Origin: Candidatus Anstonellales archaeon | Lineage (GTDB): Archaea > Micrarchaeota > Micrarchaeia > Anstonellales > J096 | Reading direction: 5' to 3' | Assembly: GCA_038890745.1 (NCBI GenBank) | Contig: JAWAFD010000002.1 | Coordinates: 163,327 to 227,326 of the forward strand | Length of the DNA stretch: 64,000 nt | Shown: piece after piece, positions 1-64,000 of the stretch | Layout: each line of letters opens with the position of its first letter | Numbering within the stretch: the first letter of the stretch is position 1 | Notes under the pieces: model-generated | Databases searched by the model: none | What the model saw: the letters and a program-made list of their open reading frames with translations, nothing else | What the model was told of the DNA's origin: nothing | Made by a program: the position numbers and the translations under genes

Positions 1-17
1 GTTTCACCGCATCACGC

Positions 18-434
18 TTCCACCCCCTATCTGTTTAGGATGTTTTGGAGGGTGGTTTGGCTGAAAATCCCACCCCCTGCATTAGACTAGGGGGTACTAT
101 TGCTTATCGCAGACCCCCTTACTCTACTACCCCCTTTCTTTTTCTAACCTCCTTGCTCCTAATAAGATAGGGGGTGGAAGAGGCAGGGGGTTTTAGAAAT
201 GCTTAAGTACCCCCTGGTCTCCCTTACTCTACTACCCCCCGAACCCAGGGGGGAAGTGTCCCCCCTAGGTTTGAGGCTCCTCCGTAACCCCCCTCATTTT
301 TGCTCGTATAAGATAGGGGGGTAGAAGCGTGAGGGGGGAATAAGAATATGCTTAAGTCCCCCCTTGGCTCCTGATAAGATAGGGGGTGGAAGAGGCAGGG
401 GGTCTAAGAAATAGTTTAAGTACCCCCTGGTCTC
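18..434. repeat. G5/C5-motif repeat array: three ~60-bp direct units (162-221, 308-370, 374-434), an inverted partial copy (18-32) and a 19-bp duplicate (116-134, 221-239)
   Basis: Read directly. The unit is ATAAGATAGGGGGTGGAAGAGGCAGGGGGT..TAAGAAAT..TTTAAGTACCCCCTGGTCTC. Units 1 and 3 are nearly identical and unit 2 is degenerate. GATAGGGGGTGGAAG recurs reverse-complemented at 18-32. CCCTTACTCTACTACCCCC occurs at 116-134 and 221-239. About 18 runs of >=5 G or C fall within ~430 bp of an otherwise AT-rich genome. Confidence 0.85.
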
Positions 435-479
435 ATGCAAATTTAAAAATCCTTTATACCATATTTTTTTGGTGGTTTG

Positions 480-785
480 ATGAAAATAGTTTTTGAGATA
501 AGCAAGGAAAGGTTTAAGGATGCGAAGAAAATATTAGAGGAAAACCCATATGCCGAGGATAGTTTTGCGAAAGCCGGATATATCCTAAAGGAAGGAAAAG
601 CACTTGGCGAAGATGAGAATTATTATGTTTACATTGATGCGAGCGAGGATTTCGTGGAGAAAGCAAAGGAAAAGCTAAAGGGTGTTGCGAAGCCAGCGGA
701 TAATAAAAAAGCAGAGAGAATAATAAAAAAGGTTGAGGATGAACAGAATTCAGCGGTGAGCGGATTCGGCTCCCTTTTCGGGTAA
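480..785 (+). CDS. small acidic protein with a ribosomal P-stalk-like C-terminal tail (..EDEQNSAVSGFGSLFG)
   Basis: ATG at 480 is preceded by GGTGG (471-475). The 101-aa product is K/E-rich and its last 8 residues, GFGSLFG, match the conserved stalk-protein tail (archaeal P1 ..GL(G/S)ALFG, eukaryotic ..GFGLFD). The N-terminal part does not resemble P1. Confidence 0.6.
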   Translation: MKIVFEISKERFKDAKKILEENPYAEDSFAKAGYILKEGKALGEDENYYVYIDASEDFVEKAKEKLKGVAKPADNKKAERIIKKVEDEQNSAVSGFGSLFG

Positions 786-789
786 TCGT

Positions 790-1287
790 ATGGATGGTGT
801 GGAAAAAGAAAACAAAAAAATAGCGAGCCGAGGTATTCCATCCGAACTATCTTTCTACCTTCCTCCATACAACAGCCCTGAGCTCAGAAAGTTTGAGGAT
901 GAAAACGAAGCTCCTACCCGTAACTTATGGCATCTTGATGAGATTGTTAATTTTATTTTTCCAAAAAAATACCAGCAGACATATAACGAGGTCGCGCTTA
1001 AATTTCTCGAGCTGCTTGCAAGTAAGGTTGAGGTTGAGGGAAAGGATATCTCAGAATTTTTGAGGCAGAACAGCATTTCAAAAGCAACATTCTACAATCG
1101 AGTTTTTCCAAAACTTAGAAAGTCAGGTTTGATAAAAGTTAGAAGGGAGACGATAACTGCAATAGAGAGCAAAAGGAAATACCGGCCTATGCATGTTTCA
1201 CTCAGCAAAACATTCGGAAATTATCTTAATAAAATAGGTGAGAGCTGGCTCGCAATAGTGGATGATGCAAGAACAAGAAAAAAATAG
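790..1287 (+). CDS. hypothetical protein, possible winged-helix DNA-binding domain
   Basis: 165-aa ORF starting 4 nt after the upstream stop. The segment ISEFLRQNSISKATFYNRVFPKLRKSGLIKV has a helix-turn-helix plus wing-like pattern. No family recognised. Confidence 0.5.
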   Translation: MDGVEKENKKIASRGIPSELSFYLPPYNSPELRKFEDENEAPTRNLWHLDEIVNFIFPKKYQQTYNEVALKFLELLASKVEVEGKDISEFLRQNSISKATFYNRVFPKLRKSGLIKVRRETITAIESKRKYRPMHVSLSKTFGNYLNKIGESWLAIVDDARTRKK

Positions 1288-1311
1288 GAGTAAGATAAAT
1301 ACTAACTATAA

Positions 1312-2919
1312 TTATTCAAAATCAAAAATTTTTTCCCTTTCCTCTTCTTTCTCCCTTATGCTTTTCGCAATCCTTTTCACTTTCCTTTCTGCATTTTCCT
1401 TAGCTGCCTTCAAGCCCTTTGTTTTCTCCTTCTCCCTTAGCTTCGCTGCGAGCTGTTTACTTTCTTTTATCAGCTCCCTTATGCGTGCCTTTGATGCGGC
1501 TATTCTTTCATCAATGTCCTGCTCAACCATCGTTGCCTGCTCCATCTCTGTTTCAAGCTTTTCAGCCATCCTGTCCAGCTCTTCAAGATATTTCTGTAGA
1601 TACTCAACTTCTGCGGCTTTTTTCACTTTCAGCATATCTGCCTCAGCACTTTTTATACTTGCCTCTATATCGCCCATCTTTGTTTCATAATCTTTTATAT
1701 AATCATGTATAACCTTCTCAACATTTTTAAGCTTCTCAAGGTCTGCAACGAGCGATCCGACCTCCATCATCCTTTTGTCAATAACAACCTTTGCCCCTTC
1801 TATCTTTTCGCTTAGGACATACCTTATCTCATTCAATTTTACAAGAAGCTCATTTGCAGCATCCATCTCCATCAGTATTTGCGCTTCCCGCTCTTTAAGA
1901 GCCTCCAGGCTTTTTTCAAGTTCTTTTTGTTTGTCCTCTATTTTTTTCGTTTTCTTCTCCAAATCCAGAACAATATCCATCTGGCTTTCAAGTTCCTCTT
2001 TGGCTGCCTTAAGGTCTTTTTCAAGCGCCATCTCTACCTCCTTTATCTCATTTTTTATTTTAGTTATCTCTGCTTCTATCATCTTTACAACTGCCTTCCC
2101 CTCCTTCTTTATTCCTACAATCGCTTTTACATAAGCATCAGCTTCGCTCACCTTTTCTGGTATTGAGATGAGCTTTTCTTTGAGCGATATTATCTCCTCC
2201 TCTATTGCCATTACTTTATCTGATATGTTCTCATAAAGCGCTTCTGCTTCCTTCTGACTTTTCAGGAGCCTTGTTCGGTATATCCCCTCCTTTTCTTCTT
2301 TAAGTTTTGCAATCTCAGTTCTAAGTTTTTCAATTTCTTTGAGATAGACATCGAGCTCCTCCCTCAGAGCTTTTATTTCCTTTTCTTCTTCAGTAGGCTC
2401 CCTCTCTACCTTTTCCTCCTCAATTTTTTCCTCCGCCTTTTCCTCCTCCACAACCTCTGGTTCAGTTGGCTCGGTTGGTGGTGCTGGCACAACAATTTTT
2501 TCTGGTTCTATTTTTGGAACAACTATCCTAACCGGTTCGATCCTTTCTACTTTCTTTTCCTCCTCTATTTTTTCTTCCTCGACTTTCTCAGCTGGCTTTG
2601 TTATTCCTTTGGCGATTTCCTCCTTTGGAACAACAATCTTTTCCTTTTTCTCTTCCATCTCAGCCATTTCAGGTTTTTCTTCAACCCTTTCCTCTGCTGT
2701 TTCAAGAAGCCATACCACATACACTTTTGTAAGTTTGTACTCGAGCTTCACAAATCCCTCTTCCTCAAGTACATGCACCCATTTTTTCAGAGTTCTTTTA
2801 TCCACGCCGGCTTCTGCTGCAAGCTCTTCCATCTCAACCCTTTTTTTCTTTGAAAGTATATTTACTATTTTATCCATTTCTGTACTTATAAGCGCATCAT
2901 CAGATGGCAAATTTATCAC
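1312..2919 (-). CDS. N-terminal winged-helix domain plus long E/K-rich coiled-coil protein
   Basis: 535-aa ORF. The N-terminus MDKIVNILSKKKRVEMEELAAEAGVDKRTLKKWVHVLEEEGFVKLEY is wHTH-like. It is followed by three KIVVP/RIVVP motifs and ~350 aa of heptad-like E/K/L/I sequence. The start is ambiguous: GTG at 2919 overlaps rpl10e by 20 nt, and the alternative is ATG at 2877. Confidence 0.75.
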   Translation of the reverse strand: MINLPSDDALISTEMDKIVNILSKKKRVEMEELAAEAGVDKRTLKKWVHVLEEEGFVKLEYKLTKVYVVWLLETAEERVEEKPEMAEMEEKKEKIVVPKEEIAKGITKPAEKVEEEKIEEEKKVERIEPVRIVVPKIEPEKIVVPAPPTEPTEPEVVEEEKAEEKIEEEKVEREPTEEEKEIKALREELDVYLKEIEKLRTEIAKLKEEKEGIYRTRLLKSQKEAEALYENISDKVMAIEEEIISLKEKLISIPEKVSEADAYVKAIVGIKKEGKAVVKMIEAEITKIKNEIKEVEMALEKDLKAAKEELESQMDIVLDLEKKTKKIEDKQKELEKSLEALKEREAQILMEMDAANELLVKLNEIRYVLSEKIEGAKVVIDKRMMEVGSLVADLEKLKNVEKVIHDYIKDYETKMGDIEASIKSAEADMLKVKKAAEVEYLQKYLEELDRMAEKLETEMEQATMVEQDIDERIAASKARIRELIKESKQLAAKLREKEKTKGLKAAKENAERKVKRIAKSIREKEEEREKIFDFE

Positions 2920-3433
2920 CTTCTTTCACAACTATTTTGAAAGTTCCGGTGAGCTTCCTGCTCGCCCTTTTCAGTGCCTCTTTTATGAGCGGAATGTTCT
3001 CTTTGTAAGAGTACACGGTCATTATCGGCTGGCCTTTCTTAACTTTCGCAGCTTTATCCACAGGCCTTCCAAAAGAGTTTCTCATTCCCTGCTGAATTCT
3101 GTCAGCTCCTGCGCCCGCAACCATTTTGTTCTCTCTTATTATATGATGCGGGAAAACCCTTACTCTGAAGAAATACCTCTCCGGGATTTTTTTCTCAAGA
3201 TACCCATTCGAGCTTTTCCTTGCGGCTTCGAGTGCGTTATCCCTATGGTAATACTCTTGCTCTGCTACGAGGTCTACCTGTACGTTGAAGTCATTCTGCC
3301 TTTTTCCCATCACAAAAGTGTGAATATCCTGGTGCGGAATGGCCTTTATGAAATTTTTCTTTTTTACTTTACTATGCCTTGTCCATGGCACTTTATCTGG
3401 ATCCCGTATTGTTCTTGCCGGTCTTATTCCCAT
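2900..3433 (-). CDS. rpl10e: 50S ribosomal protein uL16 (L10e)
   Basis: 177 aa. MGIRPARTIRDPDKVPWTRHS.., ..FRVRVFPHHIIRENKMVAGAGADRIQQGMRNSFGRP.. is the characteristic archaeal/eukaryotic L10e sequence. Confidence 0.92.
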   Translation of the reverse strand: MGIRPARTIRDPDKVPWTRHSKVKKKNFIKAIPHQDIHTFVMGKRQNDFNVQVDLVAEQEYYHRDNALEAARKSSNGYLEKKIPERYFFRVRVFPHHIIRENKMVAGAGADRIQQGMRNSFGRPVDKAAKVKKGQPIMTVYSYKENIPLIKEALKRASRKLTGTFKIVVKEGDKFAI

Positions 3434-3494
3434 ACTAGCACCTTTTTATCCATCGCCTTCCTTCTTTATTTTGTATCAATATAATATTTAAACC

Positions 3495-3866
3495 TTACTC
3501 TGTTTCGCAGATAACAAATCCCTCAGATGTTTTCTTTATCGTAATGTTCTCTCCTTCAGCAAACGCGTTCTTTTCCATCACAACTATTCCCTTTACTGGC
3601 CTACATTCTTCTATTACAACTGCGTTCTCAAAATCAAATATACTGAAACCTTTTGATGATGCGTTGTAAACACAATCGCCTTCGGCTTTTTCTATAGCTT
3701 TTATTTCATTTGCTCCGACGCTCGCGAAATAGCACATACCACCTCCTCCAGTATTTTCGGTTTCAACCTCGGCACCCTTCGCAACCTTCTCAACTATCGC
3801 AACTCCTATGAGAAGAAGGACAATCGCAAAAAAAATCAAAGCAACCTGCTCGTACGCAATCTCCAT
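3495..3866 (-). CDS. pilin-like protein (short N-terminal leader plus hydrophobic helix, small Cys-containing globular domain)
   Basis: MEIAYEQVALIFFAIVLLLIGVAIV.. It lies in one operon with three paralogous small proteins and the pilus ATPase/platform. It shares the Cys motif type (GDCVY / EECRPV). Confidence 0.55.
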   Translation of the reverse strand: MEIAYEQVALIFFAIVLLLIGVAIVEKVAKGAEVETENTGGGGMCYFASVGANEIKAIEKAEGDCVYNASSKGFSIFDFENAVVIEECRPVKGIVVMEKNAFAEGENITIKKTSEGFVICETE

Positions 3867-3875
3867 ACAACTCCC

Positions 3876-4259
3876 TTACCGTATGATCACAGTATCATCG
3901 CTCACCCTGTACCCTATTACAATCGTTCCGCTTATCTCCCTCTCAACTTCAGTAAAGTTGAGCTTGCCGGCAGCCCTCTTTACATCGTTCACATCCGCGC
4001 CAACAACAACATAACACTCTTCAACCTCTTTTTCCGGTGTGAGCTGATGCCACCGGTTGTAGCAGCTCTGCATCAGGCCGGAAAGCCCCTCCTCCCCTAT
4101 ATTTCCATGTATTATTTCTACTCCTTCTTTGGTTTTGTTCTGCTCGAACTGCTCGAAGGATATTTTCGAGAAAAGGGTGTTTATCACCCCTATTATCATC
4201 GCAAGAACTATAAGCGCAATCGCAAGCCTGATTAGGCTCTCAAAAGCAAGCTCAGCCAA
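3876..4259 (-). CDS. pilin-like protein
   Basis: MAELAFESLIRLAIALIVLAMIIGVI.. The N-terminal hydrophobic helix carries a Glu near its start. It has the EECYVVVG motif shared with neighbours and overlaps the upstream gene by 8 nt. Confidence 0.55.
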   Translation of the reverse strand: MAELAFESLIRLAIALIVLAMIIGVINTLFSKISFEQFEQNKTKEGVEIIHGNIGEEGLSGLMQSCYNRWHQLTPEKEVEECYVVVGADVNDVKRAAGKLNFTEVEREISGTIVIGYRVSDDTVIIR

Positions 4260-4653
4260 CTATCCTCACCCCTCCCTCCACCTTCTCTACTTTTATAACG
4301 CTCTTTCCATCAACGCTCGTAACATTCACCTGAAAGTTCAATCCAGCGCTTTCCAGCGCAGATCTTAGCGTTGCTTCGCTGAACCCATTTTCCTTATAAG
4401 CGACAAAACAAAGCCCGATTTCTTTTGAGTTGCAGCTTATGGCCATTGCGACAACATCCCCCTCTCCATTAACCTTTATGCTTTCCTGCTTCGGCTGGCA
4501 GGATGTTTCCCCTCCAAAAAGCCCGGCGAAAGAGGATGCCTCGCAGTACTGCTCCTCGCCCGCGCTTATTATTTTAGGTATGATGAGCAGCAGCGCCGCT
4601 AGGCTCAAAAGCGCAATCGTAATATACACAACACTCCTCAGCGCTATCTCCAT
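4252..4653 (-). CDS. pilin-like protein
   Basis: MEIALRSVVYITIALLSLAALLLIIPKI.. It contains a GLCFVAYKE motif and is syntenic with the other pilin-like ORFs. Confidence 0.55.
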   Translation of the reverse strand: MEIALRSVVYITIALLSLAALLLIIPKIISAGEEQYCEASSFAGLFGGETSCQPKQESIKVNGEGDVVAMAISCNSKEIGLCFVAYKENGFSEATLRSALESAGLNFQVNVTSVDGKSVIKVEKVEGGVRIVG

Positions 4654-4710
4654 GCTCCCACAGAATTCTTATTTTCTTTTCATTTTTAATTACAAACTTT
4701 ATATTTATAT

Positions 4711-5121
4711 TCATTTTGTTTTTGTTAGCTTCTCTTTTATTTTTTCCGCGACTTTGAGAATATGGTTTAAATCCTTATACACCCTCTCAAGAATTTCTTC
4801 ATCGAGCGCATGATAGCGATGTGCAACCATATTCCTAAACCCAACTGCGTTTATCATTATTTTTAAGTCTCTATCATCAATTACCCCGATCCTTCTCATG
4901 CTCTCAAATACTTCAAAGTATGTTGAAGCATATTGAGATGGGGTTTTTGCTAAGAAGAGTTCTGCAAGTTCTATTGTATAATTTACAACCTGAAATAATT
5001 CCATAGTTAACGCGGACGTTAAAATCTGATCAAACCTATTCTCTTTCCATTTACCATATACCTTTTTTGAGATTTCGGCGTGATATTTTATATCTTTCAT
5101 TATCATATCTATTTTACTCAT
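4711..5121 (-). CDS. hepT: HepT-like HEPN/DUF86 toxin
   Basis: 136 aa with the R-x4-H motif in GFRNMVAHRY. A 4-nt overlap (ATGA-type coupling) links it to the upstream nucleotidyltransferase gene. Confidence 0.8.
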   Translation of the reverse strand: MSKIDMIMKDIKYHAEISKKVYGKWKENRFDQILTSALTMELFQVVNYTIELAELFLAKTPSQYASTYFEVFESMRRIGVIDDRDLKIMINAVGFRNMVAHRYHALDEEILERVYKDLNHILKVAEKIKEKLTKTK

Positions 5122-5486
5122 TCTTTGGCCCCCTGAACCCGGTATAATCTTTCCATATCATGATACTCCATCATGCTTTTTGCTATAATCTCCTGAAGTT
5201 TTTTCATGTTTCTAACAAAAACAAGCCTACCTTCTTTTATCACACTAAACTTTATCTGTGGTGGGAATTTGTTAAAGACACCAACATCGATCGTTTCATT
5301 CTTATACCCATATATTTCCAAAACATGTTCTGGGTCTGTTTTTTTAAGCACAACGGCGACGTCAACATCCGATAGAGGATGCATTTTTTTTGTTTCATAT
5401 GAGCCAAAAACAAAAATGGCGAGAACATTATTTATTTTTTTGAGCCTGCTTATAATGTTTGCCAATTTTTCATCCAGCTTTTTCAT
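5118..5486 (-). CDS. mntA: MntA-like minimal nucleotidyltransferase antitoxin
   Basis: 122 aa. IFVFGSYETKKMHPLSDVDVAVVL fits the G-S-x(9-10)-D-x-D minimal NTase motif. It sits immediately upstream of the DUF86 gene. Confidence 0.8.
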   Translation of the reverse strand: MKKLDEKLANIISRLKKINNVLAIFVFGSYETKKMHPLSDVDVAVVLKKTDPEHVLEIYGYKNETIDVGVFNKFPPQIKFSVIKEGRLVFVRNMKKLQEIIAKSMMEYHDMERLYRVQGAKE

Positions 5487-5520
5487 ACCATCACATCTCT
5501 CTTATGCTTTGAAAAGTTTA

Positions 5521-5841
5521 TTAGCTTTTCCACGCGGTCACAACAATTGTTCCGTTTTCTCTCGCTATCTTTATATCTGTCGCTCCATCCTCCCAGTATT
5601 TTATGCTTATTCCATTCAATTCCAAAACGGTTTTGTTCACATTACCCATTTTCCCAACATAACATTCCTTCCATTCCCCGCTGCATTCCCTCGCAATTCT
5701 TAACACATCATCAGTGTTTACGTACTCTGTTGTCTGCAAAATTCCACCAGCTTTTGCGATAACAACAAAAATTAAAATTAGCACCGCGATCACAGCAATT
5801 GCTTCTATGAACAATGCCTCTCCGCCACCCTTTTTTGCCAT
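5521..5841 (-). CDS. pilin-like protein with class-III-type signal (MAKKGGGEALFIEAIAVIAVLILIFVVIA)
   Basis: A basic leader ends in Gly and is followed by a hydrophobic helix with Glu. It has the KECYVGK motif shared with the 3876-4259 product and is the first gene downstream of the platform gene. Confidence 0.6.
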   Translation of the reverse strand: MAKKGGGEALFIEAIAVIAVLILIFVVIAKAGGILQTTEYVNTDDVLRIARECSGEWKECYVGKMGNVNKTVLELNGISIKYWEDGATDIKIARENGTIVVTAWKS

Positions 5842-5871
5842 AGCAGCAATTTGTTCCTATCTCCTTAAAAA

Positions 5872-7695
5872 CTATATTGCAATCCCGGAGATCAGCAGAT
5901 TGAGTAAAGCCCATGAGGCAATGAGCGAAACAATATACACGGTGAAGCCCACAAAGATGTTTTTTGCAATAGTGTAAGCCCTTCCAACCTCATCATACCC
6001 CTGTTTTATTCCGCTCTCAAACATCCCCAGTATTATGAGCATCTCCAAAACATAAAATCCAATGATAAACTGCATATCAACAGATGAGAAAGCAGCACCC
6101 CCAAAGGAGAATATTCCAAACCCCTCAGCCCCGTGCGCCTTTTTGCTCATCACAATTATGAATTTTGCGATCAGGTCCCCAAATGCGACAGCCACGCCTC
6201 CTACAAGCGGCATGATGAATGTGCTCATCATGGAAACAGTGTTCGTTATTTCAGAAAGCATTTCGTTTACCCGCGCGTTGATTTCAAAGGTTCTGTCCAA
6301 ATACTCTGCTGCTTTTATTGTTGATGCTGCTGTCTGCCTTGGACCTTTCTCTGCACTTTCCGAAATCACGTAAAGAATGTCCGAGATCATCACGCTAGGG
6401 TACTCCTTTATTACACCCTCCCTTCCGAATATCGCTCCCTTCAAGGTTTTTCCTTCAATCTTAATTTTCTCTAAAATTTTCCCCCACAGATCCACAGCAC
6501 CCTTCCTTACTGTTCCTATCTTCCTTCCTTCCTCAACCATCATAGCGATTGCATTCTCTATCGGAATGTTCTGCCTTAGCACAACAGCCAGCTCCTTCAA
6601 GCTTGCCCTGAAATCCTTCTCCATCTCTGAGATTTTGCTCCTTATGTCCATAAGCCCATACGACCTTCCGAAATAATATATCCCTATTGCTATCGCGGCG
6701 ATGTACACGATAAATGCGCTTTCAAAAAGCCCAAAATTTAAGGCAATAACACCTAGCAAAAATGGAACAGAAATAATGAGAAATATTGCTGTCGCCGCAA
6801 TCGGGCTGAAAACATTTTCCCCAATCCTTATCCCTCCATACTTTTCCCTAATTTCTGGTGTGATATGAACGGCAAGCGTTCCTGGTCTTTTTGCCAAAAC
6901 AGTAGTGACATAATAGTATGCAACAAGCGGGATGGCTAAGTTAAAAACTATGAACAAAAGCGAGGGAGGAATCTCTCTCCCAAGGAATATCCCGATAATT
7001 GGAATCATTATCAGAAGCATCATCGGAAATAGCATAAGAAAAGAGAAGATAAGCTTGACCGGGTTGGATATTGCTTCAACATACCTCTGCATCTTTTCAT
7101 TCGTAGCTGAAAGCTGCAGACTTAGTCCTTTGTCTATTATATCCTCAAACCTAGCGCTCTGCTTTTCGCTTATGCTCATCTTCAAAAGCTCCAGCACTTT
7201 TATAAAAGTTTCATCTAGTTCTCTCAAAATTGAGGCGTGTTTGTCCAGCGCTCTCTCAACATTACTCTCCTCCCTCATCTCCACAGACCAGCTCACCTTC
7301 CTTAAGATATCACCCACGATTCCTTTTGCACTCTTTCCAGCAAACTTTACAGCGCCCTCTAAATTTCTGTTTATCCTGATGTATATTGCTAAAAGTAATG
7401 ATGCAAAAATTATTTCGTTCTGCGCTTCCATCACTACCTGCGTCGCTTCAACGCTTGCCTGGTTATATTTGTAATAAAATCCAAAAACAGCAATGAGAAT
7501 GGAAAGGAACGGAAACCCAAGGATGAGAAAAACAGGAAAAGAAACCACAAACGAAAATATCGCAAAAAGAACCGCTCCGTTCACAACCGCTTTAGGTTTT
7601 TTACCAATAATCCTGCACTCCCTTTCTATATTCTCTTCAAAAATAGTAAGCATCGGAGGAAGTTTTTCCCCAATAGCATAGAAAACATCCATCAA
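5872..7695 (-). CDS. polytopic membrane platform protein of a type IV pilus/archaellum-like system (FlaJ/TadC/PilC-like)
   Basis: 607 aa with two blocks of multiple TM helices separated by soluble helical segments. Its start overlaps the stop of the ATPase gene by 4 nt. The assignment rests on topology and synteny, not on motifs. Confidence 0.7.
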   Translation of the reverse strand: MMDVFYAIGEKLPPMLTIFEENIERECRIIGKKPKAVVNGAVLFAIFSFVVSFPVFLILGFPFLSILIAVFGFYYKYNQASVEATQVVMEAQNEIIFASLLLAIYIRINRNLEGAVKFAGKSAKGIVGDILRKVSWSVEMREESNVERALDKHASILRELDETFIKVLELLKMSISEKQSARFEDIIDKGLSLQLSATNEKMQRYVEAISNPVKLIFSFLMLFPMMLLIMIPIIGIFLGREIPPSLLFIVFNLAIPLVAYYYVTTVLAKRPGTLAVHITPEIREKYGGIRIGENVFSPIAATAIFLIISVPFLLGVIALNFGLFESAFIVYIAAIAIGIYYFGRSYGLMDIRSKISEMEKDFRASLKELAVVLRQNIPIENAIAMMVEEGRKIGTVRKGAVDLWGKILEKIKIEGKTLKGAIFGREGVIKEYPSVMISDILYVISESAEKGPRQTAASTIKAAEYLDRTFEINARVNEMLSEITNTVSMMSTFIMPLVGGVAVAFGDLIAKFIIVMSKKAHGAEGFGIFSFGGAAFSSVDMQFIIGFYVLEMLIILGMFESGIKQGYDEVGRAYTIAKNIFVGFTVYIVSLIASWALLNLLISGIAI

Positions 7696-9848
7696 TACAC
7701 CCTCTTCATTTCTTCAAGGCACCATGCCTTCCATCTCTCAAATACCCTAGTTGCATCAACGCTTCCATGCTCCACTCTTTCTTCCTCCATTATTTTGTGC
7801 AGCGCAGAATTGCTCGCTACAACAAAAGGCGCTTCGAGGATCTTTTCGTTTTTATAGCTAGCCGCAAAATCAACAAGCGCTCTTTTAACCTTTGCCCTAA
7901 GTTTTATGTTGTCCATGATTTTTGAATAATCCGTCCACCCAGCAACCCTTTCGCCTATTGCTTTCAAAACCTCACTCTCTCCATTCAGCAGCACGTCCGT
8001 TGGTACAAGACTGTCCTTGTCTGCATCATAAACCATTAAATCCGCAAACCCCATCTCCTCAATCGGGTCCGATTTCCAGTGCTTCCTTACCTCAGTAATT
8101 CTCGTCACCCTTCTGAGTTTTTCCAATCCATCTGGTGTTTTTATCGGATTCGCGATCACGATCAAATCTATTGCTTTAAATGATGTTGGCGGGACTTCCA
8201 GATCATTTACAACCCTGTCAAAAATCCCATATGGGCTTTCACCATGTATGGTTCCTGCAACAACATTCGCAAGCGCACCTACTCTCATAGCCTCATAAAG
8301 CGCCTTTGCTTCTTTGCTTCTCACCTCACCAACAATCAGGCATGAATCTCCGAGCCTCAACGCTGCTTTAATCCCATCCTCAGCGCTCATCTCACTTCCT
8401 TCAACGCTCAGCGCGCTCTTTACTTTGAGCGATAGGATGTCATACCCGAGCTCCTCCATTACCTTTACAGGAAGCTCGAGCGTGTCTTCTATTGTTACTA
8501 TCCTGTATTTTTTCATTATCTCAAGCATGCTCGCTCCAAGGAGGGAGGTTTTTCCTGCGCTTCTAGACCCTCCAAAAAGAATGCACCTTCCATTATCTAT
8601 CGCGAAGCTGAGAAGGCCTGCGGCCATTTCGTTCATCATCCCTTCCCTTACAAAAAGCGGAAATGTCCATGGTTTTTCTCTATGTTTTCTTATTGCAAAC
8701 GCAAGCCCACCGGTGCTAAGCGGTTTATGAACAGAAGCAATCCTTGCACTCAGGCCCGGAATGTTTATAGTTGTATCGAGAACAGGGTTTGCCTGGTCCA
8801 GAGGTCTACCACTCTCCAACTTAAGCTTTGTCGCCCAGTTCACAACCTCCTCAACATTCGGAATGATATTGCTGTCGCACTCCTCCCATTTCTCATGGAA
8901 TATTGCTATTCCCCTTTCACCTGGATTTATGTTTACATCCTGAACATATGGGTCGTGCAGAATAGATTCTATAACACCAAACCCGATCGTCGCCCTTGTG
9001 ATAATGCTCGCTAATTTATCCGCATCCTCAACCTTCAAATTCAATTTCAGCTCCTCTATTTTTGCTATCACCCTATCCCTTACATACTCATATATCGCTT
9101 CCCTTGCTTCTGTGCTTTCAAGTATCTCAGCTCTTGGGTCCTTTATAACCTCTTCCCTTATTTCACTCACAAGCCTGTGCTCCATGTCCCCAAGCATGAT
9201 CTCCGGCGGAGTCAGGTGATAATAATATTTTATTTCATTCCCCATTTTGAATATCCTAACCTTTGCCCCATCCCTCAGCTCATACTCATCCACAAGCTTT
9301 CCATTCGCTGGAAATGTTGTTCTGAACCTAGTTAGAGAAAAAGAAGGCCTTTCTGTTGGCGAGAAAATTTGCAGGTATATCCCTCGGTCCCCTGCTTTGT
9401 ATCCAACGAGCTCCTTCTGCACTTTCTTTATTATGTCTGTCTCTTCCAATCTTTGCAGGGTTGGGTCTATGAGCTCATCAATAATCCATTTTTTGCAGGA
9501 GCAGTTTCCTATCACAACCCTTTGCTTAAGCCTCTTCATGAAAACATAAACCCCTACTGGGTCGTCTGCAATCTCCCTTATTTTATTGAAAAATACTCTT
9601 ATATCTTCACATGAGCAGTCCTTTGGTGGTGTCTTTCCCTTCAGCTCTGCTGAAAGAGTCTTTATCTTCCTTGCTAAGTCCTTTATCAACCGTGTATCCT
9701 CCAAACCATACTCCACAATCGTTTTTCCTTCTATGATTATTTTTGTTGCCCCAAAATCCTTTGCAATCCTATCTACAACCTCTCCGAACAATCTGGCGTC
9801 CTTTTCTATGGTTTTTCCGCTTTCCGTTGCTTTTATTACTATCTCCAT
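7692..9848 (-). CDS. type II/IV secretion-family ATPase (FlaI/PilB/VirB11-like) with a long N-terminal extension
   Basis: 718 aa. Walker A is FGGSRSAGKTSLLGA, Walker B-like is DSCLIVGEVR, and the His-box-like segment is VAGTIHGESP. AGGTGGGGG lies just upstream of the ATG. Confidence 0.9.
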   Translation of the reverse strand: MEIVIKATESGKTIEKDARLFGEVVDRIAKDFGATKIIIEGKTIVEYGLEDTRLIKDLARKIKTLSAELKGKTPPKDCSCEDIRVFFNKIREIADDPVGVYVFMKRLKQRVVIGNCSCKKWIIDELIDPTLQRLEETDIIKKVQKELVGYKAGDRGIYLQIFSPTERPSFSLTRFRTTFPANGKLVDEYELRDGAKVRIFKMGNEIKYYYHLTPPEIMLGDMEHRLVSEIREEVIKDPRAEILESTEAREAIYEYVRDRVIAKIEELKLNLKVEDADKLASIITRATIGFGVIESILHDPYVQDVNINPGERGIAIFHEKWEECDSNIIPNVEEVVNWATKLKLESGRPLDQANPVLDTTINIPGLSARIASVHKPLSTGGLAFAIRKHREKPWTFPLFVREGMMNEMAAGLLSFAIDNGRCILFGGSRSAGKTSLLGASMLEIMKKYRIVTIEDTLELPVKVMEELGYDILSLKVKSALSVEGSEMSAEDGIKAALRLGDSCLIVGEVRSKEAKALYEAMRVGALANVVAGTIHGESPYGIFDRVVNDLEVPPTSFKAIDLIVIANPIKTPDGLEKLRRVTRITEVRKHWKSDPIEEMGFADLMVYDADKDSLVPTDVLLNGESEVLKAIGERVAGWTDYSKIMDNIKLRAKVKRALVDFAASYKNEKILEAPFVVASNSALHKIMEEERVEHGSVDATRVFERWKAWCLEEMKRVY

Positions 9849-9909
9849 TCCCCCACCTTTTCAAAACCACATTGTTTTAGCTATTGCAATATTTTGATGC
9901 CAACTTAAT

Positions 9910-11415
9910 TTAAATGTTTCTAAGTAAAGACAGGGCATCATTGATGTCATTCAATAAGTTTCCGTTGCTTTCTCTTGATGCGATTTCAAGAAGAGTAATG
10001 ATGCGTTCTTTGGTATTTTCATCCATCTCTGAAACTTCTGTTGAGAATACATACCCGCACAGGATTCTTGGATAATGGATGCTCGATAGTGGCACATTTT
10101 CCATAAGATTTTCAAAGAGCTTTTTTGCTTCCTTCCTTCTTTCCATATCTTTTAAAGCATACGCCATTATAGTATTTGCCAGGACATATGTTTCATCTGT
10201 GTATACTTTGAATGGATAGGTCTCTAAGAATTTTGAGATTTCTTGGACTACAGCCCATCTTTTTTCCTTCTGTTTTCTTAGAGCCTCCATTTTGATCAAA
10301 AATATTTTGGGATTTGTTTTTATATGGTGCGGTGCTTTAGATACTACATCCTCAACATCCTTGAACCTGTTTAGCAAGTAATAAAGCGAGCAGATCGTAG
10401 TGTAAGTTACAACATCAGCAATCCTATTCTTCACAGCTTCCTCAAACACCTCCCTAGCCTCCTCTACCATTCCCCTCTTCCCATACGCATCAATCATAGT
10501 GTTATAGGTTACAACATTAGCAATCCCCTTCTTCACAGCTTCCTCAAACACCTCCCTAGCCTCCTCTACTCTTCCATTCTTCCCATACGCATCAATCATA
10601 GCAGTGTAAGTTACAACATCAGCAATCCTATTCTTCACAGCTTCCTCAAACACCTCCCTAGCCTCTTCTACTCTTCCATTCTTCCCATACGCATCAATCA
10701 TAGCAGTGTAAGTTACAACATCAGCAATCCTATTCTTCACAGCTTCCTCAAACACCTCCCTAGCCTCCTCTACTCTTCCATTCTTCCCATACGCATCAAT
10801 CATAGTGTTATAAGTTACAACATCAGCAATCCTATTCTTCACAGCTTCCTCAAACACCTCCCTAGCCTCCTCTACTCTTCCATTCTTCCCATACGCATCA
10901 ATCATAGCAGTGTAAGTTACAACATCAGCAATCCTATTCTTCACAGCTTCCTCAAACACCTCCCTAGCCTCCTCTACCATTCCCCTCTTCCCATACGCAT
11001 CAATCATAGAATTATAGGTTACAACATCAGCAATCCTATTCTTCACAGCTTCCTCAAACACCTCCCTAGCCTCCTCTACCATTCCCCTCTTCCCATACGC
11101 ATCAATCATAGAATTATAGGTTACAACATTAGCAATCCTATTCTCCACAGCTTCCTCAAACACCTCCCTAGCCAAGTCGATGTTGATTTTGCCTAAGAGT
11201 TTTATTTTGTAGGTTATTGCAAAAACATTGTTTGGATTTGATTTGAGAATCTCATCAATTTTATTCAATGCTTCATAGATTCTGCCCTGTTTTTCAAGGT
11301 TCTTCGCTTCTCGCATGAGTCGTTTTGGGTTTTTGTTTTCATCGAGCGGGTCAGGCCACTGACCCCGACCGTGATGGCTATGCCTTGCATTTCCTGGCTT
11401 TCTGAATCCCCTCAT
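9910..11415 (-). CDS. helical-repeat protein with seven near-identical 34-aa PPR-like (TPR-length) repeats
   Basis: The repeat is VVTYN(S/T)MIDAYGK(R/N)G(M/R)VEEAREVFEEAVKNRIA(D/N). The likely start is ATG at 11415 (MRGFRKPGNARH..), because the ORF-track extension to 11484 runs through an AT-rich promoter-like region. Confidence 0.75.
   Translation of the reverse strand: MRGFRKPGNARHSHHGRGQWPDPLDENKNPKRLMREAKNLEKQGRIYEALNKIDEILKSNPNNVFAITYKIKLLGKINIDLAREVFEEAVENRIANVVTYNSMIDAYGKRGMVEEAREVFEEAVKNRIADVVTYNSMIDAYGKRGMVEEAREVFEEAVKNRIADVVTYTAMIDAYGKNGRVEEAREVFEEAVKNRIADVVTYNTMIDAYGKNGRVEEAREVFEEAVKNRIADVVTYTAMIDAYGKNGRVEEAREVFEEAVKNRIADVVTYTAMIDAYGKNGRVEEAREVFEEAVKKGIANVVTYNTMIDAYGKRGMVEEAREVFEEAVKNRIADVVTYTTICSLYYLLNRFKDVEDVVSKAPHHIKTNPKIFLIKMEALRKQKEKRWAVVQEISKFLETYPFKVYTDETYVLANTIMAYALKDMERRKEAKKLFENLMENVPLSSIHYPRILCGYVFSTEVSEMDENTKERIITLLEIASRESNGNLLNDINDALSLLRNI
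10423..11136. repeat. tandem array, 7 x 102 bp, near-identical at the DNA level (degenerate units flank it on both sides)
   Basis: The string TCACAGCTTCCTCAAACACCTCCCTAGCCTC recurs with a 102-bp period (e.g. 10431, 10533, ...). Unit boundaries were verified by back-translation (IAD codons at 10420-10422). Confidence 0.9.
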
Positions 11416-11473
11416 GATTTTATTGTGTATAAAAATGTTTAAAAATATATATACTTTTTTCCCATTAAAAAGA

Positions 11474-11482
11474 TTTTTAAAC
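11474..11482 (+). promoter_or_regulatory. TATA-box-like TTTTTAAAC upstream of the 11511 gene; the mirror TATA (ATTTTTAAACA on the minus strand, ~11436-11446) serves the divergent PPR-like gene
   Basis: The motif lies ~30 nt upstream of the ATG, with AGGGGGAG SD-like sequence at 11501-11508. The same TTTTTAAAC-type box recurs upstream of many genes in the window. Confidence 0.45.
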
Positions 11483-11510
11483 ACTTTCTACTACAGCAAT
11501 AGGGGGAGAG

Positions 11511-12563
11511 ATGAAAATAATAAAAAACAATGTGGTTCCGTACTATTCTTCTTACGATCAGGATAGAGTACCCATCAGCGCATGTATTGCTATGATCAGA
11601 GAAATAAGAAAAAGAGGGTATGATGTTGAGATAAGCGAAATAAGCAAAAAAGCGGTCGAGAGGATAGCATCGTGGGATAGATGGAAGTGGTACGAAGAAG
11701 CGGCCGCGTTAGGTTTTTTTTATATTCAGAAAAAAGGAGTTTTTCAAATTTACGACGAGATTTATAAGAAAATAAAAGAGCGATATAAAGAAAAAAGAAA
11801 ATTTATGAATATAGTAGGTTTGTATTGGTTAAAATATTTTTATTCCAAGTCTGAGGATGGCTATATTCTAAAACCAAGAGAGGAGGTAATCGAGATCCTG
11901 AGGTCTTTACCATGCAATGTTTATGATGATATAACAAAAAGAGTCTTTCCAGAAACAGAGAAGCAAAAAAAACTGAGAGAAATCATTGCAGAGTATCTGG
12001 CTTTGGGAAACCGATACATTCCTTTACACAAGCTTTTTGAGATGTTTGAAGCAGCTGGTTATTCTGGTTCCACCAATTCCCGTCTCCATATCCGCAAGGT
12101 TATACGCGGTATTAGTAGTAGAATTGGCACGGAAATTTTGATACTTAACAAAAATGAAGAGTTAAGGTTCTTACTTGAAAGGGAGCTTGCTGAATACTCA
12201 AAAAAATTTGGCGCGAAAATTACAAAGAGAGAACTTATGAAGCTTTCCGAGAGAGTAGGATACTCAAGGTATACCTTTCAAAAGGCGTCCTATACCCAGC
12301 TTAAAGCCCTCTGCCCCATGATCGGTGAAAAAATAATCCTTGTCAGCCCGGAGGTAAGACGAAAAGAAATCATCCATCTTTTTGAAACCGGGAAAATCAC
12401 TCCTCAGGAAGCTGCAGAGATTCTGTCCACAATATTCCTATTCAATGAAAATAGAATGAAAATTCTTGAGTATCTGCTTGAGTATAAAAGGTTAAACCGT
12501 GCGTTTCCCCGTCATCCCACATCAATGGAAAGAAAAATAATTCATTCTGTTTTGGTGTCATAA
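11511..12563 (+). CDS. hypothetical protein (350 aa, helical, K/E/R-rich)
   Basis: Long ORF with an SD and a TATA-like box. No motif recognised. Confidence 0.65.
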   Translation: MKIIKNNVVPYYSSYDQDRVPISACIAMIREIRKRGYDVEISEISKKAVERIASWDRWKWYEEAAALGFFYIQKKGVFQIYDEIYKKIKERYKEKRKFMNIVGLYWLKYFYSKSEDGYILKPREEVIEILRSLPCNVYDDITKRVFPETEKQKKLREIIAEYLALGNRYIPLHKLFEMFEAAGYSGSTNSRLHIRKVIRGISSRIGTEILILNKNEELRFLLERELAEYSKKFGAKITKRELMKLSERVGYSRYTFQKASYTQLKALCPMIGEKIILVSPEVRRKEIIHLFETGKITPQEAAEILSTIFLFNENRMKILEYLLEYKRLNRAFPRHPTSMERKIIHSVLVS

Positions 12564-12617
12564 TCGGATAAGATATGTTTTAATATCTTTCTGCGCATAA
12601 TATTGTTCGGTGAGCAA

Positions 12618-12986
12618 ATGGCCGATCTGTTTTCATCTTCGAAGAAATCAAAGTATGAAGACCCATACCTTAGTTTGAAAACAACTGTTGAACTTCTACT
12701 CGACAGGATAGCAAGCTGCGAAAAAAGGATAGAGGCGATAGATGAGAAGCAGGAGCTTGTCTTCCGTGAGCTTTCAAGGCTTTCAGAAGAAGTTGATGCT
12801 TCAAAGAGGCAGAGCGCAAGCAAGCATGATGAGCTAAACGGGAAGTTAAAAACGCTCGGCCTGGAATACGCAAACCTAAAATCCACGATTCTGGAGCTTA
12901 AAAGGGAGCTTAACGAGAAAGCGAAAATAGATGACCTTGCGGAGATAAAAAACTATATAAGTATAAAAAAGGGTGAGAGAGAATGA
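12618..12986 (+). CDS. coiled-coil protein
   Basis: ATG at 12618 (MADLFSSSKK..). The sequence is heptad-rich, and its stop overlaps the next gene's start by 4 nt. Confidence 0.6.
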   Translation: MADLFSSSKKSKYEDPYLSLKTTVELLLDRIASCEKRIEAIDEKQELVFRELSRLSEEVDASKRQSASKHDELNGKLKTLGLEYANLKSTILELKRELNEKAKIDDLAEIKNYISIKKGERE

Positions 12987-14023
12987 TAGAATTAATTCTT
13001 GCAGGTGTTGCGGTTATAGGTGTTGGGTATGCGCTTTATAAAATATCAGAAATAGATGCAGTTACAAAAAAGATTGCCATGCCTGTAAATGAAATGGAGC
13101 AACTTGAAAAAAGGCTCATAAAATTAAGGGAGGACTTCAACAACCTTCTTGCTGAATACGGGGATGTAGGCCAGGTTTCCGTGAGGCTCAAGCGTCTTGA
13201 GGATAAGCAGCTGGAGATAAGCGCGGAGTTTAAGGAGTTTGATGGAAAGCTGAACTCTTTTGGGGATGAGTTTTCAAAAGTTGAGAAGATGTTCGAGAAT
13301 TTTGGTGATAGGCAGGGCGAGGCAGAGGGAAGGCTCTCTGAGCTTGAGGCTGACATCGCTCAGCTCAGCCAGATAGCAAAAAGACTCACTGCATTTGAGG
13401 AAAGCGTGATGAGGCTTGAGGCTTTCAACGCTCAGCTTTCGGACGAAGCGAAAAGAATAGACTCGGATATGAGAAACATGAAGGACAAGCTGGAAGAGAT
13501 GAAATTTATAGTTGGCAGCTTGCAATCCTTTAAGAAAGAGCTGAGCGAATCCACAACAGCAATCGGGAACAAAACCGGTGAGCTTGAGAGAAGGATGCAG
13601 AAAATAGAAGCATTCTTTGAATACGCAAAGGATATCGAGAGAAGCGTCCGGGCTATGAGTGCGAAGTTTGATGCATTCGACAAATCAAAGAGTTTGATGT
13701 TTGACCTTCTCACAAAAACAAGGGAGGAGGTAAAGGAGATAAGCGAGCAGATGAAATCCGTGCGCGCCCCGGTTGTTTACAAGATTCTGAAAAACATAGA
13801 AAGCGATGTTTCAAAACACGAGAGGTCTGTCAATGACCTCTCCTATGAAGTTTCCCTCCTAAGGGCAAGGCTTCAGGAGATGCAGGCAAAATACTCAGAA
13901 CTCGTGAGCCCTGATGCATTCCAACTGCTCACATACGAAAAAGACATCCAGCGCCTAAACAGCAGGCTTGATGAAATCCAGCAGACGCTCGCCAATATAG
14001 AAGAGGATGCGAAAGAGCTGTAA
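12983..14023 (+). CDS. N-terminally membrane-anchored coiled-coil protein
   Basis: MIELILAGVAVIGVGYALYKI is a TM helix, followed by ~320 aa of E/K/L-rich coiled coil. Confidence 0.7.
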   Translation: MIELILAGVAVIGVGYALYKISEIDAVTKKIAMPVNEMEQLEKRLIKLREDFNNLLAEYGDVGQVSVRLKRLEDKQLEISAEFKEFDGKLNSFGDEFSKVEKMFENFGDRQGEAEGRLSELEADIAQLSQIAKRLTAFEESVMRLEAFNAQLSDEAKRIDSDMRNMKDKLEEMKFIVGSLQSFKKELSESTTAIGNKTGELERRMQKIEAFFEYAKDIERSVRAMSAKFDAFDKSKSLMFDLLTKTREEVKEISEQMKSVRAPVVYKILKNIESDVSKHERSVNDLSYEVSLLRARLQEMQAKYSELVSPDAFQLLTYEKDIQRLNSRLDEIQQTLANIEEDAKEL

Positions 14024-14038
14024 AACAAAAATAAAACA

Positions 14039-14164
14039 CTATCTCCAATTTTTTTCCTTCAGAATTTCCACAGCTCTCTTTATCTCCAAGAGCTCCTTTC
14101 TTGTGCTCTCAAGCTCTGCTTTTAATTCTTCTATCTTTTTGTTTAGGTCTTTTTTCTCCACCAT
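14039..14164 (-). CDS. possible unannotated 41-aa coiled-coil micro-protein (MVEKKDLNKKIEELKAELESTRKELLEIKRAVEILKEKNWR)
   Basis: Hand-translated. It starts 17 nt downstream of the 14182-14508 ORF on the same strand, falls below the ORF-track length cutoff, and has only a weak SD. Confidence 0.3.
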   Translation of the reverse strand: MVEKKDLNKKIEELKAELESTRKELLEIKRAVEILKEKNWR

Positions 14165-14181
14165 TCTCTCGCCTTACGTTG

Positions 14182-14508
14182 CTATTTCTTTCCTCTTTTT
14201 TTCTCAAGTTTTTCAGAGAGGATTTTGCTCACGCTTTTTAACTGGCCGTTTATCTCGCCCAACCTTTTGTTTATCTCACTCAGCTGCTCTGCAGAGCCAA
14301 TCTTCTGTTTGTCCATGAGCCTTTTTAACTCAGCCATATCTGCTTTCAGCTCGTTCTGCGTTTCTATGAGTTCTGCTTTCAGCATCTCCAGCTCACTTAT
14401 TCTCTTATCATACTCCTTGAGCTTCTCAACGATCGCAAGCTCTGTAATCCTGTATATCTCATCCTTAAGCTCCTCCCCTATAAGTTTCTGTAAATCCTTG
14501 TCTGCCAT
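14182..14508 (-). CDS. small coiled-coil protein
   Basis: 108 aa, E/K/L-rich. GGGGTG SD-like and GTTATAAAAC TATA-like sequences lie upstream on the minus strand. Confidence 0.6.
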   Translation of the reverse strand: MADKDLQKLIGEELKDEIYRITELAIVEKLKEYDKRISELEMLKAELIETQNELKADMAELKRLMDKQKIGSAEQLSEINKRLGEINGQLKSVSKILSEKLEKKRGKK

Positions 14509-14613
14509 ATTTACACCCCGTGTTAAGTTTTATAACAAAACTAATTTAAACCCTTTCCTTTGCTCTAATAGAAAAATTTATAAATCTTCAATGTAAGTTT
14601 AAAAACGATCCCC

Positions 14614-15153
14614 ATGCCAGAAGCCGGAAAGGAGTGCGAGTTATACCGGCTAATTGTTATGCGGTATAAGGAGCTAATAGAAAAAAGCGAGGATAAAACG
14701 ATAACTGAAGTACGTGCTATGATTTCGCCGTACAATGAATTTATACAGAAAAAGAAAGCTGAACTTCTTTCAGATTTCCCTTCGTATGATCCAGAAAAGG
14801 ACTTTTTCTCAATTGCGCAGAAAGCAATAGAATACATAAAAGGTATAGAAAATATAGAAATGCCGGTGAAATTCTGGTTGAGTTTTGAGGAGTTGGATAG
14901 GCTTAGGGCCGGTAATGTTTACAACCAATCCATCCTTCTTGCATCCCTTTTCCGCGCTCTTGATGGAAAGGATGTTCTTGTGTACGCAACAGAAAAAGGG
15001 AATTTCTATGTTGGCTTTTCCTGGCAGGGATTAAGGTATGCCGTCAACCCGGAAAACGGAGCGATGTTCATAGGTGAGGATGTCTCAAAACTTTTTCAGG
15101 AAGACAGGCCGATGTATGCATTTTCTGATTTGGTTTTTGAATCATTTGATTAA
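14614..15153 (+). CDS. hypothetical protein, possibly an inactivated transglutaminase-like fold
   Basis: GNVYNQSILLASLFRALDGKDVLVYATEKGNFYVGFSWQGLRYAVNPENG follows the spacing of the transglutaminase-core pattern (G-x-C..f..l.Ra.G...R.v.......HaW.e......dP), but the Cys/His/Asp positions are replaced. Confidence 0.4.
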   Translation: MPEAGKECELYRLIVMRYKELIEKSEDKTITEVRAMISPYNEFIQKKKAELLSDFPSYDPEKDFFSIAQKAIEYIKGIENIEMPVKFWLSFEELDRLRAGNVYNQSILLASLFRALDGKDVLVYATEKGNFYVGFSWQGLRYAVNPENGAMFIGEDVSKLFQEDRPMYAFSDLVFESFD

Positions 15154-15575
15154 AGATCTGAAAATATCTCTTCGGGCTCTTTTCTGAATTTTATTCCTTT
15201 ATCGATTATGATATCTTTCCTTTTTACCGCCCTCTCAAATACTTTTTTGTATTTCTCGAAATTGTTTTTTCCTACTAGTACAACGCCATCCTTTAAGCAT
15301 TCCCAAACAATCGGGTTGTACTGCTTGAGTAAGGATTCAAATTCTTTTGTGGTGTAGCAAATCGGCTCGATAGAAGTTTTTCCCTTCCAAAAGTCCATTA
15401 CAGAAGCTATTCTTTCAAAGAAATTCTGCCCAAAATCATCCGAAACGAAGAGAATGTCATAATCGCTTGAGATAAGATTGTCCCCCCTTGCCCTAGACCC
15501 AAACAAAACAGCAAAATTCAGTTTATATTTTTTATCAACTTTGTTTACGAACTCTATAATTTTTCTTTCGACCAT
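15150..15575 (-). CDS. minimal nucleotidyltransferase (MNT) domain protein
   Basis: FAVLFGSRARGDNLISSDYDILFV fits G-S-x10-D-x-D. It overlaps the upstream HEPN gene. Confidence 0.8.
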   Translation of the reverse strand: MVERKIIEFVNKVDKKYKLNFAVLFGSRARGDNLISSDYDILFVSDDFGQNFFERIASVMDFWKGKTSIEPICYTTKEFESLLKQYNPIVWECLKDGVVLVGKNNFEKYKKVFERAVKRKDIIIDKGIKFRKEPEEIFSDL

Positions 15576-15931
15576 TCAAGCACCTTTTTTGCTTTTTTCA
15601 ACAAATTTTTTGCGGTTTCTTCTGTGTATATCTCAAAGGGTGCCCCTCCGATCGCATCCGGGTAGCGGGATGTTATGTAATGCGGGGTTAGGTCTCTGCA
15701 TGCAAGCGATATATCCAATGGCGCATTCAATAGTTCAGCATACTCGCGGAGGTTGTGGGTCTTTGGAGGCATCTCTTTTAGTTTTTCGTATGCAACTGCT
15801 TTGAGTGCTTTTTCAGCAACCTGATGGGAAAGGAAAGAAACAAGGTCATATGCCTCCTCCTTCAAAAGTTTTTCAGCATTATGTAAATCAACCTCGGCCT
15901 GCTTTATCAGGTATTCGCTCTCCTTTCTCAT
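15554..15931 (-). CDS. HEPN domain protein
   Basis: 125 aa, helical. ..KTHNLREYAELL.. and ..LTPHYITSRYPDA.. match the classical HEPN (PF05168-type) signature. It is paired with the MNT gene. Confidence 0.75.
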   Translation of the reverse strand: MRKESEYLIKQAEVDLHNAEKLLKEEAYDLVSFLSHQVAEKALKAVAYEKLKEMPPKTHNLREYAELLNAPLDISLACRDLTPHYITSRYPDAIGGAPFEIYTEETAKNLLKKAKKVLEWSKEKL

Positions 15932-15982
15932 ACTCCTTTTTCACAAAAAACAAATATAAACTTTTCCTTCGAATTTTTGGTG

Positions 15983-17545
15983 ATGAAAAGCCTACCTCTT
16001 TTCTTGATCGGCTTTATGTTTCTTCTCCCCTCCCTGTCTGCTCAGGTTATTACAGAAGGCGGAAATGTAACAGAGGTTAATCTGAATGTTACAGAATTCC
16101 CCACGAGCCGATGGGCTGGGATTGTTGGGTGGATGAACCATTCCGCAACCCCTAATCCTGACCTTTCCATATATGATATAAACATCCCATCATCCGGTAT
16201 ATACACCGCCTGGCCAGAGGGAAACTACTATGACATGCCCCTCATTGTTACACGGCTTTCTGTGAAACCAGACCCCGCGTATTTTCAAACTCCGGTTCTG
16301 AGCGATTTTCTTGAATACGGGATGTTCTGGAACTTTACTGTTTTTAACGGGTGGAGCTTTTCCATCGCAGACAGCCCGAACGCAACCCTCTGCAACCCAT
16401 GTACGTATACAACATGCGAAATCCTATACCTCTCAATCCCGTGCGTATACATAAACCTTGCGCAGGATTTTCAGATGAAGGTTTTGAAATTTAGCAATGG
16501 AACGGATGTTGAGCCAATATTCATATGCAACATCTCAAACGGAACCGGTTACAATGGAACGGTTTATGAGTTTGAGTACCTTGTTCCTGCAAAAGAGGTT
16601 TACTCATTCTACATCTATCCGCAGGAATGCAACATCACTGTTTACATAGATGGTGTGCAGACAACCGTTTTCCCAAATACAGCTAATGTTTATGACCTCC
16701 GTGCGGTTGTAAGGCACAGAAACCTTTCAATTGCCCAGAACGCAACCGTTTATTTGGTTGAAGAGAACGGGAGGAACATTCTCCTCCCCATCCTCGGTTT
16801 AGGAAAAGAATACAAAGAGGTCTCTGCGATGAAAACAAACTCAACCGGAGAGGTTAGGTACGCGGCAGCACCAACAAGATACAACATTCCAGATTCCTAT
16901 GGCTACCGAATCTATCTTCTCTCCCTAGACCCCTACTGCATCCAAAACCTCTCGATTGCCGATTACTCCTCAATCTCTCCCCGCTACCGTTCTTCCCTCA
17001 TAGACAATTCCTACTCCAGCCAAGTAAAAAGCTCTGTTCAGAATATGAACGCGCTTGCCTCCACAACAACAAAATGGATAACCCAGCAGAAAACAAAGGA
17101 GCATTACATAAACGCAACAACCTCTGGCTATGCAAATACAAGCACCCTAAAAGTTGGTGCGCCGAACAAAATAAACATAACCCTCCGCGATGGAGGAAAT
17201 ATTGTAGAAGGCGAGCTTAGGATAAGCGATAGCGATGGTTACATAATTGTTGCCCCCCTCCAGCCAGAGAAAATTTTCTACTCAAACAACGCAACCTTCT
17301 CAACATACGAAGAGTTCACCATCATCCCTACACGCTACAACAATAACGCAAATTTCACGATAAAAGTTTTTTACAACTACATGAATGTTGCAAATGTTAC
17401 ATTCACATACGATGAGCTTCTTGAAGACCCGCAGCCATCAGACCCTACCATGGACCCAGCAACCCACTCCGCTTTTTCAGCCGGCATCCAGAACATAAAC
17501 ATCGTTCTTATAAACATGGGACGGAGCATCTCAACCGTTCCATGA
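15983..17545 (+). CDS. secreted, sequon-rich surface protein; its N-terminal ~190 aa carry the shared WAGFYGN-type module
   Basis: The signal peptide is MKSLPLFLIGFMFLLPSLSA. It is followed by QVITEGGNVTEVNLNVTEFPTSRWAGIVGW ... IFICNIS ... YEFEYLVPAKEVYSFYIYPQ. There are many N-X-S/T sites. Confidence 0.75.
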   Translation: MKSLPLFLIGFMFLLPSLSAQVITEGGNVTEVNLNVTEFPTSRWAGIVGWMNHSATPNPDLSIYDINIPSSGIYTAWPEGNYYDMPLIVTRLSVKPDPAYFQTPVLSDFLEYGMFWNFTVFNGWSFSIADSPNATLCNPCTYTTCEILYLSIPCVYINLAQDFQMKVLKFSNGTDVEPIFICNISNGTGYNGTVYEFEYLVPAKEVYSFYIYPQECNITVYIDGVQTTVFPNTANVYDLRAVVRHRNLSIAQNATVYLVEENGRNILLPILGLGKEYKEVSAMKTNSTGEVRYAAAPTRYNIPDSYGYRIYLLSLDPYCIQNLSIADYSSISPRYRSSLIDNSYSSQVKSSVQNMNALASTTTKWITQQKTKEHYINATTSGYANTSTLKVGAPNKINITLRDGGNIVEGELRISDSDGYIIVAPLQPEKIFYSNNATFSTYEEFTIIPTRYNNNANFTIKVFYNYMNVANVTFTYDELLEDPQPSDPTMDPATHSAFSAGIQNINIVLINMGRSISTVP

Positions 17546-17558
17546 GCAAGGTGATAAA

Positions 17559-19304
17559 ATGAAAAAATTAATTTTGTTTTTTGTTTTTCTTCTAATCACA
17601 GCCACCGCGTCTTCAAAATATTATCTTTTAGACGGTGCGGACCTTACATACACAATAAATAATGATGGAACAGTCCATGTTACAGAAAGAATAACGTATG
17701 AGCTTAATGGATGTTTCAAAGAGTTGTATCTGGAAAAACCAACCGACCTTATAATTACAAACGCGCGCGGGTACTGCGAAAATGCGAAATGCACATTCAG
17801 AATAGATGAGCCAAGTGTCTCTATTTCCGGCTACAGAGAGCTGATTCTTTCGCTGGATTCCGGCGGATGCGACAACAGGGTAACCGCTGTTTTTGATTAC
17901 GATATCTATGCCATAAAAATTTACAAAGACACTGCTCAGTTTTACTATAAACTTTGGGGCGACCATTGGGATTCTCCAACCCCTCTAATCGCAACAATAA
18001 ACCTTCCAGGACCCACCGCCCAAACAAAATATTTCGTTCATTCTTTTTCGGATTACGGTGTGGATTCCGCAGGAAGTTCTATTCAAATCTCTGCGTATCA
18101 ACCCGCAAATCAATACCTTGAAATAAACCTTCTCATGCCATTGGAATGGTTTGAAGACCGCGAAAGCAGTATCTACTACCATGATTACAAACATTCAAAA
18201 TCAGATATACTAAAAATAGAGGAACAGCAAATGAATGAGCAGAAATTCTGGAAATCCATTGCTTGTTTTGTCTTTTTCTTTTCCATTCTACTTGTGCTCG
18301 TTCCGTTTTTCACCTTCCCACTCCTTTACTATTTTTTCGGAACAGAGTACTCACCGGAGCAGGTTGGGTATTCTGGGGAGTATGAGCGCGAGCCTCCCTC
18401 TCCCAATCCACCAGCAGAAGCACCGTTTTTTATAGAAGCCCAATTCTCTTCAGCATCCCTGCCCGCAACCATCATGCACCTGATTTACAAAGGATATTTG
18501 GATATTATAGAAGATAAGACAAAAAACGATATTCTTCTTGTTCCTGGCAAAGGAAAAGGCGAACTTAAAGAGTACGAGAAATCCCTTCTTGATTACATGC
18601 TATCAAAGATGGAAAACAAAAAGCTCAGCATGAAAAAGTTCCGCGATAGCGTTACCTCTTCCTATGCTTTTTACGCATGGTTTGAAAAATGGAAGAGCAA
18701 TGTTGAGAGAACCGTTGATATTGAAAAATACGCCGAGTACAAAGGGTATAACATTGCGAAATGGGTTTTCGGTACATTTATTTTAATAGATATAGTTATT
18801 TTCTTTATTTCCACTTTCGTCCTTTCATCAAATCCGTTTGCGGTTGAAGCATCCATATTCCTTTCTTTTGGAGCAATGTTTGGTGGTATAGTATCATTCT
18901 TACTTGCTGCCGTCGCCGGAGGAAAGAAAATATGGTTTGGAAGATGGAAAAAGGAAGGAAGAGTTCTTAATCTGAAATGGAGCAATTTCAAAAAATATCT
19001 TAGCGATTTCACGCTGCTTAAAGAGCATCCTCCGAGTTCGGTTAAACTATGGGACTATTACATGAGCTATGCTGTTGCTTTTGGTGTTGCTGAAAAAACG
19101 CTTAAAGCAATGAAGGTTTCTGTTCCAGAAAGAGAGCTTCGCACGAGCCGGCTCTATCCACTCTACCATCAACCGGTTTATTTCAGCACCATGAGAAGCT
19201 CTTTCATACCTTCCTACTCCCCTCCCTCCCGCTCCTCAGGTGGATATGGAAGCATAGGTGGGTTTGGGGGAGGTTTTGGTGGCGGAGGCGGTGGTGCGCG
19301 GTAA
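17559..19304 (+). CDS. DUF2207-like membrane protein with a Gly-rich C-terminal tail
   Basis: It has a signal peptide, an N-terminal YTINNDGTVHVTERITYELNG pattern, several TM helices in the central and C-terminal part, and the tail SGGYGSIGGFGGGFGGGGGGAR, which is typical of this family. Confidence 0.65.
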   Translation: MKKLILFFVFLLITATASSKYYLLDGADLTYTINNDGTVHVTERITYELNGCFKELYLEKPTDLIITNARGYCENAKCTFRIDEPSVSISGYRELILSLDSGGCDNRVTAVFDYDIYAIKIYKDTAQFYYKLWGDHWDSPTPLIATINLPGPTAQTKYFVHSFSDYGVDSAGSSIQISAYQPANQYLEINLLMPLEWFEDRESSIYYHDYKHSKSDILKIEEQQMNEQKFWKSIACFVFFFSILLVLVPFFTFPLLYYFFGTEYSPEQVGYSGEYEREPPSPNPPAEAPFFIEAQFSSASLPATIMHLIYKGYLDIIEDKTKNDILLVPGKGKGELKEYEKSLLDYMLSKMENKKLSMKKFRDSVTSSYAFYAWFEKWKSNVERTVDIEKYAEYKGYNIAKWVFGTFILIDIVIFFISTFVLSSNPFAVEASIFLSFGAMFGGIVSFLLAAVAGGKKIWFGRWKKEGRVLNLKWSNFKKYLSDFTLLKEHPPSSVKLWDYYMSYAVAFGVAEKTLKAMKVSVPERELRTSRLYPLYHQPVYFSTMRSSFIPSYSPPSRSSGGYGSIGGFGGGFGGGGGGAR

Positions 19305-19359
19305 GCGAAAGGTTTAAATCCATTTCTTTTCAATTCCCGCTAGAAATGGGGGAGAAAAT

Positions 19360-19731
19360 ATGATGAAGAAAGTACAGTCGTTTGGACCTTTAGCATACAT
19401 TGTGGGATTGGTGATAGCAATAATTGCAGGAGTAGTGCCTCTTGGTGCGAACCTTGTTGTGTGGGTAAGCCTGCTGCTTGGTTTGATCGGTATCTTTGTC
19501 GGACTGATGAACATAAGGGACAAAGAAGTGCTTCTGTTCCTTGTTGCGGCAATAGCGTTCATGATATCAGCATCGAGCCTTGCTTCAGTATTCTCAACAC
19601 TTGGCGCTCAGTTCGGTGTAGACTTCCTCGGGCAAGCGATATCCCAGATACTCGCAAATGTTGTTGTGCTTACAGCACCGGCAGCAGCAGTCGTTGCGAT
19701 AAAGGCACTCTACGACATTTCGAGAGAATAA
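19360..19731 (+). CDS. small integral membrane protein (about 4 TM helices)
   Basis: 123 aa, almost entirely hydrophobic helices, followed by a long T-rich tract. Confidence 0.65.
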   Translation: MMKKVQSFGPLAYIVGLVIAIIAGVVPLGANLVVWVSLLLGLIGIFVGLMNIRDKEVLLFLVAAIAFMISASSLASVFSTLGAQFGVDFLGQAISQILANVVVLTAPAAAVVAIKALYDISRE

Positions 19732-19742
19732 TCTCCAATCCG

Positions 19743-19780
19743 TTTGTTTTTCTTTTTTATTTTGATCTCTTTTTCTTTTC
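19743..19780 (+). terminator. T-rich archaeal terminator-like tract
   Basis: TTTGTTTTTCTTTTTTATTTTGATCTCTTTTTCTTTTC lies directly after the stop at 19731. Confidence 0.45.
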
Positions 19781-19828
19781 AAAAAACAAAAACCAATTTT
19801 TATAAACTTTCCCTTCAAATTGTTAGCG

Positions 19829-21514
19829 ATGAAAAGATTGATCTTGCTTTTGTTTCTCTCATCCATAGTTTTTTCTGCTTATGGAAATATAGTTGACAAT
19901 TCAAACATAATCCGCAATGTTACCTCTTCAATCTCATACAAGGTTTATGCTGATACATTTGGCGTTAACCCTGATTTTGCGCTCATGCTCTGTGGGGCAA
20001 GCGGGTATGCGGGTGCTGTGTATTCCGCGAATGTTTCGGGCGCTCCTGTTTACATAACCATAAGCAAAAACCTGAGTGCAGGGGCAAACTCAACACTAGT
20101 CTACACCTCTCAAAATGTTAACTCAACATGCAACCGCACACCGGTTGATCAGTTTGCATTTTCTCAGTTTCAAGACATCACCCGAACCCCAAGGGTGTAT
20201 GTTTCTGCCTTTCCCGGCAGAATTCACATTCTTTACTCTTCAAGCGTAGATGGCTCAAACCCTGAATTTGCAAAGGTTAATTATTCAAACGGCTGGCTGA
20301 AGGGCGACTACTCTGTTACAAGAATTTTTGATGAGAACATCGCCCGAGTAAACGCAACGGTGAGTACGATTACTTTTGAAACAGATATGGGAACAATTAC
20401 TCAGAGCGCAAGCGACCCGGAGTGGGGTCTAAACTCCTCAACCGGAAGGAGCATGTTGATTGCTTTGTGCGAGGATGACTACGGTGATGTGTGCAGCGAT
20501 GCAGTGGTAATAAACTCTTCCTCTCAATTCCCAGCACGCTTAAACCTCAACCAGCCCATAGGGGATACCTCTCACTATGACAGATATGTTGTTGTGGATG
20601 GCTTAGGCTATCCCATATGCATCGGTGCAGACCTTTATGTTTCCATCTCCACCCCAGGCTCTCTTGGATATGGAGAATCCGGAAATGTAAGTATTACGAT
20701 TACAAACATCGGAAATGTCCGGGTTACAACAGATTTCGTGATCAACCTTTCTGTTTCAGGGCCCGGAGGGCACTACAATTATACCGAATGGACAATTACA
20801 GAAACCCTACTTCCAGGCCAGAGCACAACAAGAAACTATACTTTCTTTGCAACCGGCCAGAGTGGAACATATACATTTAGAACTTTTGTTGATACGACGA
20901 ATGTAATAAGCGAGTGCAACGAAGGGAACAACAACGCAACCGGGACAATTACCGTTGTTCCGAGAAGAGTTCTTCATGTTAAAATAGATGACAACGAAAC
21001 ATACTATTTCCCTCAATGGGGATATCCTTACAATGTAACCATGTGGGTTACGGACAGCGACAACAACACCCTTACCGGATTAACCTTCAAAATTACAGAA
21101 ACAAACGGCTTAAATCCATTTGTCCCAACTCAACTCTGGAACAGCTCCGGAACAGTGGTTGGGCTTAAGAGCTATTCCATAGGGGAATTCGGTTCAAACT
21201 CTTCTGGTTATGCCATGTTCACAATCATCCCAACCTGCAACAAGCTCTACACAACCTACATAAGCGAAAATGTGGATGTTTATGTAGGCAACTATTCCAT
21301 TACTGTGAATGTATACCAAGGCGGCTCTCCTGTTCCGCTCTATTTCAACGGCTCAACAGTGTATGACCACCCACTCTTTGTTTCAAACACCTCGTGCTCT
21401 GTTCCTCCATGGACAAACAACAAGGAGCTGGTGAATAAAGACAGGTACGTTCTTCCAATATACGACTGGCTGTATGAAGTTTATTCAATAATGAAAAGAA
21501 TAGCAAACCCGTGA
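19829..21514 (+). CDS. secreted surface protein with a CARDB-like domain
   Basis: The signal peptide is MKRLILLLFLSSIVFSA. ..VDTTNVISECNEGNNNATGTITVV is the typical CARDB C-terminal motif (E-x-N-E-x-N-N). It is sequon-rich. Confidence 0.7.
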   Translation: MKRLILLLFLSSIVFSAYGNIVDNSNIIRNVTSSISYKVYADTFGVNPDFALMLCGASGYAGAVYSANVSGAPVYITISKNLSAGANSTLVYTSQNVNSTCNRTPVDQFAFSQFQDITRTPRVYVSAFPGRIHILYSSSVDGSNPEFAKVNYSNGWLKGDYSVTRIFDENIARVNATVSTITFETDMGTITQSASDPEWGLNSSTGRSMLIALCEDDYGDVCSDAVVINSSSQFPARLNLNQPIGDTSHYDRYVVVDGLGYPICIGADLYVSISTPGSLGYGESGNVSITITNIGNVRVTTDFVINLSVSGPGGHYNYTEWTITETLLPGQSTTRNYTFFATGQSGTYTFRTFVDTTNVISECNEGNNNATGTITVVPRRVLHVKIDDNETYYFPQWGYPYNVTMWVTDSDNNTLTGLTFKITETNGLNPFVPTQLWNSSGTVVGLKSYSIGEFGSNSSGYAMFTIIPTCNKLYTTYISENVDVYVGNYSITVNVYQGGSPVPLYFNGSTVYDHPLFVSNTSCSVPPWTNNKELVNKDRYVLPIYDWLYEVYSIMKRIANP

Positions 21515-21518
21515 TAGG

Positions 21519-23393
21519 ATGAAAAAAATTTTTATCCTTGCCTTGCTTTTCTGCCTTACTTTTGCCCAGTACTACCAAGTCTATCTTGTTCTTGAGAATG
21601 AAACCATCCACTCCCTTGTTTATGATAACCCATCATTTTCTTATGCAGATAACTCCATGGAAAACCCGAACATCTATGTCCGCGTTTGCGCCCTTAATGC
21701 GAGCGAGCTTCAGAACAAATGGGTCGCGCTTGTTTACGCAGACGGAACAAACGGCCAGTACATTGAAATAGACAACGGGCCCGTGCAAATAACCTCTGTT
21801 CCTCCAAGCTTGTGCGTTAATCTAGATGTGGACATTTCTTCTTTCAAAGCATGGTACCCATCCATCCCATTTGTGATAATTGCAGATAACAAAGCCCTTA
21901 CCTCCTCGCCTACTCGATGGAAGCTTTCCCAATCTCGCGGATGGCTTGTTGGCAATTATACCATGAACGCAACCAGAATAGGAAATACTGTTTATGTTAA
22001 TGTTACCGGCGCTGTTGATGATTCTTTTGCAACCTACATTGTTCCTGTTGTTGACTATCTTGTTGTTGGGACCGTTCAGAGCGATGGACTTACAACAACA
22101 GATACAAAAATAGTTAGGTTCAACCAAACAGCAACCCTTTCGCTCGGGGCTTACACAGGGAATTACACAATAATGATAAACGGGATAGGAGGAGAATTTC
22201 CACCTTATGTAAGAATAATTTCCCCACAGCCAACAACCTACCCACCCGGCGATATTCCTTTTATTTTTACAATAATAGAATTCGAGCCTTTGGATTCCTG
22301 CTGGTATGTTTTAGATAGCCGCGCCTACACCCTTCCTGATTGCCATGCTTCCTACATCCTTTCCGGCCTTTCTGCCGGCTCCCATTCCCTTTGCCTGTAT
22401 GCAAACGACACCTCGAACAGGATAGGAAGCGACTGCGTTTCCTTCTCAATCTCAGCTCCTCCTCCTCCTCCACCACCAGGTCCAGGAGGAATCGGAAAGC
22501 CACCCAAGCCACCTCCTCCACCCATCCCTCCTGCACCAACATTCAGAATAATTCCTGAGGAGCTTTTCCTCTACCTTGAGCTCATCTATCCTTATGAAGC
22601 TTCGGACACTTTCTCCCTTTGCGCCGATTATGCTCTCTCCAATATTGAATGCGAAATTTCCGGTCCATACGCAGAGTATTACTCCGTGGAACTCTCATCA
22701 CATTCCCTTAACAACTCCTGCATTAATGGGACTGTTTCTGTAAAATTTCCAGTTTCGATTGCGCTTGATATTGATGAAAACGAAAACCTCCTATACTGCT
22801 ATGCACAGTACGACAGCATTTCCTCTCTTGTTGCAAAGGGAAATGTGTATACTATTGTTCTAAAACCAGAGCTTGAATCCACAAACCTCTCATACTCTCT
22901 TTACATAGGTCAGGAGATAAACGCAACCCTCCCCATCACAAACATAGGAAAGGCAAACGCAACAAACATCACGGTTGAAACCTCTCCAAAATATGAAGAG
23001 TGGCTTGGTGCCTACACGATAGGGAATATAGGGGTTGGAGAAACCCATTTCCTCTCCATCCATATTAAAGTTCCAGATGACGCCCAGCCAGGAAAATACA
23101 GAATTCCGATTACTATTTCTGCAGAGAACGCGCGCGCAAAAACATATTATATAGAAATAACAGTAAAGCCAAAACCAGAGCTTATTACTTGCGCATTTGA
23201 TTTCAATCTTCTCGCTACTATCTGGCCATTAATCCTAGCAATGCTCCAGCCCATTGCTGTTTTTGAGTATTACCGGGAAGATAAAAAATGGAAGGAAAAA
23301 TCCCTCCGCCTCTCCTCCCTGAATGCCCTCATCCTTCTCATTGTTTGGCTGGTTATTTTCTACTTCATTGCCTCAAAATGCCTCCCTCTCTAA
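21519..23393 (+). CDS. secreted surface protein with a poly-proline linker, CARDB/NEW-like beta-sandwich and C-terminal TM anchor
   Basis: The signal peptide is MKKIFILALLFCLTFA. The linker is SAPPPPPPPGPGGIGKPPKPPPPPIPPAP. ..PITNIGKANATNITVE..GETHFLSIHIKVPDDAQPGKYRIPITISAE.. is the beta-sandwich region. C-terminal hydrophobic helices are present. Confidence 0.7.
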   Translation: MKKIFILALLFCLTFAQYYQVYLVLENETIHSLVYDNPSFSYADNSMENPNIYVRVCALNASELQNKWVALVYADGTNGQYIEIDNGPVQITSVPPSLCVNLDVDISSFKAWYPSIPFVIIADNKALTSSPTRWKLSQSRGWLVGNYTMNATRIGNTVYVNVTGAVDDSFATYIVPVVDYLVVGTVQSDGLTTTDTKIVRFNQTATLSLGAYTGNYTIMINGIGGEFPPYVRIISPQPTTYPPGDIPFIFTIIEFEPLDSCWYVLDSRAYTLPDCHASYILSGLSAGSHSLCLYANDTSNRIGSDCVSFSISAPPPPPPPGPGGIGKPPKPPPPPIPPAPTFRIIPEELFLYLELIYPYEASDTFSLCADYALSNIECEISGPYAEYYSVELSSHSLNNSCINGTVSVKFPVSIALDIDENENLLYCYAQYDSISSLVAKGNVYTIVLKPELESTNLSYSLYIGQEINATLPITNIGKANATNITVETSPKYEEWLGAYTIGNIGVGETHFLSIHIKVPDDAQPGKYRIPITISAENARAKTYYIEITVKPKPELITCAFDFNLLATIWPLILAMLQPIAVFEYYREDKKWKEKSLRLSSLNALILLIVWLVIFYFIASKCLPL

Positions 23394-23444
23394 AGTTCTG
23401 CTAAAAGGGAAAGATTTTTATATTTTTTTCCCTATTAATTGTAC

Positions 23445-24743
23445 ATGAATTTTGAGGAGGTGAAGGAGTATCTTCTGGATTTTCAGAAAAGAGAAATGCC
23501 TGAGATGGTGGAGAGAGAGCTTAGGGTCGATGGTTCCGGAAGGATAGTTTCAATAATAGGACCAAGAAGGGCCGGTAAAACATTTTTTATGTACCAGAAA
23601 ATGAAGGAGCTTATAAATTCCGGAAAGAAAAAAAGCTCCATACTTTACCTAAACTTTGAAGACCCGCGGCTTGTTGGAGTGAGTTTCAAAGACATCAAAG
23701 AGATAGTTAAATTACACTGGCAGCTTTATCCGGATTCGACGAATGAGCAATTATACATTTTTGTAGATGAACCGCAAAATGTTGAAGGATGGGAGGTTGC
23801 AGTAAGGGGGCTGCATGATGATGGTTTTGTTGTTTTTCTGAGCGGCTCAAGTTCTAAACTATTAAGCAGAGAAATAGCAACCTCTCTACGCGGCCGGACG
23901 ATCTCTTATACTCTCCTCCCATTTTCTTTTAGAGAGTTTATGAGAATGAAAAAAGTTTCTTTTGATACCAGTAGACTTGGCTCTAAAGAAAAGGCACTGC
24001 TAAATTCCCTCTTCGAGGAATATGTCGTGTTTGGCGGGTTTCCTGAGGTTATAAAAGCAGAAAAGAAAGAAGAAAAGGAAAGAGTACTGAGCGAATACTT
24101 CGATCTGGTTGTTTACCGCGATATTGTTGAACGATACAAGGTGAAAAACACCGCGCTCGTTAAATGGTTGATAAAGTCAACTCTTTCTTCTTTTTCAAAG
24201 GAGCTTAGTATCCATAAACTTTATCTCAATTTGAGATCTCAGGGGCTAAGCTTAAGCAAGAATACGCTGTATTCATATTTTTCGATGCTTGTAGACTCTC
24301 TTTTTGTTTTTCCAGTTTTCAGGTTTTCTTATTCAATAAGAAAAAGAGAGCTTTCTAAAGCAAAGGTTTATGCATGCGATGTTGGGTTCACAAAGCTTGT
24401 TGAGATCTCTCCAGAAAGAGGAAGGAAAATGGAGAATATTGTTTTCTTGGAACTTATGCGAAGAAAAAAACCTTTGGAAGAGATTTTTTATTGGAAAAAT
24501 CCTCAGAATAAAGAAGTCGATTTTGTCGTTAGAGAAGGAAGTAGGACAAAAAAACTCATTCAGGTTTGTTCTAACATTAGTGATATGGAAGTGAAAAAAA
24601 GAGAGGTGGGTGCTTTAATAAAGGCATCTGAAGAGTTGAGATGCAGTGATCTATCCATCATAACCGATAGATATACAGGGCAAGAGAGAGTAAAAAGAAA
24701 AAAAATAAGTTTTGTTTCCCTGCCGGAGTGGTTGCTTTCATAG
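23445..24743 (+). CDS. orphan AAA-type ATPase (COG1373-like: P-loop domain plus DUF4143-like C-terminal domain)
   Basis: Walker A is IIGPRRAGKTF and Walker B is LYIFVDEPQ. The C-terminal ..KEVDFVV..KKLIQV.. pattern fits the family. Confidence 0.75.
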   Translation: MNFEEVKEYLLDFQKREMPEMVERELRVDGSGRIVSIIGPRRAGKTFFMYQKMKELINSGKKKSSILYLNFEDPRLVGVSFKDIKEIVKLHWQLYPDSTNEQLYIFVDEPQNVEGWEVAVRGLHDDGFVVFLSGSSSKLLSREIATSLRGRTISYTLLPFSFREFMRMKKVSFDTSRLGSKEKALLNSLFEEYVVFGGFPEVIKAEKKEEKERVLSEYFDLVVYRDIVERYKVKNTALVKWLIKSTLSSFSKELSIHKLYLNLRSQGLSLSKNTLYSYFSMLVDSLFVFPVFRFSYSIRKRELSKAKVYACDVGFTKLVEISPERGRKMENIVFLELMRRKKPLEEIFYWKNPQNKEVDFVVREGSRTKKLIQVCSNISDMEVKKREVGALIKASEELRCSDLSIITDRYTGQERVKRKKISFVSLPEWLLS

Positions 24744-24777
24744 TTAATCTTTTAAACAGTTCTGTACATACTTGGTT

Positions 24778-27597
24778 ATGCGGGTGGGCATGAGAATAGA
24801 ATTCATCGTCCTGTCTTTACTTGTTCTTTTAGCCAGTACGTATGCTATCTCAGACTGTCAACAAATAACCGGAGAAAACCTTTCTCTTACTCTGGATAAC
24901 AACATAGACGCACAGGGGAATGATTGTTTTTACATACAAGGAATAAACATAACCCTGGATTGCAGAAACTACCTTATTTATAACGCTTCCACTGCAATTT
25001 TAGTAAACAACTCCCACATGATAAATATATCCAGGTGTAAAATAGAAAATTCAACAAATGGTATCATTCTTCAAGTCCAGACCCCAACAGGCTATCCCGA
25101 ATACCAAGATCAGTTAGTAAGAAGAAATACTTCGGCCATTCTAACCAGCATTACAATAAACAATGTAACAAATGGAATTCTCATGAACAGAACCCATCAG
25201 AATACGATAAGGTTCGCAAACATAAGAAATTCCCAGAATGCCATTTCCTTATTCTATTCTTATGCAAACATTATAGAAAATTCAACAATTCAAAACAACC
25301 AGCTTGGTATTTTCATATATGATGCTGCCGCCAACGGCTCGCAGGCAAACGCAACCCCAATACTCGCAAAAGCAAAAGGTAAAGGAGTTAAAAGCGTGGA
25401 CCCAGAGCCAGTAAACGACACTACTGTAATCCGAGGAAAGTACGGAAGCATAGTAAGGCACTGTACTTTTCAGAACAATTCTATAGGAATAGTTTTGAAT
25501 CAAACAGCAAACAATTCATTCTACAACAATCTATTCAACAACACCCAAAATGTTCTTTCAGATTCGTCTTCCAGCAATTTTGTTAATTACTGGAACTCTT
25601 CCTATGACTGCTCTCAAAGAAGCATAATAAACGGAATGTGCAGAGGAGGGAACTATTGGAATGATTATTATGGGTATGATGATGGAACTGGTTCTCCTCC
25701 TCATGATGTTTATTTTGATGATATTGGCGATACCCTTCTTCCATACATTCCAAACGGAGAAATTTCTGGGGATGAGCTTCCACTAACAAAAAACCTCCCA
25801 CCAGATTGGGTTGCGTATTGTAGACAGATTACCCAGCCAGGAACATATACACAAAAAAGAAACATCTATGGTGTTATCTCATCCTCAAACAAGAAGTGCA
25901 TAGAGGTTTTGGCTGACAACGTTACCCTCAACTGCGCCGGCTTCAACATCACAGATAACACGACCTATACAGATAGTTATGGAATTTACATTTCAAACTA
26001 CAACAATTTAACAGTTGCAAACTGTACTGTCCTTAATTACACAACCGGCTATTATGACAGAAATTCTTTCTATGGTGCCCTTTACAGAAATAACTTCTCA
26101 AACGACAGATACAATCTTTATTTTGATGTGGACACCTCGCCCTACCCAAACCAAACAGAACCATTCCTTAAAACGATCACAACAGACAACTATGTTTATG
26201 GAAGAAAAGTATATTACTTCATCAACGGCCGAACTCCTGATGGCTACACTTGGCCTCCTCCTTATGATGCAGGATTTGTTGCACTGGTTAATGGCCAGAA
26301 TATTGTTGCAACCGGCTACGATCTATACAACAACAGTCCAGAGATGATTTTTGTAAATATCTCCAACCTTGAAATAAAAGAGAACAAAATATGGAAATCC
26401 GGCGTTGGTGCATACGTTCTTTTCAGCGAGAATGTTTATGTAAAAAACAACAATTTCACAAACAACAGCCTATACGAGATTTTCATTACCTACTCAAATT
26501 ACACAAACATAACCAAAAACCTTTTCTACAACACTTCAGGATATTCAATACTACTTTACAGATGCGACAATAACGATATTTTCCTAAACAATGGAACAAA
26601 CTCAGGGTATCTAATTTCAGTTGCGTATGCAAACAACAGTTTAGCTCACGATAATTATGCAAACTATACGTCAGGCGGAATATGGTTCTCATATTCTACG
26701 TACAACAAAATATATTCAAATGAGCTCTGGCTTGTGTGCGGAGGGCAGGCAGTAATAGGAAGCTCAAACGTTAATTACACTTTTGTCTTTTCTAATACCG
26801 GAAGCAGCCGATGCACATCCACACATCAATTTATATATATAGTTGGCACCAACCCGTCCCCTTCATGGGCGTACTACGGTGAGGTATATAACAATACAAT
26901 CAAAAGATATCCCGGCGGAGTTACGTGGAATTCTGGGATTCATATAAACCGGGCGGGGTATTTAGTTGTCCATGATAATTACATTGAGGATGTACGGTAT
27001 AGTGGTAATAGCGTTGGCATTCAGTTTCCATACGGAGCCGGTCATATTACTTATAACAACACAGTGATAAATGCCAGCAAATGTATGAGGGCGTTCATCT
27101 CAAATTCCGAAACATCAAACAATACGTTCCGATACTGCGATATTGGTATAACGCTTGAATTTGCTACAGGCAATAGAATATACAATAACATGATACTGGA
27201 TAGCATTACATATGGTTATGATGATTATATCAATGGCAATTGGTGGAGCCTTGGTCATATAAACTGCTCCCGTGGGCCGAATATAATCGGTGGTCCATGT
27301 TGGGGAGGAAACTTTTATGGAAACTATTCCGGATGCGATTCTAATGGCGATGGGATAGGAGAGACGTCCTATCCAATAAATGGTAGTGCTTATGCCGTAG
27401 ACCCATACCCTCTTACAAACACCCCATGCAAATCTCAACCTCCACCCATTAAAGAACCAACCGAAATCAAACCCATTCAACCATCCCCAAAGCCTCTTCC
27501 CGCTCCGTCTGAGAAGAAAGACAGAAAACAGAACTCAACCTCTATTTCTGTAAATTCTACTGAAATTTCTTTACCAAGTTCCATCCCCATACACTAA
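24778..27597 (+). CDS. secreted right-handed parallel beta-helix (NosD/CASH/PbH1-type) surface protein
   Basis: It has a hydrophobic N-terminus and many ~22-aa Asn-rich rungs. It carries two cap motifs, GGNYWNDYYGYDDGTGSPPHDVYFDDIGDTLLPY and GGNFYGNYSGCDSNGDGIGETSYP, and a Pro-rich tail. Sequons are very dense. Confidence 0.8.
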   Translation: MRVGMRIEFIVLSLLVLLASTYAISDCQQITGENLSLTLDNNIDAQGNDCFYIQGINITLDCRNYLIYNASTAILVNNSHMINISRCKIENSTNGIILQVQTPTGYPEYQDQLVRRNTSAILTSITINNVTNGILMNRTHQNTIRFANIRNSQNAISLFYSYANIIENSTIQNNQLGIFIYDAAANGSQANATPILAKAKGKGVKSVDPEPVNDTTVIRGKYGSIVRHCTFQNNSIGIVLNQTANNSFYNNLFNNTQNVLSDSSSSNFVNYWNSSYDCSQRSIINGMCRGGNYWNDYYGYDDGTGSPPHDVYFDDIGDTLLPYIPNGEISGDELPLTKNLPPDWVAYCRQITQPGTYTQKRNIYGVISSSNKKCIEVLADNVTLNCAGFNITDNTTYTDSYGIYISNYNNLTVANCTVLNYTTGYYDRNSFYGALYRNNFSNDRYNLYFDVDTSPYPNQTEPFLKTITTDNYVYGRKVYYFINGRTPDGYTWPPPYDAGFVALVNGQNIVATGYDLYNNSPEMIFVNISNLEIKENKIWKSGVGAYVLFSENVYVKNNNFTNNSLYEIFITYSNYTNITKNLFYNTSGYSILLYRCDNNDIFLNNGTNSGYLISVAYANNSLAHDNYANYTSGGIWFSYSTYNKIYSNELWLVCGGQAVIGSSNVNYTFVFSNTGSSRCTSTHQFIYIVGTNPSPSWAYYGEVYNNTIKRYPGGVTWNSGIHINRAGYLVVHDNYIEDVRYSGNSVGIQFPYGAGHITYNNTVINASKCMRAFISNSETSNNTFRYCDIGITLEFATGNRIYNNMILDSITYGYDDYINGNWWSLGHINCSRGPNIIGGPCWGGNFYGNYSGCDSNGDGIGETSYPINGSAYAVDPYPLTNTPCKSQPPPIKEPTEIKPIQPSPKPLPAPSEKKDRKQNSTSISVNSTEISLPSSIPIH

Positions 27598-27650
27598 AAT
27601 AGTTCATATTTATGTTTTTTTGTATTTTTTCGAGAGAGATTGCGCGAAAC

Positions 27651-27660
27651 CTTTTTAAAC
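27651..27660 (+). promoter_or_regulatory. TATA-box-like CTTTTTAAAC upstream of the 237-aa module gene
   Basis: The box lies ~25-35 nt upstream of GTG 27683 / ATG 27692, and AGGTGA SD-like sequence sits at 27681-27686. Confidence 0.45.
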
Positions 27661-27682
27661 TTTATGGTAGACATTTCAGCAG

Positions 27683-28396
27683 GTGAAAAGGATGAATGGA
27701 AAATATCTCTTGATAGGCTTTATGGCTCTCTTAGTCCTAGCAGGAATAGTGGCGGCCAGTACACCAATAAACGCAAGCGTTTCGGCAGGACCGCAGCAAA
27801 GATACGCAATACCACATGGTGCAGCAGGTTCTGTTACGACTGAAGGTGGAAACGTAACACAAGTAAACCTTACGGGTACGAACTCCTCTACAGAAAGATG
27901 GGCTGGCTTCTACGGAAACCTTACGGGTTCCAACTTGGTACTCGGTGACAGCTCCGGCAATGCATTCTACGCATGGGCAGTTGGTAATCCAAACGAACTT
28001 TGGAAGGTCTACGCTTCTACCCAGAATGATGTTAACTGGGCAAACCTTGCTGCTGGTCAATGCGAAGCGGGTACGAATGTGTACAATTGGGTGTTCAATG
28101 GTGCCTGGGCAGACAACTATACAAATACATTCACACATTCAGGAGCAGACACATTTGCAGATGCTACAATAACTGCAAACTATACATTGACCTATGAGCA
28201 TAACGGTGCTGAAACTTGGCCGACATACCATCTCCAGGATGGTACAGGAACTGATGATGATGTGTGGGCAGCAAAAGTTTTAACCACTGCAACTGCATTC
28301 AATGACGCAGCAGGTGTTGTGTACCAGCTCATGGTTCCTGCAAACCCAGCGGATAACACTTACGTGACCTATTACTTCTTCCTAGAAATAAACTAA
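27683..28396 (+). CDS. secreted stand-alone copy of the WAGFYGN-type module (candidate abundant surface or fibre subunit)
   Basis: The signal peptide is ..KYLLIGFMALLVLAGIVAAS. The mature part, TTEGGNVTQVNLTGTNSSTERWAGFYGNLTGSNLVLGD...YQLMVPAN...YVTYYFFLEIN, aligns by eye with the C-termini of the 3957- and 1563-aa proteins. The gene has its own TATA-like box and a T-rich terminator. Confidence 0.75.
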   Translation: MKRMNGKYLLIGFMALLVLAGIVAASTPINASVSAGPQQRYAIPHGAAGSVTTEGGNVTQVNLTGTNSSTERWAGFYGNLTGSNLVLGDSSGNAFYAWAVGNPNELWKVYASTQNDVNWANLAAGQCEAGTNVYNWVFNGAWADNYTNTFTHSGADTFADATITANYTLTYEHNGAETWPTYHLQDGTGTDDDVWAAKVLTTATAFNDAAGVVYQLMVPANPADNTYVTYYFFLEIN

Positions 28397-28410
28397 TCCG
28401 AGAGCCATTC

Positions 28411-28436
28411 TTCCTCTTTTTTCTTTTTTTCCTTCT
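28411..28436 (+). terminator. T-rich terminator-like tract (TTCCTCTTTTTTCTTTTTTTCC)
   Basis: It lies 15 nt after the stop codon. The same CTTTTTTCTTTTTT-type tract follows the genes ending at 49135 and 61122. Confidence 0.45.
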
Positions 28437-28449
28437 TGATGCTGCATTT

Positions 28450-28503
28450 GTCGAAAAAATGAACAAAAATATTTGAATTCTGTCCAAAATTTCGACAACT
28501 TTT
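28450..28503. repeat. 54-bp direct repeat, left copy (GTCGAAAAAATGAACAAAAATATTTGAATTCTGTCCAAAATTTCGACAACTTTT)
   Basis: It is perfectly identical to 29741-29794. Its ends form a 7-bp inverted repeat (GTCGAAA / TTTCGAC). Confidence 0.95.
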
Positions 28504-28529
28504 TAAACCTTTCCCCATCCAAATCTCTC

Positions 28530-29741
28530 ATGGAAAACGAACGTATTTTTGAAAAATTATCGCTTGTCTTCACAACAAACCTTAGGATGGCAGAAAGTTT
28601 AGAGTACAAGAGATTTCTCTACCCTGTTTTAAAAAGCAAGATAGTAAAGAATAAGCTTATTCTACTTTATGGAGTAAGGGGGACGGGAAAAACAACCCTT
28701 ATGCTTCAGGTTGCATCTGAACTAATGAAAGAGGGAAAAAGAGTTTTTTATTTTCCTCTTGATCATTGGGTATTCTCCCTTTCAACTTTTTATGATTTTG
28801 TTGAGTTTCTATATAAAAAAGGAATAGAATATATTTTTGTCGATGAGGTGCACAAATACCCGAATTGGGTTCAAGAGATTAAAAATATATATGATGGGTT
28901 GGATGTGAAAATTCTTGCTAGCGGCTCAAACCCCTCTTTAATAATAAAGGGAAAATATGACCTTTCTAGACGGGTAATAGATCTTCAACTCCCCCCGCTT
29001 TCTTACAGGGAGTATATCGAAATGAAAACAGGAAAAAAATACATACCGCTTACGCTTGAAAAAATAGTAAATGAATGGGATTCTGTCCAGCGGACGTATC
29101 CATATGTTGATATTAGCGAATACATGCAGTACTCTATGCCATTTTTCCTAAGTACTGAAAGAGAGGAGTATGAAAAGAGTGTGATGAACATAGTTGAGAA
29201 AGTTGTCTATGAAGACCTTCTCTCGTATAATTTCAACACTACAACCATTCTTCATGCAAAATCGATCCTTGGGTACATAGCTTCCAACCCTGCTGGTGAG
29301 GTTAGCATTTCTTCAATAAGTGGAAGAATTGATGGTATGAGCAAGGGTAGTGTTGGTGAAGTTCTGAAAGCATTTGAAAGTATAGGGCTTATTCATTCTG
29401 TTCCTTCTTTGGTGCATGGTAAAGGTTTGCTTAGGCCCAACAAGAAATACTATCTTTCTCCTCCGTTCAGATGGTTTATATGCAAAATGAGTGGAAGGGA
29501 TTCAGATATAGGTAGCCTGAGGGAGGATTTTTTTGTTTCTCATCTTTTCAACAGGAAGGTGGAGTATCCTTCTGAGAAGGGTGAGCCTGATTTTATTGTG
29601 GATAGAAAATATGTTTTTGAGATTGGAGGAAAAACAAAGACAAAAAAGCAAATAATTGGAAAAAAGAATGCGTTTTTGGTAAAGGATGTAATGTTTTCGT
29701 ATGATTCTATTCCGCTGTTTCTGTTTGGCTACCTTTATTAG
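28530..29741 (+). CDS. orphan AAA-type ATPase (COG1373-like, P-loop plus DUF4143-like domain with a PD-(D/E)xK-like motif)
   Basis: Walker A is LLYGVRGTGKTTL and Walker B is EYIFVDEVH. The C-terminal GEPDFIVDRKYVFEIGGK fits a D...E-x-K nuclease-like pattern. The likely start is ATG 28530; the ORF track starts at a TTG inside the repeat. Confidence 0.75.
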   Translation: MENERIFEKLSLVFTTNLRMAESLEYKRFLYPVLKSKIVKNKLILLYGVRGTGKTTLMLQVASELMKEGKRVFYFPLDHWVFSLSTFYDFVEFLYKKGIEYIFVDEVHKYPNWVQEIKNIYDGLDVKILASGSNPSLIIKGKYDLSRRVIDLQLPPLSYREYIEMKTGKKYIPLTLEKIVNEWDSVQRTYPYVDISEYMQYSMPFFLSTEREEYEKSVMNIVEKVVYEDLLSYNFNTTTILHAKSILGYIASNPAGEVSISSISGRIDGMSKGSVGEVLKAFESIGLIHSVPSLVHGKGLLRPNKKYYLSPPFRWFICKMSGRDSDIGSLREDFFVSHLFNRKVEYPSEKGEPDFIVDRKYVFEIGGKTKTKKQIIGKKNAFLVKDVMFSYDSIPLFLFGYLY

Positions 29742-29794
29742 TCGAAAAAATGAACAAAAATATTTGAATTCTGTCCAAAATTTCGACAACTTTT
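29741..29794. repeat. 54-bp direct repeat, right copy
   Basis: Identical to 28450-28503. Confidence 0.95.
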
Positions 29795-29873
29795 GGTATC
29801 CCGACCCTGAACGACGAAGAACAAAAGCCAACCTTTTTATACCTATCCTCGCAATTTTCCTTGGGTGTGATGC

Positions 29874-31631
29874 ATGAATGCGAAAGTGCTATTAGTTATA
29901 TTAGCGTTGGTTCTGACGCTGGTTAACCCTACGCAATATGTAACCAACTCGAAGGATTGGAGGGATGTCTACCTGACCCTGCATTTTGCAGACCTTTCCG
30001 GAGAACAATCATTTTTTATCCGGAATGAGCTGCACGGAACAAAGGTTCTTCCTTACTTTATAAGCAAAAGCGAACCGGTAGTAATAGTTGAATCAGAAAC
30101 AGAACCATACGTACCAGATTACGAATCCTACCTAAGAACCCTCGGATTTAAAAATGTAACAACATTAAAGACCCAACACCCATACATTCTTCAGGAACAA
30201 TTTTTAGAAATGCTAAAAAATAACAGCGTTCCTTTAACAGGTTTTGTTCTTATTGATGATGCTTATGGATATGATGCGGTAAGCGTTGCCCAGTATGCTT
30301 TCAAATACAAAAAATGGGTTTTGTTCACAACCAAAGAAAACAGGAACAGGATTTCATCTCTTTTGGAAGCAAACCCTGGCTATTCCATTCTTTTCTACGG
30401 ACACATGCGAAGAGAAATCGCAGATACCCTTTCAAAATTTAATGTTGAAAAAATAGACAACCAGAGCAGGTTCAAAAATAATATGGAGCTTGCGGAAAGG
30501 ATGGTTAAGACAATAAATAGCCAGCAGATTCTTCTTACAAGCGGCGAGTACATAGAGCACGAGATCATGACCGGTGGGGATGGGAACGAAGTAATTCTTT
30601 TTGTTTCTTCAGACCGCTACCCGGAGGATATAATAAATTTCATACGAAAGCACAACATAAAATATGTTATCGTAGTTGGAAATGAGCTCATAAACACAGC
30701 AAGGGAGGTTAGGGAAGCGATGGGAGGAGAGATTACAGTAATAGCAAAGTATGGAATGGGTTTTGTGGGAGTTGCAGAACTGCAGGGCCAGATATATGCG
30801 TTGGACCTTTTCTACCTACCAAAATATCAGTTTAACCTTACTCCCATATCCGCAGTGTACAATCCTACTGCAAAAGAGCTTTACATCCGATTCAAAAACA
30901 ACGGAAATGTAGGGAATTATTTCTACACTTCTGCGCCCATTGTTTTTGAGGATAGAACGATCACAACTGTAATAGATAAAGAAAACCAATACCTAGAGCC
31001 AGGTGATGAGAAGGTAATAGTCTACAGCGTGGATCTAACAGATTATATCAACAAAAAAATGTATGCACACCTTTATACTAAATATGGTGAGTCGCCTTAT
31101 GATATGATGTATTATGTGCTTGAACCGGGAGCGGTGAGACCACCGTATAAACTACCGATTCTTGTTCAAGAATTTGTTGATAATTCAGAGCTTGAGATAA
31201 CAGATGGTTGGTACGATGACTTCTCAAAAGAATACATAATTCAAGTAAGCAACGTAGGTCCTGTTGATGCATACGCTAGAGGAGAGCTTAGAAATATTAT
31301 AATAGATGGTATTCCAACAACAAAAATCCAGAACGGCACGACTTTTATAAGAAAAGGAGAGACCTCTTCCATTCCAATAAAATTAGAGTTAACGGAAGAG
31401 GATAAAGAGGTCAATAAGGTTGTCCATACCGTAGTCTACTACGGTGAAAAAGAGGATACTTTGATAAAAAGAGCAGAGAAGGATATTGAGCTAAAAGGAA
31501 ATCCATGCATCCCGTCCATATTGTTGATAGTACTGCTGTTGATAGCTCTTATCATCGGCTACTATGTATGGAGAAAGAGAAAGGGGCATCATAGGGCAAA
31601 GGCTCACCACGAACACGCAGAAAGTAAGTAG
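29874..31631 (+). CDS. secreted protein with a C-terminal TM anchor and basic/His-rich tail; N-terminal part with three alpha/beta repeats, C-terminal beta-sandwich-like region
   Basis: The signal peptide is MNAKVLLVILALVLTLVNP. The C-terminus is IPSILLIVLLLIALIIGYYVWRKRKGHHRAKAHHEHAESK. The repeated pattern (..DWRDVYLTLHFADLSG.., ..GYDAVSVAQYAFKYKKWVLFT.., ..ILFVSSDRYPEDIINFIRKHNIKYVIVVGN..) is reminiscent of cell-wall-binding-repeat-2 domains; that assignment is a low-confidence inference. Confidence 0.65.
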   Translation: MNAKVLLVILALVLTLVNPTQYVTNSKDWRDVYLTLHFADLSGEQSFFIRNELHGTKVLPYFISKSEPVVIVESETEPYVPDYESYLRTLGFKNVTTLKTQHPYILQEQFLEMLKNNSVPLTGFVLIDDAYGYDAVSVAQYAFKYKKWVLFTTKENRNRISSLLEANPGYSILFYGHMRREIADTLSKFNVEKIDNQSRFKNNMELAERMVKTINSQQILLTSGEYIEHEIMTGGDGNEVILFVSSDRYPEDIINFIRKHNIKYVIVVGNELINTAREVREAMGGEITVIAKYGMGFVGVAELQGQIYALDLFYLPKYQFNLTPISAVYNPTAKELYIRFKNNGNVGNYFYTSAPIVFEDRTITTVIDKENQYLEPGDEKVIVYSVDLTDYINKKMYAHLYTKYGESPYDMMYYVLEPGAVRPPYKLPILVQEFVDNSELEITDGWYDDFSKEYIIQVSNVGPVDAYARGELRNIIIDGIPTTKIQNGTTFIRKGETSSIPIKLELTEEDKEVNKVVHTVVYYGEKEDTLIKRAEKDIELKGNPCIPSILLIVLLLIALIIGYYVWRKRKGHHRAKAHHEHAESK

Positions 31632-34600
31632 TGGTGGAGATGAATAAAAAAACAGCTGTTGCTCTGCTTGTTGCGATTGCGCTAGTGTTTGCTCTAACCA
31701 GCGAATACTCTATTTCCATCGACCGCTCAGAGTACTATGTTGGGGAAGCAGTAAACATTACAGTTACTATGCCCCTGAAGGTTTATGCAGTAAAGCTTTA
31801 CATAACGCTTCCCTCAAATGAGACTGAGGAAACCCCTGCTATAAGATGCCGTACCGGCCTATGCCTGTACCAGTATTTCCCGGATCAACCCGGCCATTAT
31901 ATAGTTGGTTTGTTTGACAGAAACATTTCGGTTGAGTTTGATGTTCTGCGGAATGAGAATGAAACAGCTCCTCCCCTGATTAACATCACACCCACCCTCC
32001 CCAGACTTTCTTACTATGATGAAAGAACAAACCTTACCTTCTTCTACTATCTCATCCCAACAGAGGAGGGATACGGAGACCTTATAATAGAAAATATCAC
32101 TCCCCATCTTCCAGCTCTTGTTCTTAACAATTTCTCTCTAAATTCTTCGCTATTCATCCATGCCTATGAGCTTAATATTTCAGAAAACCAAACCATTCTT
32201 AAAATAAAAAATTATTCCCAAAACATAAGTGAAAATATTTCTACGGAAGCAACCAACATTACAGAAAATCTTACGGAAAACATAACCGAAAATACTAGTG
32301 AAGAAATCGCGCTGGAAATAACGGAAACAAAAAACACCACAGAAGAAAACTTTTCTGAAATCATCAACGAAAACAACACAGGTTTAAACGAGACAGAAAA
32401 TATCACTGAAAATTTAACTGAAATAGAAAGCGAGACAGAGATCAGGAATCTTTACAATGTTATTTTTGTGAATCTTTCCGGCACGAACTTTTCCTATGCA
32501 GAATACTACATTCTATTGGAATACGATACTCTTCTTTCCTGCGTCAATTTTACAAATGAAACCTGCGCGCTCTGGGAAAAAGCAAACTCCACACAAGATG
32601 GAATTTTTGCAATTCTAAACTCAACCTCAGATTTCCTCGTTGCCGGTCAGCTTAACATATCCTATCCATTAGACATATCCGAGAATATTTCCTTGAATGT
32701 TTCGGAAGAGAATATCTCTGAGATAAACATCACTCCTCTTGAGGACGAGGTATACAAACAGCTTGAGATTGTTTTCATAGATATGGGTTTTGATTATTAT
32801 GAGGATTTTTGGACCTATGATTCTGTTGAAGAGGAGGTTCAGGAGCTTTTAATACAGAATGCATTCTTTGTTGTTTATGATGAAAAAGGAGAGGGAAGGA
32901 TACCTGAATACATCATCTCTATGGTTGATGAAAAGCATGCGAATGTTGGTATTTTTAAACCCATCCAATCTGTTCCAGTCATCACATTTTATTCACTCTA
33001 TTTAGATAAAGAGTTGAAAATGAGCGCCTATGATATAAACGACTCTGCGTTTGTTTTAGATACATATTATCTCTTTTATCCGTACGGCATAGTTTATGCT
33101 GAGAAAAAAGGCGAATATCTCTATTCCTGCGAAGATTTTTCCTATGACTACACATGTAGGACAGGGTTTAAAGAACTCAACTATACGCTACAAAAGGGCA
33201 AAGCGGTATTTAACATAACAAAGGAACAAAAACTATTTTTATGGACAGAAAAACCACTTACTATTCCTGGTGGGGAACAAAACGCCACAGAGCTCCTTCC
33301 CTCTATCAATATAAACATTTCAGATACTCGTGGAAAACAAAAAAATTATACCTACGAAATTTTAGAATACACTGGAAGATATGCCTCAGTAACTTTCTAT
33401 TTCTCACCAGAAGAGCGGATTCATTCTATTACGCTTTACAACCTTTCTCTAAGCGGAGAGCCTTTCATATTGTTAGATGAATTTAGTAATAGTATTCTCT
33501 TGGTTGACCTTTCTAACTCTGATTTTGATTATTCTGTTGTGATTGCAAAGGATTATGGAGGAGACCTGTACAAGTGTAAAGAGTTTGATAAAAACTACTC
33601 CTGCTCAGGTGGATGGGAAAAATGGCCTTATTTTGCATCCGGTGGATACATAGTATTTAAACTCCTTCCTGAAGACCCGCTCTTTATTCAAACAATAAAT
33701 CTATCCACAGTAACTACTCTTAACATAATTGATCCGTTCGGCAATCCTGTAAACGGCTCCTATGAGATTTTGGACAATTCAACCGGTCTTGATGTCCAAA
33801 TAAATTTCAACTCCGGCCAGGTTTTGCAACTAACTATTTATGATATCCCAGATGATGGATATTCTCACACAATAGTTGTTGGGGATACTTTTGTAAATGA
33901 TTCAGAAAACAACATGACCAATACTTTTGTAATAGACCTCTCAAACATTTCCTATAATTATTCTAATGTTGTTGCGAGAAATTCTGGAGGAGATTTATAT
34001 AAATGTTCCACATTTTCTTCAAACTTCTCCTGCCTTTCTTCCTGGGAGCTCTATCCATACACAAATAATGGAGTAAATCGTTCGTTTAATTTAACAGAAG
34101 GAGATCCGATGTTTGGATATGAAAAAGAAGGAAACATTTCTATTTTTGATATTACTTCATGTACTGCGATTACAACTTCGGGCTATCACACTCTTGATAA
34201 TAACTTAGTAGGGAATACAAGTAATTCGATAGGTGGCTATTATTATTGTATTGCTATAAGGGTTAGTAATGTTGAGCTTAATTGTCAGAACTACGAGATA
34301 AGAGGAAACTCTGCAGGGAGTACTGTCGGCATAATAATATACGACCCTCCCCTTGCTATCAATCCTTTAACAAATGTTACAGTAAGGAACTGCAATGTCT
34401 TAAACTACTCAAGAAACCTTATGATAGATTCTGCTTTGACAACCGATCATTCTCAAATTACCATCCGAGATTCTAGGTTTAACCTATCTTCTGGCAATTC
34501 AATAAGAGTTGAGGATTGCGATGATTCTAATTTTACGAATTTGGTTGTTGATAGAACAAGCGATGGGGGTATACTATTCCTGACCGATTCTACTAATAAT

Positions 34601-37600
34601 AGAGTAGTAAATTTCACTGGCTACAACTCAGCAAATTTTTTCATCATGGACTACAGCGGTTCAAACAACTTTACAAATATAACACTAAGAAACGGTGGAT
34701 GGGCAGGGATATGGATAAGAGGAGTGGATAATTCAATAGTAGATGGTTTTGATATTCAAAACATAACAGAAAGCGGCGGAGTGGTATATGGTGGTATTTA
34801 TGTTTCAAGTGGTGGCGATAATAATATAATAAGAAACGGAAAAATATACGATTTGGTTACCTATGGAATTCAAGTTAACGGAAGTTATAATAATACTATA
34901 ACAAATGTTACAATATATAACTCTACTTCAGAAAGTGGAATATTCATTTATGAGGATACCGCAGATAACAACAAAATATACAATTCAACAATTTATAGGA
35001 ATGCAGATTATGGAATATATGTAAATGGCGCAGATGACCTCCTTATATATAATACCAATATAGAAAACCATACCTCAGGATACGAGGTTTATCTTTATGC
35101 TCCAAGCAGTCTTGTTTCTGTAAGCAATATTTTAATTCAAAACAGCCGGTTTGTAAACAACAAATCCATAAATACGATGGGAATTAATGCAATATATGGC
35201 TCCAACATTACAGTTGATAACTCAACCTTTACAGGAATTTATATTGGTGCGTATTTCAACCAATCAAATACAATTACTATTAAAAATTCAACATTTTTGA
35301 GAAACGGAAAAGCAGGGATATTTTTTGATTCCACAACTAGCTCTTCTGTTTTGGATAACGATATAAACGATACCTATTGGACTTCTGATGACCCAGGAGG
35401 AATTTATCTAGGATTCTGCGATTGGAATTCAGTAAATTTTTACAAATTTGAAGGAGGAATAATTCTCTGCTACTCAAACTATACCCAAATTTCTTATAAT
35501 TATTTAAAAGGAAATGGAACATGCACAGACAATTGTATCGCTAACCACAATGGCTGCGAAGCAGGAATTTTTACTTACAACTCAAAACTAAACAATATTA
35601 CTTATAACATTTTCAGAAACTCAGGAGACAATTACGATTCTTTATATTTCTACTCTTACGATACAAACTATTGGTATAACGATCAAAACGGCACAGACCC
35701 ATTAACAGGAAACAACAATGTAAATGATGGAATAAAATTAGACAATTCAAGAGGATTTAACATTTCTCACTCTAATTTCTCAAATAATCGTGAGTGGGGA
35801 ATTTTTTTGACAAACTCTAACGATACTTACATCTACAACAATACTGCAAGTTATAATACCAATGTGGGTATTCGTTTAGCTAGCTCAGCAAACAACACAG
35901 TAATCTACAACACAGCATTTAAAAATCAACAAGGATTTAGAGTTGAACAATTAGAAGCTATTAATAATATTTTCAAAGATAATACAGCATATAGCAACTC
36001 TTACTACGGTTTCTACCTTTACTTTAGCTCCAACAACACCCTTTCCAATAACACAGCATATAGCAACTCTTACTACGGTTTCTACCTTTACTTCAGCTCC
36101 AACAACAACACCCTTTCCAATAACACAGCATATAGCAACTCTTACTACGGTTTCTGCCTTTACTTCAGCTCCAACAACAACATCCTCTCCAACAACACTG
36201 CATATAATAACAATATTTATGGAATTTATCTTTATCAGAATGCAGACAACAACACAATTGTCAATAACACAATATATAACAATTCAATTTATCAACTACT
36301 TATTAATGAAACCTATCCTTCTTATGATAACAAAATATACAACAACATCTTCAACGCTTCAGCGGGCCAAGGAGTAGTCTACGATTCAGGAACAAACTAT
36401 TGGAACACCTCCTATGACTGCACAGGAACAAACATAATAGGTGGAGACTGCATAGGAGGAAACTTCTACTCTAACTACACAGGAGCTGATGATGGTTCAG
36501 GCGCAACCTATCCTCATAATATTGCAGGGGATGGAATTGGAGACAATCCAGATGACTACTATATCTATGGAGGAAGCAACATTGACTACCTTCCATTAAC
36601 AAATCTTAGAACTGCATGCTTCTATGCTGATACCTCAAACACAGTCTATACTTTAACAAGAAACCTCTATGGAAACAAATCAGACAGAATCTGCATTACA
36701 ATAAATGCCTCAAACATTACTATAGATTGTAATGGCTACAATATTACAGGAACATACCCATACACAGGCTACACAATAGGAATAGGAAACTATGACTCAA
36801 GAAACAATGTTACAATCAAGAACTGTTACATAACCAACTACACATTTGGGATATACGCAAACTTATCAAACCAATACAACATTACAAACAACTCATTAGT
36901 AGCAAACGGAAAAGCAGGAATTTTCTTTGATTCAACCGAAAACTCCACAATCTGGGATAATGATATAAACGATACCTATTGGACTTCTGATGACCCAGGA
37001 GGAGATTACTTCCAATTCTGCAACTGGAGTGCAGGGAATTTCTCAAGATTTGAAGGAGGAATAATTCTCTGCTCCTCAAACTATACCCAAATTTCTTATA
37101 ATTATTTAAAAGGAAATGGAACATGCGGTGGTGGCGGACCTGGCTGTGGGTCTAACCACAATGGCTGCGAAGCAGGAATTTTTACTTACAACTCAAAACT
37201 CAACAATGTCACCCACAACACATTCAGAAACTCAGGAGACAATTACGATTCTTTATATTTCTACTCTTACGATACAAACTATTGGTATAACGATCAAAAT
37301 GGCACAGACCCATTAACAGGAAACAAAAATGTAAATGATGGAATAAAATTAGACCATTCAAGAGGATTTAACATTTCTCACTCTAATTTCTCAAATAACT
37401 ATGAGTGGGGAATATTCTTTACATGGTCAAATGACTCCTACATATACAACAATACTGCAAGATATTGTGTAGGCTCAGGTGGAGTTGGTATTCGTTTAGC
37501 TCGCTCAGCAAACAACACAGTAATCTACAACACAGCATTTAAAAATCAAGAGGGGTTTAGAGTTGACTACTCAGAAGCTATTAATAATATTCTTAAAGAT

Positions 37601-40600
37601 AATACAGCATATAACAACTCATGGTATGGTTTCCACCTTTCCTCCAGCTCCAACAACACCCTCTCCAACAACACTGCCTACAGCAACTCTTACTACGGTT
37701 TCCACCTTTACTTCAGCTCCAACAACACCCTCTCCAACAACACTGCATATAATAACAATATTTATGGAATTTATCTTTATCAGAATGCAGACAACAACAC
37801 AATTGTCAATAACACAATATATAACAATTCAATTTATCAACTACTTATTAATGAAACCTATCCTTCTTATGATAACAAAATATACAACAACATCTTCAAC
37901 GCTTCAGCGGGCCAAGGAGTAGTCTACGATTCAGGAACAAACTATTGGAACATTTCCTATGACTGCACAGGAACAAACATAATAGGTGGAGACTGCATAG
38001 GAGGAAACTTCTACTCTAACTACACAGGAGTGGATGATGGTTCAGGCGCAACCTATCCTCATAATATCTATGGAGATGGGATAGGAGACAATCCAGATGA
38101 CTACTATATCTATGGAGGAAGCAATGTTGACTATCTGCCATTAACGAACAACCAAACATTGTGCTTCTATGCTGATACCTCAAACACCGTATATACTTTA
38201 ACAAGAAATCTCTATGGAAACAAATCAGATGGAAACTGTATTACCATAGTTGATTGGACTACAAACATTACAATAGACTGCAATGGGTATAATATTACTG
38301 GTTGGGGTGTAGGAAAGGGCATATTCTCTGCCTATTCAAGCCACAATACTATAAAGAACTGCAACATAAGAAACTATACCTATGCGATGGACTTAAGGGT
38401 AGGACAAAACATTTCAGTTTTCAACAATAACATTACAAACAATACAAATGGAATTGCATTGATTGTAGACATAAAACATTCAAGGCTTTACAATAACTAT
38501 TTCTATGATAACACTGGAAGCAGTTTTTACATGGTATATGGTTGCGATAATGTAAGTTTTTACAACAATACGATTGAAAAAAGTGGTGGTTGGGCTATTT
38601 CTCTCAGGGATACTACTACAAATTCAAGAATAGAAAACAACACTATTTTTAATGGAGATAATGTTGGTATTGGTCTTTATCCCAGCGACACTCTAAACAA
38701 TACAATAAAAGGAAATAGCATATATAACCAAGGTTCATATGGTATATATCTTAGTTCTGGCACTAACAATAACACAATTTCAGATAATATTGTTTATAAC
38801 ACTACAAACTACCAAATTGCTATATCTTCTTCTAGCGACAACCTTATCTACAACAACATCTTCAACGCTTCAGCGGGCCAAGGAGTAGTCTACGATTCAG
38901 GAACAAACTATTGGAACATTTCCTATGACTGCACAGGAACAAACATAATAGGTGGAGACTGCATAGGAGGAAACTTCTACTCTAACTACACAGGAGTGGA
39001 TGATGGTTCAGGCGCAACCTATCCTCATAATATCTATGGAGATGGGATAGGAGACAATCCACCAAACTATTCTATATACGGAGGAAGTAACTGGGATTAT
39101 TTACCACTTACCAATAACATAACTTATGCAAGATGCTTTTATGCAAACATTTCAAACACTGTTTATACGCTATCAGGAAATCTCTATGGAAACAAATCAG
39201 ACAGAATCTGCATTACAATAAATGCTTCAAACATTACAATAGATTGCAATGGATATAATATTACTGGCAACCACTCGCTTACTGAAAACACTATAGGAAT
39301 AGGAAGCTATGTTGGATGGGAAAATGTTACGATACAAGGCTGTCATGTGAGTAATTATACATACGGCGTATATGCGTATTCGTTTAATAACACGCTAATT
39401 GATGAACTGAATTCTATCAGAAATCATTTTGGAATTTACCTCAATCAAACAACGAACTCAAACATTACAAACAGCAAGATAGAAGTTTATAATGAAACCG
39501 CATGGAGTAGAGGAATCTATCTAGTAAATTCAAGCGGAATAAGAATTTCATCTTCTCATATAAACCGAACAGGTTTAACCTCTGCGCCATGGGCGATTGG
39601 AATTATGCCGTGCGCTACAAACGATACTATAATTGAAAGTTCAAACTTTACAGATAGACTAACAAGGTCTATATTTGTAAGCATATGCAGAGAAGTCGAC
39701 GGGACAGAATTCCAAGCACCGACCTATAATCTTACAATAAAAGATAATCATTTCTGGAATACAGAAACTGTTATAGCCCTATGGGTTAATTATAACACTT
39801 CAATAATCAATAACACAATTGAGTATTACAGAGGATATGGAATTGTTTCTGGGTATTTAGGTCTGCCAGGTGAATATTGGGATTTGCTCATAGAGAATAA
39901 TACAATAAGGAACGCTACTAATTGTCTAGATGACCCATCCTACTCAGGCCATATGACCGGGATATACATAGATACAAACAGCGGAGGATGGACGGTTAGG
40001 GGAAACAGAATAGAGTACATGCCTACATTGGGAATAGATTTGGATGGAGTTGGAGGGTATTCTTATGATATGCTTTTTGAAAATAATGTGTTCAATCATA
40101 CTGGAGAGAATGATTATGGAGCGGGATGTAATCCAACTCCAAATATGGGTGGCGTTTATTTTGGAGGGATTGAAAATTCAACAGTGCAGAACAATATTGT
40201 TGAGAATTTTGGTTCATCGATTGGAATAAATTTTTGGTGGAGGGAAAACCAAAATGTTTTGGTTCAGAATAATACTGTTTTCAATGGGAATGCAACGGGA
40301 ATTGGAGGGTCTGGAACTCAGAATAACATAACAGTTCGGAATAATACTGTTAGTTTTGCCCGAGCAGGTATTGGATTCAGTTCTACAAGCAATTCAGCTT
40401 TTTATAATAACACAGTACACGATAATACTAAAGAAGGTATCGCTATTTCAAACGGGTATAATAATACATTGCAGGACAATCTTGCCTATGCGAATATGTA
40501 CGGCATTTCGTTGAACAATGTTGTTAACCATACTTTGTTGAATAACAATATGACCAACAACCGATATAACTTCTATATAGAAGGTTCCAGTGTTCCACAC

Positions 40601-43504
40601 TTTGTGCATAATATAACTACAGACAATATAGTTAGAGATACGGTTCTTGATTCTTCTGACAAATATATATATTATTATGTCAGGAATGTGACTGGGGACG
40701 GTTTGTATGATACTACAGAGCCAATACCTACAAATGTTGGTTTTATTGGAGTTGTTAACTCATCAGATTTCTTAGTTGAAAATGTTTCCCTGCACAATAA
40801 CTCCCATGGGTTGTTATCTGTTCTTGCTAACAATGTAACTGCAAATAATGCTACATTTTACTATGAATACATAGGAGCATATCTGCTTTATTCAAGTAAC
40901 CATAATATAACGAACTTAAATTCTTCTTCTAATGGTGCAGGTGGATTTAGATTATACTATTCGGATAAAAATAATATAACGGATTCAGAGATAAAAAATA
41001 ATGGCTTGTTTGGCGTTGATTTAAGATACACAAACAATACAATAGTCGAAAACAATCAGATTCACAATAATTCGTACTACGGTTTTAGAGGTTATGCTTC
41101 TTCCTATAGTAATAAAATTATTAACAATACGATAGGGTCGTTCCATAATATCAGCATTTATCTAAACAATGCGCCCTATACACTTATAGAGAACAATACA
41201 ATTTATGAAAGTAACATTGATGGAATACATCTATTCATGAACTCTAATTGCAACATAATCAACAATTCCATTACTTCAAACACACAATATGGTGTTAGCA
41301 TCCATTACCAGTCTTCTAATAATACAATACTCTACAATACTATAACAAATAATGGCTACTCAGGACTCTACATCTTGATATCTGTAAACAACACTATTGC
41401 AGGTAATACTATTTCTGACAACACCCAAAATGGAATATATTTATTTGGGTATGCCAATGAAAACAATATAACAAACAATACTATCTCGGACAACTTTTTC
41501 AATGGAATAAGGATAGAAGCTGGGTGTAGCAACAACCTCATCTACAACAACATCCTCAACAATACCTATAATACATATGACGATGGCACTAACTATTGGA
41601 ACTATTCCTACTGCCCAGGCGGGCCTAACATAATCGGTGGACAATGCATAGGTGGAAACTACTATTCTGATTATGATGGGATAGATGATGGAAGCGGCTC
41701 CCCACCCATTCATAATATTGCAGGAGATGGAATAGGAGATAATCCGGACCAGTATGCGATAGGTGGAGGAAGCAACATTGATTACATGCCTTTGACAAAT
41801 AACCAACTAGGAATGAATTGCATGTATATAAATTCAAACACAAGCCTTCTTGCGAACTTGGTTGGAAACAAATCAGATAGGGCGTGCATTACGTTTAATG
41901 CTTCAAATATCTACTTAAACTGCTCCGGTTATAATATCACAGGAAATGTCTATGATCCTGAAAACAAAACATACGCAATAATGACAAACGGATTTGAAAA
42001 CATAAGCATAATAAACTGCCCAAACCTAACCAACTATTCTTTTGGAATATATGTTAATGGTACAAAAAATGCAACGATAAATAATGTAACCTCTTACAAA
42101 AATACCGATAGCGGGATAGGAATAGTAGACAACAGCAGCCAGATAGAAATATCAAATACAACCCTTCCTTTCAACACGGAAAATGGAATATTCATAAACT
42201 CCTCTTCCCAAGTGAACGTTTACTCAACAGAGATATACAACAATCCCTACTCAACCCTATTCAATGTAGGGATATACTCTCTAAACTCTTCCAGAATTTT
42301 AATCTCAAATGCTTCAATATACAACCATAGCACCTATGGAATTTTGGCTTACGACACGTCACATATCAGCATTTCTGACTCCTACTCGATATTCAACCAA
42401 ATTGCAGGAATGTATCTTAATGCAGGGAATAACCTTACGATGCAAAACAGCAACTTCTCAAACAATACAATATACGGTATAAGACTTAATGCTTTCGAAA
42501 ACATTACAGGAAACAATATCACAATACACGGAACCAGAGGGGATGAGGCATTTTTAGCAGACTATTCCTACAATGCAACCATCTCAAACTCTTCAATAAG
42601 CTTTAACTATCTTAACGCTATACGATTATTCACTTCTGCAAATTTCACATTCAATAATATCACAGCAAACAATAATACAAGAGGGATCTACATAAACGAC
42701 TATACAAACGGAACAAGAATACTTAACTCTAACATAAGCTTCAACAGTGATAAAGGAGTGTTTTTCACACAAACAACAGATAATAATAGAATGGAAAACA
42801 GCTATATTTGCTTCAATACCCAAAAGGATATAGATAATCAGGACGGAACAGATAACAACGGCTCATTGAACACATGCGACACATACTATCAGTGGAAGGA
42901 TGATGAACTGCCAGATGGATGCGCCATGACATGCACTTCTATATGGCATTATTTCTATGGAAATATTACTGGTTTGATTTTGCTTGGAACAAACTGGACA
43001 GAGCCAAAATTCATGTCCAACTGGACTCCTGCAATAGTGCACATGTATGTATTCCCAGAAGGAAATACAATAAGCTGGTTGGAACTTCAGGCATTAGGAA
43101 GAAAGGCAGATAATACAACAGCAAGCAATGATTTTGAAGAGGCGGACATAGCTTTGGGAATAGACCCTGCATTAGTGGATAGCATAAACAAAACATTCAG
43201 CATAGATGGAACACTTCCAATAGAGAACACGACATATAGGGTATGGGGTAGGGATATTGCAAACATTTCCATCGCAAACTCAACGGATAACAAGAATTTC
43301 AAGACAGGTATTTTGTGGGACACGAGCGATGGGGGAACAGAATTTACTTCTGCAGAGCATCAGGATTTGGTGTTTATGACAAATATTACATGGGACGGAG
43401 AAGGAAAATGGGGAACATATGATTATGAAATAAGAGTGCCTTCCCAGTTTGCCACCTATAATGGAGGAGCAGGTAGGGTTATAATTTATCTAGAGGTTCA
43501 ATAA
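31631..43504 (+). CDS. giant (3957 aa) secreted multi-module beta-helix surface protein ending in the WAGFYGN-type module
   Basis: A single uninterrupted ORF. It has an N-terminal hydrophobic segment (KKTAVALLVAIALVFALT), an NITEN low-complexity region, and four ~150-aa modules that each end in a C-x6-C..WE motif. Successive PbH1-type beta-helix blocks are then separated by four cap motifs: GGNFYSNYTG.DDGSGATYPHNI.GDGIGDNP...DYLPLTN in three copies, and a divergent fourth copy GGNYYSDYDGIDDGSGSPPIHNIAGDGIGDNP. The C-terminus reads ..IWHYFYGNITGLILLG...DLVFMTNI...YDYEIRVP...RVIIYLEVQ. The start is either GTG 31631 (1-nt overlap with the upstream stop) or ATG 31640. Confidence 0.85.
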   Translation: MVEMNKKTAVALLVAIALVFALTSEYSISIDRSEYYVGEAVNITVTMPLKVYAVKLYITLPSNETEETPAIRCRTGLCLYQYFPDQPGHYIVGLFDRNISVEFDVLRNENETAPPLINITPTLPRLSYYDERTNLTFFYYLIPTEEGYGDLIIENITPHLPALVLNNFSLNSSLFIHAYELNISENQTILKIKNYSQNISENISTEATNITENLTENITENTSEEIALEITETKNTTEENFSEIINENNTGLNETENITENLTEIESETEIRNLYNVIFVNLSGTNFSYAEYYILLEYDTLLSCVNFTNETCALWEKANSTQDGIFAILNSTSDFLVAGQLNISYPLDISENISLNVSEENISEINITPLEDEVYKQLEIVFIDMGFDYYEDFWTYDSVEEEVQELLIQNAFFVVYDEKGEGRIPEYIISMVDEKHANVGIFKPIQSVPVITFYSLYLDKELKMSAYDINDSAFVLDTYYLFYPYGIVYAEKKGEYLYSCEDFSYDYTCRTGFKELNYTLQKGKAVFNITKEQKLFLWTEKPLTIPGGEQNATELLPSININISDTRGKQKNYTYEILEYTGRYASVTFYFSPEERIHSITLYNLSLSGEPFILLDEFSNSILLVDLSNSDFDYSVVIAKDYGGDLYKCKEFDKNYSCSGGWEKWPYFASGGYIVFKLLPEDPLFIQTINLSTVTTLNIIDPFGNPVNGSYEILDNSTGLDVQINFNSGQVLQLTIYDIPDDGYSHTIVVGDTFVNDSENNMTNTFVIDLSNISYNYSNVVARNSGGDLYKCSTFSSNFSCLSSWELYPYTNNGVNRSFNLTEGDPMFGYEKEGNISIFDITSCTAITTSGYHTLDNNLVGNTSNSIGGYYYCIAIRVSNVELNCQNYEIRGNSAGSTVGIIIYDPPLAINPLTNVTVRNCNVLNYSRNLMIDSALTTDHSQITIRDSRFNLSSGNSIRVEDCDDSNFTNLVVDRTSDGGILFLTDSTNNRVVNFTGYNSANFFIMDYSGSNNFTNITLRNGGWAGIWIRGVDNSIVDGFDIQNITESGGVVYGGIYVSSGGDNNIIRNGKIYDLVTYGIQVNGSYNNTITNVTIYNSTSESGIFIYEDTADNNKIYNSTIYRNADYGIYVNGADDLLIYNTNIENHTSGYEVYLYAPSSLVSVSNILIQNSRFVNNKSINTMGINAIYGSNITVDNSTFTGIYIGAYFNQSNTITIKNSTFLRNGKAGIFFDSTTSSSVLDNDINDTYWTSDDPGGIYLGFCDWNSVNFYKFEGGIILCYSNYTQISYNYLKGNGTCTDNCIANHNGCEAGIFTYNSKLNNITYNIFRNSGDNYDSLYFYSYDTNYWYNDQNGTDPLTGNNNVNDGIKLDNSRGFNISHSNFSNNREWGIFLTNSNDTYIYNNTASYNTNVGIRLASSANNTVIYNTAFKNQQGFRVEQLEAINNIFKDNTAYSNSYYGFYLYFSSNNTLSNNTAYSNSYYGFYLYFSSNNNTLSNNTAYSNSYYGFCLYFSSNNNILSNNTAYNNNIYGIYLYQNADNNTIVNNTIYNNSIYQLLINETYPSYDNKIYNNIFNASAGQGVVYDSGTNYWNTSYDCTGTNIIGGDCIGGNFYSNYTGADDGSGATYPHNIAGDGIGDNPDDYYIYGGSNIDYLPLTNLRTACFYADTSNTVYTLTRNLYGNKSDRICITINASNITIDCNGYNITGTYPYTGYTIGIGNYDSRNNVTIKNCYITNYTFGIYANLSNQYNITNNSLVANGKAGIFFDSTENSTIWDNDINDTYWTSDDPGGDYFQFCNWSAGNFSRFEGGIILCSSNYTQISYNYLKGNGTCGGGGPGCGSNHNGCEAGIFTYNSKLNNVTHNTFRNSGDNYDSLYFYSYDTNYWYNDQNGTDPLTGNKNVNDGIKLDHSRGFNISHSNFSNNYEWGIFFTWSNDSYIYNNTARYCVGSGGVGIRLARSANNTVIYNTAFKNQEGFRVDYSEAINNILKDNTAYNNSWYGFHLSSSSNNTLSNNTAYSNSYYGFHLYFSSNNTLSNNTAYNNNIYGIYLYQNADNNTIVNNTIYNNSIYQLLINETYPSYDNKIYNNIFNASAGQGVVYDSGTNYWNISYDCTGTNIIGGDCIGGNFYSNYTGVDDGSGATYPHNIYGDGIGDNPDDYYIYGGSNVDYLPLTNNQTLCFYADTSNTVYTLTRNLYGNKSDGNCITIVDWTTNITIDCNGYNITGWGVGKGIFSAYSSHNTIKNCNIRNYTYAMDLRVGQNISVFNNNITNNTNGIALIVDIKHSRLYNNYFYDNTGSSFYMVYGCDNVSFYNNTIEKSGGWAISLRDTTTNSRIENNTIFNGDNVGIGLYPSDTLNNTIKGNSIYNQGSYGIYLSSGTNNNTISDNIVYNTTNYQIAISSSSDNLIYNNIFNASAGQGVVYDSGTNYWNISYDCTGTNIIGGDCIGGNFYSNYTGVDDGSGATYPHNIYGDGIGDNPPNYSIYGGSNWDYLPLTNNITYARCFYANISNTVYTLSGNLYGNKSDRICITINASNITIDCNGYNITGNHSLTENTIGIGSYVGWENVTIQGCHVSNYTYGVYAYSFNNTLIDELNSIRNHFGIYLNQTTNSNITNSKIEVYNETAWSRGIYLVNSSGIRISSSHINRTGLTSAPWAIGIMPCATNDTIIESSNFTDRLTRSIFVSICREVDGTEFQAPTYNLTIKDNHFWNTETVIALWVNYNTSIINNTIEYYRGYGIVSGYLGLPGEYWDLLIENNTIRNATNCLDDPSYSGHMTGIYIDTNSGGWTVRGNRIEYMPTLGIDLDGVGGYSYDMLFENNVFNHTGENDYGAGCNPTPNMGGVYFGGIENSTVQNNIVENFGSSIGINFWWRENQNVLVQNNTVFNGNATGIGGSGTQNNITVRNNTVSFARAGIGFSSTSNSAFYNNTVHDNTKEGIAISNGYNNTLQDNLAYANMYGISLNNVVNHTLLNNNMTNNRYNFYIEGSSVPHFVHNITTDNIVRDTVLDSSDKYIYYYVRNVTGDGLYDTTEPIPTNVGFIGVVNSSDFLVENVSLHNNSHGLLSVLANNVTANNATFYYEYIGAYLLYSSNHNITNLNSSSNGAGGFRLYYSDKNNITDSEIKNNGLFGVDLRYTNNTIVENNQIHNNSYYGFRGYASSYSNKIINNTIGSFHNISIYLNNAPYTLIENNTIYESNIDGIHLFMNSNCNIINNSITSNTQYGVSIHYQSSNNTILYNTITNNGYSGLYILISVNNTIAGNTISDNTQNGIYLFGYANENNITNNTISDNFFNGIRIEAGCSNNLIYNNILNNTYNTYDDGTNYWNYSYCPGGPNIIGGQCIGGNYYSDYDGIDDGSGSPPIHNIAGDGIGDNPDQYAIGGGSNIDYMPLTNNQLGMNCMYINSNTSLLANLVGNKSDRACITFNASNIYLNCSGYNITGNVYDPENKTYAIMTNGFENISIINCPNLTNYSFGIYVNGTKNATINNVTSYKNTDSGIGIVDNSSQIEISNTTLPFNTENGIFINSSSQVNVYSTEIYNNPYSTLFNVGIYSLNSSRILISNASIYNHSTYGILAYDTSHISISDSYSIFNQIAGMYLNAGNNLTMQNSNFSNNTIYGIRLNAFENITGNNITIHGTRGDEAFLADYSYNATISNSSISFNYLNAIRLFTSANFTFNNITANNNTRGIYINDYTNGTRILNSNISFNSDKGVFFTQTTDNNRMENSYICFNTQKDIDNQDGTDNNGSLNTCDTYYQWKDDELPDGCAMTCTSIWHYFYGNITGLILLGTNWTEPKFMSNWTPAIVHMYVFPEGNTISWLELQALGRKADNTTASNDFEEADIALGIDPALVDSINKTFSIDGTLPIENTTYRVWGRDIANISIANSTDNKNFKTGILWDTSDGGTEFTSAEHQDLVFMTNITWDGEGKWGTYDYEIRVPSQFATYNGGAGRVIIYLEVQ
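32170..32445 (+). repeat. low-complexity N-I-T-E-N/S coding region (dense N-X-S/T sequons)
   Basis: NISENQTILKIKNYSQNISENISTEATNITENLTENITENTSEEIALEITETKNTTEENFSEIINENNTGLNETENITENLTEIESETE. Confidence 0.8.
35303..36904 (+). repeat. segmental duplication within the giant gene, copy A (period 1602 bp)
   Basis: AACGGAAAAGCAGG at 35303 recurs at 36905. Long runs of identical DNA (e.g. ..GATATAAACGATACCTATTGGACTTCTGATGACCCAGGAGGA.., ..TATACCCAAATTTCTTATAATTATTTAAAAGGAAATGGAACATGC..) alternate with divergent patches. Confidence 0.85.
35981..36200 (+). repeat. three near-identical 69/72-bp tandem units encoding beta-helix rungs (NTAYSNSYYGF(Y/C)LYFSSNN(N)(T/I)LSN)
   Basis: ACAGCATATAGCAACTCTTACTACGGTTTCT recurs at ~35984, 36053 and 36125. 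A related set lies in copy B (~37600-37740). Confidence 0.8.
36905..38300 (+). repeat. segmental duplication, copy B (diverges from copy A after ..IDCNGYNITG)
   Basis: See copy A. The cap-motif DNA AACAACATCTTCAACGCTTCAGCGGGCCAAGGAGTAGTCTACGATTCAGGAACAAACTATTGGAAC occurs at 36341, 37886 and 38852. Confidence 0.8.
38845..39290 (+). repeat. partial third copy of the cap/junction segment
   Basis: Near-identical DNA runs from NLIYNNIFNASAGQGVVYDSGTNYWNISYDCTGTNIIGGDCIGGNFYSNYTGVDDGSGATYPHNIYGDGIGDNP to ..ITIDCNGYNITGN. Confidence 0.8.
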
Positions 43505-43542
43505 ACGAAACCTTTATTATTCTTATCTCGGAATTCTTAACG

Positions 43543-46500
43543 ATGTCCATAAGGGTTTTGCGTTTTGCGTTTGCACTATTTCTACTTTTATCTATCTTCA
43601 ACGCTGTTGATCTGAGTACCTGCGGTTCTCTCTCTTCAAATACCTACTACGAAGTAACTCAAGACCTTAATACTGGAGATTCCCAGACACCATGCCTTGT
43701 TGCATACGGCGTGTCTAATGTTGTGGTAAATTTGAAAGGGTATTCTGTTAGAGGAATAAAAATACAAAACTCTGCAAATAACATTACAATAGAAAACGGT
43801 TCATTAGCTCTTCCCGGTAATTATTTCGGATCTTTTGCTTACCTTAAAATATATATCCGCGATTCTTCAAATATTACTATAAAAAACGTTTCCCACTATG
43901 CCTATTGTACATCCCCGGGATGTAGCGGCCCGGAGATAGCCAATTCAATGAATGTTTATTTCTACGAAGTTTCCTCCACCCTTCCATCTGATGCAAGAGG
44001 AGGCAACCCAAGCGTTTTTTTTGGTATTCAAAACACAACAAACGCTACATTTGAACGGCTTAAGTATTCTTTCCCGGACTCTCTCGGCCACTGCACAGCC
44101 TTGGCTTGGACAGCGATTCTTATAGATTCTTCGGGTTCTGGTGCTAAAAAATCAAACAATATTGTGATAAAACAATCAGAAATAACAGGTTCTTGCAATG
44201 GAATACTTTCATATACAGAAAATTTGACGCTGTATAACAATATTATAGATACATACGACGTACAGATATGGCCGAAATATTGCAATAACAACATCACGAG
44301 CAACATGGGAAAAAACTCGCTCTACCCGATTGTTTACATGGAGCACAACTCCTCCCAAACCTATTCTCCTGGGTCAGTTTCTCAGCTTATTTTCTGCAAT
44401 ATCTCGAATTTTCAGGTCACAGGCCCAACAGCAATATACGGAGGAATTCTTCTCGTTAACTCTTCGAACAATACATTTAACGGATTCTCAACAAACACGA
44501 CATACACGGGAATAGTTTTTGACAGGAGCAAAGACAACAAGTTCTATAATGGTGGAATGCATAATGGAGTTTATGGGGTTTTGTTCTATGCAACAGATGG
44601 TGTTGCGTCCACAGGCAACTCATTTGAAAATACCTCGTCCTCTAATATCACAGACCGGGTGTTTGGAGGATGCGGAGTAAGAGGAGAGTGCGTGTGCAAT
44701 TTTTCAGTAAAAAACGCCTCTTTGAATGGATTCCCTGCTTGGTTTAATACAACAACAAACGGAATTACTGTTTCGAATGTAAACCTAAATGAGCTTACTT
44801 TCTGCGATGTTGAAAACTCTACAGTGAGCAATGTCAATATAACAAACGGGACTGGCTTTTGGAGCTTTTCAAGCGCAAACATCTTAGTTGAAAACTCAAA
44901 CATTTCCAATGCTCATTATCATAATCTTTTCTCATACCTTGATGATAACATTACAATAAGAAACAGCGATTTAAGCTATTTCAGGGTTGATCCCTCAGCA
45001 CAATGGGCATACAGCCACTCTACTATGTTTTCGCGTTCTCAAAATATCACCGTCGAAAACATAACCTCATATGAAACGAACGGTTTCGCAGTTTATATCG
45101 GAACTAATGCAAATGTTTTCAACTCAAAAATCATAAACACAAAATCTGGCGGATGCTACTACTGCAGTTTTTCCCTTGGTTTTTCAGGGACGAACGCATG
45201 GGCAGAAAACAATACCGTAATTTCAGATGAAACCAATCTCTATGGTATTGTCCTTGGGATAGCGTATAATTATTTGGGCGGAAACATAACAGCAAGGAAT
45301 AATACGATAATGGGAAAATATGTCGGCATCGCATTGAGCAATCATCCAGGATATCCCCAGCCAAACAATAATATCGTGAACATTACGAGGAATCTAATCC
45401 AAAACTCTTCCTATGGGATTATGATAAACCCGAGCACAACAAACATTACAGAAATAAGCTTCAACAGAATAGAAAATAAGATCGCATCCCGTGGAAGTAC
45501 TGCATGCATGTACTCTGTCGGCTCTTCATACAGAGGAATGAATGTATCCATATTCAACAATACAATGTACAATGCAACATATGGCTACTATGCCTCGTAT
45601 GGGATAAGAGACCATATATTCAATAATACGATATGCAATGTAAATACAGTTTTCTACCTCTACCACTCAACAGAAATATACATAGGAAACAATTCTATAT
45701 GCGATGATATATACACCCCCATAGATATAGTGAGCGATAATTCGCAGGAGTGCGCGCATGGAGTTAATTTCACAGTAAACGAAACAAACCCAGTTTATTT
45801 CAGTAACATAGATGATGTTGTTTTTGAAAACAACGACAGCATTGCGCAGATATTCTTGTGTAATGTGAGTAGAGCGCGGGTGCAAAACATCACGATGAGA
45901 AGGGAAAATGCCCAGTATGGCGTATGGGCCGTCCTCACACGATATAGCAACATTACAGATTTTAGATGTTATAACATGAACTCAAATGTGTATTGTGTTT
46001 ATTTCAAGCATTTGGATTTTGAAAATAGAGTAAAGGATTCTATCATCGTGAACAATACATATGGCATAAGGATTTCTGAAAATTCAAACACCACGCATGT
46101 CTATAACAACACCTTTGAAAACAACACCTATTCAGTTTATTTGGAAGGATACCTAAACAATATTTCAACCAACTCTTTCAAAAACCCAAAATCTGAGGGT
46201 GTAGAAGTTTATCTTTATGCCCTAAATTCAAATAATAATACAATAAGTAATAACACATTTACACAGTTAACTAATGGGTATGCTTTTAAGATCGTATATA
46301 AGTCAGCCTCCGGGAATGTTTTTGAGTGGAACACTGTTAATGGCCCGGGTGAATACTATAGCCCGATTTGGATATCCGGCCAAAGTAATACATTCAGATT
46401 TAATACACTAAACGGCACAAAAACCAGCTCTGGTTTCCTAAACAGAGCAAACGGCTCTGTTTTTTACAACAACACAATAGAAAACTTCAGTGTCGGAATA

Positions 46501-48234
46501 TATAATGACTACCGGCCAGGATGGTATGCTGGGAACAATTCTCTCATATACCACAATTTCTTTAGAAATATTACAAACTATTATGTTTGGTGGGATTCGC
46601 ACCTTACAGTATTTTTAAACACTTCAGTTTCAGGGGTTGCGCAGGGGAATTATTATGACGACATTCTAGAGTATCAAATATACGATTCTGATGATAATAG
46701 CTACTGCGACTATGGAGACCAATACCCATACGGAAACCCGCCAACTGCAAAACTTCCTGCCACCCCGCCTTGGAAGGACTATGGACCCATAATCCTAGGA
46801 GGAATATACGATCATCCTAATGGAGAGAATGAATCCGCCTATTCAGCATTCTACCTCAACAAATACATCTATGATTTGGAAAGGCACTACACTACTTCCT
46901 TTATTCGCTATAACCACTCAACCCAAGGATTAAGACTTATGGTAAAAGGCCATTTCCATTTTGGGGACGTAAACATAAGCAATGCGAGCATATACACAGG
47001 TGCTTTGGAAACTGGCGGAAACTACACAGTTATAAACGCCACCTCTGCGGCGGGAATAAACGAAACCATCTCATTTTTTGTTCCAAACTTTTTGGACCAG
47101 GGGGTTTTTGTCTGCCCGAATGCAGAATCCCCGCAGGAGCTTACTTACAACTGCGAAGGATATACCTCTTTTGACATTACAGAATGCGAGGCAGGAACAA
47201 CAAAAAATGGAATAACAGTGAATTTAATAACTTTCCTAGGTCAGGAATACTACAACATTACGCATGCTCAAAAAAGGGGAGGGGCAGGGGAGGAGATAGG
47301 TGCGAACCTTACGATATGGGACACGAGCGATAACGAGACAATTTGCCCAGGAGAAAACATTACATTTTTTGCAAACTATTCAAACGCAACTTCTGGTGAG
47401 CCAATCCTGAATGCAGACTGCAACATAAGTTTTGAGGATGGGGTTTCTGCGATGATGTGGTACAACGACTCAAGTTTGCTTTATGAATACAACAGAAGCT
47501 TTGATAACCCAGGAATATACTACTACAATGTCACATGCAATGCGACCGATTATCCAACGAGGTTTAGAGAGGACCATGCACAGGTTTTTATATGCGGGGT
47601 GTATCTCTATGGAGTAAATGTTACGGTTATTAACATAAGCAAGTATAATTATACTTATGAGGTAGGGAGATATCCTCTTAGGCCAGGAAATATTACGAAC
47701 CTTAATATAGACATGAATGTTTCTACAGAGAAATGGGCAGGCTTCTATGGCAATATCAGCAATGGAACATACTTAGTTTTAGGGGATGCGGTAGGAAATT
47801 TTATGTATAAATGGCCATGGGGAGGGGAGGAAGGAAAGGGAAGGGTTGTGTGCACAAGCACAAACGGAAGTTTGTACTTCATCAACCTTACCGGTGCTCT
47901 TGGAAGCGAGATAGATACAGCATGGAATTTCCTTCCGAACGCGGCTGATTCTGGAACGAACACATTCAACCAGCAGTGCGACATTACTTTTGGCGCGTAT
48001 ACAATACAAAATGCTGCATGCAGGCCTACAGGGTATTGGAATTTCTACACCCGTGCCCTCAAAATCTATCCGTGGCTTGGTCATAAGGACCAGATGGTAT
48101 TCTGCACAAACATCACCTCTGCAACAAGCTTTGTGGATACTCCAGTTGATTTTGAGCTTATCGTTCCTACAGAATACGGAATGGGCAGCGGCCCTCCTTA
48201 TGAAATATACTATTTCTATGTATCCATAGAGTAA
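43543..48234 (+). CDS. giant (1563 aa) secreted beta-helix surface protein ending in the WAGFYGN-type module
   Basis: The signal peptide is MSIRVLRFAFALFLLLSIFNA. Asn-rich ~22-aa rungs run throughout. The C-terminus reads ..GNITNLNIDMNVSTEKWAGFYGNISNGTYLVLGDAVGNFMYKW...MVFCTNITS...VDFELIVPTE...YEIYYFYVSIE. Confidence 0.85.
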   Translation: MSIRVLRFAFALFLLLSIFNAVDLSTCGSLSSNTYYEVTQDLNTGDSQTPCLVAYGVSNVVVNLKGYSVRGIKIQNSANNITIENGSLALPGNYFGSFAYLKIYIRDSSNITIKNVSHYAYCTSPGCSGPEIANSMNVYFYEVSSTLPSDARGGNPSVFFGIQNTTNATFERLKYSFPDSLGHCTALAWTAILIDSSGSGAKKSNNIVIKQSEITGSCNGILSYTENLTLYNNIIDTYDVQIWPKYCNNNITSNMGKNSLYPIVYMEHNSSQTYSPGSVSQLIFCNISNFQVTGPTAIYGGILLVNSSNNTFNGFSTNTTYTGIVFDRSKDNKFYNGGMHNGVYGVLFYATDGVASTGNSFENTSSSNITDRVFGGCGVRGECVCNFSVKNASLNGFPAWFNTTTNGITVSNVNLNELTFCDVENSTVSNVNITNGTGFWSFSSANILVENSNISNAHYHNLFSYLDDNITIRNSDLSYFRVDPSAQWAYSHSTMFSRSQNITVENITSYETNGFAVYIGTNANVFNSKIINTKSGGCYYCSFSLGFSGTNAWAENNTVISDETNLYGIVLGIAYNYLGGNITARNNTIMGKYVGIALSNHPGYPQPNNNIVNITRNLIQNSSYGIMINPSTTNITEISFNRIENKIASRGSTACMYSVGSSYRGMNVSIFNNTMYNATYGYYASYGIRDHIFNNTICNVNTVFYLYHSTEIYIGNNSICDDIYTPIDIVSDNSQECAHGVNFTVNETNPVYFSNIDDVVFENNDSIAQIFLCNVSRARVQNITMRRENAQYGVWAVLTRYSNITDFRCYNMNSNVYCVYFKHLDFENRVKDSIIVNNTYGIRISENSNTTHVYNNTFENNTYSVYLEGYLNNISTNSFKNPKSEGVEVYLYALNSNNNTISNNTFTQLTNGYAFKIVYKSASGNVFEWNTVNGPGEYYSPIWISGQSNTFRFNTLNGTKTSSGFLNRANGSVFYNNTIENFSVGIYNDYRPGWYAGNNSLIYHNFFRNITNYYVWWDSHLTVFLNTSVSGVAQGNYYDDILEYQIYDSDDNSYCDYGDQYPYGNPPTAKLPATPPWKDYGPIILGGIYDHPNGENESAYSAFYLNKYIYDLERHYTTSFIRYNHSTQGLRLMVKGHFHFGDVNISNASIYTGALETGGNYTVINATSAAGINETISFFVPNFLDQGVFVCPNAESPQELTYNCEGYTSFDITECEAGTTKNGITVNLITFLGQEYYNITHAQKRGGAGEEIGANLTIWDTSDNETICPGENITFFANYSNATSGEPILNADCNISFEDGVSAMMWYNDSSLLYEYNRSFDNPGIYYYNVTCNATDYPTRFREDHAQVFICGVYLYGVNVTVINISKYNYTYEVGRYPLRPGNITNLNIDMNVSTEKWAGFYGNISNGTYLVLGDAVGNFMYKWPWGGEEGKGRVVCTSTNGSLYFINLTGALGSEIDTAWNFLPNAADSGTNTFNQQCDITFGAYTIQNAACRPTGYWNFYTRALKIYPWLGHKDQMVFCTNITSATSFVDTPVDFELIVPTEYGMGSGPPYEIYYFYVSIE

Positions 48235-48274
48235 CCATAATGTTTAAAAACATATGTATACATAAAAAATAACC

Positions 48275-49135
48275 ATGAAATGGGGTAAGAAGATTGCGCT
48301 CGCTGCTGGAATTACTCTTCCTGCAATTGGTTTAGGAGCAAAAGAAGTAAAAGCAGATCCGTTTCCAGGTCAACCCCTCCAAGTTTCACACTTGGATCAA
48401 CAGGCGATGGATTATCTTTATGGATTACGCCTTCCAATGATTATAGATAGTTTAAACGAAAGAATAACCATTTACAAGAAAATGTTACAGTCCGCCGAAA
48501 ATAGATACCCTGACCTTACTTTTATTTCTCGCATCCTCTCCCAAAGTGGAGTTGCCATGGACCGCATAGGAGACCAATCCACTTTAATAACAGGAGTAAC
48601 TTCAACACCAACAACAGCAATTGTTTCAGTAATGGATATTCTAGATATAAATAGTTCTGGTGTTGTTCAAGGCGTGAAGTTAAGACCAGAATATCGCAAG
48701 AAAGCAGTTTGGCTTTTCGGAGAGACAGAGGTATGCGAATTAGAGAACGCCCTCTCCAAACTTTTCACAAATACCATGGACGAGTACAGAGTTGATTATA
48801 TAAGTCCGGGAGGGACGAGTAAGGGCCAGTCATCTTCCACTGTTCCAAAATGGTTAGATGCTCTTGATGGAAAGTATGTTTACATGCTTGTTAAAATAGT
48901 TATGTTGGTTAATGGAATTAAACCGGAAGATGTTGCTGCTTACAGTAAAGACCTTGATACTGCGTATAAAGAGATTCTATGGTTAATGTTTCAGATCAAT
49001 TGCGCGACCAAGGCAAAGAGTTTGGCAGAATGGCTATCAGAACACGGCGCTGACCCAAATATTCCATACGAAATAAAAATGCAAAAGTATGATGAATTAA
49101 AAATATTACTTAAACAGCTGGGGATATACATCTAG
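48275..49135 (+). CDS. secreted hypothetical protein (286 aa)
   Basis: The signal peptide is MKWGKKIALAAGITLPAIGLGAKEVKA. The protein is not Asn/sequon-rich, unlike its neighbours. A TATA-like GTTTAAAAAC lies at 48242-48251. Confidence 0.7.
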   Translation: MKWGKKIALAAGITLPAIGLGAKEVKADPFPGQPLQVSHLDQQAMDYLYGLRLPMIIDSLNERITIYKKMLQSAENRYPDLTFISRILSQSGVAMDRIGDQSTLITGVTSTPTTAIVSVMDILDINSSGVVQGVKLRPEYRKKAVWLFGETEVCELENALSKLFTNTMDEYRVDYISPGGTSKGQSSSTVPKWLDALDGKYVYMLVKIVMLVNGIKPEDVAAYSKDLDTAYKEILWLMFQINCATKAKSLAEWLSEHGADPNIPYEIKMQKYDELKILLKQLGIYI

Positions 49136-49155
49136 TTCCCTCTTTTTTCTTTTTT
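49136..49155 (+). terminator. T-rich terminator-like tract (TTCCCTCTTTTTTCTTTTTT)
   Basis: It lies immediately after the stop at 49135 and resembles the tracts at 28411 and 61128. Confidence 0.45.
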
Positions 49156-49170
49156 ATCCATTCCCATAAG

Positions 49171-49180
49171 CTTTATAAAT
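49171..49180 (+). promoter_or_regulatory. TATA-box-like CTTTATAAAT upstream of the 1398-aa gene
   Basis: The box lies ~35 nt upstream of ATG 49212. The SD-like sequence CGGTGA is at 49202-49207. Confidence 0.4.
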
Positions 49181-49211
49181 ATTAGAAGAGTAAGTAAATA
49201 ACGGTGAAAAC

Positions 49212-52200
49212 ATGTTTGTTTTTCAGGCAGGTAAAAAAGCGCAAAAAATTAGGGAAGAGGAGATTTCGCCGAAACAGTATGTAAAAAATTTTTTAACTAC
49301 AAAAGGCGTTTCTCTTGAAGGTGCTTGGGAAGATTTTTTTAATTTTATTGAAAAAAAAGGGAAAAGTGCAGATAATCCATACCTCGATATAATAGTTGTG
49401 CAAGGAGAAGAAAAAGCAAGTAAGCTCGCAGATGCTTTAACCATTCTTCATGATTATATTGCTCAATACTTCGGTGTAGATATCAAAATAAGCCGACAAG
49501 GAAAAGTAGTTAGTTTAGAGAGAGTTGATGTTATACCTCAAAAACCGGAAATCGCAGGTGTACCTTCAAAGCTCCCTCAAGCCCCGGCCCCGGCATATCA
49601 ACCACCCCAACCCTGGGAAGAGGTTGAGAGGGCAAAGGAAGAGCTCGGAAAGAAATATCCTACTGTTGTCGAGTTCCATTCTTCGCAGGAAAAAGACTAC
49701 TGGCTCGCTCAAAGAGACCCTAACAAAGAAGAGTGGGAGGTTGTAGGCCCATTTAGAAGAGAATTTGACGATACCCTTCATGCTGAAAAGATAAGGGTTT
49801 ATGCCACGAGTATGGGTAAGTATACAGCAATCTTGTGGGTTGTCCCAGACTACATTCATGCCCTCAAGTTTTATATTGATAATGCAAGAACCTACAATGC
49901 AAAGGACGCCTCAGCAGTGAGAGATAACTTAGGAGCGCCCGGTGGTTTTCTTGCAGCTCTTTTCAATGGTCAAGCAGATTTTTTAACTCACAAAAAAAAC
50001 GGGGAACTTGTTAGGAGCTTTAAAGGTGATCCGAGAAAGTTGGCAGCATTTTTAAGCAGGGGATGGACAGGAGTGTTGTATGGTAGTGAGAAAAAGACGA
50101 TATCCAAACATTCCGAAAAAATAGACGAGCTAATGAACTTTGCTAAAGGTTCATTTGATAATTTAAGAGGAGTTCTTCCAGATGATAGTTGGGTTGCTTT
50201 TAAAGTCGGTGGAGAGGCCATGGCCGAGTATGCAATTCGACTTGGTCTCATAAACGAAAAGATAAGGGATGATTATGCGAATGCGTTTGCATTCGGAATG
50301 CTTGAGATCTCTTATTTTGAATCAGGTTTGTCACTAAAAGACTTTTTTGCTTGGTATAGAGGAGAAGATACAGGACGCATAGATCCTGATACAGTAATAA
50401 GAAATATAATCAAGGTGAAGGAAGGAAATAAATATAGGCTTTTTTACGGTGGAGAGGAGATAACCGAACCTACAGAAATTGTTTTTAGCCCGTATAAAGA
50501 TTTGATGATAACAGATAGCAGCGGTAATATGCTTGCCCATCTGCGCATTACCCATTCAAACTGGTTGTATAGGAGAAGTGCGTGGGAGGGAAATAAGGAT
50601 TACAGTGAATTAATTCAGAAAGGCGTGTTTAAAACATCCGTTGACAAATGGTCCTGGCTTGGAATAGGAGTGACCGTTATTTACCATCCAGTTAATAAAG
50701 AGATTAGTTTTGATATTGTTCCTGGGATTTCAGAAGAGGTTTGGTTGGGCGGGGTTAAACCTAAGCCAGAAGAAATTAGACCTCCAGAGGAAAGAATGGC
50801 AAACGCTTTTAGTATAGTTGGCGATAGAGAATTTCGGATTGTTGGAACCGGATTTAAAACAAACGGAAGGATAATAGCATATGGAGAAACAGATATAAAA
50901 GATTTGAGGGATGATCCTAATTTCTCTCTTAACTATATCGCATATTCTTCTCCTCTCCCAAAACAGGAGATGTGGTTCCCCGGGTTAAGAGGAAAGAAGG
51001 AGAGGTATGTTGCGTATATTCTCCTTCCGGCTGGAGAAAGCATTCAAGACCGACTACCTTCCTGGATTAAAAAGTGTGAGAGTGGGATACAAAATGGAGC
51101 CTTTGTTTATGAGGATTACAGGTATGATCTCATTCTTACTACAAAGGACGGAAAACAGATGAACGTTCTACCGGGTGTTTCTGTAAACCTGATACAAAAG
51201 GGTCTTAAGCCAGAGTACCTCCAGTATGAAATTAATCCAGACGGTACTTATGATATTTATGTTTGCTTAAATAAAGATGGAGAGATAGTTAGACGGCCAG
51301 ACCCTGAGAAAATTAGGAATAGAGAGTATTACATTGAGACAATAGCTACGGGGGTTAACACAGGAGGCTCTGAAATTGTGAGCGCTTCGTTTGTAGATAA
51401 TAAAAGAACCGGGCTTGATATATATGCGGTTGTTAAATTAGACAAGGATGGCACAGCAACCCTTCAAGACGCTGCAAGGATCGTTGGCCATGAGTTTGAC
51501 TACAAATGGTTGGATGAAAAAGGATACAGAAAAGTGTATCTTGGTTCTCTTCCATCCTCCAGGGTTGTGGAAACCGCACCCGGGGAAAAATCATACCATA
51601 TTCTCCCAACAGATATTAGTTCAGACTGGCAACCCCTTCTAGTTGGAACGATTCCTCCTGAATTGATAAGAGTAAGCGCAGATGGAAAAACAGGAGAATT
51701 TACAGCAGAACTTTATCCGACTGTTGCGGTGCAGAAAGGAATAAAGAACTATTATGTAACCTACTACATGAATTATAAGGGGAAGCCGCCTGTTTCTTTT
51801 GATTTTGCTGGCCTGCCTGTTTCTGTTGAGACGCTCGCAAGTAAAGACGCCGAAACAAGAAAAGCCGCGATAAGCCAACTTCTTTCACTCTCTCAGAATC
51901 CAATGTCTTCTACTGAAGCATCAGACTATATGGGACTTATTTCAGAAGTAGAAGGAAAATGGAGGGACAGGCTTGATGAGGAAGATAGGAAAAACTTGGC
52001 AGCAGCAAGGGCTAACTTTGAAAGATACTCTGGAATAGCAAGAGGAGGAGAGATTGCGGCGGGGGTGAGCGAGAGACTACCTACGCTTCCGGAGCCGCAG
52101 TATACACTCTCTATGAATCAACAGAGTATTACTGGACTTACCACTGCAGATATTCCTTCGCAGTGGGATAGGATATGGGGGATTCAGGATGATCAAGCAA

Positions 52201-53408
52201 AACTCCACCGATTTAGCGAAGCTGTTCATGCTCTTGGGGTAGGATTAATGTTAGATGTTGGGGAAGAGCGAGAAAAAGCAAAACAGTTTGGTTATGAATT
52301 TTTAAAGGCCTTCATCCCAAACCCAAAACCCTCATTTGAGGACCTTACCGAGGAGGAAAAAAATGCTATTGCTGCGATGGTTTATGGAAAAGACTATGGG
52401 CAGCTTGGCTCTGTTCAGAAAACAAATGTTGCGAAGATCTATTCATTGCTGATAAATGGGAATATAAAAGAGCTGTTCGAAACACCGGGTTTAATAGAGG
52501 CTACAAATTTAGAAGGTATAGTAGATCCGATTTCTAAGATGGAATTTCTTTCTAAAATAAATGAGAATGTTATGAGTGTGGGGGACATTATTCTTGATTG
52601 GAGAAGTGGTGGTACTGCTGCAGGCGAGCTCGGTGCTCCGACAGCCGGGTTGGCTGCAAACCTAGGTGCTTTTGTTGACTTTATAGATACAGAGTATAAA
52701 CGCGGGAGATTGCAGCTTATTAAAGTTGAAGAAACAGACCCAGAAACTGGAAAGAAAGAAATACACTATGCTTACGGTGGGCTTGATATTGCTGATAAAA
52801 GAAGGCTTGGTATAGAACCAAGACTGAGAGGAGAGATAACAGCACGTCTTCCAAGCGGCATTAAAGCAACCATAAAAGGCGGAGTTGGATACAGAGCAGA
52901 ATTTGAAAAGGGTGAGCGAGGAAGAGGGAGATGGACTTCAAATGTAGGGATGGAGATTGGAGACATACGAATTCCACATACTAATGTTGTTCTTTTAATA
53001 AATGGCGATTGGGGAAAGATACCTGCTCTTCGCGGTATGGAGGAACGCACTACTGTGAGCGGAACTGCATCCTTTAATCTTTTAGTTCCCCACTCAGCAA
53101 CGATAGGTTTGAGAAGAAGCGTATACACACGTGAGGGCGAGGTGGAAGAACTTTCTCCTACTGGAGTGGAAAGGACAGGTTTTGCAGTACTTACATCCAC
53201 GCTATACGAGACTCCTGAAGGTAGGAAGCTCTCATCCAATCTCTCTGCTGAGGTTGATAGATTGTCAAGGCAAGGCTGGAAGAGATGGGAGATTGGAGGG
53301 GAGTATCAGGTTGCTCCTGGTAAAACATTCTATGCGGGGATTGGACGTGTCAACACACAGCTAGGAATATATAATACTTTTAGGATTGGTTTTCGATTGA
53401 GGATCTGA
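49212..53408 (+). CDS. large (1398 aa) hypothetical protein with no N-terminal signal peptide and a C-terminal ~210-aa amphipathic beta-hairpin region
   Basis: An uninterrupted ORF with an SD. The N-terminus MFVFQAGKKAQKIREEE is hydrophilic. The C-terminus (~52780-53405) shows alternating hydrophobic/polar strands joined by short G/P/E turns and ends ..KTFYAGIGRVNTQLGIYNTFRIGFRLRI. No family recognised. Confidence 0.8.
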   Translation: MFVFQAGKKAQKIREEEISPKQYVKNFLTTKGVSLEGAWEDFFNFIEKKGKSADNPYLDIIVVQGEEKASKLADALTILHDYIAQYFGVDIKISRQGKVVSLERVDVIPQKPEIAGVPSKLPQAPAPAYQPPQPWEEVERAKEELGKKYPTVVEFHSSQEKDYWLAQRDPNKEEWEVVGPFRREFDDTLHAEKIRVYATSMGKYTAILWVVPDYIHALKFYIDNARTYNAKDASAVRDNLGAPGGFLAALFNGQADFLTHKKNGELVRSFKGDPRKLAAFLSRGWTGVLYGSEKKTISKHSEKIDELMNFAKGSFDNLRGVLPDDSWVAFKVGGEAMAEYAIRLGLINEKIRDDYANAFAFGMLEISYFESGLSLKDFFAWYRGEDTGRIDPDTVIRNIIKVKEGNKYRLFYGGEEITEPTEIVFSPYKDLMITDSSGNMLAHLRITHSNWLYRRSAWEGNKDYSELIQKGVFKTSVDKWSWLGIGVTVIYHPVNKEISFDIVPGISEEVWLGGVKPKPEEIRPPEERMANAFSIVGDREFRIVGTGFKTNGRIIAYGETDIKDLRDDPNFSLNYIAYSSPLPKQEMWFPGLRGKKERYVAYILLPAGESIQDRLPSWIKKCESGIQNGAFVYEDYRYDLILTTKDGKQMNVLPGVSVNLIQKGLKPEYLQYEINPDGTYDIYVCLNKDGEIVRRPDPEKIRNREYYIETIATGVNTGGSEIVSASFVDNKRTGLDIYAVVKLDKDGTATLQDAARIVGHEFDYKWLDEKGYRKVYLGSLPSSRVVETAPGEKSYHILPTDISSDWQPLLVGTIPPELIRVSADGKTGEFTAELYPTVAVQKGIKNYYVTYYMNYKGKPPVSFDFAGLPVSVETLASKDAETRKAAISQLLSLSQNPMSSTEASDYMGLISEVEGKWRDRLDEEDRKNLAAARANFERYSGIARGGEIAAGVSERLPTLPEPQYTLSMNQQSITGLTTADIPSQWDRIWGIQDDQAKLHRFSEAVHALGVGLMLDVGEEREKAKQFGYEFLKAFIPNPKPSFEDLTEEEKNAIAAMVYGKDYGQLGSVQKTNVAKIYSLLINGNIKELFETPGLIEATNLEGIVDPISKMEFLSKINENVMSVGDIILDWRSGGTAAGELGAPTAGLAANLGAFVDFIDTEYKRGRLQLIKVEETDPETGKKEIHYAYGGLDIADKRRLGIEPRLRGEITARLPSGIKATIKGGVGYRAEFEKGERGRGRWTSNVGMEIGDIRIPHTNVVLLINGDWGKIPALRGMEERTTVSGTASFNLLVPHSATIGLRRSVYTREGEVEELSPTGVERTGFAVLTSTLYETPEGRKLSSNLSAEVDRLSRQGWKRWEIGGEYQVAPGKTFYAGIGRVNTQLGIYNTFRIGFRLRI

Positions 53409-53412
53409 AAAC

Positions 53413-55212
53413 ATGAGAAATTTGCACATCTTAATATTGCTTTTTCTTCTTTTGCTTTCTCTTTCTTTTAGTTCAAAAACTTCAGATACTACAGTTTCTA
53501 CATCGCTTTACAAATGCAACACTGTAGAAAGTAGTTATTCAGTAAACACAAAACTCTATTTTAAAAATGTTTTCAAGGTTTCACCAGAAAGCGGCGTCGT
53601 GGTTTTGGACCCGGGGGAGGGAGGCACGCAATCAGACTTAGGAGATAATGCCGTAATCTGTCCAGGTAAAGTTACCCTCTCAAGCAAGGTGGATGGGGAA
53701 TATGCTCATGGATCTCAATGGAGCGCAACTGTTGATGTTTTATCTGGTGATGACTCTGGCTATGCTGACTACAATCAGGTATCGCCCGGAAGGTTTAAGT
53801 TTTCTTCAAATTTGTATCAGGACTACTACACCGCAACATGGGAATATGGCATTATTCCTGATTTCAATAGAGTAAACGAAAAGGTGAAATTTTGCTGGAA
53901 AATAAACGACTGTACAGATGATACTACAAAAGGTGGGAGCGGGGGCGCGGTTAAATCAAAAATTAAGTTTTCTGCAGGTAGTCAAACCTATGAGACACCA
54001 TGGCTAGAAAGTGATTCTTCTTCTTGGACGGTTTCTCTTAGTGAAGGTTCATATGAACTAAGCTCTGTTTTGAGTATAAATGGAGCAGTAATTGGAATAG
54101 CTCGGGACAATACACAAAATGATAATTATGATAGCACACATTTTTTTGCATTTACAAAGTTGGGTTTTTGTAATGATGACGGCGGTGCGTTCTCTACTTC
54201 CCTTCCTAAGGCCAGCATCCGCATACAAGTCCTTAACGCCAACGATGTGAGTATGGAGCTTGTCTCGCGACAACCCGGTGATCCAGTCCCGCTTCCAACA
54301 GACATGACAATCGTGGTAAAGAATACAGGGCCCATTTCAATAAAAGTTACTTCAGCATCCATAACGCCAGGCTATTCGATTAGAGAAATCTCAGGGTTTG
54401 GCGAAGAGATTCAAGCTGGCCATCAGCACACCATTAAGGTTCATCTTGAAGCAACCCAAACCCCTCCACCAGCGTCCGGAACGATAACTCTTAAATACCA
54501 GTCAGTTGGACCGACATGCGATGGAACAGTTAAAACAAAAGACCTTAACTTTGGAATAAGCACTGAAGTAGGAAAGCCAGACCTTTCCCCCAAAATAACC
54601 TGGCGCCTTCCCTTACCTTTCTACGAGGGTGATGCTGCTGGGATCACAATACATGACTGCAACCAACTCATTAAAGCAGGAGCGCACGACTCAACCTATT
54701 CCATCAAAACCAATGATGGCAATAATATTATAAAAGAGGAAACGGTTCGGGTTGGAGAGCTGGATGCTGGCAAATGCCAACAGTTATATAATGGTAATGT
54801 TGTGTGTACAAAAAACATCATTGTTACGGTTTGCAGTGATGTTAAAAATGAAGTGGATGAAGGGGGCAATGAGGGTAATAATTGCATAACAGAAACGCAG
54901 GCATGCTCTGGAGCAGAAGAAGCAGGCAACTGTACCATCACTCCATCATACGCAACCTTCATCCCGCCTTCAAGCAAATACTTTAAGCTTACCTGCGGCG
55001 CTGCTTACTGCACTGAAGCAAAATGGAAGCTTGAGGATTTAGATGAGCACGTTTCTGCTTCGGTTGATAATTATGGGGCAACGGTCTATGTTGATGCAGA
55101 GGCGCCTCCTCAAAAAGGAAGGCTCGTTGCCGATGCAAAATTGAATGAAGAAAAATACACATGTTCTTCTGTTATAGATATTATAGAGAGCGAGTGCGAG
55201 GATTATATATAA
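53413..55212 (+). CDS. secreted Cys-rich protein with CARDB-like domains
   Basis: The signal peptide is MRNLHILILLFLLLLSLSFS. It starts 4 nt after the upstream stop. ..CSDVKNEVDEGGNEGNNCITE is a CARDB-type terminal motif, and ..TIVVKNTGPISIKVTSASI.. is a beta-sandwich pattern. Confidence 0.75.
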   Translation: MRNLHILILLFLLLLSLSFSSKTSDTTVSTSLYKCNTVESSYSVNTKLYFKNVFKVSPESGVVVLDPGEGGTQSDLGDNAVICPGKVTLSSKVDGEYAHGSQWSATVDVLSGDDSGYADYNQVSPGRFKFSSNLYQDYYTATWEYGIIPDFNRVNEKVKFCWKINDCTDDTTKGGSGGAVKSKIKFSAGSQTYETPWLESDSSSWTVSLSEGSYELSSVLSINGAVIGIARDNTQNDNYDSTHFFAFTKLGFCNDDGGAFSTSLPKASIRIQVLNANDVSMELVSRQPGDPVPLPTDMTIVVKNTGPISIKVTSASITPGYSIREISGFGEEIQAGHQHTIKVHLEATQTPPPASGTITLKYQSVGPTCDGTVKTKDLNFGISTEVGKPDLSPKITWRLPLPFYEGDAAGITIHDCNQLIKAGAHDSTYSIKTNDGNNIIKEETVRVGELDAGKCQQLYNGNVVCTKNIIVTVCSDVKNEVDEGGNEGNNCITETQACSGAEEAGNCTITPSYATFIPPSSKYFKLTCGAAYCTEAKWKLEDLDEHVSASVDNYGATVYVDAEAPPQKGRLVADAKLNEEKYTCSSVIDIIESECEDYI

Positions 55213-55274
55213 GCAATTGGCATTACCAGTGAAGGGTTGGACTTTGGGCAGAAAGGGGTAAGCTTAGCGCATGA

Positions 55275-55313
55275 AAATTACTTACCAATGGTAAGTAACT
55301 TACCAGGGGTAAG
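55275..55313. repeat. 39-bp direct repeat, left copy (AAATTACTTACCAATGGTAAGTAACTTACCAGGGGTAAG), containing two CTTACC-N3-GGTAAG palindromes
   Basis: Identical to 56397-56435, and extendable to TGAAA(A)TTAC.. with one A indel. Related half-sites occur at 55254-55261 (GGGGTAAG) and 55221-55235. Confidence 0.9.
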
Positions 55314-55322
55314 TTTTTAAAC
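55314..55322 (+). promoter_or_regulatory. TATA-box-like TTTTTAAAC upstream of the 55344 ATPase gene
   Basis: It directly abuts the left 39-bp repeat and lies ~25 nt upstream of the ATG. Confidence 0.4.
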
Positions 55323-55343
55323 CTTTTGAATAACTAAAACCTT

Positions 55344-56420
55344 ATGTACTTTGACCCTGAGCCAAAGGAGAGTAGAAAGGACGTTTACAACTTTGAGCAG
55401 GAATACGATGCGTTAAAAAAGTCAATACTTGGGCGGGATAGGATAATAGTCATAAAGGGACTGAGGAGAACAGGAAAAACTACGCTGATGAAGGTTGTAT
55501 ACAATGAGTTAAAAGAAGCAAAATGTTTTATAGATGGTAGGGTGGTTGAGCCAAGACAGAGCGCAGTTTATTCTGCTCTTCTAAATGCCGTCGCAGGAGC
55601 AGTAACAGAGAAGTACGTGGGTGTAAAGGCAAGAGAAATAATTGAAGCGATAAGATTTGAGTTTATGGGTATTAGCCTTTCGTTAAAAAAGGAAAGAGCA
55701 CTACGTTTCTTTTCGGATGTAGATAAGGTGCTAGAAAGAAAAAAAGAAACCCTGATCGTGTTTATAGATGAAGTGCAGAGAATAAATCCTGGAAATATAG
55801 ATGGTATAATAGCGCATGTGTTTGAACACACAAAAAACATAAAATTTGTTCTTGCCGGTTCAGAGATAGGATTACTGGATCAGGTTATAGGAACAGATGC
55901 TAAAAGCAGCTTATATGGTAGACCAAAAAAAATTATTCAAATACAAAAGTTAACTGAAGAACAGGCAAAGGGATTCCTAAGAAGTGGCTTTAAGCAAGCT
56001 GGTATAAAGATGGAAGAGGATGAAATTGAGAGAGTAGTTGAGGTTCTTGATGGGGTAATAGGATGGCTTACGTTATTTGGGTACTATGCGATTGAGGAGG
56101 GAAAGAAGACCGCACTTAAGAAGGTTATAGAAGAAGGTGCAAAAATAACTGCAGAGGAGATAGAGAATTTTTTGAGAGGGAGGGAAATCGCAAGAAGGAA
56201 ATATCTTAGGATTATGGAAGGATTGGTTGCTGGGCTAAGATGGATCGAGGTGAAAAGACTTCTCGAAGCAGAAGAAGGAAAAAAAGTAAACGATAAAATG
56301 GTTTCAAAATATCTTGCAGAACTTGAGAAATATAGTTTCATAGTAAAAACAGATGGAAGGTATTTCCTTTCAGACCCCATGATACAAAGGGGCGTGAAAT
56401 TACTTACCAATGGTAAGTAA
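55344..56420 (+). CDS. archaeal ATPase family protein (PF01637/COG1672-like P-loop NTPase with a C-terminal winged-helix-like domain)
   Basis: Walker A is IKGLRRTGKTTLM and Walker B is LIVFIDEVQ. The N-terminal FEQEYDALKK..GRDRIIV pattern is typical of the family. Confidence 0.75.
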   Translation: MYFDPEPKESRKDVYNFEQEYDALKKSILGRDRIIVIKGLRRTGKTTLMKVVYNELKEAKCFIDGRVVEPRQSAVYSALLNAVAGAVTEKYVGVKAREIIEAIRFEFMGISLSLKKERALRFFSDVDKVLERKKETLIVFIDEVQRINPGNIDGIIAHVFEHTKNIKFVLAGSEIGLLDQVIGTDAKSSLYGRPKKIIQIQKLTEEQAKGFLRSGFKQAGIKMEEDEIERVVEVLDGVIGWLTLFGYYAIEEGKKTALKKVIEEGAKITAEEIENFLRGREIARRKYLRIMEGLVAGLRWIEVKRLLEAEEGKKVNDKMVSKYLAELEKYSFIVKTDGRYFLSDPMIQRGVKLLTNGK

Positions 56421-56435
56421 CTTACCAGGGGTAAG
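56397..56435. repeat. 39-bp direct repeat, right copy
   Basis: Identical to 55275-55313. It overlaps the stop codon at 56418-56420. Confidence 0.9.
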
Positions 56436-56449
56436 ATATAGGATACCAT

Positions 56450-56995
56450 CTACTCGCTTACGACCCCATAATAACTTACATTCATCTTTCTTATCCCTTC
56501 AAAGGTTTCCACATCGTTTCCTTCGCATGTTATAGTAAAAATAATCTCTCCCGAACAGCCCTGCATGCTTCCAGGATGTGTGAAGAGCCCGCACCTCTCG
56601 CCATGGGTGTTCAGCCAATTTACCTTTTCCTGAATGTTGCTGGTGTTCCATGTTATTCCGTAGAATGCGTACTCTATTTTTTCACTTATGTTAAATATTC
56701 TATTCTTCACCCAAACATCCCCAACCTTCACAGAGTTTCCGTTTATTTCCGTGTAGTTTAGGTTTGAGTTTAAAAAAGAAACCGGCGAGCGATAGTAATT
56801 GCAATAGAGTAACATTCCGCTCTTTCCAATGGCATAGCTCTTATTCTGAAATTCATAAACCTCTCCTAATTCAATCCTTCCGGCTTGCAGCTCATCCACA
56901 TTCTCGTGAACAAGAAGGAGAGCCAGGAGTATGGAGGCAATGATCAGAAAAATAAAAACTATCGCAGCCGGCGCGAATCCCTTTACTTTACCCAT
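56450..56995 (-). CDS. pilin-like / N-terminally anchored small secreted protein
   Basis: MGKVKGFAPAAIVFIFLIIASILLALLLV.. This is the last gene of a six-gene overlapping operon. The globular part contains Cys residues. Confidence 0.55.
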   Translation of the reverse strand: MGKVKGFAPAAIVFIFLIIASILLALLLVHENVDELQAGRIELGEVYEFQNKSYAIGKSGMLLYCNYYRSPVSFLNSNLNYTEINGNSVKVGDVWVKNRIFNISEKIEYAFYGITWNTSNIQEKVNWLNTHGERCGLFTHPGSMQGCSGEIIFTITCEGNDVETFEGIRKMNVSYYGVVSE

Positions 56996-57369
56996 ATCAC
57001 CCCATTCCCTCCATCATAAAGCTCTATCTCAAACATGATTCCATCCTTTTTCGCATTCGGAAAATAGTTTGTTTCTATGTTTATTTCTCTTTCTTTGCAT
57101 AGCGTATCAACATATACCGGAGCGCCATCCAATATTATATAATTCTCCCCCTCTGCGATGCTATCTGCAATGAGCAAAAGAATGCTCCTTCCATTATAGG
57201 TTTCTTTTTTTGCTTTTTCTATGGTTTGCAGCGCACCGATGTATTTATACGAAATCTCCATCTGCTTCTCAACTGCGCTTTCCCTTTCGGCCCCAACATA
57301 CATAAGGGCAGATGCCAAAACACCGAGTGCAACGATCCCCATCACTATACCTATTACATCATCCATCAT
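56983..57369 (-). CDS. N-terminally anchored small protein (pilin-like operon member)
   Basis: MMDDVIGIVMGIVALGVLASALMYV.. It overlaps its neighbours by 13 nt and 4 nt. Confidence 0.5.
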   Translation of the reverse strand: MMDDVIGIVMGIVALGVLASALMYVGAERESAVEKQMEISYKYIGALQTIEKAKKETYNGRSILLLIADSIAEGENYIILDGAPVYVDTLCKEREINIETNYFPNAKKDGIMFEIELYDGGNGVIWVK

Positions 57370-57818
57370 TCCAACACCCTTACCTTCCCATCCTCTTTAA
57401 TTACAAGGATATGGTGCGCTCCCGGCAAAAGCATTGCCTCGGTTGCGTTGCACGCTAAATTATAGCAAGTCTCCTCTTTGCATATTTTTTTTCCGCTTAT
57501 GTTTATTCCACTTTCCACATAAACAGTTTCAAAAATTCTTTTTTCATTTAAGCAGACAACATCCATCGCTCCCTTAACCTTTGCTACATCCTCCCTTCCA
57601 GAATGATAACCGCCGACAGAAAACTCTTTTCCTCCATACCCTAAGAATGTCCAGTTTTTTTCTGCATTTATTTTTAAAATTTGGAGGGCGTTCAGCATCT
57701 CCCTCTGTTCCCAATATTTATCATAAGCATTTACAACTAAAACATTCGCGAAGAAGACTATTGCGGCAATAAGAAAAACAAACATTACTTTTGGAAAGAT
57801 ATTCAGCTGCCCCCGCAT
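57366..57818 (-). CDS. pilin-like protein with class-III-type signal (MRGQ/LNIFPKVMFVFLIAAIVFF)
   Basis: ATG at 57818 has AGGAGAGG ~8 nt upstream. A basic leader ending in GQ is followed by a hydrophobic helix. The ORF-track start at 57842 is less likely. Confidence 0.6.
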   Translation of the reverse strand: MRGQLNIFPKVMFVFLIAAIVFFANVLVVNAYDKYWEQREMLNALQILKINAEKNWTFLGYGGKEFSVGGYHSGREDVAKVKGAMDVVCLNEKRIFETVYVESGINISGKKICKEETCYNLACNATEAMLLPGAHHILVIKEDGKVRVLE

Positions 57819-58162
57819 GTAATCCTCTCCTTTCCAGAGCAATGGACCTCCTTCGTGAAAGTAAACTCACCGCTTGCGTTTAGTTCAAGCGGGTAGGGGA
57901 AGTAGCTCTCCTGCCCATCCACACCTGCGAAAACAACCCCTTTCCCTATAAACACCTTCCCCCCATACTCAAAACTCGCATTGCTCCATCCTTTTTCATA
58001 ACTCTCCATTATCAAAAAGCTAACCTTTTTCGCAATATCATTTGCTAAAAATTTTTTCTGCTCGTTTATCTGAAAACTTATTGCGTTCCACATTATGGCA
58101 ATTACAATAAGAACAGCTACGAGAGAGCCAACATTCACTATAAAGTCGGTTGTTGCGGTCAT
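57803..58162 (-). CDS. N-terminally anchored small protein (pilin-like operon member)
   Basis: MTATTDFIVNVGSLVAVLIVIAIMW.. It has a 4-nt overlap with the upstream gene. Confidence 0.5.
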   Translation of the reverse strand: MTATTDFIVNVGSLVAVLIVIAIMWNAISFQINEQKKFLANDIAKKVSFLIMESYEKGWSNASFEYGGKVFIGKGVVFAGVDGQESYFPYPLELNASGEFTFTKEVHCSGKERITCGGS

Positions 58163-58566
58163 CCTACCATTCCTTTTAGGCTCACTACACCATCCTTCTT
58201 CTCAAAAATGAATGTATATTCGTTTTCCACACCGGCAGGAACAAAAAGCGAAGTTACATTTGTTCGACAGGTAATATTTTTGCACAACTCATTCTTTCCG
58301 CTTATGCAGAACTCATCATTATACCCGGTCATAACCAATTCCCCATAAACTTTTTTCTTAAAACTAAAACTGCTTTCGTCCGGCATGGAGCAGAAGGTCT
58401 CAAGCTTTCCGGAAAGCTCATCAAACAGTCTTTTCTGCTCATTAGAAATAAAATTTTCCTTAAAGGAGCCGAAAGCGTTCCAGTATGCCATTATCACTAT
58501 TGAAGCGAAAATGAAGCTTGCAAGGATCCATATCCACAAACTCGGCGCATCTCCTTTCATTGGCAT
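58159..58566 (-). CDS. pilin-like protein (MPMKGDAPSLWIWILASFIFASIVIMAYW)
   Basis: A short basic leader and hydrophobic helix are followed by four Cys residues in the globular part. Confidence 0.55.
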   Translation of the reverse strand: MPMKGDAPSLWIWILASFIFASIVIMAYWNAFGSFKENFISNEQKRLFDELSGKLETFCSMPDESSFSFKKKVYGELVMTGYNDEFCISGKNELCKNITCRTNVTSLFVPAGVENEYTFIFEKKDGVVSLKGMVG

Positions 58567-59126
58567 CTGAGCTCCCCTCTATCTGTTTGGGGGAAAGCGA
58601 TCGTAAACCAATGATATGCCAAAAATTTATCATGACATTCTCCGGGGTCGAGAAGCTCATTCAGCCTTGCATTCAGCGCGCTTCCGCTTACACCCAAGCC
58701 AGAATAATAAGAGCAGACTGCCTCGCTGCATTTTTTTGCATCAACATTAGGGCATTCTACAAGGATAAAGCATGGAACCCTTTTCTCGCATGCCCCAACC
58801 CCTCCGAGAGAAACCTCTGCGAAAACAGAGCTGTCCGTATAGTCGTTTTTGTCCCCATCTCCGTTTAGGTCTATCTCGTTGAATGAGGTGCAGAATTCCA
58901 CAAGGTTTTTATTGCTCATGGATTTTTGATAGTTGCTGCATTTTGTCTCGCAATTTTGAACAATTTTCTGAACAGCCATCTTCTGCTCTTGTGTGAGCTG
59001 GATTCCCTGAAGCTTCTCGCTTTCCTGAGCCATGTATTTTGTGAATATATCAAGCACTACATAAACAACAATGACCAAAACAAGCAGAACGAGCACAATC
59101 TCTAATGCCTTACTCTGTCCTTTCAT
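58557..59126 (-). CDS. pilin-like protein with a canonical archaeal class III signal (MKGQ/SKALEIVLVLLVLVIVV) and a DxNxDGD Ca-binding-like loop
   Basis: The KGQ-S...E pattern resembles EppA/PibD-type prepilin sites. The globular domain is Cys-rich and contains EIDLNGDGDKNDY. It is the first gene of the operon. Confidence 0.65.
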   Translation of the reverse strand: MKGQSKALEIVLVLLVLVIVVYVVLDIFTKYMAQESEKLQGIQLTQEQKMAVQKIVQNCETKCSNYQKSMSNKNLVEFCTSFNEIDLNGDGDKNDYTDSSVFAEVSLGGVGACEKRVPCFILVECPNVDAKKCSEAVCSYYSGLGVSGSALNARLNELLDPGECHDKFLAYHWFTIAFPQTDRGELRCQ

Positions 59127-59164
59127 AAGAATCCCTCACGCTTTTATTTTTGCTGTTTGTGTTT

Positions 59165-59647
59165 TTAAACATATTCTTTTATTTCAGCAAAAACCTTCTT
59201 TTTCGTCTCCCCCCAAAAAAGCACCCTCTTTCCAAGCCCCTTGGCTTTTTCGATATCCTCCTCGCTGGAAACAACAACATCATTTACAAAATCAATCCCT
59301 TCAACATCCTCCCAATTTTTTATTTTTCCAACAAGGAGTTTTTTGCCATCTTTAAAATTTTGAAGAATCCTGCATGGTAGATCCACAACAACCCTTGCCT
59401 TTACGCCGAGCAGTTTTTTTATTATCCGTTCCTCGCACGGTACCTCAACCTGAATGTTTATTATGTAAGTAAGCTTATCGTAGATATCAAAATTCTTCAT
59501 CGTTTTTATATCCAGATCCTTTATGTGCAGAAGCTTTACTCCGCTTTCCTTCATTTTTTTCGCGATAGCGAGCGGGTTTCCGACAAGCCTTGGTTGCGAA
59601 TAGCAAAAAAATTGCTTATCCTTAAGAAGAAAAGCAAAGGCGTTCAT
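59165..59647 (-). CDS. degenerate HisA/HisF-like (beta/alpha) barrel fragment protein
   Basis: ~160 aa. AFLLKDKQ..., GNPLAIAKKMKESGVKLLHIKDLD, INIQVEVPCEE and GVKARVVVD follow the order and spacing of HisA/HisF motifs (AIDLKDG, DP...A......GA..LH.VDLD, I.VQVGGGIR, G..RV..G), but with substituted key residues and only about two thirds of normal length. Confidence 0.4.
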   Translation of the reverse strand: MNAFAFLLKDKQFFCYSQPRLVGNPLAIAKKMKESGVKLLHIKDLDIKTMKNFDIYDKLTYIINIQVEVPCEERIIKKLLGVKARVVVDLPCRILQNFKDGKKLLVGKIKNWEDVEGIDFVNDVVVSSEEDIEKAKGLGKRVLFWGETKKKVFAEIKEYV

Positions 59648-59745
59648 ACAGTAGACATCAAGCAAATATTTATAATATTTGTTATCTATTTTTTTTGGGT
59701 GAGAAATTGGCCGAAAGAGAGGTTGTAGTGGAAAAGAGAGGGGGT

Positions 59746-61122
59746 ATGCTTACAACGATTCTTCTTGTTCTCATCCTTATTGGACTGGTTGTTGTGGCAT
59801 ACTTCCTATGGAAAGGAACGGCGGTTGGGAAAGTTGTTTATCTGCCGGAAGGGGAAGCAGGAAAGATTACAGAATCTGGTGGGAACACAGTGATAGCTGT
59901 TGATTGTTGCGGATGTTATGATGGCGGCAAAACAATCAGAGGGTATTGCGATTGCGACCTTACATTCAGGCCTGTTTGCACAGAGGGCGGAATAACGTAC
60001 CTGAACCCAGCAGCAGCGCAACAAGCAGGAGCGACCGTTGTTCACTACGGAGTGTGCGAAGAAGAAAAAGAAACATGCACGGATACGGATGGAGGAAAGA
60101 ACTACTATGAGTACGGAACAACCTATACATCAAAAGAGAGAGCTGCAGATTTCTGCGAAAAAACAACACTTGTAGAGTACTACTGCGAAGGCACTGAAAT
60201 AAAGAAAGAAACATTCAAGTGCGAGTATGGATGTGAAAATGGCGCATGCGCAAGGCAGGGCTGCACAGAGACGGATAAGGGAGATGACCCGTACACATAT
60301 GGAATAGTGTATTTCGGAAACGTGAAGTATGAGGATTTCTGCGAAAAAACAATTCTCACTGAATACTATTGCGAAGGGAGTACCGTAAAAAACAAAACAT
60401 ACAGATGTGAAGGAATGTGCGAACGAGGCCAGTGCATTAAGCAGACATGCACAGAAACAGATAAAGGAAGGGACTATGAGACAAAGGGACAAACAACCGG
60501 CTACCTTGATGGAGTATACGGACTGTACATAGACTACTGCACCCAGCAGACAGGAATGACAGCGCTCGTACCATCAAGACTTGTTGAATACTACTGCGAT
60601 GGAAATGTTGTGAAAAAAGAAACAGTCGAGTGCGAAGCAGGAAAGGTTTGCTCTGATGGTAAGTGCGTTAAGCAGGAGGGATGCACAGAAACAGACGATG
60701 GAGATGACATAGCGCACAAAGGTACAACGACAGGCTACCTTGATGGAGTATACGGAAGATATACGGACTACTGCACCCAAGACCAGTATGGCTATCCTAT
60801 GCTTGTTGAATACTACTGCGATGGGAACGTTGTCAAATCCAGAACAGAGCAGCAGAACTGCCCAATGTGTGAAGATGGAGCGTGTGTTACTGTTGAAAGG
60901 TACGCATGCAGCGATAGCGATAAAGGGAAGGAGAGCTACACAAAAGGGACCATAACATACACAATATACTACAGCAATGGAAGGCGTGAGAGCAGCACAT
61001 ACACAGATTACTGCTATGATCAGAACAATGTTCTTGAGTACTATTGCATAACTGATGGATTTAGTTCAGAGATAATAAAATGCCCATATGGATGTAGAGA
61101 CGGTGTGTGCATTGTTGGGTAG
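59746..61122 (+). CDS. membrane-anchored or secreted Cys-rich protein: Kazal-like domain plus five tandem ~60-75-aa six-Cys modules
   Basis: The start is ATG 59746 (SD AGAGGGGGT), giving the TM/signal MLTTILLVLILIGLVVVAYFLW. CDCDLTFRPVCTEGGITYLNPAAAQQAGATVVHYGVC fits the Kazal pattern (PVC..dG.TY.N.C.A......v...G.C). Five repeats of C(T/S)(D/E)(T/S)D.G.......D(F/Y)C.....L.EYYC.G.........C...C..G.C follow. Confidence 0.7.
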   Translation: MLTTILLVLILIGLVVVAYFLWKGTAVGKVVYLPEGEAGKITESGGNTVIAVDCCGCYDGGKTIRGYCDCDLTFRPVCTEGGITYLNPAAAQQAGATVVHYGVCEEEKETCTDTDGGKNYYEYGTTYTSKERAADFCEKTTLVEYYCEGTEIKKETFKCEYGCENGACARQGCTETDKGDDPYTYGIVYFGNVKYEDFCEKTILTEYYCEGSTVKNKTYRCEGMCERGQCIKQTCTETDKGRDYETKGQTTGYLDGVYGLYIDYCTQQTGMTALVPSRLVEYYCDGNVVKKETVECEAGKVCSDGKCVKQEGCTETDDGDDIAHKGTTTGYLDGVYGRYTDYCTQDQYGYPMLVEYYCDGNVVKSRTEQQNCPMCEDGACVTVERYACSDSDKGKESYTKGTITYTIYYSNGRRESSTYTDYCYDQNNVLEYYCITDGFSSEIIKCPYGCRDGVCIVG

Positions 61123-61127
61123 TTAAA

Positions 61128-61150
61128 ATTTTCCTTTCCTTTTCTTTTTT
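61128..61150 (+). terminator. T-rich terminator-like tract (TTTTCCTTTCCTTTTCTTTTTT)
   Basis: It lies directly after the stop at 61122. Confidence 0.4.
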
Positions 61151-61235
61151 ATCCATGTCTTAATTTTTCATAAAAAACCACTCAACATTTCAATGAGCAG
61201 CCCACATAATTTTAAAAGAATTATCTACCAAATCG

Positions 61236-62630
61236 ATGAGCATGAATATTTTTGAAAACAAAGTGTTTTGGCTTATTTTTATTGTTCTTACAGTTTTGGT
61301 TGTATCTTCATATATAGGTTTTGAGGAGAAGCAGATAATTTCCATTGTAATCCTAAGCTCCTTCATTTCAGGTACGCTGCTTTTCTGGGACCAGAGGCTT
61401 GCATTTGCTTTTTTAGGTGTGAGCACTCTTCTGGTTTCTGGTGTTTTGGATGTGGAACATTTTGTCCATTTTGCATCACTGGACATTATCGCATTTCTCA
61501 TTGCAATGATGGTTTTTATAGGCTATCTAGAGAAAAATAAACTTTTTGAGTTTATTTTGAGTGAGCTTATCCCGCCGCTATCAGGAAAGCCGAAATTTAT
61601 GCTTGCCTTCATTCTTTTTATCTCCGCAGTTTTTGCAGCAATAGTGGATGAGGTTACCTCCATACTCTTTATGCTCAGTATACTACTCGCTCTTACAGGA
61701 AAACTTCGCATAAATCCGGCCCCATTTATAATAATGGTTGTTTTTGCAACGAATATAGGCAGCAGCGCAACAGCCATAGGAAATCCAATAGGCGTTATGA
61801 TAGCATTGAAGGGAGGTTTTTCTTTTTCTGATTTTATTGCGAATGCAACCCCCATAAGCATATCCGTGCTTGTTGTGGCAATCCTCCTTTGTTTTATCAT
61901 ATTTAGGAAAGAAATATCCGAGATGGAAAAGCGCGTTATCGATATGAAAAACGAAAAATTGTTTGAAAAGGTTTATATGGATTTTTCAATTTTTAGGTCC
62001 ATTCTTGTTTTTTTGTTGGTTTTTGCGCTTCTCGTATTCCACCATCAGATAGAGGAGATGCTTCATCTGCAGAAGAACAACATGCTTCTCGGCGCTGCGT
62101 TTCTCGGCGCTGGGCTCGCAATACTCTTTGAGAGAGAAAAGGCTAGGAGCCTTGTAGAGACAAGGGTCGACTGGTGGACCCTTACATTCTTTATCATGCT
62201 TTTTTCATCCGTTGGTGCGCTGAAATATGTTGGGGTAACTTCATGGGCTGCGCAGAGGATCATTGCGCAATTTGGAAATGACCTGGAGGTCCTTACCGCA
62301 GTTATTATGTTTTCCTCCGGTCTACTGAGCGCCATGCTGGACAATGTTCTTGCCGTTGCTTCATTCATTCCTGTTCTTGAAAGCATGAAGGAGCTGGGCA
62401 TCTCTTCATCAGTATTCTGGTGGGCTTTGCTTTTCGGTGGAACTTTGTTCGGAAATCTTACCGTGATAGGAAGTACCGCGAATATAGTTGCGGTTGGAAT
62501 TGCAGAAAGAAACTGGGGTATAAAAATAGGGTTTTTGGAATGGCTGAGGGCAGGGTTTATCGTTACCTTATTTACTACCTTTGTTGCACTTGGTTTGGTT
62601 TATGTTCTGAACGGATTATGGGTGGTATGA
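61236..62630 (+). CDS. ArsB/NhaD-superfamily ion/anion permease
   Basis: 464 aa with ~11-12 TM helices. ..ATNIGSSATAIGNPIGVMIA.. and ..LLFGGTLFGNLTVIGSTANIVAVGIAE.. resemble the duplicated hairpin motifs of this transporter superfamily. Confidence 0.55.
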   Translation: MSMNIFENKVFWLIFIVLTVLVVSSYIGFEEKQIISIVILSSFISGTLLFWDQRLAFAFLGVSTLLVSGVLDVEHFVHFASLDIIAFLIAMMVFIGYLEKNKLFEFILSELIPPLSGKPKFMLAFILFISAVFAAIVDEVTSILFMLSILLALTGKLRINPAPFIIMVVFATNIGSSATAIGNPIGVMIALKGGFSFSDFIANATPISISVLVVAILLCFIIFRKEISEMEKRVIDMKNEKLFEKVYMDFSIFRSILVFLLVFALLVFHHQIEEMLHLQKNNMLLGAAFLGAGLAILFEREKARSLVETRVDWWTLTFFIMLFSSVGALKYVGVTSWAAQRIIAQFGNDLEVLTAVIMFSSGLLSAMLDNVLAVASFIPVLESMKELGISSSVFWWALLFGGTLFGNLTVIGSTANIVAVGIAERNWGIKIGFLEWLRAGFIVTLFTTFVALGLVYVLNGLWVV

Positions 62631-63089
62631 ATGGATGTTATAAAAAGAGATGGTAGGATTGAAAAGTTTTCTAAAGAAAAGATGGTAAGGGCGATAGTAA
62701 ATGCTGGTGCAAAATTAAACGATGCTAAAGCTATTGCGGATAGGGCAGAAAAGGAATTCGGCAAGCGTGAAAAAATTAGTTCTTCCGAGCTCAGAAGATT
62801 TGTGATCTCAGAACTAGAAAAACTTGAGAAGGATATCGCTAAAAGATTTGCCGAGTTTGTAAAAGTAAAGAGAGAGATTGCTAAGACGGAGGAGTTTGAC
62901 AAAAAACTCGTTGCACTTTGCGGTGAGAGCGGAGTGGTTAGACATGTTTATGGTGGGTATGAGATAGAGATCAATGATGAGATAGTTTTTGATTATTCAG
63001 CCGTATTTCTCGAACTCATAAGGATTAGAAAGATGAAAGTTTCCATCGAAGAGAGGGATGGAAAGATCGTCATCATTGCTCGACCATAG
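62631..63089 (+). CDS. stand-alone ATP-cone domain protein
   Basis: MDVIKRDGRIEKFSKEKMVRAIVNAGAKLNDAKAIADRAEKEF...ISSSELRRFVISELEK matches the ATP-cone consensus (V.KRDG..E.F...KI...I). Its start abuts the stop of the permease gene. Confidence 0.7.
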   Translation: MDVIKRDGRIEKFSKEKMVRAIVNAGAKLNDAKAIADRAEKEFGKREKISSSELRRFVISELEKLEKDIAKRFAEFVKVKREIAKTEEFDKKLVALCGESGVVRHVYGGYEIEINDEIVFDYSAVFLELIRIRKMKVSIEERDGKIVIIARP

Positions 63090-64000
63090 TTTTCAGTTTT
63101 TTTATACATTCATTCAGGCTAGAAAACTCCTCCTTCCCGCTCTCCATGCTACGCAGTGTTATCTTTCCTTCTTTCTTTTCCTTCTCCCCAACAATCGCAA
63201 CATATGGGATCTTAAGCGCATTCGCGTACTCAAACTGTTTTCTCAGATTCCTATCGTTCAAATCGACTTCTGTACATATTCCAGCTTTTCTTAATTCTTC
63301 TGCAATCTTCAAGGCATAGGGATAAAACTCCGGTTTAACATTTGCAACAAAAATTTTTGTTGTTGTTTCACGTGCGTTTTCTTCACCCCTTTTGTTTATT
63401 AAATATATCAACCTCTCAATCCCAAAACTTATCCCCGTTGCATACTCCCCGCTTCCGTACAAACCAATCAATCCATCATACCTTCCGCCAGCAGCAACGC
63501 TTCCTATCTCCTCGCTCAGCTTCACCTCAAATATCGGCCCTGTGTAGTACGCAAGTCCCCTCACCAAAAACAGATCAACCTCTGCTTTTGGGAAATATGT
63601 TAAAATCTCCTCCAATTCCCTTGCCCCTTCTTCACTATACCTCGCCGCAAATTCAAGTTTTTCCCTATTCTTTCCCCCAACCTTTAAACTTTCTAATATC
63701 TCCTCAGTTTTTTTCATCCCAACTTTTCCTTCGAGCTCTTTCCTCACACCATTCTCTCCTATTTTGTCTATTTTATCCAAGCTTCTGAAAACATCCTCTC
63801 TCTTTTTTTCATCTATCCCCCAACTTTCAGCCAATCCATTTAGGATTTTCCTGTTGTTTAGAAGGAATTTTGCATTCTTCAATTCAAACCCCAGCCCTTT
63901 CAGTACATCGTAGGTTAAGTTTAGAAGCTCCCCTTCTGCCCGCATGCTTTTTGTCCCGACAATGTCTGCATCAGCCTGCATGAATTCTCTGTACCTTCCT
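63073..64000 (-). CDS. hisS: histidine--tRNA ligase, C-terminal two thirds (gene continues beyond the window edge)
   Basis: Motif 2, GRYREFMQADADIVG, reads through 63982-64000. Motif 3 is AAGGRYDGLIGLYG. A C-terminal anticodon-binding domain is present (..IFVANVKPEFYPYALKIAEELRKAGI..). It overlaps the ATP-cone gene convergently by 17 nt. Confidence 0.88.
   Translation of the reverse strand, partial: GRYREFMQADADIVGTKSMRAEGELLNLTYDVLKGLGFELKNAKFLLNNRKILNGLAESWGIDEKKREDVFRSLDKIDKIGENGVRKELEGKVGMKKTEEILESLKVGGKNREKLEFAARYSEEGARELEEILTYFPKAEVDLFLVRGLAYYTGPIFEVKLSEEIGSVAAGGRYDGLIGLYGSGEYATGISFGIERLIYLINKRGEENARETTTKIFVANVKPEFYPYALKIAEELRKAGICTEVDLNDRNLRKQFEYANALKIPYVAIVGEKEKKEGKITLRSMESGKEEFSSLNECIKKLKTMVEQ

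What the first reader, a model, noticed from the sequence alone, without database searches (positions are those of the whole stretch)
9910..11415. Archaeal protein made of near-identical PPR-like repeats, with variation concentrated at PPR specificity positions
Seven tandem 34-aa units, VVTYN(S/T)MIDAYGK(R/N)G(M/R)VEEAREVFEEAVKNRIA(D/N), match the eukaryotic P-type PPR consensus ([35 protein letters not shown]) at roughly half the positions, although the unit is one residue shorter (TPR length). PPR proteins are typical of eukaryotic organelles and rare in prokaryotes. Among otherwise almost invariant units, the variable residues include position 5 (N or T) and the last position (D or N). In PPR proteins these two positions specify the RNA base. 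Applying the plant code as pure inference gives U-U-G-U-G-A-U for units 1-7. The basic N-terminus (RGFRKPGNARHSHHGRGQ) would suit nucleic-acid binding.
Basis: partly seen in the sequence, partly recalled or inferred. Interest (0 to 1): 0.7.

Follow-up and report, generated by a model that had tools for sequence, protein, structure and literature searches.

The report
Archaeal PPR protein, recently expanded repeats
A tiny DPANN archaeon (Micrarchaeota) encodes a genuine pentatricopeptide-repeat protein, a type of RNA-reading protein considered almost exclusive to eukaryotic organelles; its seven near-identical 34-residue modules resemble laboratory 'designer' PPRs, but its RNA target and function are untested.

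Summary
Window 9910-11415 (-) encodes a 501-aa protein with seven tandem 34-aa units (102-nt period, 94% DNA identity; units 1 and 2 are identical).

**PPR, not TPR.** One unit alone scores 45 bits on Pfam PPR (cut-off 25) and fails every TPR cut-off. The best PDB sequence and fold matches are RNA-bound designer PPRs. All units keep the four published RNA-contact residues: V2, N/T5, K13, D/N-last.

**Archaeal, and part of a family.** The contig is 'Candidatus Anstonellales' (Micrarchaeota). The protein belongs to an undescribed Micrarchaeota family of about 87 clusters, defined by a basic disordered N-tail and a conserved helical C-terminal domain. Complete orthologues have 0-4 canonical units, so this array is a recent expansion. 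It differs between 99.8%-identical strains at the same sites that differ between units.

Seven positions vary, in linked blocks; including both code positions has P≈0.04.

**Caveats.** Short-read assemblies break at both array edges, so copy number is uncertain. RNA binding and the UUGUGAU target are inference. Gene context is not conserved, although a T2SSE ATPase is adjacent in two distant lineages. Origin (HGT or ancient) is unresolved.

The parts
9910..11415 (-). Complete CDS (501 aa plus stop) of the PPR protein
   Evidence: ORF list. Pfam, NCBIfam and PDB matches. The start is supported by the upstream TATA-like box and by alignment with orthologues.
11438..11454 (-). TATA-like A/T-rich box (GTATATATATTTTTAAA) about 32 nt upstream of the ATG; putative archaeal promoter giving a short-leader or leaderless mRNA
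   Evidence: Read directly from the sequence. Its function is inferred, not tested.
11341..11415 (-). Basic, disordered N-terminal tail (aa 1-25, MRGFRKPGNARHSHHGRGQ...)
   Evidence: pLDDT is below 50 for residues 1-25. pI is 10.8 for aa 1-30. Orthologues have equivalent basic G/R/K-rich tails.
11128..11340 (-). Two degenerate N-terminal helical hairpins (aa 26-96) that cap the array. The second ends in AREVFEEAVENRIAN and already belongs to the DNA repeat.
   Evidence: Helices 30-42/46-59 and 64-77/79-91 in the model. The TRF array starts at 11173. There is a weak TPR_2 match.
10414..11127 (-). Seven canonical 34-aa PPR units. Units 1-7 are at 11026-11127, 10924-11025, 10822-10923, 10720-10821, 10618-10719, 10516-10617 and 10414-10515. 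Residues at position 5 and last are ND, ND, TD, ND, TD, TN, ND.
   Evidence: Each unit forms helix A (positions 1-13) and helix B (positions 17-29). One unit scores 45 bits on PF01535.
10312..10413 (-). Degenerate eighth PPR unit (VVTYTTICSLYY...KTN), which is the first element of the family-defining C-terminal region
   Evidence: VVT...YY is conserved in all orthologues.
9913..10311 (-). Conserved all-helical C-terminal domain (aa 369-501) carrying the ALRKQKK, AYxLKD and YPRILCGYVF motifs. It defines the Micrarchaeota family and matches no Pfam family.
   Evidence: Alignment A1. 87 clusters at E<=1e-10, with the domain at the protein C-terminus. Only sub-threshold TPR hits.
7692..9848 (-). 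Context only: a T2SSE (PilB/FlaI-type) ATPase, 718 aa, 61 nt downstream on the same strand. A 607-aa ORF (5872-7695) follows it with a 4-nt overlap.
   Evidence: PF00437 at 47 bits. No T-run terminator in the gap, and a GGTGGGGG Shine-Dalgarno-like element before its ATG. A homologous ATPase is adjacent to family genes in Burarchaeum but not in the other loci.

Best explanation
**What it is.** This is a genuine P-type pentatricopeptide-repeat protein of a Micrarchaeota (order Anstonellales, DPANN) archaeon. It belongs to a previously undescribed, phylum-restricted family.

**Family architecture.**
- a basic disordered N-tail;
- two capping hairpins;
- a variable central run of 34-aa PPR units;
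- a conserved helical C-terminal domain.

**How the array arose.** In this lineage the central run was recently amplified from 1-3 units to about 7. The likely mechanism is unequal recombination or gene conversion between two unit types (NS/NT..KRGM and TA..KNGR). The array is still being reshuffled between strains.

**Most likely mechanism (inferred).** The solenoid binds a single-stranded RNA along its concave face, one nucleotide per unit, as follows:
- V2 residues sandwich the bases.
- K13 contacts the phosphates.
- Residues 5 and 34 read the base.
- The basic tail adds non-specific affinity.

If the plant code holds despite the shorter unit, units 1-7 would read 5'-UUGUGAU-3' (ND also tolerates C).

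**Shown:** PPR identity, archaeal origin, family membership, recent expansion and strain variability.
**Inferred:** RNA binding, the register and the target.
For: **PPR identity**
- PF01535 262.7 bits and TIGR00756 242 bits, against 106 bits for the best TPR model.
- A single unit scores 45.0 bits against a cut-off of 25 and fails all TPR cut-offs.
- The top PDB sequence hits are designer PPRs (5i9h E = 8e-161), then PPR10 and pTAC2.
- The AlphaFold model has pLDDT 90.1. The top Foldseek hits (about 30) are PPR proteins, including RNA-bound dPPR10 6een at TM 0.74.

**RNA-contact residues**
- The residues named in PMC4837458 are V2, N/S/T5, K13 (K13A abolishes binding) and D/N35. They are present in all seven units.
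- Net charge per unit (-2) equals that of dPPR.
- Family-wide, well-preserved units keep N/S/T at position 5 in 74%, K/R at position 13 in 57%, and D/N at the last position in all non-gap cases.

**Archaeal family**
- Orthologues share the N-tail and C-domain.
- 87 clusters at E<=1e-10. Every named member is Micrarchaeota.
- The loci have archaeal housekeeping contexts.

**Expansion and turnover**
- Complete orthologues have 0-4 canonical units, against 7 here.
- Units 1 and 2 are identical in DNA.
- 6 of the 13 differences from a 99.8%-identical strain lie in 113 nt of the array (Fisher p = 1.4e-7). They fall at inter-unit polymorphic sites, and one switches the last residue of unit 7 from D to N.
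Against: - No experiment shows RNA binding.
- The unit is 34 aa, not 35, and lacks the conserved Pro34. The superhelical register needed for one nucleotide per repeat is therefore unverified.
- I could not access model coordinates to confirm that positions 5 and 34 line the groove. This rests on gapless alignment to dPPR over positions 1-32.
- AlphaFold may be biased by PPR structures in its training set.
- Most complete orthologues have only 0-2 canonical units. The ancestral family function therefore cannot depend on a long code-reading array.
- The predicted heptamer TTGTGAT is not enriched in the window: 14 found against 12.7 expected.
- No RNA gene was detected nearby.
- Gene neighbourhoods give no consistent RNA-related partner.
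- Copy number and unit order rest on a single assembly. Other assemblies break at window positions 10499 and 11146.
Confidence: 0.55

Rival explanations
1. The protein is a protein-protein scaffold. The solenoid would act like a TPR adaptor and bind a peptide or protein on its concave face. It might be an accessory of the adjacent PilB/FlaI-type (T2SSE) ATPase and its 607-aa partner, as TPR proteins assist type IV pilus or Tad systems in bacteria (that comparison is from my own knowledge).
For: - The PPR gene is co-directional with a T2SSE ATPase. The gap is 61 nt and contains no terminator-like site.
- In the distantly related Burarchaeum locus, a homologous ATPase (27% identity, E = 3e-22) lies immediately upstream of two family paralogues, with gaps of 25-46 nt.
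- Whole-protein TPR scores are above threshold because they add up over the repeats.
- The flanking hairpins and many family members score as TPR about as well as PPR.
- Orthologues with 0-2 canonical units cannot read a long RNA.
Against: - The ATPase adjacency occurs in only 2 of about 8 independent contexts. The others sit among Trm1/TruD, Pus10, ribosomal-protein, amidohydrolase or acetyl-CoA-synthetase genes.
- Individual units fail all TPR cut-offs and lack the TPR hallmarks G8 and P32.
- All four RNA-contact residues are retained, which a protein-binding role would not require.
- The basic disordered tail is typical of nucleic-acid binders (my inference).
Confidence: 0.2
2. The seven-unit array is partly an assembly product. 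A PPR array really exists here, but the number and order of units, and hence the 'UUGUGAU' reading, were mis-resolved by the assembler when it threaded short reads through 94-100% identical 102-nt repeats.
For: - Two NCBI MAG contigs and two Logan contigs from the same or near-identical populations stop at the array edges, at window 10499 and 11146.
- The exact 501-aa product is not on record anywhere.
- Database relatives P0121, P0122 and P0125 are all partial and truncated within the repeats.
- Units 1 and 2 are identical, so at least that copy count cannot be fixed by reads shorter than about 200 nt.
Against: - The array edges are independently confirmed at 100% identity.
- Both unit types occur in the 95%-related P0122.
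- Units carry distinguishing synonymous sites, for example nt 54 in unit 5, that define a consistent path.
- Multi-unit arrays occur in other Micrarchaeota assemblies: 4 units in Burarchaeum and 3 in P0080.
- Mis-assembly would more likely collapse an array than inflate it (my inference).
Confidence: 0.3
3. The gene is a recent acquisition or contamination from a plant or other eukaryote, so it is not really an archaeal gene family.
For: - The highest-scoring database hits are plant P-class and PPR-SMR proteins.
- The unit is as consensus-like as designer PPRs built from plant sequences.
- The literature treats prokaryotic PPRs as HGT from eukaryotes (PMC3858423, PMC3858433).
Against: - The gene is embedded in archaeal genes on contigs identical across several assemblies.
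- GC content is like its surroundings.
- Orthologues with the same non-PPR N- and C-terminal regions occur in several Micrarchaeota orders and families, and the family has about 87 clusters at 50% identity.
- No eukaryotic unit retrieved exceeds 59% identity (20 of 34). The best bacterial units reach 62%.
- The period is 34 aa, as in a Burkholderiaceae protein and two PPR-Smr-like metagenome proteins, not the 35 aa of eukaryotes.
- An ancient transfer into, or out of, an ancestor of Micrarchaeota is not excluded.
Confidence: 0.04

Closest known systems
Designer/consensus PPR proteins (dPPR, cPPR; PDB 5i9h, 5i9f, 6een, 5orq, 4wsl)
   Same: - Near-identical tandem P-type units.
- 40-53% sequence identity over the array.
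- V2, N/T5, K13 and D/N-last are all present.
- Same net charge per unit.
- The predicted superhelix superposes on RNA-bound dPPR10 at TM 0.74.
   Different: - Natural, not engineered.
- The unit is 34 aa rather than 35 (the loop KP is replaced by A, so there is no Pro34).
- It is flanked by family-specific archaeal N- and C-terminal regions instead of PPR10-derived caps.
- RNA binding has not been demonstrated.
Plant P-class PPR and PPR-SMR proteins (PPR10; GUN1- and pTAC2-like)
   Same: - Best full-length database hits.
- Helix-A motif of the form YNxxIDxYGKxG.
- Canonical code residues.
   Different: - No organellar targeting peptide.
- No Smr domain.
- Homogenised rather than degenerate repeats.
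- 34-aa period.
- Archaeal host.
- At most 59% identity at the level of single units.
Bacterial PPR proteins (Legionella PPR/PPR-SMR; a Burkholderiaceae 1798-aa PPR protein; Roseateles; Ralstonia in the literature)
   Same: - PPR proteins in prokaryotes.
- P0031, P0079 and P0198 have a 34-aa period, an 'A(N/D)VVTYN' junction without Pro, and a 'MIDAxGKxG' helix A.
- The best single units are 59-62% identical to the window's.
   Different: - The bacterial proteins carry Smr or helicase/protease-like C-terminal regions and lack the Micrarchaeota C-terminal domain.
- In the literature they are regarded as eukaryote-derived effectors of host-associated bacteria.
- A direct evolutionary link to the archaeal family was not resolved here.
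TPR proteins (34-aa tetratricopeptide repeats)
   Same: - 34-aa helix-turn-helix units.
- Shared A20, F24 and A27 packing residues.
- The flanking hairpins and many family members score comparably on TPR models.
   Different: - Canonical units fail every TPR cut-off individually.
- They lack G8 and P32 and have I8.
- They carry the PPR-specific V2, N/T5, K13 and D/N-last residues.
Restorer-of-fertility-like (RFL) PPR genes of plants (comparison from my own knowledge, not tested)
   Same: Arrays that change rapidly by recombination between repeats and between paralogues, with variation that includes the code positions.
   Different: - Diversifying selection was not demonstrated here, because there are too few variable sites and gene conversion confounds the signal.
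- This is a single-copy gene in the window, not a clustered multigene family.

Membership tests
PPR (pentatricopeptide repeat) proteins, P class | Tandem helix-turn-helix motifs that match PPR profiles above the curated thresholds | tested here: met
   PF01535 scores 262.7 bits (cut-off 25) over 7 stretches. PPR_1, PPR_2 and PPR_3 are also above threshold. TIGR00756 scores 242 bits. One isolated unit scores 45.0 bits.
PPR (pentatricopeptide repeat) proteins, P class | PPR profiles outscore the TPR, SEL1 and HAT profiles | tested here: met
   For the whole protein, PPR scores 262.7 bits against 106 bits for TPR_14. For a single unit, PPR scores 45.0 bits and the best TPR score is 16.8 bits, below its cut-off. 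Designer PPRs rank ahead of designed TPRs by more than 100 orders of magnitude in E-value.
PPR (pentatricopeptide repeat) proteins, P class | Motif length of 35 residues with a conserved Pro at position 34 | tested here: not met
   The period is exactly 34 aa (102 nt) in all units. There is one deletion in the helix B to helix A loop (KP replaced by A). The same 34-aa variant occurs in the bacterial proteins P0031, P0079 and P0198. Length varies among recognised PPR subclasses (my own knowledge), so I treat this as a variant rather than an exclusion.
PPR (pentatricopeptide repeat) proteins, P class | Right-handed superhelix of antiparallel helix pairs resembling solved PPR structures | tested here: met
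   The AlphaFold model has pLDDT 90.1 and pTM 0.73. The top 30 or so Foldseek hits are almost all PPR proteins (6een TM 0.74, rmsd 4.4 Å). This is a prediction, not an experimental structure.
PPR (pentatricopeptide repeat) proteins, P class | RNA-contact residues: hydrophobic position 2, N/S/T at 5, K at 13, D/N/S at the last position | tested here: met
   V2, N or T at 5, K13, and D or N at 34 are present in all seven units. Their roles are as described in PMC4837458. Groove orientation is inferred from alignment, not measured.
PPR (pentatricopeptide repeat) proteins, P class | Sequence-specific binding of single-stranded RNA, one nucleotide per motif | not testable with these tools
   This needs biochemistry. 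The only in-silico proxy, enrichment of TTGTGAT in the window, was negative and uninformative.
TPR (tetratricopeptide repeat) proteins | 34-aa motif with the W4-L7-G8-Y11-A20-F24-A27-P32 pattern, reaching the TPR profile thresholds per repeat | tested here: not met
   Length, Y11, A20, F24 and A27 fit. However, the unit has Y4, M7, I8 and I32, with no G8 or P32. A single unit scores 14.5-16.8 bits against cut-offs of 23.5-27.8.
Micrarchaeota 'basic tail - PPR-like repeats - conserved C-terminal domain' family (unnamed; defined here) | C-terminal helical domain of about 160 aa with YY...AP..I, ALRKQKK, AYxLKD and YPRILCGYVF motifs at the extreme C-terminus | tested here: met
   Alignment A1 shows 39-46% identity to P0024, P0066 and P0113, with 39 invariant columns. 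The profile finds 87 clusters at E<=1e-10, with the domain C-terminal in nearly all. The window ORF scores 337.9 bits.
Micrarchaeota 'basic tail - PPR-like repeats - conserved C-terminal domain' family (unnamed; defined here) | Restriction to Micrarchaeota genomes | tested here: inconclusive
   Every member that carries a name is Micrarchaeota: Anstonellales, Bilamarchaeaceae, Burarchaeum or 'Micrarchaeota archaeon'.
Rapidly diversifying PPRs (RFL-like) | Excess non-synonymous change at the code positions relative to the rest of the motif | tested here: inconclusive
   Only 13 nucleotide sites vary among the units, 3-4 of them synonymous. Both code positions vary (P = 0.037 under random placement). 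The changes are linked in blocks and are shuffled by recombination.

The most novel reading that the evidence does not exclude
Micrarchaeota carry a natural, code-competent, 'programmable' PPR system. In this reading, the family's central array expands, contracts and swaps specificity residues between closely related strains. That retargets a sequence-specific RNA (or ssDNA) binder.

The binder could be used in conflict or communication with the host archaeon or with viruses. It could even be delivered to the host. Three observations prompt this idea:
- It sits next to a secretion/pilus-type ATPase in two lineages.
- The bacterial PPR proteins known from the literature (Legionella, Ralstonia) are in host-associated species.
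- DPANN archaea are largely host-dependent.

A corollary is that the 34-aa PPR may be a prokaryotic lineage of the motif, not merely a eukaryotic export. That would bear on where PPRs came from.
Probability: 0.15. Interest if true: 0.85.

Novelty: new variant of a known kind. Interest (0 to 1): 0.62.

Why it matters
PPR proteins are described as eukaryote-specific organellar RNA binders. The rare bacterial cases are ascribed to HGT (PMC3858423, PMC3858433). UniProt listed only 49 archaeal PPR entries against 227,968 eukaryotic ones in 2024 (PMC11514114). I found no paper that links PPRs with Micrarchaeota or DPANN. A 163-genome Micrarchaeota study does not mention them.

If this family binds RNA by the PPR code, four things follow:
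- Modular RNA recognition by PPRs would extend to Archaea.
- It would provide a natural, consensus-like 34-aa scaffold as an alternative to designer PPRs. It may come from a geothermal habitat, though I did not confirm the sample source.
- It would give a tractable system (0-7 units across orthologues) for studying how PPR arrays grow and change specificity.
- It would reopen the question of the motif's origin.

If the protein does not bind RNA, it remains a useful counter-example: a perfect PPR sequence signature without PPR function.

Tried and rejected
- **Exact-product look-ups.** The 501-aa protein and the divergent upstream 350-aa gene are not on record. The source assembly of the window was therefore not identified. 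Neighbouring genes did identify sibling assemblies.
- **Conserved-operon hypothesis.** I compared ORFs from 11 loci all-against-all. Only the family gene itself is shared by more than two loci. Pfam scans of neighbours show unrelated housekeeping genes. I rejected tRNA-modification or ribosomal neighbours as evidence, because such genes are common in small genomes.
- **Target prediction.** TTGTGAT is not enriched in the window. There are no tRNA, rRNA or Rfam hits in the 64 kb against which to test a target. A resemblance of GUGAU to Shine-Dalgarno-type sequences was considered and dropped as a look-elsewhere coincidence. The local SD-like elements read GGTGGGGG and GGGGGAG.
- **Origin from unit identity.** The best bacterial units (62%) and the best eukaryotic units (59%) are too close to discriminate.
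- **GTDB scan.** The full family alignment was too gappy. The metagenome scan found 6 loci.
- **Groove orientation.** Model coordinates are not exposed to the scripting tool, so the orientation of positions 5 and 34 could not be measured.
- **Bacterial signals.** The sigma-70 promoter and intrinsic-terminator scans found nothing, and they are not appropriate for archaea in any case.
Full report
**1. Observation.**
- The minus-strand ORF at 9910..11415 is real.
- Tandem Repeats Finder reports a single array at 10403-11173: period 102 nt, 7.6 copies, 94% matches, no indels.
- Translation gives seven exact 34-aa units (aa 97-334; nt 10414-11127). A degenerate unit precedes them and a degenerate eighth unit follows.
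- Units 1 and 2 are identical in DNA. Only 13 of 102 nucleotide sites vary among the seven units. These give seven variable amino-acid positions: 5, 6, 14, 16, 30, 31 and 34.
- The ATG at 11415 is the probable start, because a TATA-like box lies about 32 nt upstream and orthologues start with an equivalent basic tail.

**2.
- Whole-protein scores are PF01535 262.7 bits, PPR_1 250.6, PPR_2 245.9 and TIGR00756 242.1. The best TPR model reaches 106 bits.
- Repeats add up, so I also scanned one isolated unit. It scores 45.0 bits on PPR (cut-off 25). Its best TPR score is 16.8 bits (cut-off 27.8).
- Against PDB sequences, the top 20 or so hits are designer PPRs (5i9h E = 8e-161), PPR10 and pTAC2. 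Designed TPRs appear only from about E = 1e-16.
- An AlphaFold model built on the family alignment has pLDDT 90.1 and pTM 0.73. It shows a continuous solenoid of helical hairpins, with helix A at unit positions 1-13 and helix B at positions 17-29. Residues 1-25 are disordered.
- Foldseek ranks designer and natural PPRs first, including RNA-bound dPPR10 6een at TM 0.74 and rmsd 4.4 Å. TPR, HAT and other solenoids follow.
- The HMMER alignment to dPPR is gapless through positions 1-32, with one deletion in the loop (KP replaced by A). The archaeal positions 5 and 34 therefore correspond to PPR positions 5 and 35.

**3. RNA-contact residues.**
- The dPPR-RNA structures identify four contacts (PMC4837458). 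Val2 sandwiches the bases. Residue 5 is N for pyrimidines and S or T for purines. Lys13 forms a salt bridge to phosphate, and K13A abolishes binding. Residue 35 is D or N.
- All seven units have V2, N or T at 5, K13, and D or N at 34.
- Net charge per unit is -2, identical to dPPR. The acidic array (pI 4.8) is therefore no argument against RNA binding.
- This remains inference, because the 34-aa period could alter the register.

**4. Organism and family.**
- The downstream ATPase and upstream genes are found at 100% identity on contigs of GCA_038891555.1 and in two Logan assemblies, and at 99.8% identity in GCA_038894355.1.
- The partial products there are named 'pentatricopeptide repeat-containing protein, partial [Candidatus Anstonellales archaeon]'. 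Anstonellales is an order of Micrarchaeia, within the DPANN archaea.
- A full-length search is dominated by plant PPRs. It also returned short proteins (P0024, P0066, P0113) that share the non-repeat N- and C-terminal regions.
- A profile of the C-terminal region (A1) found six relatives in the word-indexed search.
- In the exhaustive HMMER search it found 139 clusters at E<=1e-3 and 87 at E<=1e-10. The domain lies at the extreme C-terminus of proteins of 190-900 aa.
- Every member with a name is Micrarchaeota.
- Longer members carry degenerate PPR-like units. PF01535 is the top Pfam hit in six of ten scanned members and is above its cut-off in all ten, with TPR_19 and TPR_14 close behind.
- An HMM built from canonical units finds 216 unit-like segments in 68 of 81 members. 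Among the 42 near-complete segments, position 5 is N/S/T in 74%, position 13 is K/R in 57%, and the last position is D or N in every non-gap case.
- The C-terminal domain beyond the eighth unit matches no Pfam family.
- I found no literature on PPRs in Micrarchaeota or DPANN. A 163-MAG study of the phylum mentions neither PPR nor TPR.

**5. The array is a recent, unstable expansion.**
- Canonical unit counts are 0 (P0123, P0124), 1 (P0024, P0113), 2 (P0066), 3 (P0080), 4 (Burarchaeum, L008) and 7 (window).
- The variable sites form linked blocks. These define two parental unit types, N(S/T)...KRGM and TA...KNGR, plus mosaics.
- Both types are present in the 95%-related P0122.
- Compared with the 99.8%-identical L002 strain, 6 of the 13 mismatches in 5.8 kb lie within 113 nt of the array (odds ratio 41, p = 1.4e-7). 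They fall exactly at inter-unit polymorphic sites (unit nt 9, 90, 91, 100). One changes the last residue of unit 7 from D to N.
- This is the signature of unequal crossing-over or gene conversion. It shuffles code residues but does not by itself show selection on them.
- The probability that both code positions fall among 7 variable positions of 34 is 0.037. That is suggestive only. The other variable positions lie in turns and loops.

**6. Assembly caveat.**
- Sibling contigs stop at window 10499 (inside unit 7) and at 11146 (19 nt before unit 1).
- Database relatives are truncated within the repeats.
- The exact 501-aa product is not on record.
- The internal 646 nt, and hence the unit count, the unit order and the heptamer reading, rest on the window's assembly alone.

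**7. Context and rival function.**
- No neighbour is conserved across the loci.
- Orthologues sit beside Trm1 and TruD, Pus10, a ribosomal-protein operon, or unrelated metabolic genes.
- The exception is a T2SSE (PilB/FlaI-type) ATPase. In the window it lies 61 nt downstream on the same strand, with no terminator-like site. In Burarchaeum it lies immediately upstream of two tandem family paralogues.
- The two ATPases are only 27% identical.
- Two of about eight contexts is a lead for a protein-scaffold or secretion-linked role, not a rule.

**8. Origin.**
- The nearest prokaryotic look-alikes are as follows:
  - Legionella PPR proteins (the P0005 cluster includes 'PPR repeat protein [Legionella steelei]');
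  - two PPR-Smr-like metagenome proteins of unidentified source (P0031, P0079);
  - a 1798-aa Burkholderiaceae protein with 17 units of period 34, in a typical bacterial neighbourhood.
- The best single-unit identities to the window are 62% for bacterial units and 59% for eukaryotic units. That is too close to discriminate.
- The Burkholderiaceae protein, P0031 and P0079 share the 34-aa period and the Pro-less 'A(D/N)VVTY' junction with the archaeal family. All eukaryotic hits have 35-aa units.
- Recent transfer or contamination from plants is excluded by the family's breadth and its archaeal-specific domains.
- Ancient HGT in either direction, or a prokaryotic 34-aa lineage, remains open.

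**9. Verdict.**
- The PPR and archaeal interpretation is strongly supported.
- The 'variation concentrated at code positions' claim is overstated.
- RNA binding is plausible but untested.
- The protein is a new variant of a known kind: a PPR protein with a 34-aa unit, embedded in an undescribed Micrarchaeota family, with a recently amplified, designer-like array.

Confidence in each part of the explanation:

| Claim | Confidence |
|---|---|
| Genuine archaeal PPR protein | about 0.95 |
| Recent expansion of the array | about 0.85 |
| Modular binding of single-stranded nucleic acid | about 0.55 |
| The specific UUGUGAU target | about 0.3 |

Noticed in passing
window 5872-9848 (-): A T2SSE/PilB/FlaI-type ATPase of 718 aa. 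It has a roughly 280-aa N-terminal extension that matches no Pfam family. A 607-aa ORF with no Pfam match overlaps its end by 4 nt. This may be a divergent DPANN type-IV-filament or secretion module.
   Followed up: partly
window 4711-5486 (-) and 15150-15931 (-): Two separate pairs of a nucleotidyltransferase (MNT/Polbeta) gene with a HEPN/HepT gene, which are toxin-antitoxin-like. One pair lies on each side of the PPR locus (Pfam labels).
   Followed up: no
window 19820-21514, 24772-27597, 31631-43504, 43543-48234, 49212-53408 (+): A run of very large probable surface proteins:
- a CARDB protein (19820-21514);
- a 941-aa NosD/beta-helix protein (24772-27597);
- a 3957-aa protein with 14 beta-helix and 9 NosD stretches (31631-43504);
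- a 1563-aa beta-helix protein (43543-48234);
- a 1398-aa protein with no Pfam match (49212-53408).

Source.
   Followed up: partly
window 10499 and 11146; loci L001, L002, L009, L010: Four independent short-read contigs from the same or near-identical populations end exactly at the two edges of the 102-nt repeat array. This is a clear example of a coding tandem repeat fragmenting MAG assemblies. It also explains why database entries for this protein are all 'partial'.
   Followed up: yes
L008 2816-9097 (Candidatus Burarchaeum sp., JAUSNF010000013.1): The gene order is:
- a T2SSE ATPase;
- a 525-aa TPR/PPR-like family paralogue;
- a 305-aa PPR protein with four 34-aa units and a truncated C-domain;
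- an opposite-strand ORF;
- a 586-aa TPR-AAA+ ATPase.

This is a cluster of solenoid proteins and ATPases.
   Followed up: partly
protein P0198 (GCA_041443025.1, Burkholderiaceae bacterium MAG): A 1798-aa bacterial protein. It has 17 diverse 34-aa PPR units at the N-terminus. A long region follows that looks, by eye only, helicase- and cysteine-protease-like; I did not scan it. It sits among ABC and TRAP transporter genes and two-component-system genes. It may be a eukaryote-like effector, and it is the closest bacterial analogue of the 34-aa unit.
   Followed up: partly
window 11511-14023 (+): Divergently transcribed from the PPR gene are three ORFs: a 350-aa ORF with no Pfam match and no exact database record, a 127-aa coiled-coil ORF, and a 346-aa coiled-coil ORF with many weak coiled-coil family hits.
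   Followed up: no
window 1-64000: No tRNA genes (ARAGORN) and no Rfam family at gathering threshold anywhere in the 64 kb. That is somewhat sparse for a small, gene-dense archaeal genome.
   Followed up: no

Follow-up and report, generated by a model that had tools for sequence, protein, structure and literature searches.

The window (the whole stretch of 64,000 nucleotides analysed here, archaeal and Micrarchaeota-like) encodes four secreted proteins that share the same unnamed domain of ~200 residues, hereafter the module. Its placement within proteins and its gene neighbourhood suggest that the module may serve to attach proteins non-covalently to the cell surface and to assemble them with one another, a reading to which we assign a probability of about 0.5. 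The neighbouring membrane protein p585 would most likely be the anchor for the module proteins. The features concerned are the following.

15983..17545 (alternative start 15977), + strand: p522, class MX; signal peptide, module directly after it, ~300-aa extension
16037..16615, + strand: module copy of p522; match with E 2e-10 in one search, in two colinear pieces
27692..28396, + strand: p237, class M; stand-alone module protein, in which a linker of ~25 aa joins the Sec-type signal peptide to the module
~27761-28393, + strand: module copy of p237, refined coordinates
29874..31631, + strand: p585, class A; 585 aa, lying between p237 and p3957
31631..43504, + strand: p3957, class XM*; giant secreted beta-helix/NosD protein with a divergent module type at the extreme C-terminus
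42905..43501, + strand: module copy of p3957, divergent M* subfamily
43543..48234, + strand: p1563, class XM; secreted beta-helix protein with a canonical module at the extreme C-terminus
47617..48231, + strand: module copy of p1563, canonical type; match with E 3e-32 in one search

The ORFs of the four module proteins all lie on the + strand, and each product has a signal peptide and lacks a transmembrane (TM) helix. The start of p237 was placed at GTG 27683 by the ORF tool, whereas the identical database cluster P0001 begins at ATG 27692; its 11 close homologues are all 211-234 aa long and without a Pfam domain. A Pfam search of p3957 detected Beta_helix in 19 stretches and NosD in 15, and the protein carries 242 N-glycosylation sequons. 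The description of p3957 and p1563 as anchorless giants in an earlier, sequence-only reading was borne out: both have a signal peptide and neither has a membrane anchor. CARDB and beta-helix repeats are also common to several genes of the window.

The homology of all four module copies is statistically solid. BLASTP aligned p237 with the C-terminus of p1563 (31% over 203 aa, E 3e-14) and with the N-terminus of p522 (E 1e-6); its hits in p3957 were weak but colinear. A profile of 117 stand-alone homologues (A4), in which p237 is the sole window sequence, was run on the full set of 422 ORFs in the six frames of the window and matched p1563 at residues ~1359-1562 (E 2.6e-44), p3957 at residues ~3767-3942 (E 9.4e-12) and p522 in two colinear pieces (E 3.4e-11). 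Besides the module proteins, none of the 422 ORFs scored under E 1, and the best of 1000 composition-preserving shuffles reached E 0.23. The profile searches of the window ORFs gave exactly four copies. Reciprocally, a profile of p3957-type C-termini (A3) matched p237 at E 1.8e-5, and the profile-profile comparison that the sequence-only reading had called for, with HMMs built from module sequences, aligned A3 with A4 at 99.1% (hhalign, E 3.7e-19, 175 columns) and with profile A2 at 98.0% (E 1.6e-13, 160 columns). The segments that had been aligned by eye lie within a few codons of the refined borders. The shared landmarks proposed with them can be seen both in the translated ORFs and in an alignment of 14 sequences, with one exception: the TEGGNVT.VN strand is not recognisable by eye in p3957, where it aligns only in a diverged form, with an 'NGS..E.NE.NN' stretch in the A3-A4 alignment. 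The p3957 copy retains the W..FYGN, LVF.TNIT and YDYEIRVP landmarks and the terminal strand.

The module family comprises 1328 clusters at 50% identity, 1006 of them at E<=1e-10, and its homologues all bear the name 'hypothetical'. Its invariant features are the aromatic/Gly motif T..WAGFYGN, W95, D141 and T146, and two sequons are conserved. Pfam-A and NCBIfam searches at E<=0.01 detected no family over the module in p237, p522, p3957 or p1563; none of ~300 homologues listed has a precomputed Pfam domain over it, and profiles A2, A3 and A4 had no meaningful match among PDB sequences. A VopV match from the PDB sequence search contained 0 significant stretches and fell in a low-complexity linker. 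An AF2 monomer model of p237 (pLDDT 83.6, pTM 0.78) is all-beta, and in it TEGGN.T, the most conserved motif, and the preceding linker are without regular secondary structure. Foldseek with this model matched no known fold (PDB: best E 0.9, TM <0.25; BFVD: best E 0.1). The earlier impression that the module is not a named domain thus stood in every search. Archaeal S-layer families (S_layer_N PF05123, MSTP/DUF1608 type) were rejected on profile searches of the module proteins and A, as were TasA/camelysin (Peptidase_M73, PF12389), the archaeal bundling pilin and the CanA-type cannula, which had no Pfam match and were not among the Foldseek PDB matches. Archaeal type IV pilins were rejected as well, the signal peptides being of Sec type rather than class III, with a loose class III motif in just 10 of 117. 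The DPANN 'dark matter' cluster cls.004306 (NEQ255), which is secreted, occurs in 43/67 DPANN genomes and lies beside Ig-like S-layer-type proteins (Makarova et al. 2019, PMC6393860), offers a lead, resembling the module by description only: secreted, DPANN-wide, uncharacterised and in a surface-protein neighbourhood.

The placement of the module within proteins is strict. In 276 of 277 full-length matches it ends 0-4 residues before the C-terminus, which has a conserved (V/A/L)-E-L-x form, and the module C-termini are polar and aromatic without a TM helix. The passengers N-terminal of it are mutually unrelated and include Beta_helix/NosD, Laminin_G_3 (LamG), discoidin (F5/8 type C), FBA and propeller domains; among the 22 homologues of the p3957-type C-terminus, CARDB often lies upstream of the module. 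Large proteins retain the N-terminal linker of the stand-alone proteins (HMM start ~20-25), and the commonest family members consist of the module alone. The MX class, to which p522 belongs, has the module at the N-terminus, unlike the C-terminal module classes. A domain that stays constant while its passengers vary is characteristic of anchoring or assembly.

We recovered 49 genomic loci, nearly all from DPANN archaea and Methanosarcinales, and only two families are conserved across them: the module and A, the family of p585. Homologues of A occur in 31 of the 49 loci and adjoin a module gene in 25 of these 31; in the other 18, A is absent from the sequence covered, many of these being short contigs or dispersed XM genes. 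The synteny of A with the module spans DPANN and Methanosarcinales. No conserved ATPase, sortase, chaperone, usher or protease was found among the neighbours of the 49 loci. These neighbourhoods bear on whether the module could instead be an export, sorting or maturation tag, recognised by A, a type IV-secretion-type ATPase or MoxR-vWA proteins so that very large passengers are translocated, folded or handed over, as with the T9SS CTD, and not for lasting attachment. The extreme C-terminal placing and conserved terminus would suit such a tag, and genes for a T2SSE-type ATPase lie within ~8 kb of the module in the window (7692-9848) and near it in 5 of the 49 loci. In three loci, MoxR-DUF58-vWA genes lie inside the cassette, a context like one for which a putative role in archaeal secretion or remodelling has been proposed (PMC5898192). 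However, neither ATPase system is conserved alongside the module, all carriers have ordinary Sec signal peptides, the commonest members have no passenger to be exported, the module of MX proteins is at the other end, and it has no associated protease or sortase. The T9SS CTD, PGF-CTERM/archaeosortase and LPXTG systems share the strict extreme C-terminal position beneath variable passengers; the module differs from these signals in its length of ~200 aa, in lacking a hydrophobic tail and sorting motif, and in occurring alone and N-terminally, and as C-terminal sorting signals they were rejected for want of any NCBIfam or Pfam match and of a conserved protease or sortase nearby. We regard a tag function as quite improbable.

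Module genes are frequently clustered, with two to six in 33 of the 49 loci and at least three in 11. The Woese-/Nanoarchaeota loci contain three paralogue types in the same order upstream of A, and a cassette M - A - XM* recurs in Methanosarcinaceae, Woese-, Nanohalo- and Micrarchaeota; its version in the window reads p237, an inserted AAA_14 gene, p585, p3957 and p1563, while locus L009 alternates M-A-M-A. The paralogues are old and their order is kept, rather than being recent duplicates, and the conserved order of the three types argues for non-redundant subunits of one assembly. We hold it very improbable that the four proteins share ancestry without a shared role, the module being a common envelope beta-domain like Ig or CARDB spacers and its clustering the result of local duplication. 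Paralogous domains do often accumulate in surface-protein islands, and the CARDB and beta-helix repeats shared by several window genes would fit; spacers, however, sit internally and in tandem and the module is single and terminal, and its association with A reaches across both archaeal groups.

Up to five or six paralogues of a stand-alone domain per locus are also compatible with a subunit of a polymer or with a lectin that is secreted, which counts against our preferred reading. In a fibre or pilus-like heteropolymer, M paralogues would polymerise head-to-tail as major and minor subunits, X-M proteins would be tip or side adhesins incorporated via their module, and A (and MX) would form the membrane base; the fibre would work like those of the chaperone-usher, TasA, archaeal bundling or cannula type, yet assemble by itself. 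Tandem arrays of two to six small secreted paralogues in conserved order are what such a fibre would have. FimH, the two-domain adhesin of chaperone-usher pili, consists of a lectin domain and a pilin domain, and an adhesin domain joined to a subunit domain is likewise the layout of the X-M proteins. The unstructured TEGGN.T motif and linker in the monomer model are as expected if this segment were to pair with the adjacent subunit, and such fibres need no ATPase, in line with the lack of a conserved one. Like the loci of chaperone-usher, TasA, bundling-pilus and cannula systems, those of the module combine operons of several small secreted beta-sandwich paralogues with an adhesin whose end is this same subunit domain. 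Yet no chaperone, usher or sortase was found at the loci, no likeness to pilin, TasA, AbpA or cannula subunits emerged from Foldseek against the PDB (best E ~1, TM <0.25), and a chaperone-usher pilin was rejected on both grounds. The large proteins, moreover, keep the module's N-terminal segment, so that none is a tip subunit without a donor segment, and these genes have no filament linked to them. We consider a fibre unlikely, if the least so of the alternatives.

The partner p585, which the sequence-only reading had overlooked, begins with a signal peptide. Three weak CWB2-like repeats of alpha/beta type make up a stretch of ~300 aa, and after two Ig-like domains homologous to each other (I1 and I2, hhalign 98.6%) the protein ends in a TM helix (540-568) and a basic tail. 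The internal repeats R1-R2 and R2-R3 are weakly similar (P ~6e-4). CW_binding_2 (PF04122) was detected at E<=0.1 in 10 of 32 A members, always in repeat 2 (residues ~106-172); the member at locus L002, at 27.4 bits, is the sole one above the gathering score of 24.9, and p585 itself has no Pfam match to this family. No Cwp or SlpA chain was matched by A among PDB sequences. The distance matrices of M and A are correlated (r 0.60, 0/2000 permutations), a value confounded by shared phylogeny.

In Clostridioides difficile, three CW_binding_2 repeats tether ~29 Cwp surface proteins with variable functional domains. The module system resembles this arrangement in having one constant, non-covalent attachment region under many variable passengers and, putatively, at least one CWB2-like repeat in A; it differs in that these putative repeats belong to the partner anchored in the membrane, with p585 under every Pfam threshold, whereas the displayed proteins carry an unrelated all-beta module. 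Archaea of these lineages are not known to have a PSII-type wall polymer. The bacterial analogues SLH and CWB2 anchor via glycopolymers, and the module could correspondingly be a glycan-binding (lectin) domain whose ligand would be a carbohydrate either of the cell itself (S-layer or N-glycans) or of a host envelope. Attachment would then run through glycan instead of protein contacts, A being a mere neighbour with a related surface role. The putative CWB2-like repeat of A, the all-beta fold of the module and its invariant aromatic/Gly motif, of a type often seen in sugar-binding sites, all point this way; so do the top Foldseek matches of a first, low-confidence model, which were only to concanavalin/glucanase jelly-rolls and marginal (E ~1, probability <0.1). 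With the better model even these vanished, sequence searches matched no CBM or lectin family, and a concanavalin-like jelly roll was rejected. In these searches the module mapped to no described carbohydrate-binding or jelly-roll family; a mapping to one with a known non-anchoring role was what the sequence-only reading had named as fatal to its proposal. In addition, many XM proteins already bear lectin domains at the opposite end, and for glycan binding the module would not have to sit strictly at the extreme C-terminus or to be tightly syntenic with a single membrane protein. We therefore think a lectin role unlikely as well, ranking it just behind the fibre.

Attachment and co-assembly, our preferred reading, are consistent with the terminal position, the variable passengers, the gene clustering and the membrane-anchored relatives of p522; the sequence-only reading is thereby supported in part, its anchoring or co-assembly role being compatible with all four and its polymer or lattice of the small protein, with the giants docked onto it, being the more conjectural part. 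In most other MX proteins of Micrarchaeota the C-terminus is a TM helix with a basic tail, and in at least seven Micrarchaeota loci such an anchored stalk, of CARDB, Cys-rich or Ig-like type, bears the module at its tip. The module is thereby held away from the membrane, at a site that soluble module proteins could join. Since the window p522 and its subclass have no TM helix, this argument for attachment is less strong in the window.

In SlaA/SlaB-type envelopes, a TM-anchored stalk protein holds an anchorless outer protein. The module loci are similar in that the gene for an anchorless secreted protein adjoins that for a membrane protein of type I whose stalk is extracellular, with no dedicated secretion machine; they differ in that no sequence or fold similarity was found, and in that the module is common to several paralogues and dozens of passenger architectures. 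Other S-layer proteins have been reported for Micrarchaeota and Methanosarcinales (10.1101/2021.04.28.441871; 10.1101/2024.05.28.596244), the published Micrarchaeota S-layer protein being of a different, ~100-kDa PF05123 type (10.1101/2021.04.28.441871).

A terminal module in large adhesin-like proteins, together with a conserved membrane-anchored neighbour, probably holds anchorless proteins on the cell. Module proteins would be exported via Sec without an anchor of their own and retained through contacts of the module with A and other module copies; we infer that the module binds A, other modules or both. In most Micrarchaeota, one copy would be displayed on the TM-anchored MX stalk. The stand-alone paralogues may supply the assembly with its constitutive base, and C-terminal-module proteins would join this assembly with their variable adhesin or lectin parts (beta-helix, LamG, discoidin, FBA) projecting outwards and, in DPANN cells, plausibly facing a host.

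More tentatively, and in our view with odds against it, the module and A may constitute a previously undescribed, archaea-specific display and assembly system, with a beta-fold unrelated to any solved structure, self-assembly after Sec export and several obligatory paralogous subunits, by which DPANN symbionts and Methanosarcinales would mount interchangeable giant adhesins. Such a system would provide the mechanism, so far missing, by which the 'anchorless' giant surface proteins of DPANN-host contact are held. New here are the strict terminal position, the old and ordered paralogues, the partner p585 and the module on TM-anchored MX stalks.

Four genes in a plus-strand run at 15.9-48.3 kb, which encodes secreted glycoprotein-type products, share a module of about 200 residues. 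The genes of this region and its flanks are as follows (M, stand-alone module protein; XM, passenger plus C-terminal module; MX, module N-terminal; M*, divergent p3957-type module; A, family of the membrane-anchored p585).

Within 5872-9848, minus strand: 607-aa neighbour of the following ATPase; no Pfam match
7692-9848, minus strand: T2SSE-type secretion/type IV filament ATPase, 718 aa
9910-11484, minus strand: 524-aa PPR-repeat protein (PF01535, E 4.8e-81, 7 stretches)
15983-17545, plus strand: p522, MX class
17559-19304, plus strand: DUF2207 membrane protein, directly downstream of p522
23439-24743, plus strand: p434, AAA_14 ATPase, also with DUF4143, inside the surface-protein cluster
27692-28396, plus strand: p237, M class
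28473-29741, plus strand: p422, AAA_14 ATPase, inside the surface-protein cluster
29874-31631, plus strand: p585, A family
31631-43504, plus strand: p3957, XM* class, right-handed beta-helix/NosD protein
43543-48234, plus strand: p1563, XM class, right-handed beta-helix/NosD protein
49212-53408, plus strand: 1398-aa protein, directly after the glycoprotein genes

Translation of the ORFs bore out the description of the four module proteins in the sequence-only reading. All four begin with a signal peptide and contain 30-61 N-x-S/T sequons per 1000 residues, and a search for a TM anchor found none in p522, p237, p3957 or p1563. The gene order is MX (p522) ... M (p237) - AAA_14 gene (p422) - A (p585) - XM* (p3957) - XM (p1563). 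Near relatives of the window genes (77-94% identity) were found on contigs of Micrarchaeota/Micrarchaeales MAGs, and one homologue of p237 carries the label Ca. Anstonellales; on this basis a DPANN archaeon of the Micrarchaeota is the most likely source of the window. The G+C content was 0.34-0.36 over the p3957 gene (32000-44000), compared with approximately 0.41 in most of the remaining window, and BLAST revealed near-identical internal repeats in p3957 (approximately residues 1585-1614, 2100-2129 and 2422-2451). The 1398-aa protein has no signal peptide and no Pfam or NCBIfam match; with two sequons and two Cys, its composition is very unlike that of the preceding glycoprotein genes. Pentatricopeptide (PPR) proteins typically occur in eukaryotes, and it is unusual for an archaeal genome to encode one.

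The four segments, which had been aligned by eye, are truly homologous, as pairwise BLASTP, independent profiles, a reciprocal profile and hhalign all agree. BLASTP aligned p237 with the C-terminus of p1563 (31% over 203 aa, E 3e-14) and the N-terminus of p522 (E 1e-6), and gave weak but colinear matches to p3957. Test profiles were made from database homologues, with the segments under test left out. Among the complete set of 422 six-frame window ORFs, profile A4 (117 stand-alone homologues) matched exactly four proteins, namely p237, p1563 (2.6e-44), p3957 (9.4e-12) and p522 (3.4e-11); shuffled module sequences (n=1000) did no better than E 0.23. An HMM from just the 11 closest stand-alone homologues failed to find p3957, a miss resolved by the deeper and reciprocal profiles, which recover it. 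For the p3957 C-terminus there is a separate set of homologues (alignment A3, n=22), whose profile reciprocally matched p237 (E 1.8e-5). When A3 was compared with the stand-alone family, hhalign gave 98.0% (E 1.6e-13), and a second comparison of A3 with this family gave 99.1% (E 3.7e-19, 175 columns). On these comparisons, the p3957 module belongs to a divergent subfamily, M*. The landmarks proposed earlier align across the multiple alignment, although the TEGGN.T strand is barely recognisable in p3957. Conserved residues are G53 and N54 of this motif, T67, W70 and G75 of T..WAGFYGN, and W95, D141, T146, Y227, F229 and E232. The sequon N54-x-T/S is kept in approximately 93% of the 117 sequences, and a second one, N76-x-S/T, in approximately 70%.

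The statement that the module is not a named domain also held. Pfam-A and NCBIfam gave no match over the module, and the approximately 300 homologues listed were all named 'hypothetical protein', none with a precomputed Pfam domain over it. A search of PDB sequences with A3, A4 and A2, another profile of stand-alone homologues, found no match except for a single VopV line (9p1i_c). This match to A2 was formally significant over the whole sequence (E 4e-13), with no significant individual stretch, and is an artefact, since a low-complexity linker (profile positions 26-51) was aligned to a repetitive protein. An AlphaFold2 model from the 117-sequence alignment, in which we are reasonably confident, predicted an all-beta module of approximately 10 strands (pLDDT 83.6, pTM 0.78); its best Foldseek match in the PDB had E 0.9 and TM <0.25, and BFVD, a viral structure library, returned nothing. 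A distant beta-sandwich kinship missed by Foldseek is conceivable for the modelled fold. The module might alternatively be a lectin whose contacts run through the glycan it binds. A first model (13-sequence alignment, pLDDT 66) had given marginal concanavalin and glucanase matches; this jelly-roll/lectin lead was dropped because the matches vanished with the 117-sequence model, and we regard the lectin reading as unlikely. Type IV pilin identity was ruled out by the signal-peptide type and absent linkage, and S-layer protein identity was rejected by comparison with Pfam/NCBIfam and the literature. By the searches described here, the module represents a domain family that is new and for which no related fold was recognised. 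Literature searches found no description of it; the only possible earlier mention is the DPANN 'dark matter' cluster NEQ255 (cls.004306), a secreted protein in 43 of 67 DPANN genomes whose genes adjoin Ig-like S-layer-type proteins (PMC6393860). There may be overlap between this cluster and the M or A proteins.

Across 1.84 billion representatives, an exhaustive HMMER search yielded 1328 module clusters (50% identity) at E<=1e-3, of which 1006 also passed E<=1e-10, and 49 module loci were recovered from GTDB species genomes. The carriers among these loci are DPANN archaea (Micrarchaeota, Woesearchaeota, Nanoarchaeota, Aenigmatarchaeota and Nanohaloarchaea) and several MAGs of Methanosarcinales/Methanosarcinaceae, among them contigs 0.1-1.1 Mb long. 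A complete XM*-M-A-M-A cassette lies on a 15-kb contig (QNCM01000043.1, locus L009) binned as Ca. Makaraimicrobium thalassicum (Omnitrophota, Bacteria), and a few family members, including the proteins P0014 and P0182, are labelled 'Bacteroidota' or 'bacterium'. These carriers are probably mis-binned DPANN contigs; transfer of module genes to bacteria is also conceivable.

The M architecture (signal peptide, linker of approximately 25 aa and module; 210-260 aa in total) is by far the most frequent. In XM proteins (350 to 5626 aa) the signal peptide is followed by a passenger that varies, and the module occupies the extreme C-terminus; the passengers include Beta_helix/NosD, Laminin_G_3, F5/8 type C, FBA, sialidase-type lectin, beta-propeller and CARDB domains. 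The module ends 0-4 residues before the stop in 276 of 277 full-length matches, with a conserved terminus (V/A/L)-E-L-x. A terminal module could act as an export tag, which we consider very unlikely; in MX proteins, found solely in Micrarchaeota among the recovered loci, it directly follows the signal peptide and precedes a stalk of CARDB, Cys-rich DUF7107 and CarboxypepD_reg-like domains. This stalk ends in a TM helix and basic tail in at least seven loci, and p522 represents a shorter MX subclass that has no TM helix.

All-against-all clustering of the ORFs of the loci revealed just two broadly shared families, the module proteins and A, a partner that the sequence-only reading had overlooked. 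At least two module genes occur in 33 of the 49 loci and at least three in 11, with a maximum of six; A homologues occur in 31 loci and adjoin a module gene in 25 of them. That the module copies have no common role is hard to credit, and we judge it, like the export tag, less likely than the other readings and the most improbable of all. A recurrent cassette is [M]n - A - [XM*], as in the Methanosarcinaceae loci L014, L025 and L039, and the Micrarchaeota cassette comprises XM*, MX, A and M (L017, L037 and L048), the same gene set as in the window. Every A protein has a signal peptide followed by a conserved N-terminus '(V)xNSxDWxDVYS', approximately 300 aa of alpha/beta sequence, two mutually homologous Ig-like domains (hhalign 98.6%, E 5.5e-16), and a C-terminal TM helix with a basic tail. 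Weak matches to Pfam CW_binding_2 were found in 10 of 32 A proteins, each time in the middle one of three weakly similar repeats, and one exceeded the gathering score (27.4 vs 24.9 bits); p585 itself had no such match. A search of PDB sequences with A returned only de novo Rossmann-like designs (E ~0.1).

Three types of stand-alone gene can be told apart in the Woese-/Nanoarchaeota loci L013, L034, L035 and L036, and each type finds its best matches in other genomes and not in its own locus. The paralogue order alpha-beta-gamma is kept and is followed by a secreted, Cys- and sequon-rich protein of approximately 320 aa with no Pfam match (L013, 1893-2837; L034, 5200-6162; L035, 9525-10493; L036, 4165-5148), which in Woese-/Nanoarchaeota loci invariably separates the last M paralogue from A. 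HTH regulators (ArsR/MarR-type, HTH_23) are interspersed among the M genes of these loci. The cross-genome matches and the kept order indicate that the paralogues are probably non-redundant subunits of one structure and not recent duplicates. That this structure is specifically a fibre we regard as unlikely. ORF clustering across the loci revealed no conserved ATPase, protease, sortase, chaperone or usher. L009 alternates M-A-M-A, and the distances among A proteins correlated with those among neighbouring M proteins (Mantel test, r 0.60, 0/2000 permutations), a correlation to which we give little weight because species phylogeny alone could yield it.

Several genes occur near module genes in a minority of loci. 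Besides the T2SSE-type ATPase near the module genes of the window, related ATPases lie within approximately 8 kb of them in 5 of the 49 loci (L006, L021, L029, L046 and L047), too few for us to call this ATPase a conserved partner. In three loci (L010, 4943-7900; L011, 3727-6661; L015, 1-2878) a MoxR (AAA_3) - DUF58 - vWA membrane protein triplet separates the XM* gene from the M genes; this context has previously been put forward as a putative archaeal system for secretion or membrane remodelling (PMC5898192). In the window, p422 separates p237 from p585, whose counterparts are adjacent in most other loci, and p422 homologues occur in L048 only among the loci; p422 has the appearance of an insertion that does not belong to the system and may be a mobile or defence-type gene. 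Only the two closest relatives (L046 and L047) retain the p522-DUF2207 pairing; in L005 and L032 a CARDB protein (p564 homologue) takes the place of the DUF2207 protein.

We consider it about an even chance that the module is a constant attachment and co-assembly domain for surface proteins. This role is suggested by a constant domain at a fixed terminal position with interchangeable adhesin and lectin passengers, by Sec export without an anchor of its own, by linkage to one type-I membrane protein, and by the Micrarchaeota version that displays the module at the tip of a membrane-anchored stalk. The anchoring proposal of the sequence-only reading is partly supported: architecture, topology and synteny fit it, and partner A and the MX class extend it. 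Modules would associate with one another, with the CWB2-like distal part of A, or with both, stand-alone paralogues would make up the constitutive part of the assembly, and XM and XM* proteins would plug into it via their module. The product may be a discrete complex, a fibre or a sheet, and contact may be protein-protein or made through the conserved N-glycans or a module-bound glycan. We infer all of these binding steps from homology, topology, architecture and synteny.

Functional parallels are closest with the C. difficile CWB2/Cwp display system, with SlaA/SlaB-type pairs in which an anchorless protein accompanies a stalk protein, with docking of the cohesin/dockerin kind, and with FimH-type 'adhesin plus subunit domain' proteins. 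Where membership in these systems could be tested, none was found, except that a CWB2 affiliation of the repeat in A is tentative. The task of the module, surface attachment or assembly, is probably of a familiar kind, carried out by a novel route. CWB2-like repeats are known from Firmicutes wall anchoring, and A would extend them to archaeal membrane proteins. DPANN archaea spend their lives attached to other cells, and their genomes encode numerous very large secreted proteins that bear adhesin-like domains. Most of these proteins are not known to have a TM helix, lipobox or archaeosortase signal that would explain how they stay on the cell. More than 1000 protein clusters are accounted for by one unannotated module tightly linked to one membrane-anchored partner, which suggests a concrete and testable anchoring mechanism. 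This proposed mechanism would be relevant to research on the archaeal cell surface and on DPANN symbiosis. Because its confident model found no neighbour in the PDB or BFVD, the module is a good target for structural biology, and at the C-terminus it offers a sequence handle for cataloguing the 'surfaceome' of uncultivated lineages.

What the first reader, a model, noticed from the sequence alone, without database searches (positions are those of the whole stretch)
28450..29794. ATPase gene bracketed by perfect 54-bp direct repeats
GTCGAAAAAATGAACAAAAATATTTGAATTCTGTCCAAAATTTCGACAACTTTT occurs identically at 28450-28503 and 29741-29794, enclosing exactly one COG1373-like ATPase gene. The right copy begins at the final base of the stop codon. 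The repeat has 7-bp inverted termini (GTCGAAA...TTTCGAC) and a central GAATTC. 54 bp is far too long for a transposon target-site duplication. It looks more like attL/attR of a site-specifically integrated cassette, or like the product of a duplication that can loop the gene out by recombination. The left copy also abuts the gene's TATA-like box (the box begins at the repeat's last four T's), whereas the sequence after the right copy diverges. Insertion would therefore have brought or retained a promoter.
Basis: seen in the sequence. Interest (0 to 1): 0.65.

Follow-up and report, generated by a model that had tools for sequence, protein, structure and literature searches.

The report
Repeat-bracketed mobile ATPase-nuclease gene cassette
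A single gene for an ATPase-nuclease (a candidate anti-virus gene) was recently inserted between two surface-protein genes of a hot-spring DPANN archaeon. It is bracketed by two perfect copies of a 54-bp sequence, and relatives of this gene in many bacteria and archaea are bracketed by repeats in the same way, which suggests an undescribed way for this very common gene to move.

Summary
The 54-mer occurs exactly twice (28450-28503 and 29741-29794) and encloses one 403-aa ATPase gene (28530-29741). The arrangement recurs in an independent MAG and in three metagenome runs, where the repeat has about twice the depth of the flanks.

The gene belongs to COG1373, the PADLOC candidate defence family PDC-S01. 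It has an Orc/Cdc6-like AAA+ domain, a winged helix and a PD-(D/E)xK nuclease motif.

It is an insertion. Four related genomes have the site empty, and a sister strain (about 95% identical) carries a different gene there. None of them contains the 54-mer.

No integrase, transposase or tRNA is nearby, so the attL/attR reading is only partly supported.

The main new result concerns the family. Gene-flanking direct repeats of 20-190 bp, each with a different sequence, occur around about 12 of 64 homologues and around 0 of 96 neighbouring non-ATPase genes. Two other archaeal homologues show the same anatomy: the left repeat ends at the TATA box and the right repeat starts at the stop codon.

The 54-mer has a two-motif, 32-bp-spaced layout. 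The same layout occurs in the upstream region carried inside a conserved 1245-bp unit found in three Bacteroidota genomes.

Best model: a single-gene mobile cassette whose own control region is repeated at both ends. The mechanism is inferred, not shown.

The parts
28450..28503 (+). Left copy of the 54-bp repeat (R). It lies in the intergenic spacer 54 bp after the upstream gene's TAA stop (28394-28396) and its T-rich terminator. It contains two related motifs, GTCGAAAAAAT and GTCCAAAATTT, 32 bp apart, and has inverted termini GTCGAAA/TTTCGAC. Its last four T's are part of the ATPase gene's TATA box.
28499..28506 (+). TATA-like box TTTTTAAA straddling the junction of R and the unique segment, about 26 bp before the ATG. 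This fits an archaeal promoter driving a leaderless mRNA. This part is inferred from the sequence.
   Evidence: same geometry in L081 and L034
28504..29740 (+). Unique part of the cassette (1237 bp): 26 bp of promoter/leader plus the ATPase ORF up to the second base of its stop codon. R plus this segment makes a 1291-bp unit.
28530..29741 (+). ATPase-nuclease gene of 403 aa in the COG1373 / PADLOC PDC-S01 family. It has AAA_14 with Walker A GVRGTGKTT and Walker B FVDEVH, a winged-helix region, and the C-terminal PD-(D/E)xK-type motif PDF...FEIGGKTK. The family-conserved C-terminus is LFGYLY*.
29741..29794 (+). Right copy of R, 54/54 identical to the left copy. It starts at the last base of the TAG stop and is followed by GGTATCCC, so it has no TATA box.
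28431..29807 (+). The whole strain-specific block. Homology with the sister strain (L009) and with the empty-site genomes stops after the T-run at 28430 and resumes at about 29808. The block is 19 nt + R + gene + R + about 13 nt.
23382..24813 (+). Second, unrelated COG1373/PDC-S01 cassette in the same window. The gene is at 23445-24743 (432 aa, AAA_14 + DUF4143, 28% identical to the first). It is also absent from L007, L113 and L114 but present in the sister strain L008. It is flanked by a short imperfect duplication (AAAGTTCTG at about 23394-23402 and AAACAGTTCTG at about 24754-24764) that is single-copy in the empty site of L007.

Best explanation
The region is a recently acquired single-gene mobile cassette. 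Its cargo, and probably its engine, is a PDC-S01/COG1373 protein: an Orc/Cdc6-like AAA+ ATPase with a winged helix and a PD-(D/E)xK nuclease.

The 54-bp repeat is most likely the cassette's own upstream control region. It carries two protein-binding-type motifs 32 bp apart, directly in front of the TATA box, and is present once more immediately after the stop codon. The integrated form R-gene-R therefore equals one 1291-bp unit (R + promoter + ORF) plus a 54-bp terminal redundancy.

Shown:
- The repeat is exact and present in two copies.
- The gene is an insertion polymorphism.
- No related site contains R.
- Repeat-bracketing is a family-wide trait specific to these ATPase genes.
- Two other archaeal members have the same anatomy.
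- In Bacteroidota a discrete unit running from 54 bp upstream of the ATG to the stop codon sits in unrelated contexts.

Inferred:
- The unit passes through a circular or permuted intermediate in which the stop codon abuts R and R abuts the TATA box.
- The duplication arises when R is opened by nicks on opposite strands at its inverted termini (GTCGAAA/TTTCGAC) and filled in, or when the unit is copied for slightly more than one length.
- The encoded ATPase-nuclease binds R and does the cutting.
- Recombination between the two R copies can precisely excise the gene.
For: 1. Exact two-copy repeat. It is reproduced in an independent MAG and has about twice the flank depth in two runs.

2. Insertion polymorphism. 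L007, L113, L114 and L115 (78-83% aa identity in the neighbouring gene) have the upstream and downstream genes adjacent with 99-131 bp spacers. The sister strain (L008, L009, L010) has a 355-aa secreted protein gene at the site instead.

3. R is absent from all these sites. Their spacers between the terminator T-run and the conserved AACGACGAA block are 15-27 nt, whereas a pre-insertion site containing R would need 88 nt.

4. Family-wide survey. Of 63-64 testable homologues (31-38% identity, many phyla), 12-13 have flanking direct repeats. Among neighbouring non-ATPase ORFs of at least 250 aa the count is 0 of 96. The only 'control' hit was itself an AAA_14+DUF4143 gene. Fisher's test gives P of about 1e-4.

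5. Shared archaeal anatomy. The left repeat ends 25-29 bp before a leaderless ATG, at the TATA box, and the right repeat starts 0-4 nt after the stop. Repeat lengths are 54 bp (window), 62 bp (L081) and 57 bp (L034).

6. A discrete unit in Bacteroidota. L040, L059 and L060 share a 1245-bp unit (82-85% nt identity) running from 54-55 bp upstream of the ATG to 2-3 nt after the stop, in unrelated flanks. Its 54-bp upstream part carries two TTGCT-N9-AGCAA motifs 32 bp apart. The best internal repeat in the window's R, in the L034 repeat and in the L081 repeat also has 32-33 bp spacing.

7. The protein. The AlphaFold2 model has pLDDT 89.7. The top Foldseek matches are ORC4, Orc1/Cdc6 and the archaeal AAA+ protein SSO1545 (PDB 2fna), followed by RuvB and DnaA. 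The columns D354, E364 and K368 are invariant in the alignment. DUF4143 is classed in the PD-(D/E)xK superfamily (PMC3424549).

8. No integrase, transposase or tRNA in the neighbourhood.
Against: - The two-motif pattern in the window's R is weak taken alone (8/11 identity; P=0.5 against shuffles). Only its 32-bp spacing matches the other cases.
- In several other family members the flanking repeats clearly contain the 3' ends of neighbouring host genes (L004, L078, L027). For the window's second cassette the duplicated bases are single-copy in an empty site. Those repeats are target-derived, which favours a target-site-duplication mechanism for the family.
- At least one surveyed 'repeat' (L013) turned out to be a high-copy dispersed repeat, so the survey is heterogeneous.
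- No circle or empty-site junction was demonstrated. The 'goes back' contigs (X3, X11) are permitted by a k=31 graph.
- Nothing shows that the ATPase-nuclease itself acts on R.
- The 19 nt and about 13 nt of extra strain-specific sequence outside the repeats are unexplained.
Confidence: 0.4

Rival explanations
1. Long target-site duplication. R was a pre-existing stretch of the intergenic spacer. The cassette, running from the TATA box to the stop codon (about 1237 bp), was inserted at nicks on opposite strands 54 bp apart, possibly placed symmetrically at the inverted half-sites GTCGAAA/TTTCGAC. Gap repair then duplicated the 54 bp. The length of the stagger varies between events (about 10-190 bp across the family).
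For: - Repeats around other family members contain host gene 3' ends. In L004 the repeat encodes the conserved ...EAYLGE* end of an ABC ATPase, and its right copy restores the operon junction with the next gene. Similar overlaps occur in L078 (60 bp), L027 (40 bp) and L034 (10 bp).
- For the window's second cassette, the empty site in L007 has one copy of the duplicated bases.
- The repeat sequences are unrelated between loci.
- The termini of R are inverted repeats (P=0.004), as are those in L081 (P=0.012) and L034 (P=0.04).
- There is precedent for long, variable insertion duplications of 8-514 bp in IS1634 and IS1549 (PMC2266710).
Against: - None of five related versions of the site contains R or has room for it.
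- R sits exactly where an operator would sit, and it shares length and 32-bp motif spacing with an upstream region that belongs to the element in Bacteroidota.
- Bacterial repeats show no inverted termini (combined P=0.085).
Confidence: 0.3
2. Campbell-type integration, the first reader's attL/attR idea. A circular molecule carrying the ATPase gene and one R recombined with a chromosomal R. The recombination was done either by a site-specific recombinase supplied in trans (for example a host Xer-type or provirus integrase) or by homologous recombination after transfer between strains.
For: - Perfect direct repeats are what att-type or single-crossover integration leaves.
- P0002 and P0003 (71% identical) both sit directly after the 3' end of an ABC ATPase gene in two different gene orders, as if they targeted that sequence.
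- L060 has an array repeat-ATPase1-repeat-ATPase2-repeat, like tandem integrations at one att site.
Against: - No recombinase gene is in or near the cassette, and there is no tRNA.
- No attB-like single R was found in any relative.
- The 22-nt core of R has no exact match in genome contigs or viral contigs.
- This model explains spread into sites that already carry R, but not how a first R-gene-R arises.
Confidence: 0.15
3. The feature has nothing to do with mobility. It is either a local duplication or slippage event that copied 54 bp, two copies of a dispersed intergenic repeat (MITE/REP-like) that happen to flank the gene, or an assembly artefact of a repeat close to the assembler's k-mer size.
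For: - In L013 the flanking 'repeat' is a high-copy dispersed element.
- 54 is one less than the common assembly k of 55.
- k=31 unitigs cannot order the four arms around R.
Against: - R has only 2 copies in 64 kb and about twice the flank depth (not more) in two runs, so it is not dispersed.
- The same arrangement occurs in two independent assemblies that differ by SNPs.
- The gene is an insertion relative to seven other genomes or contigs.
- Repeat-bracketing is specific to this gene family: 12-13 of 64 against 0 of 96.
Confidence: 0.05

Closest known systems
PDC-S01 (PADLOC phage-defence candidate; COG1373; Pfam AAA_14 + DUF4143)
   Same: Both ATPases in the window match PDC-S01 profiles (2.7e-36 and 1.2e-104). 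They have the same architecture: a P-loop ATPase plus a PD-(D/E)xK domain. The family is described as single-gene, very abundant, enriched in Archaea and frequently transferred (PMC12988326).
   Different: The literature I could search treats it as a candidate defence gene that has not been validated experimentally. I found no mention of flanking direct repeats, discrete unit boundaries or self-mobility.
IS1634 / IS1549 (insertion sequences that create long, variable-length direct repeats)
   Same: Insertion is accompanied by direct repeats that are long and variable between copies (8-514 bp; PMC2266710). No mechanism is established for these either.
   Different: Those elements encode a DDE transposase and have terminal inverted repeats. 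This cassette has neither. It encodes an AAA+ ATPase fused to a PD-(D/E)xK nuclease. In the archaeal cases the repeat abuts the gene's TATA box and its stop codon.
Free-standing homing endonuclease genes
   Same: A single nuclease-encoding gene with its own promoter sits in an intergenic spacer between conserved, syntenic genes, and is present or absent between close relatives.
   Different: Homing copies the gene into the cognate empty site by repair and does not normally leave long direct repeats. No cognate cleavage site is known here. The AAA+/winged-helix part is not a feature of homing endonucleases.
Integrative elements with attL/attR (tyrosine or serine recombinases; Xer-dependent IMEX)
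   Same: Perfect direct repeats bound the inserted DNA, and the repeats could mediate precise excision to a circle.
   Different: No recombinase gene, no tRNA or dif-like target, no conserved att sequence among related cassettes, and no attB in relatives.
Orc1/Cdc6 with origin recognition boxes; RuvB-type motors with PD-(D/E)xK resolvases
   Same: The predicted fold is closest to ORC4 and Orc1/Cdc6 (AAA+ plus winged helix). Like an initiator gene next to its binding boxes, the gene is flanked by repeated two-motif sites.
   Different: There is no evidence of replication function. A nuclease domain is fused. The resemblance is of fold and layout only.

Membership tests
COG1373 / PDC-S01 ATPase-nuclease | AAA_14 P-loop domain above Pfam's gathering score | tested here: met
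   PF13173 at 90.6 bits against a cut-off of 27, residues 41-162
COG1373 / PDC-S01 ATPase-nuclease | C-terminal DUF4143 (PD-(D/E)xK) domain | tested here: inconclusive
   No PF13635 hit at E<=0.01 for this protein. However, it aligns end to end with homologues that carry PF13635, and D354, E364, G366, G367 and K368 are invariant. The model has a beta-rich C-terminal domain.
COG1373 / PDC-S01 ATPase-nuclease | Match to PADLOC PDC-S01 profiles | tested here: met
   PDLC04787 at 2.7e-36 for the first gene and 1.2e-104 for the second ATPase at 23445-24743
COG1373 / PDC-S01 ATPase-nuclease | Anti-phage or anti-virus activity | not testable with these tools
   Reported as pending validation (PMC12988326)
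Insertion sequence / transposon | Encodes a transposase of a known class (DDE, HUH, Tyr, Ser, Cas1) | tested here: not met
   Only ATPase-type Pfam and NCBIfam hits. The weak IstB-like hit is to the P-loop only.
Insertion sequence / transposon | Terminal inverted repeats at the element ends | tested here: not met
   None between the ends of the unique segment (by inspection). The only inverted repeat is within R itself.
Insertion sequence / transposon | Target-site duplication, single-copy in the empty site | tested here: inconclusive
   For the 54-mer, no relative has a single copy. For the second cassette, a duplication of about 10 bp is single-copy in L007.
Insertion sequence / transposon | Near-identical copies at several loci | tested here: inconclusive
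   Only one copy in the 64-kb window, and no other cluster member is known. Elsewhere, a 1245-bp unit (82-85% identity) and a 1483-bp unit (98.9% identity) occur in different contexts.
Integrase-type integrative element (attL/attR) | Recombinase gene in the element or next to it | tested here: not met
   No such domain in the ORFs scanned across the window
Integrase-type integrative element (attL/attR) | Empty site (attB) with one copy of the repeat | tested here: not met
   Four empty sites and one alternative-gene site all lack R
Integrase-type integrative element (attL/attR) | Excised circular form with attP junction | tested here: inconclusive
   Only Logan contigs were available. The X3 contig that runs from the gene's end through R to the gene's start is a path the k=31 graph allows.
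IS1634-like long-duplication elements | DDE transposase of the IS1634 family | tested here: not met
   No such hit

The most novel reading that the evidence does not exclude
PDC-S01/COG1373 genes are autonomous, single-gene mobile elements of a new class. An Orc/Cdc6-like AAA+ ATPase fused to a PD-(D/E)xK nuclease binds a two-site region next to its own promoter, cuts there and/or in the target with a long stagger, and so moves or copies its own gene without any DDE, HUH, tyrosine, serine or Cas1 enzyme. This leaves direct repeats of tens to hundreds of bp. If so, the family's status as the fourth most common 'defence system' and its frequent embedding inside other systems would partly reflect selfish insertion rather than immunity.
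Probability: 0.25. Interest if true: 0.9.

Novelty: new variant of a known kind. Interest (0 to 1): 0.7.

Why it matters
PDC-S01 is reported as one of the most abundant candidate defence genes in prokaryotes and is enriched in Archaea, yet its function is untested. This work shows three things: the genes occur as discrete one-gene units, they are present or absent between close strains, and about one in five are bracketed by long direct repeats that neighbouring genes lack.

That gives a concrete, testable handle on how the genes spread. It also raises the possibility that an ATPase-nuclease of the initiator clade is itself a mobilising enzyme. This would affect how 'guilt by embedding' defence predictions are read, and would add a mechanism to the known set of DNA transposition and integration mechanisms.

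For this genome, it explains a strain-level polymorphism in a cluster of giant surface-protein genes of a DPANN (Candidatus Anstonellales) archaeon.

Tried and rejected
1. Other copies of the 54-mer. An exact 22-nt core search found nothing in genome contigs or viral contigs, so the repeat gives no lead outside this population.

2. Proof of excision or a circle. Only Logan k=31 contigs exist for runs X1-X4. The 'goes back 1291' contig (X3) and the analogous one for L081 (X11) are graph-permitted paths. The ratio of cassette depth to flank depth (0.78-0.9 here; 0.87-1.37 for L081) lies within extra-Poisson noise.

3. My early idea that R contains the 3' end of the upstream gene. This rested on L001, where the ORF runs into R. 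That is a derived stop-loss SNP at 28394; the TAA is ancestral in L007, L009, L113 and L114. Rejected.

4. L013 as the showcase long duplication (222 bp, 97.7% identical). Read depth shows it is a high-copy dispersed or tandem repeat, and a related strain has the ATPase without the left copy. Dropped from the argument.

5. Empty-site search for L013 through its flanking protein. The protein is a sigma-54 regulator from a huge family and no orthologue was found, so the search was wasted.

6. Conserved termini or a target consensus at the repeat boundaries. None was seen.

7. R as a hairpin. Not significant.

8. tRNA targets. None.

9. Viral origin. Only 4 full-length homologues in IMG/VR, none with convincing flanking repeats.

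10. Persicobacter plasmids. A 1483-bp unit is shared at 98.9% identity between two plasmids, but without flanking repeats. This was not informative about the duplication.
Full report
**1.

The 54-mer is present exactly twice in the 64-kb window, at 28450-28503 and 29741-29794. Both copies are on the + strand. No further match appears with up to 3 mismatches, and shuffles gave none.

Between the copies lies one ORF. The likely start is the ATG at 28530, 26 bp after a TATA-like TTTTTAAA that straddles the end of the left copy. The stop is TAG at 29739-29741, and its G is the first base of the right copy. After the repeat the two flanks diverge at once (TAAACC... against GGTATC...).

An independent NCBI MAG contig (GCA_038894355.1, L001) differs by 11 SNPs over 10.5 kb and has the same arrangement.

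In Logan unitigs of two hot-spring metagenomes the 54-mer forms its own node at about double depth. In X1 it is at 129.8, against flanks at 63.2 and 56.2 and the cassette at 51. In X2 the figures are 15.3 against 9.5, 9.2 and 7.2. So R is a two-copy sequence, not a dispersed repeat.

A k=31 graph cannot order the four arms around R. That the cassette is integrated rests on the two longer assemblies and on the near 1:1 depth in three samples.

**2. The gene**

The 403-aa product has an AAA_14 domain (1.1e-25). It aligns end to end with thousands of COG1373 proteins from bacteria and archaea, most carrying DUF4143. The closest relatives outside its own cluster are only 43-44% identical.

Both this protein and a second ATPase at 23445-24743 match the PADLOC candidate defence family PDC-S01. 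A 2026 survey describes PDC-S01 as the fourth most common 'defence' in prokaryotes, enriched in Archaea, consisting of an ATPase fused to a PD-(D/E)xK domain, and still unvalidated (PMC12988326). DUF4143 was placed in the PD-(D/E)xK superfamily in 2012 (PMC3424549).

An AlphaFold2 model (pLDDT 89.7) is closest to ORC4, Orc1/Cdc6 and the archaeal AAA+ protein SSO1545, followed by RuvB and DnaA. This is an initiator-type AAA+ domain with a winged helix. The invariant D354...E364-x3-K368 motif lies in the C-terminal domain.

The host is a Candidatus Anstonellales (Micrarchaeota, DPANN) archaeon, going by the names of cluster members.

**3. It is an insertion**

A JGI contig (L007) is about 77% identical in DNA and syntenic over at least 13 kb. 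It has the upstream 231-aa gene and the downstream 585-aa gene separated by 99 bp, with no ATPase.

Further relatives found through the 585-aa neighbour are also empty: L113, L114 and L115, at 78-83% aa identity.

The sister strain has about 95% DNA identity in the flanks. It is seen in run X4 (L009) and in two NCBI MAGs (L008, L010). At exactly this spot it carries a different gene, for a 355-aa protein with a signal peptide and a C-terminal anchor.

Homology between the strains stops after the terminator T-run at 28430 and resumes at about 29808.

None of these five site versions contains anything like R. Their spacers between the T-run and the conserved AACGACGAA block are 15-27 nt, where a pre-insertion site holding one R would need 88 nt.

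The same genomes also lack the second ATPase (23382-24813). The sister strain has it. That cassette is flanked by a short imperfect duplication (AAAGTTCTG / AAACAGTTCTG), which is single-copy in L007.

**4. No classical integration machinery**

- No tRNA is present.
- No integrase or transposase domain appears in the ORFs scanned across the window.
- The 22-nt core of R has no exact match in one genome per 185,579 species or in IMG/VR.

**5. Repeat-bracketing is a trait of the gene family**

I fetched 80 loci encoding homologues (31-38% identity, mostly bacterial MAGs, two archaeal) and compared the DNA upstream and downstream of each gene.

When upstream and downstream flanks from different loci were paired, the ungapped score never exceeded 13. 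About 13 of 73 real pairs scored 15-109.

With a blastn criterion, 12 of 63 testable ATPase genes had flanking direct repeats, against 1 of 97 neighbouring ORFs of at least 250 aa. That single 'control' proved to be another AAA_14+DUF4143 gene. The contrast is therefore 12-13 of 64 against 0 of 96 (Fisher's test, P of about 1e-4).

The repeats are 20-190 bp long and 80-100% identical. Each has a different sequence, and each is present only twice within its locus.

The closest homologue, P0003 (L004), is also bracketed. There 20-26 bp encoding the ...EAYLGE* end of the upstream ABC ATPase gene recur directly after the ATPase stop codon.

One caution applies. The longest case (L013, 222 bp) is a high-copy repeat in soda-lake metagenomes, and a related strain has the ATPase without the left copy. 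I removed it from the argument. Other long cases have not been checked in this way.

**6. A common anatomy**

In the three archaeal cases with repeats of 54-62 bp, the left repeat ends 25-29 bp before a leaderless-looking ATG, exactly at a TATA box. The right repeat begins 0-4 nt after the stop codon. These cases are the window, L081 (a Micrarchaeota MAG) and L034.

In L081 the shared core of the repeat is again at about twice the flank depth.

Independently, three Bacteroidota loci (L040, L059, L060) share a discrete 1245-bp unit at 82-85% DNA identity within unrelated flanks. The unit runs from 54-55 bp before the ATG to 2-3 nt after the stop. So the right end of the mobile unit is the stop codon, which agrees with where the right repeat starts in six loci.

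The 54-bp upstream part of that unit holds two TTGCT-N9-AGCAA motifs 32 bp apart. The best internal repeat in the window's R (GTCGAAAAAAT / GTCCAAAATTT), in the L034 repeat and in the L081 repeat has the same 32-33 bp spacing. The motif pair in R is weak taken alone (P=0.5).

The termini of the three archaeal repeats are inverted (P=0.004, 0.012 and 0.04). This is not so for the bacterial repeats.

**7. Interpretation**

Two readings fit most of the data.

(a) R belongs to the cassette. It would be the cassette's two-site control region, and the integrated form would be one 1291-bp unit plus a 54-bp redundancy.
- R is absent from every related site.
- It sits directly against the TATA box.
- It matches the element-borne Bacteroidota upstream region in length and motif spacing.

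(b) R is host spacer sequence duplicated by a long staggered cut.
- The repeats in L004, L078 and L027 contain host gene ends.
- The window's second cassette has a duplication that is single-copy in the empty site.

I rank (a) slightly ahead for this window (0.4 against 0.3). A single enzyme property could underlie both readings: nicks on opposite strands tens of bp apart, in the donor or in the target.

Campbell-type integration through a trans-acting recombinase or through homology is a third possibility (0.15). It is hinted at by two things. The first is the shared location of P0002 and P0003 after an ABC gene end. The second is the repeat-ATPase-repeat-ATPase-repeat array in L060.

Artefact, chance duplication or dispersed repeats are unlikely (0.05).

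In all readings, the two perfect copies are a ready substrate for precise loss of the gene. Their perfect identity, in a population where strains differ by up to 5%, marks the event as recent.

**8. What is known and what is new**

The gene family and its candidate defence status are known. Long, variable insertion duplications are known for IS1634 and IS1549, which are DDE elements with inverted ends and no mechanistic model (PMC2266710).

In the library available to me I found no description of the following:
- flanking repeats around PDC-S01/COG1373 genes;
- their discrete unit boundaries;
- their behaviour as strain-level insertion polymorphisms.

That search is limited, so novelty is provisional.

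The mechanism, the role of the encoded protein and actual excision remain inferred.

Noticed in passing
window 23382-24813: A second, only 28%-identical COG1373/PDC-S01 ATPase gene (23445-24743, AAA_14+DUF4143) lies 5 kb upstream. It is also an insertion relative to L007, L113 and L114, but is shared with the sister strain. It has a duplication of about 10 bp that is single-copy in the empty site. So there are two independent cassettes of the family within 6 kb, both between surface-protein genes and co-oriented with them.
   Followed up: yes
L009 594-1661 (also L008 4832-5899 and L010 1070-2137), corresponding to window 28431-29807: The sister strain carries a 355-aa secreted, C-terminally anchored protein gene (no Pfam hit) at exactly the site where the window has the ATPase cassette. 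That gene is also followed by a copy of the TAATCC...CTTTTTCTTTTTT terminator-like sequence found after the upstream gene. The spacer looks like a hotspot for gene gain and replacement.
   Followed up: partly
window 28394 (L001 position 3346): In MAG GCA_038894355.1 the upstream gene's TAA stop is GAA, so the ORF reads on for 22 codons (a hydrophobic tail ending in KK) to a TGA inside the left 54-mer. The TAA is ancestral in all relatives.
   Followed up: yes
window 9910-11484, minus strand: A 524-aa protein made of pentatricopeptide (PPR) repeats (Pfam PPR at 4.7e-81). It is encoded by eight to ten 102-bp tandem DNA repeats at 86-95% identity. PPR proteins are typical of eukaryotic organelles and unusual in an archaeon.
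   Followed up: no
window 1-440: A non-coding stretch with runs of CCCCC/GGGGG. It holds three direct copies and one inverted copy of a 35-53-nt unit (...TAAGATAGGGGGTGGAAGAGGCAGGGGGT...). The layout is reminiscent of origin-recognition-box clusters, but this was not tested.
   Followed up: no
window 31631-43504: A 3957-aa NosD/beta-helix surface protein, rich in N-glycosylation sequons, with internal segments of 1.5-1.6 kb duplicated at up to 99% DNA identity (for example 36175-36474 and 37720-38019). It is flanked by further giant beta-helix genes.
   Followed up: no
L060 380-3420: Two different COG1373 genes sit in tandem, with partial copies of one 100-200-bp sequence before, between and after them (repeat-ATPase1-repeat-ATPase2-repeat). 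This looks like successive insertions at one site.
   Followed up: partly
L013 2661-2882 and 4202-4640: The 222-bp sequence on both sides of this ATPase gene belongs to a repeat with depth up to about 9000x (against 20-60x for the flanks) in soda-lake metagenomes. Contigs suggest tandem units of about 241 bp. A related strain has the ATPase without the left copy.
   Followed up: partly
L081 2841-4165 in runs X5 and X6: The depth of the cassette relative to its flanks differs between samples of one study: 14.3 against 10.5 in X5, and 7.8 against 9.0 in X6. In X11 a 169-bp contig joins the gene's end through the repeat to the gene's start. This is compatible with copy-number variation or circles, but also with noise and with graph paths.
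   Followed up: partly
L091 2286-3767 and L093 2001-3481 (Persicobacter psychrovividus plasmids pPP8 and pPP9): A 1483-bp unit (the ATPase gene plus 209 bp upstream and 70 bp downstream) is 98.9% identical between two plasmids of one strain in different contexts. Its first 90 bp or so match the 3' end of a hypothetical gene that also occurs on pPP6 without the ATPase.
   Followed up: partly
window 55344-56420: A 358-aa protein with an archaeal ATPase_2 domain and an MCM-type C-terminal winged helix. It is another AAA+/wHTH protein of unknown role and not of the COG1373 family.
   Followed up: no
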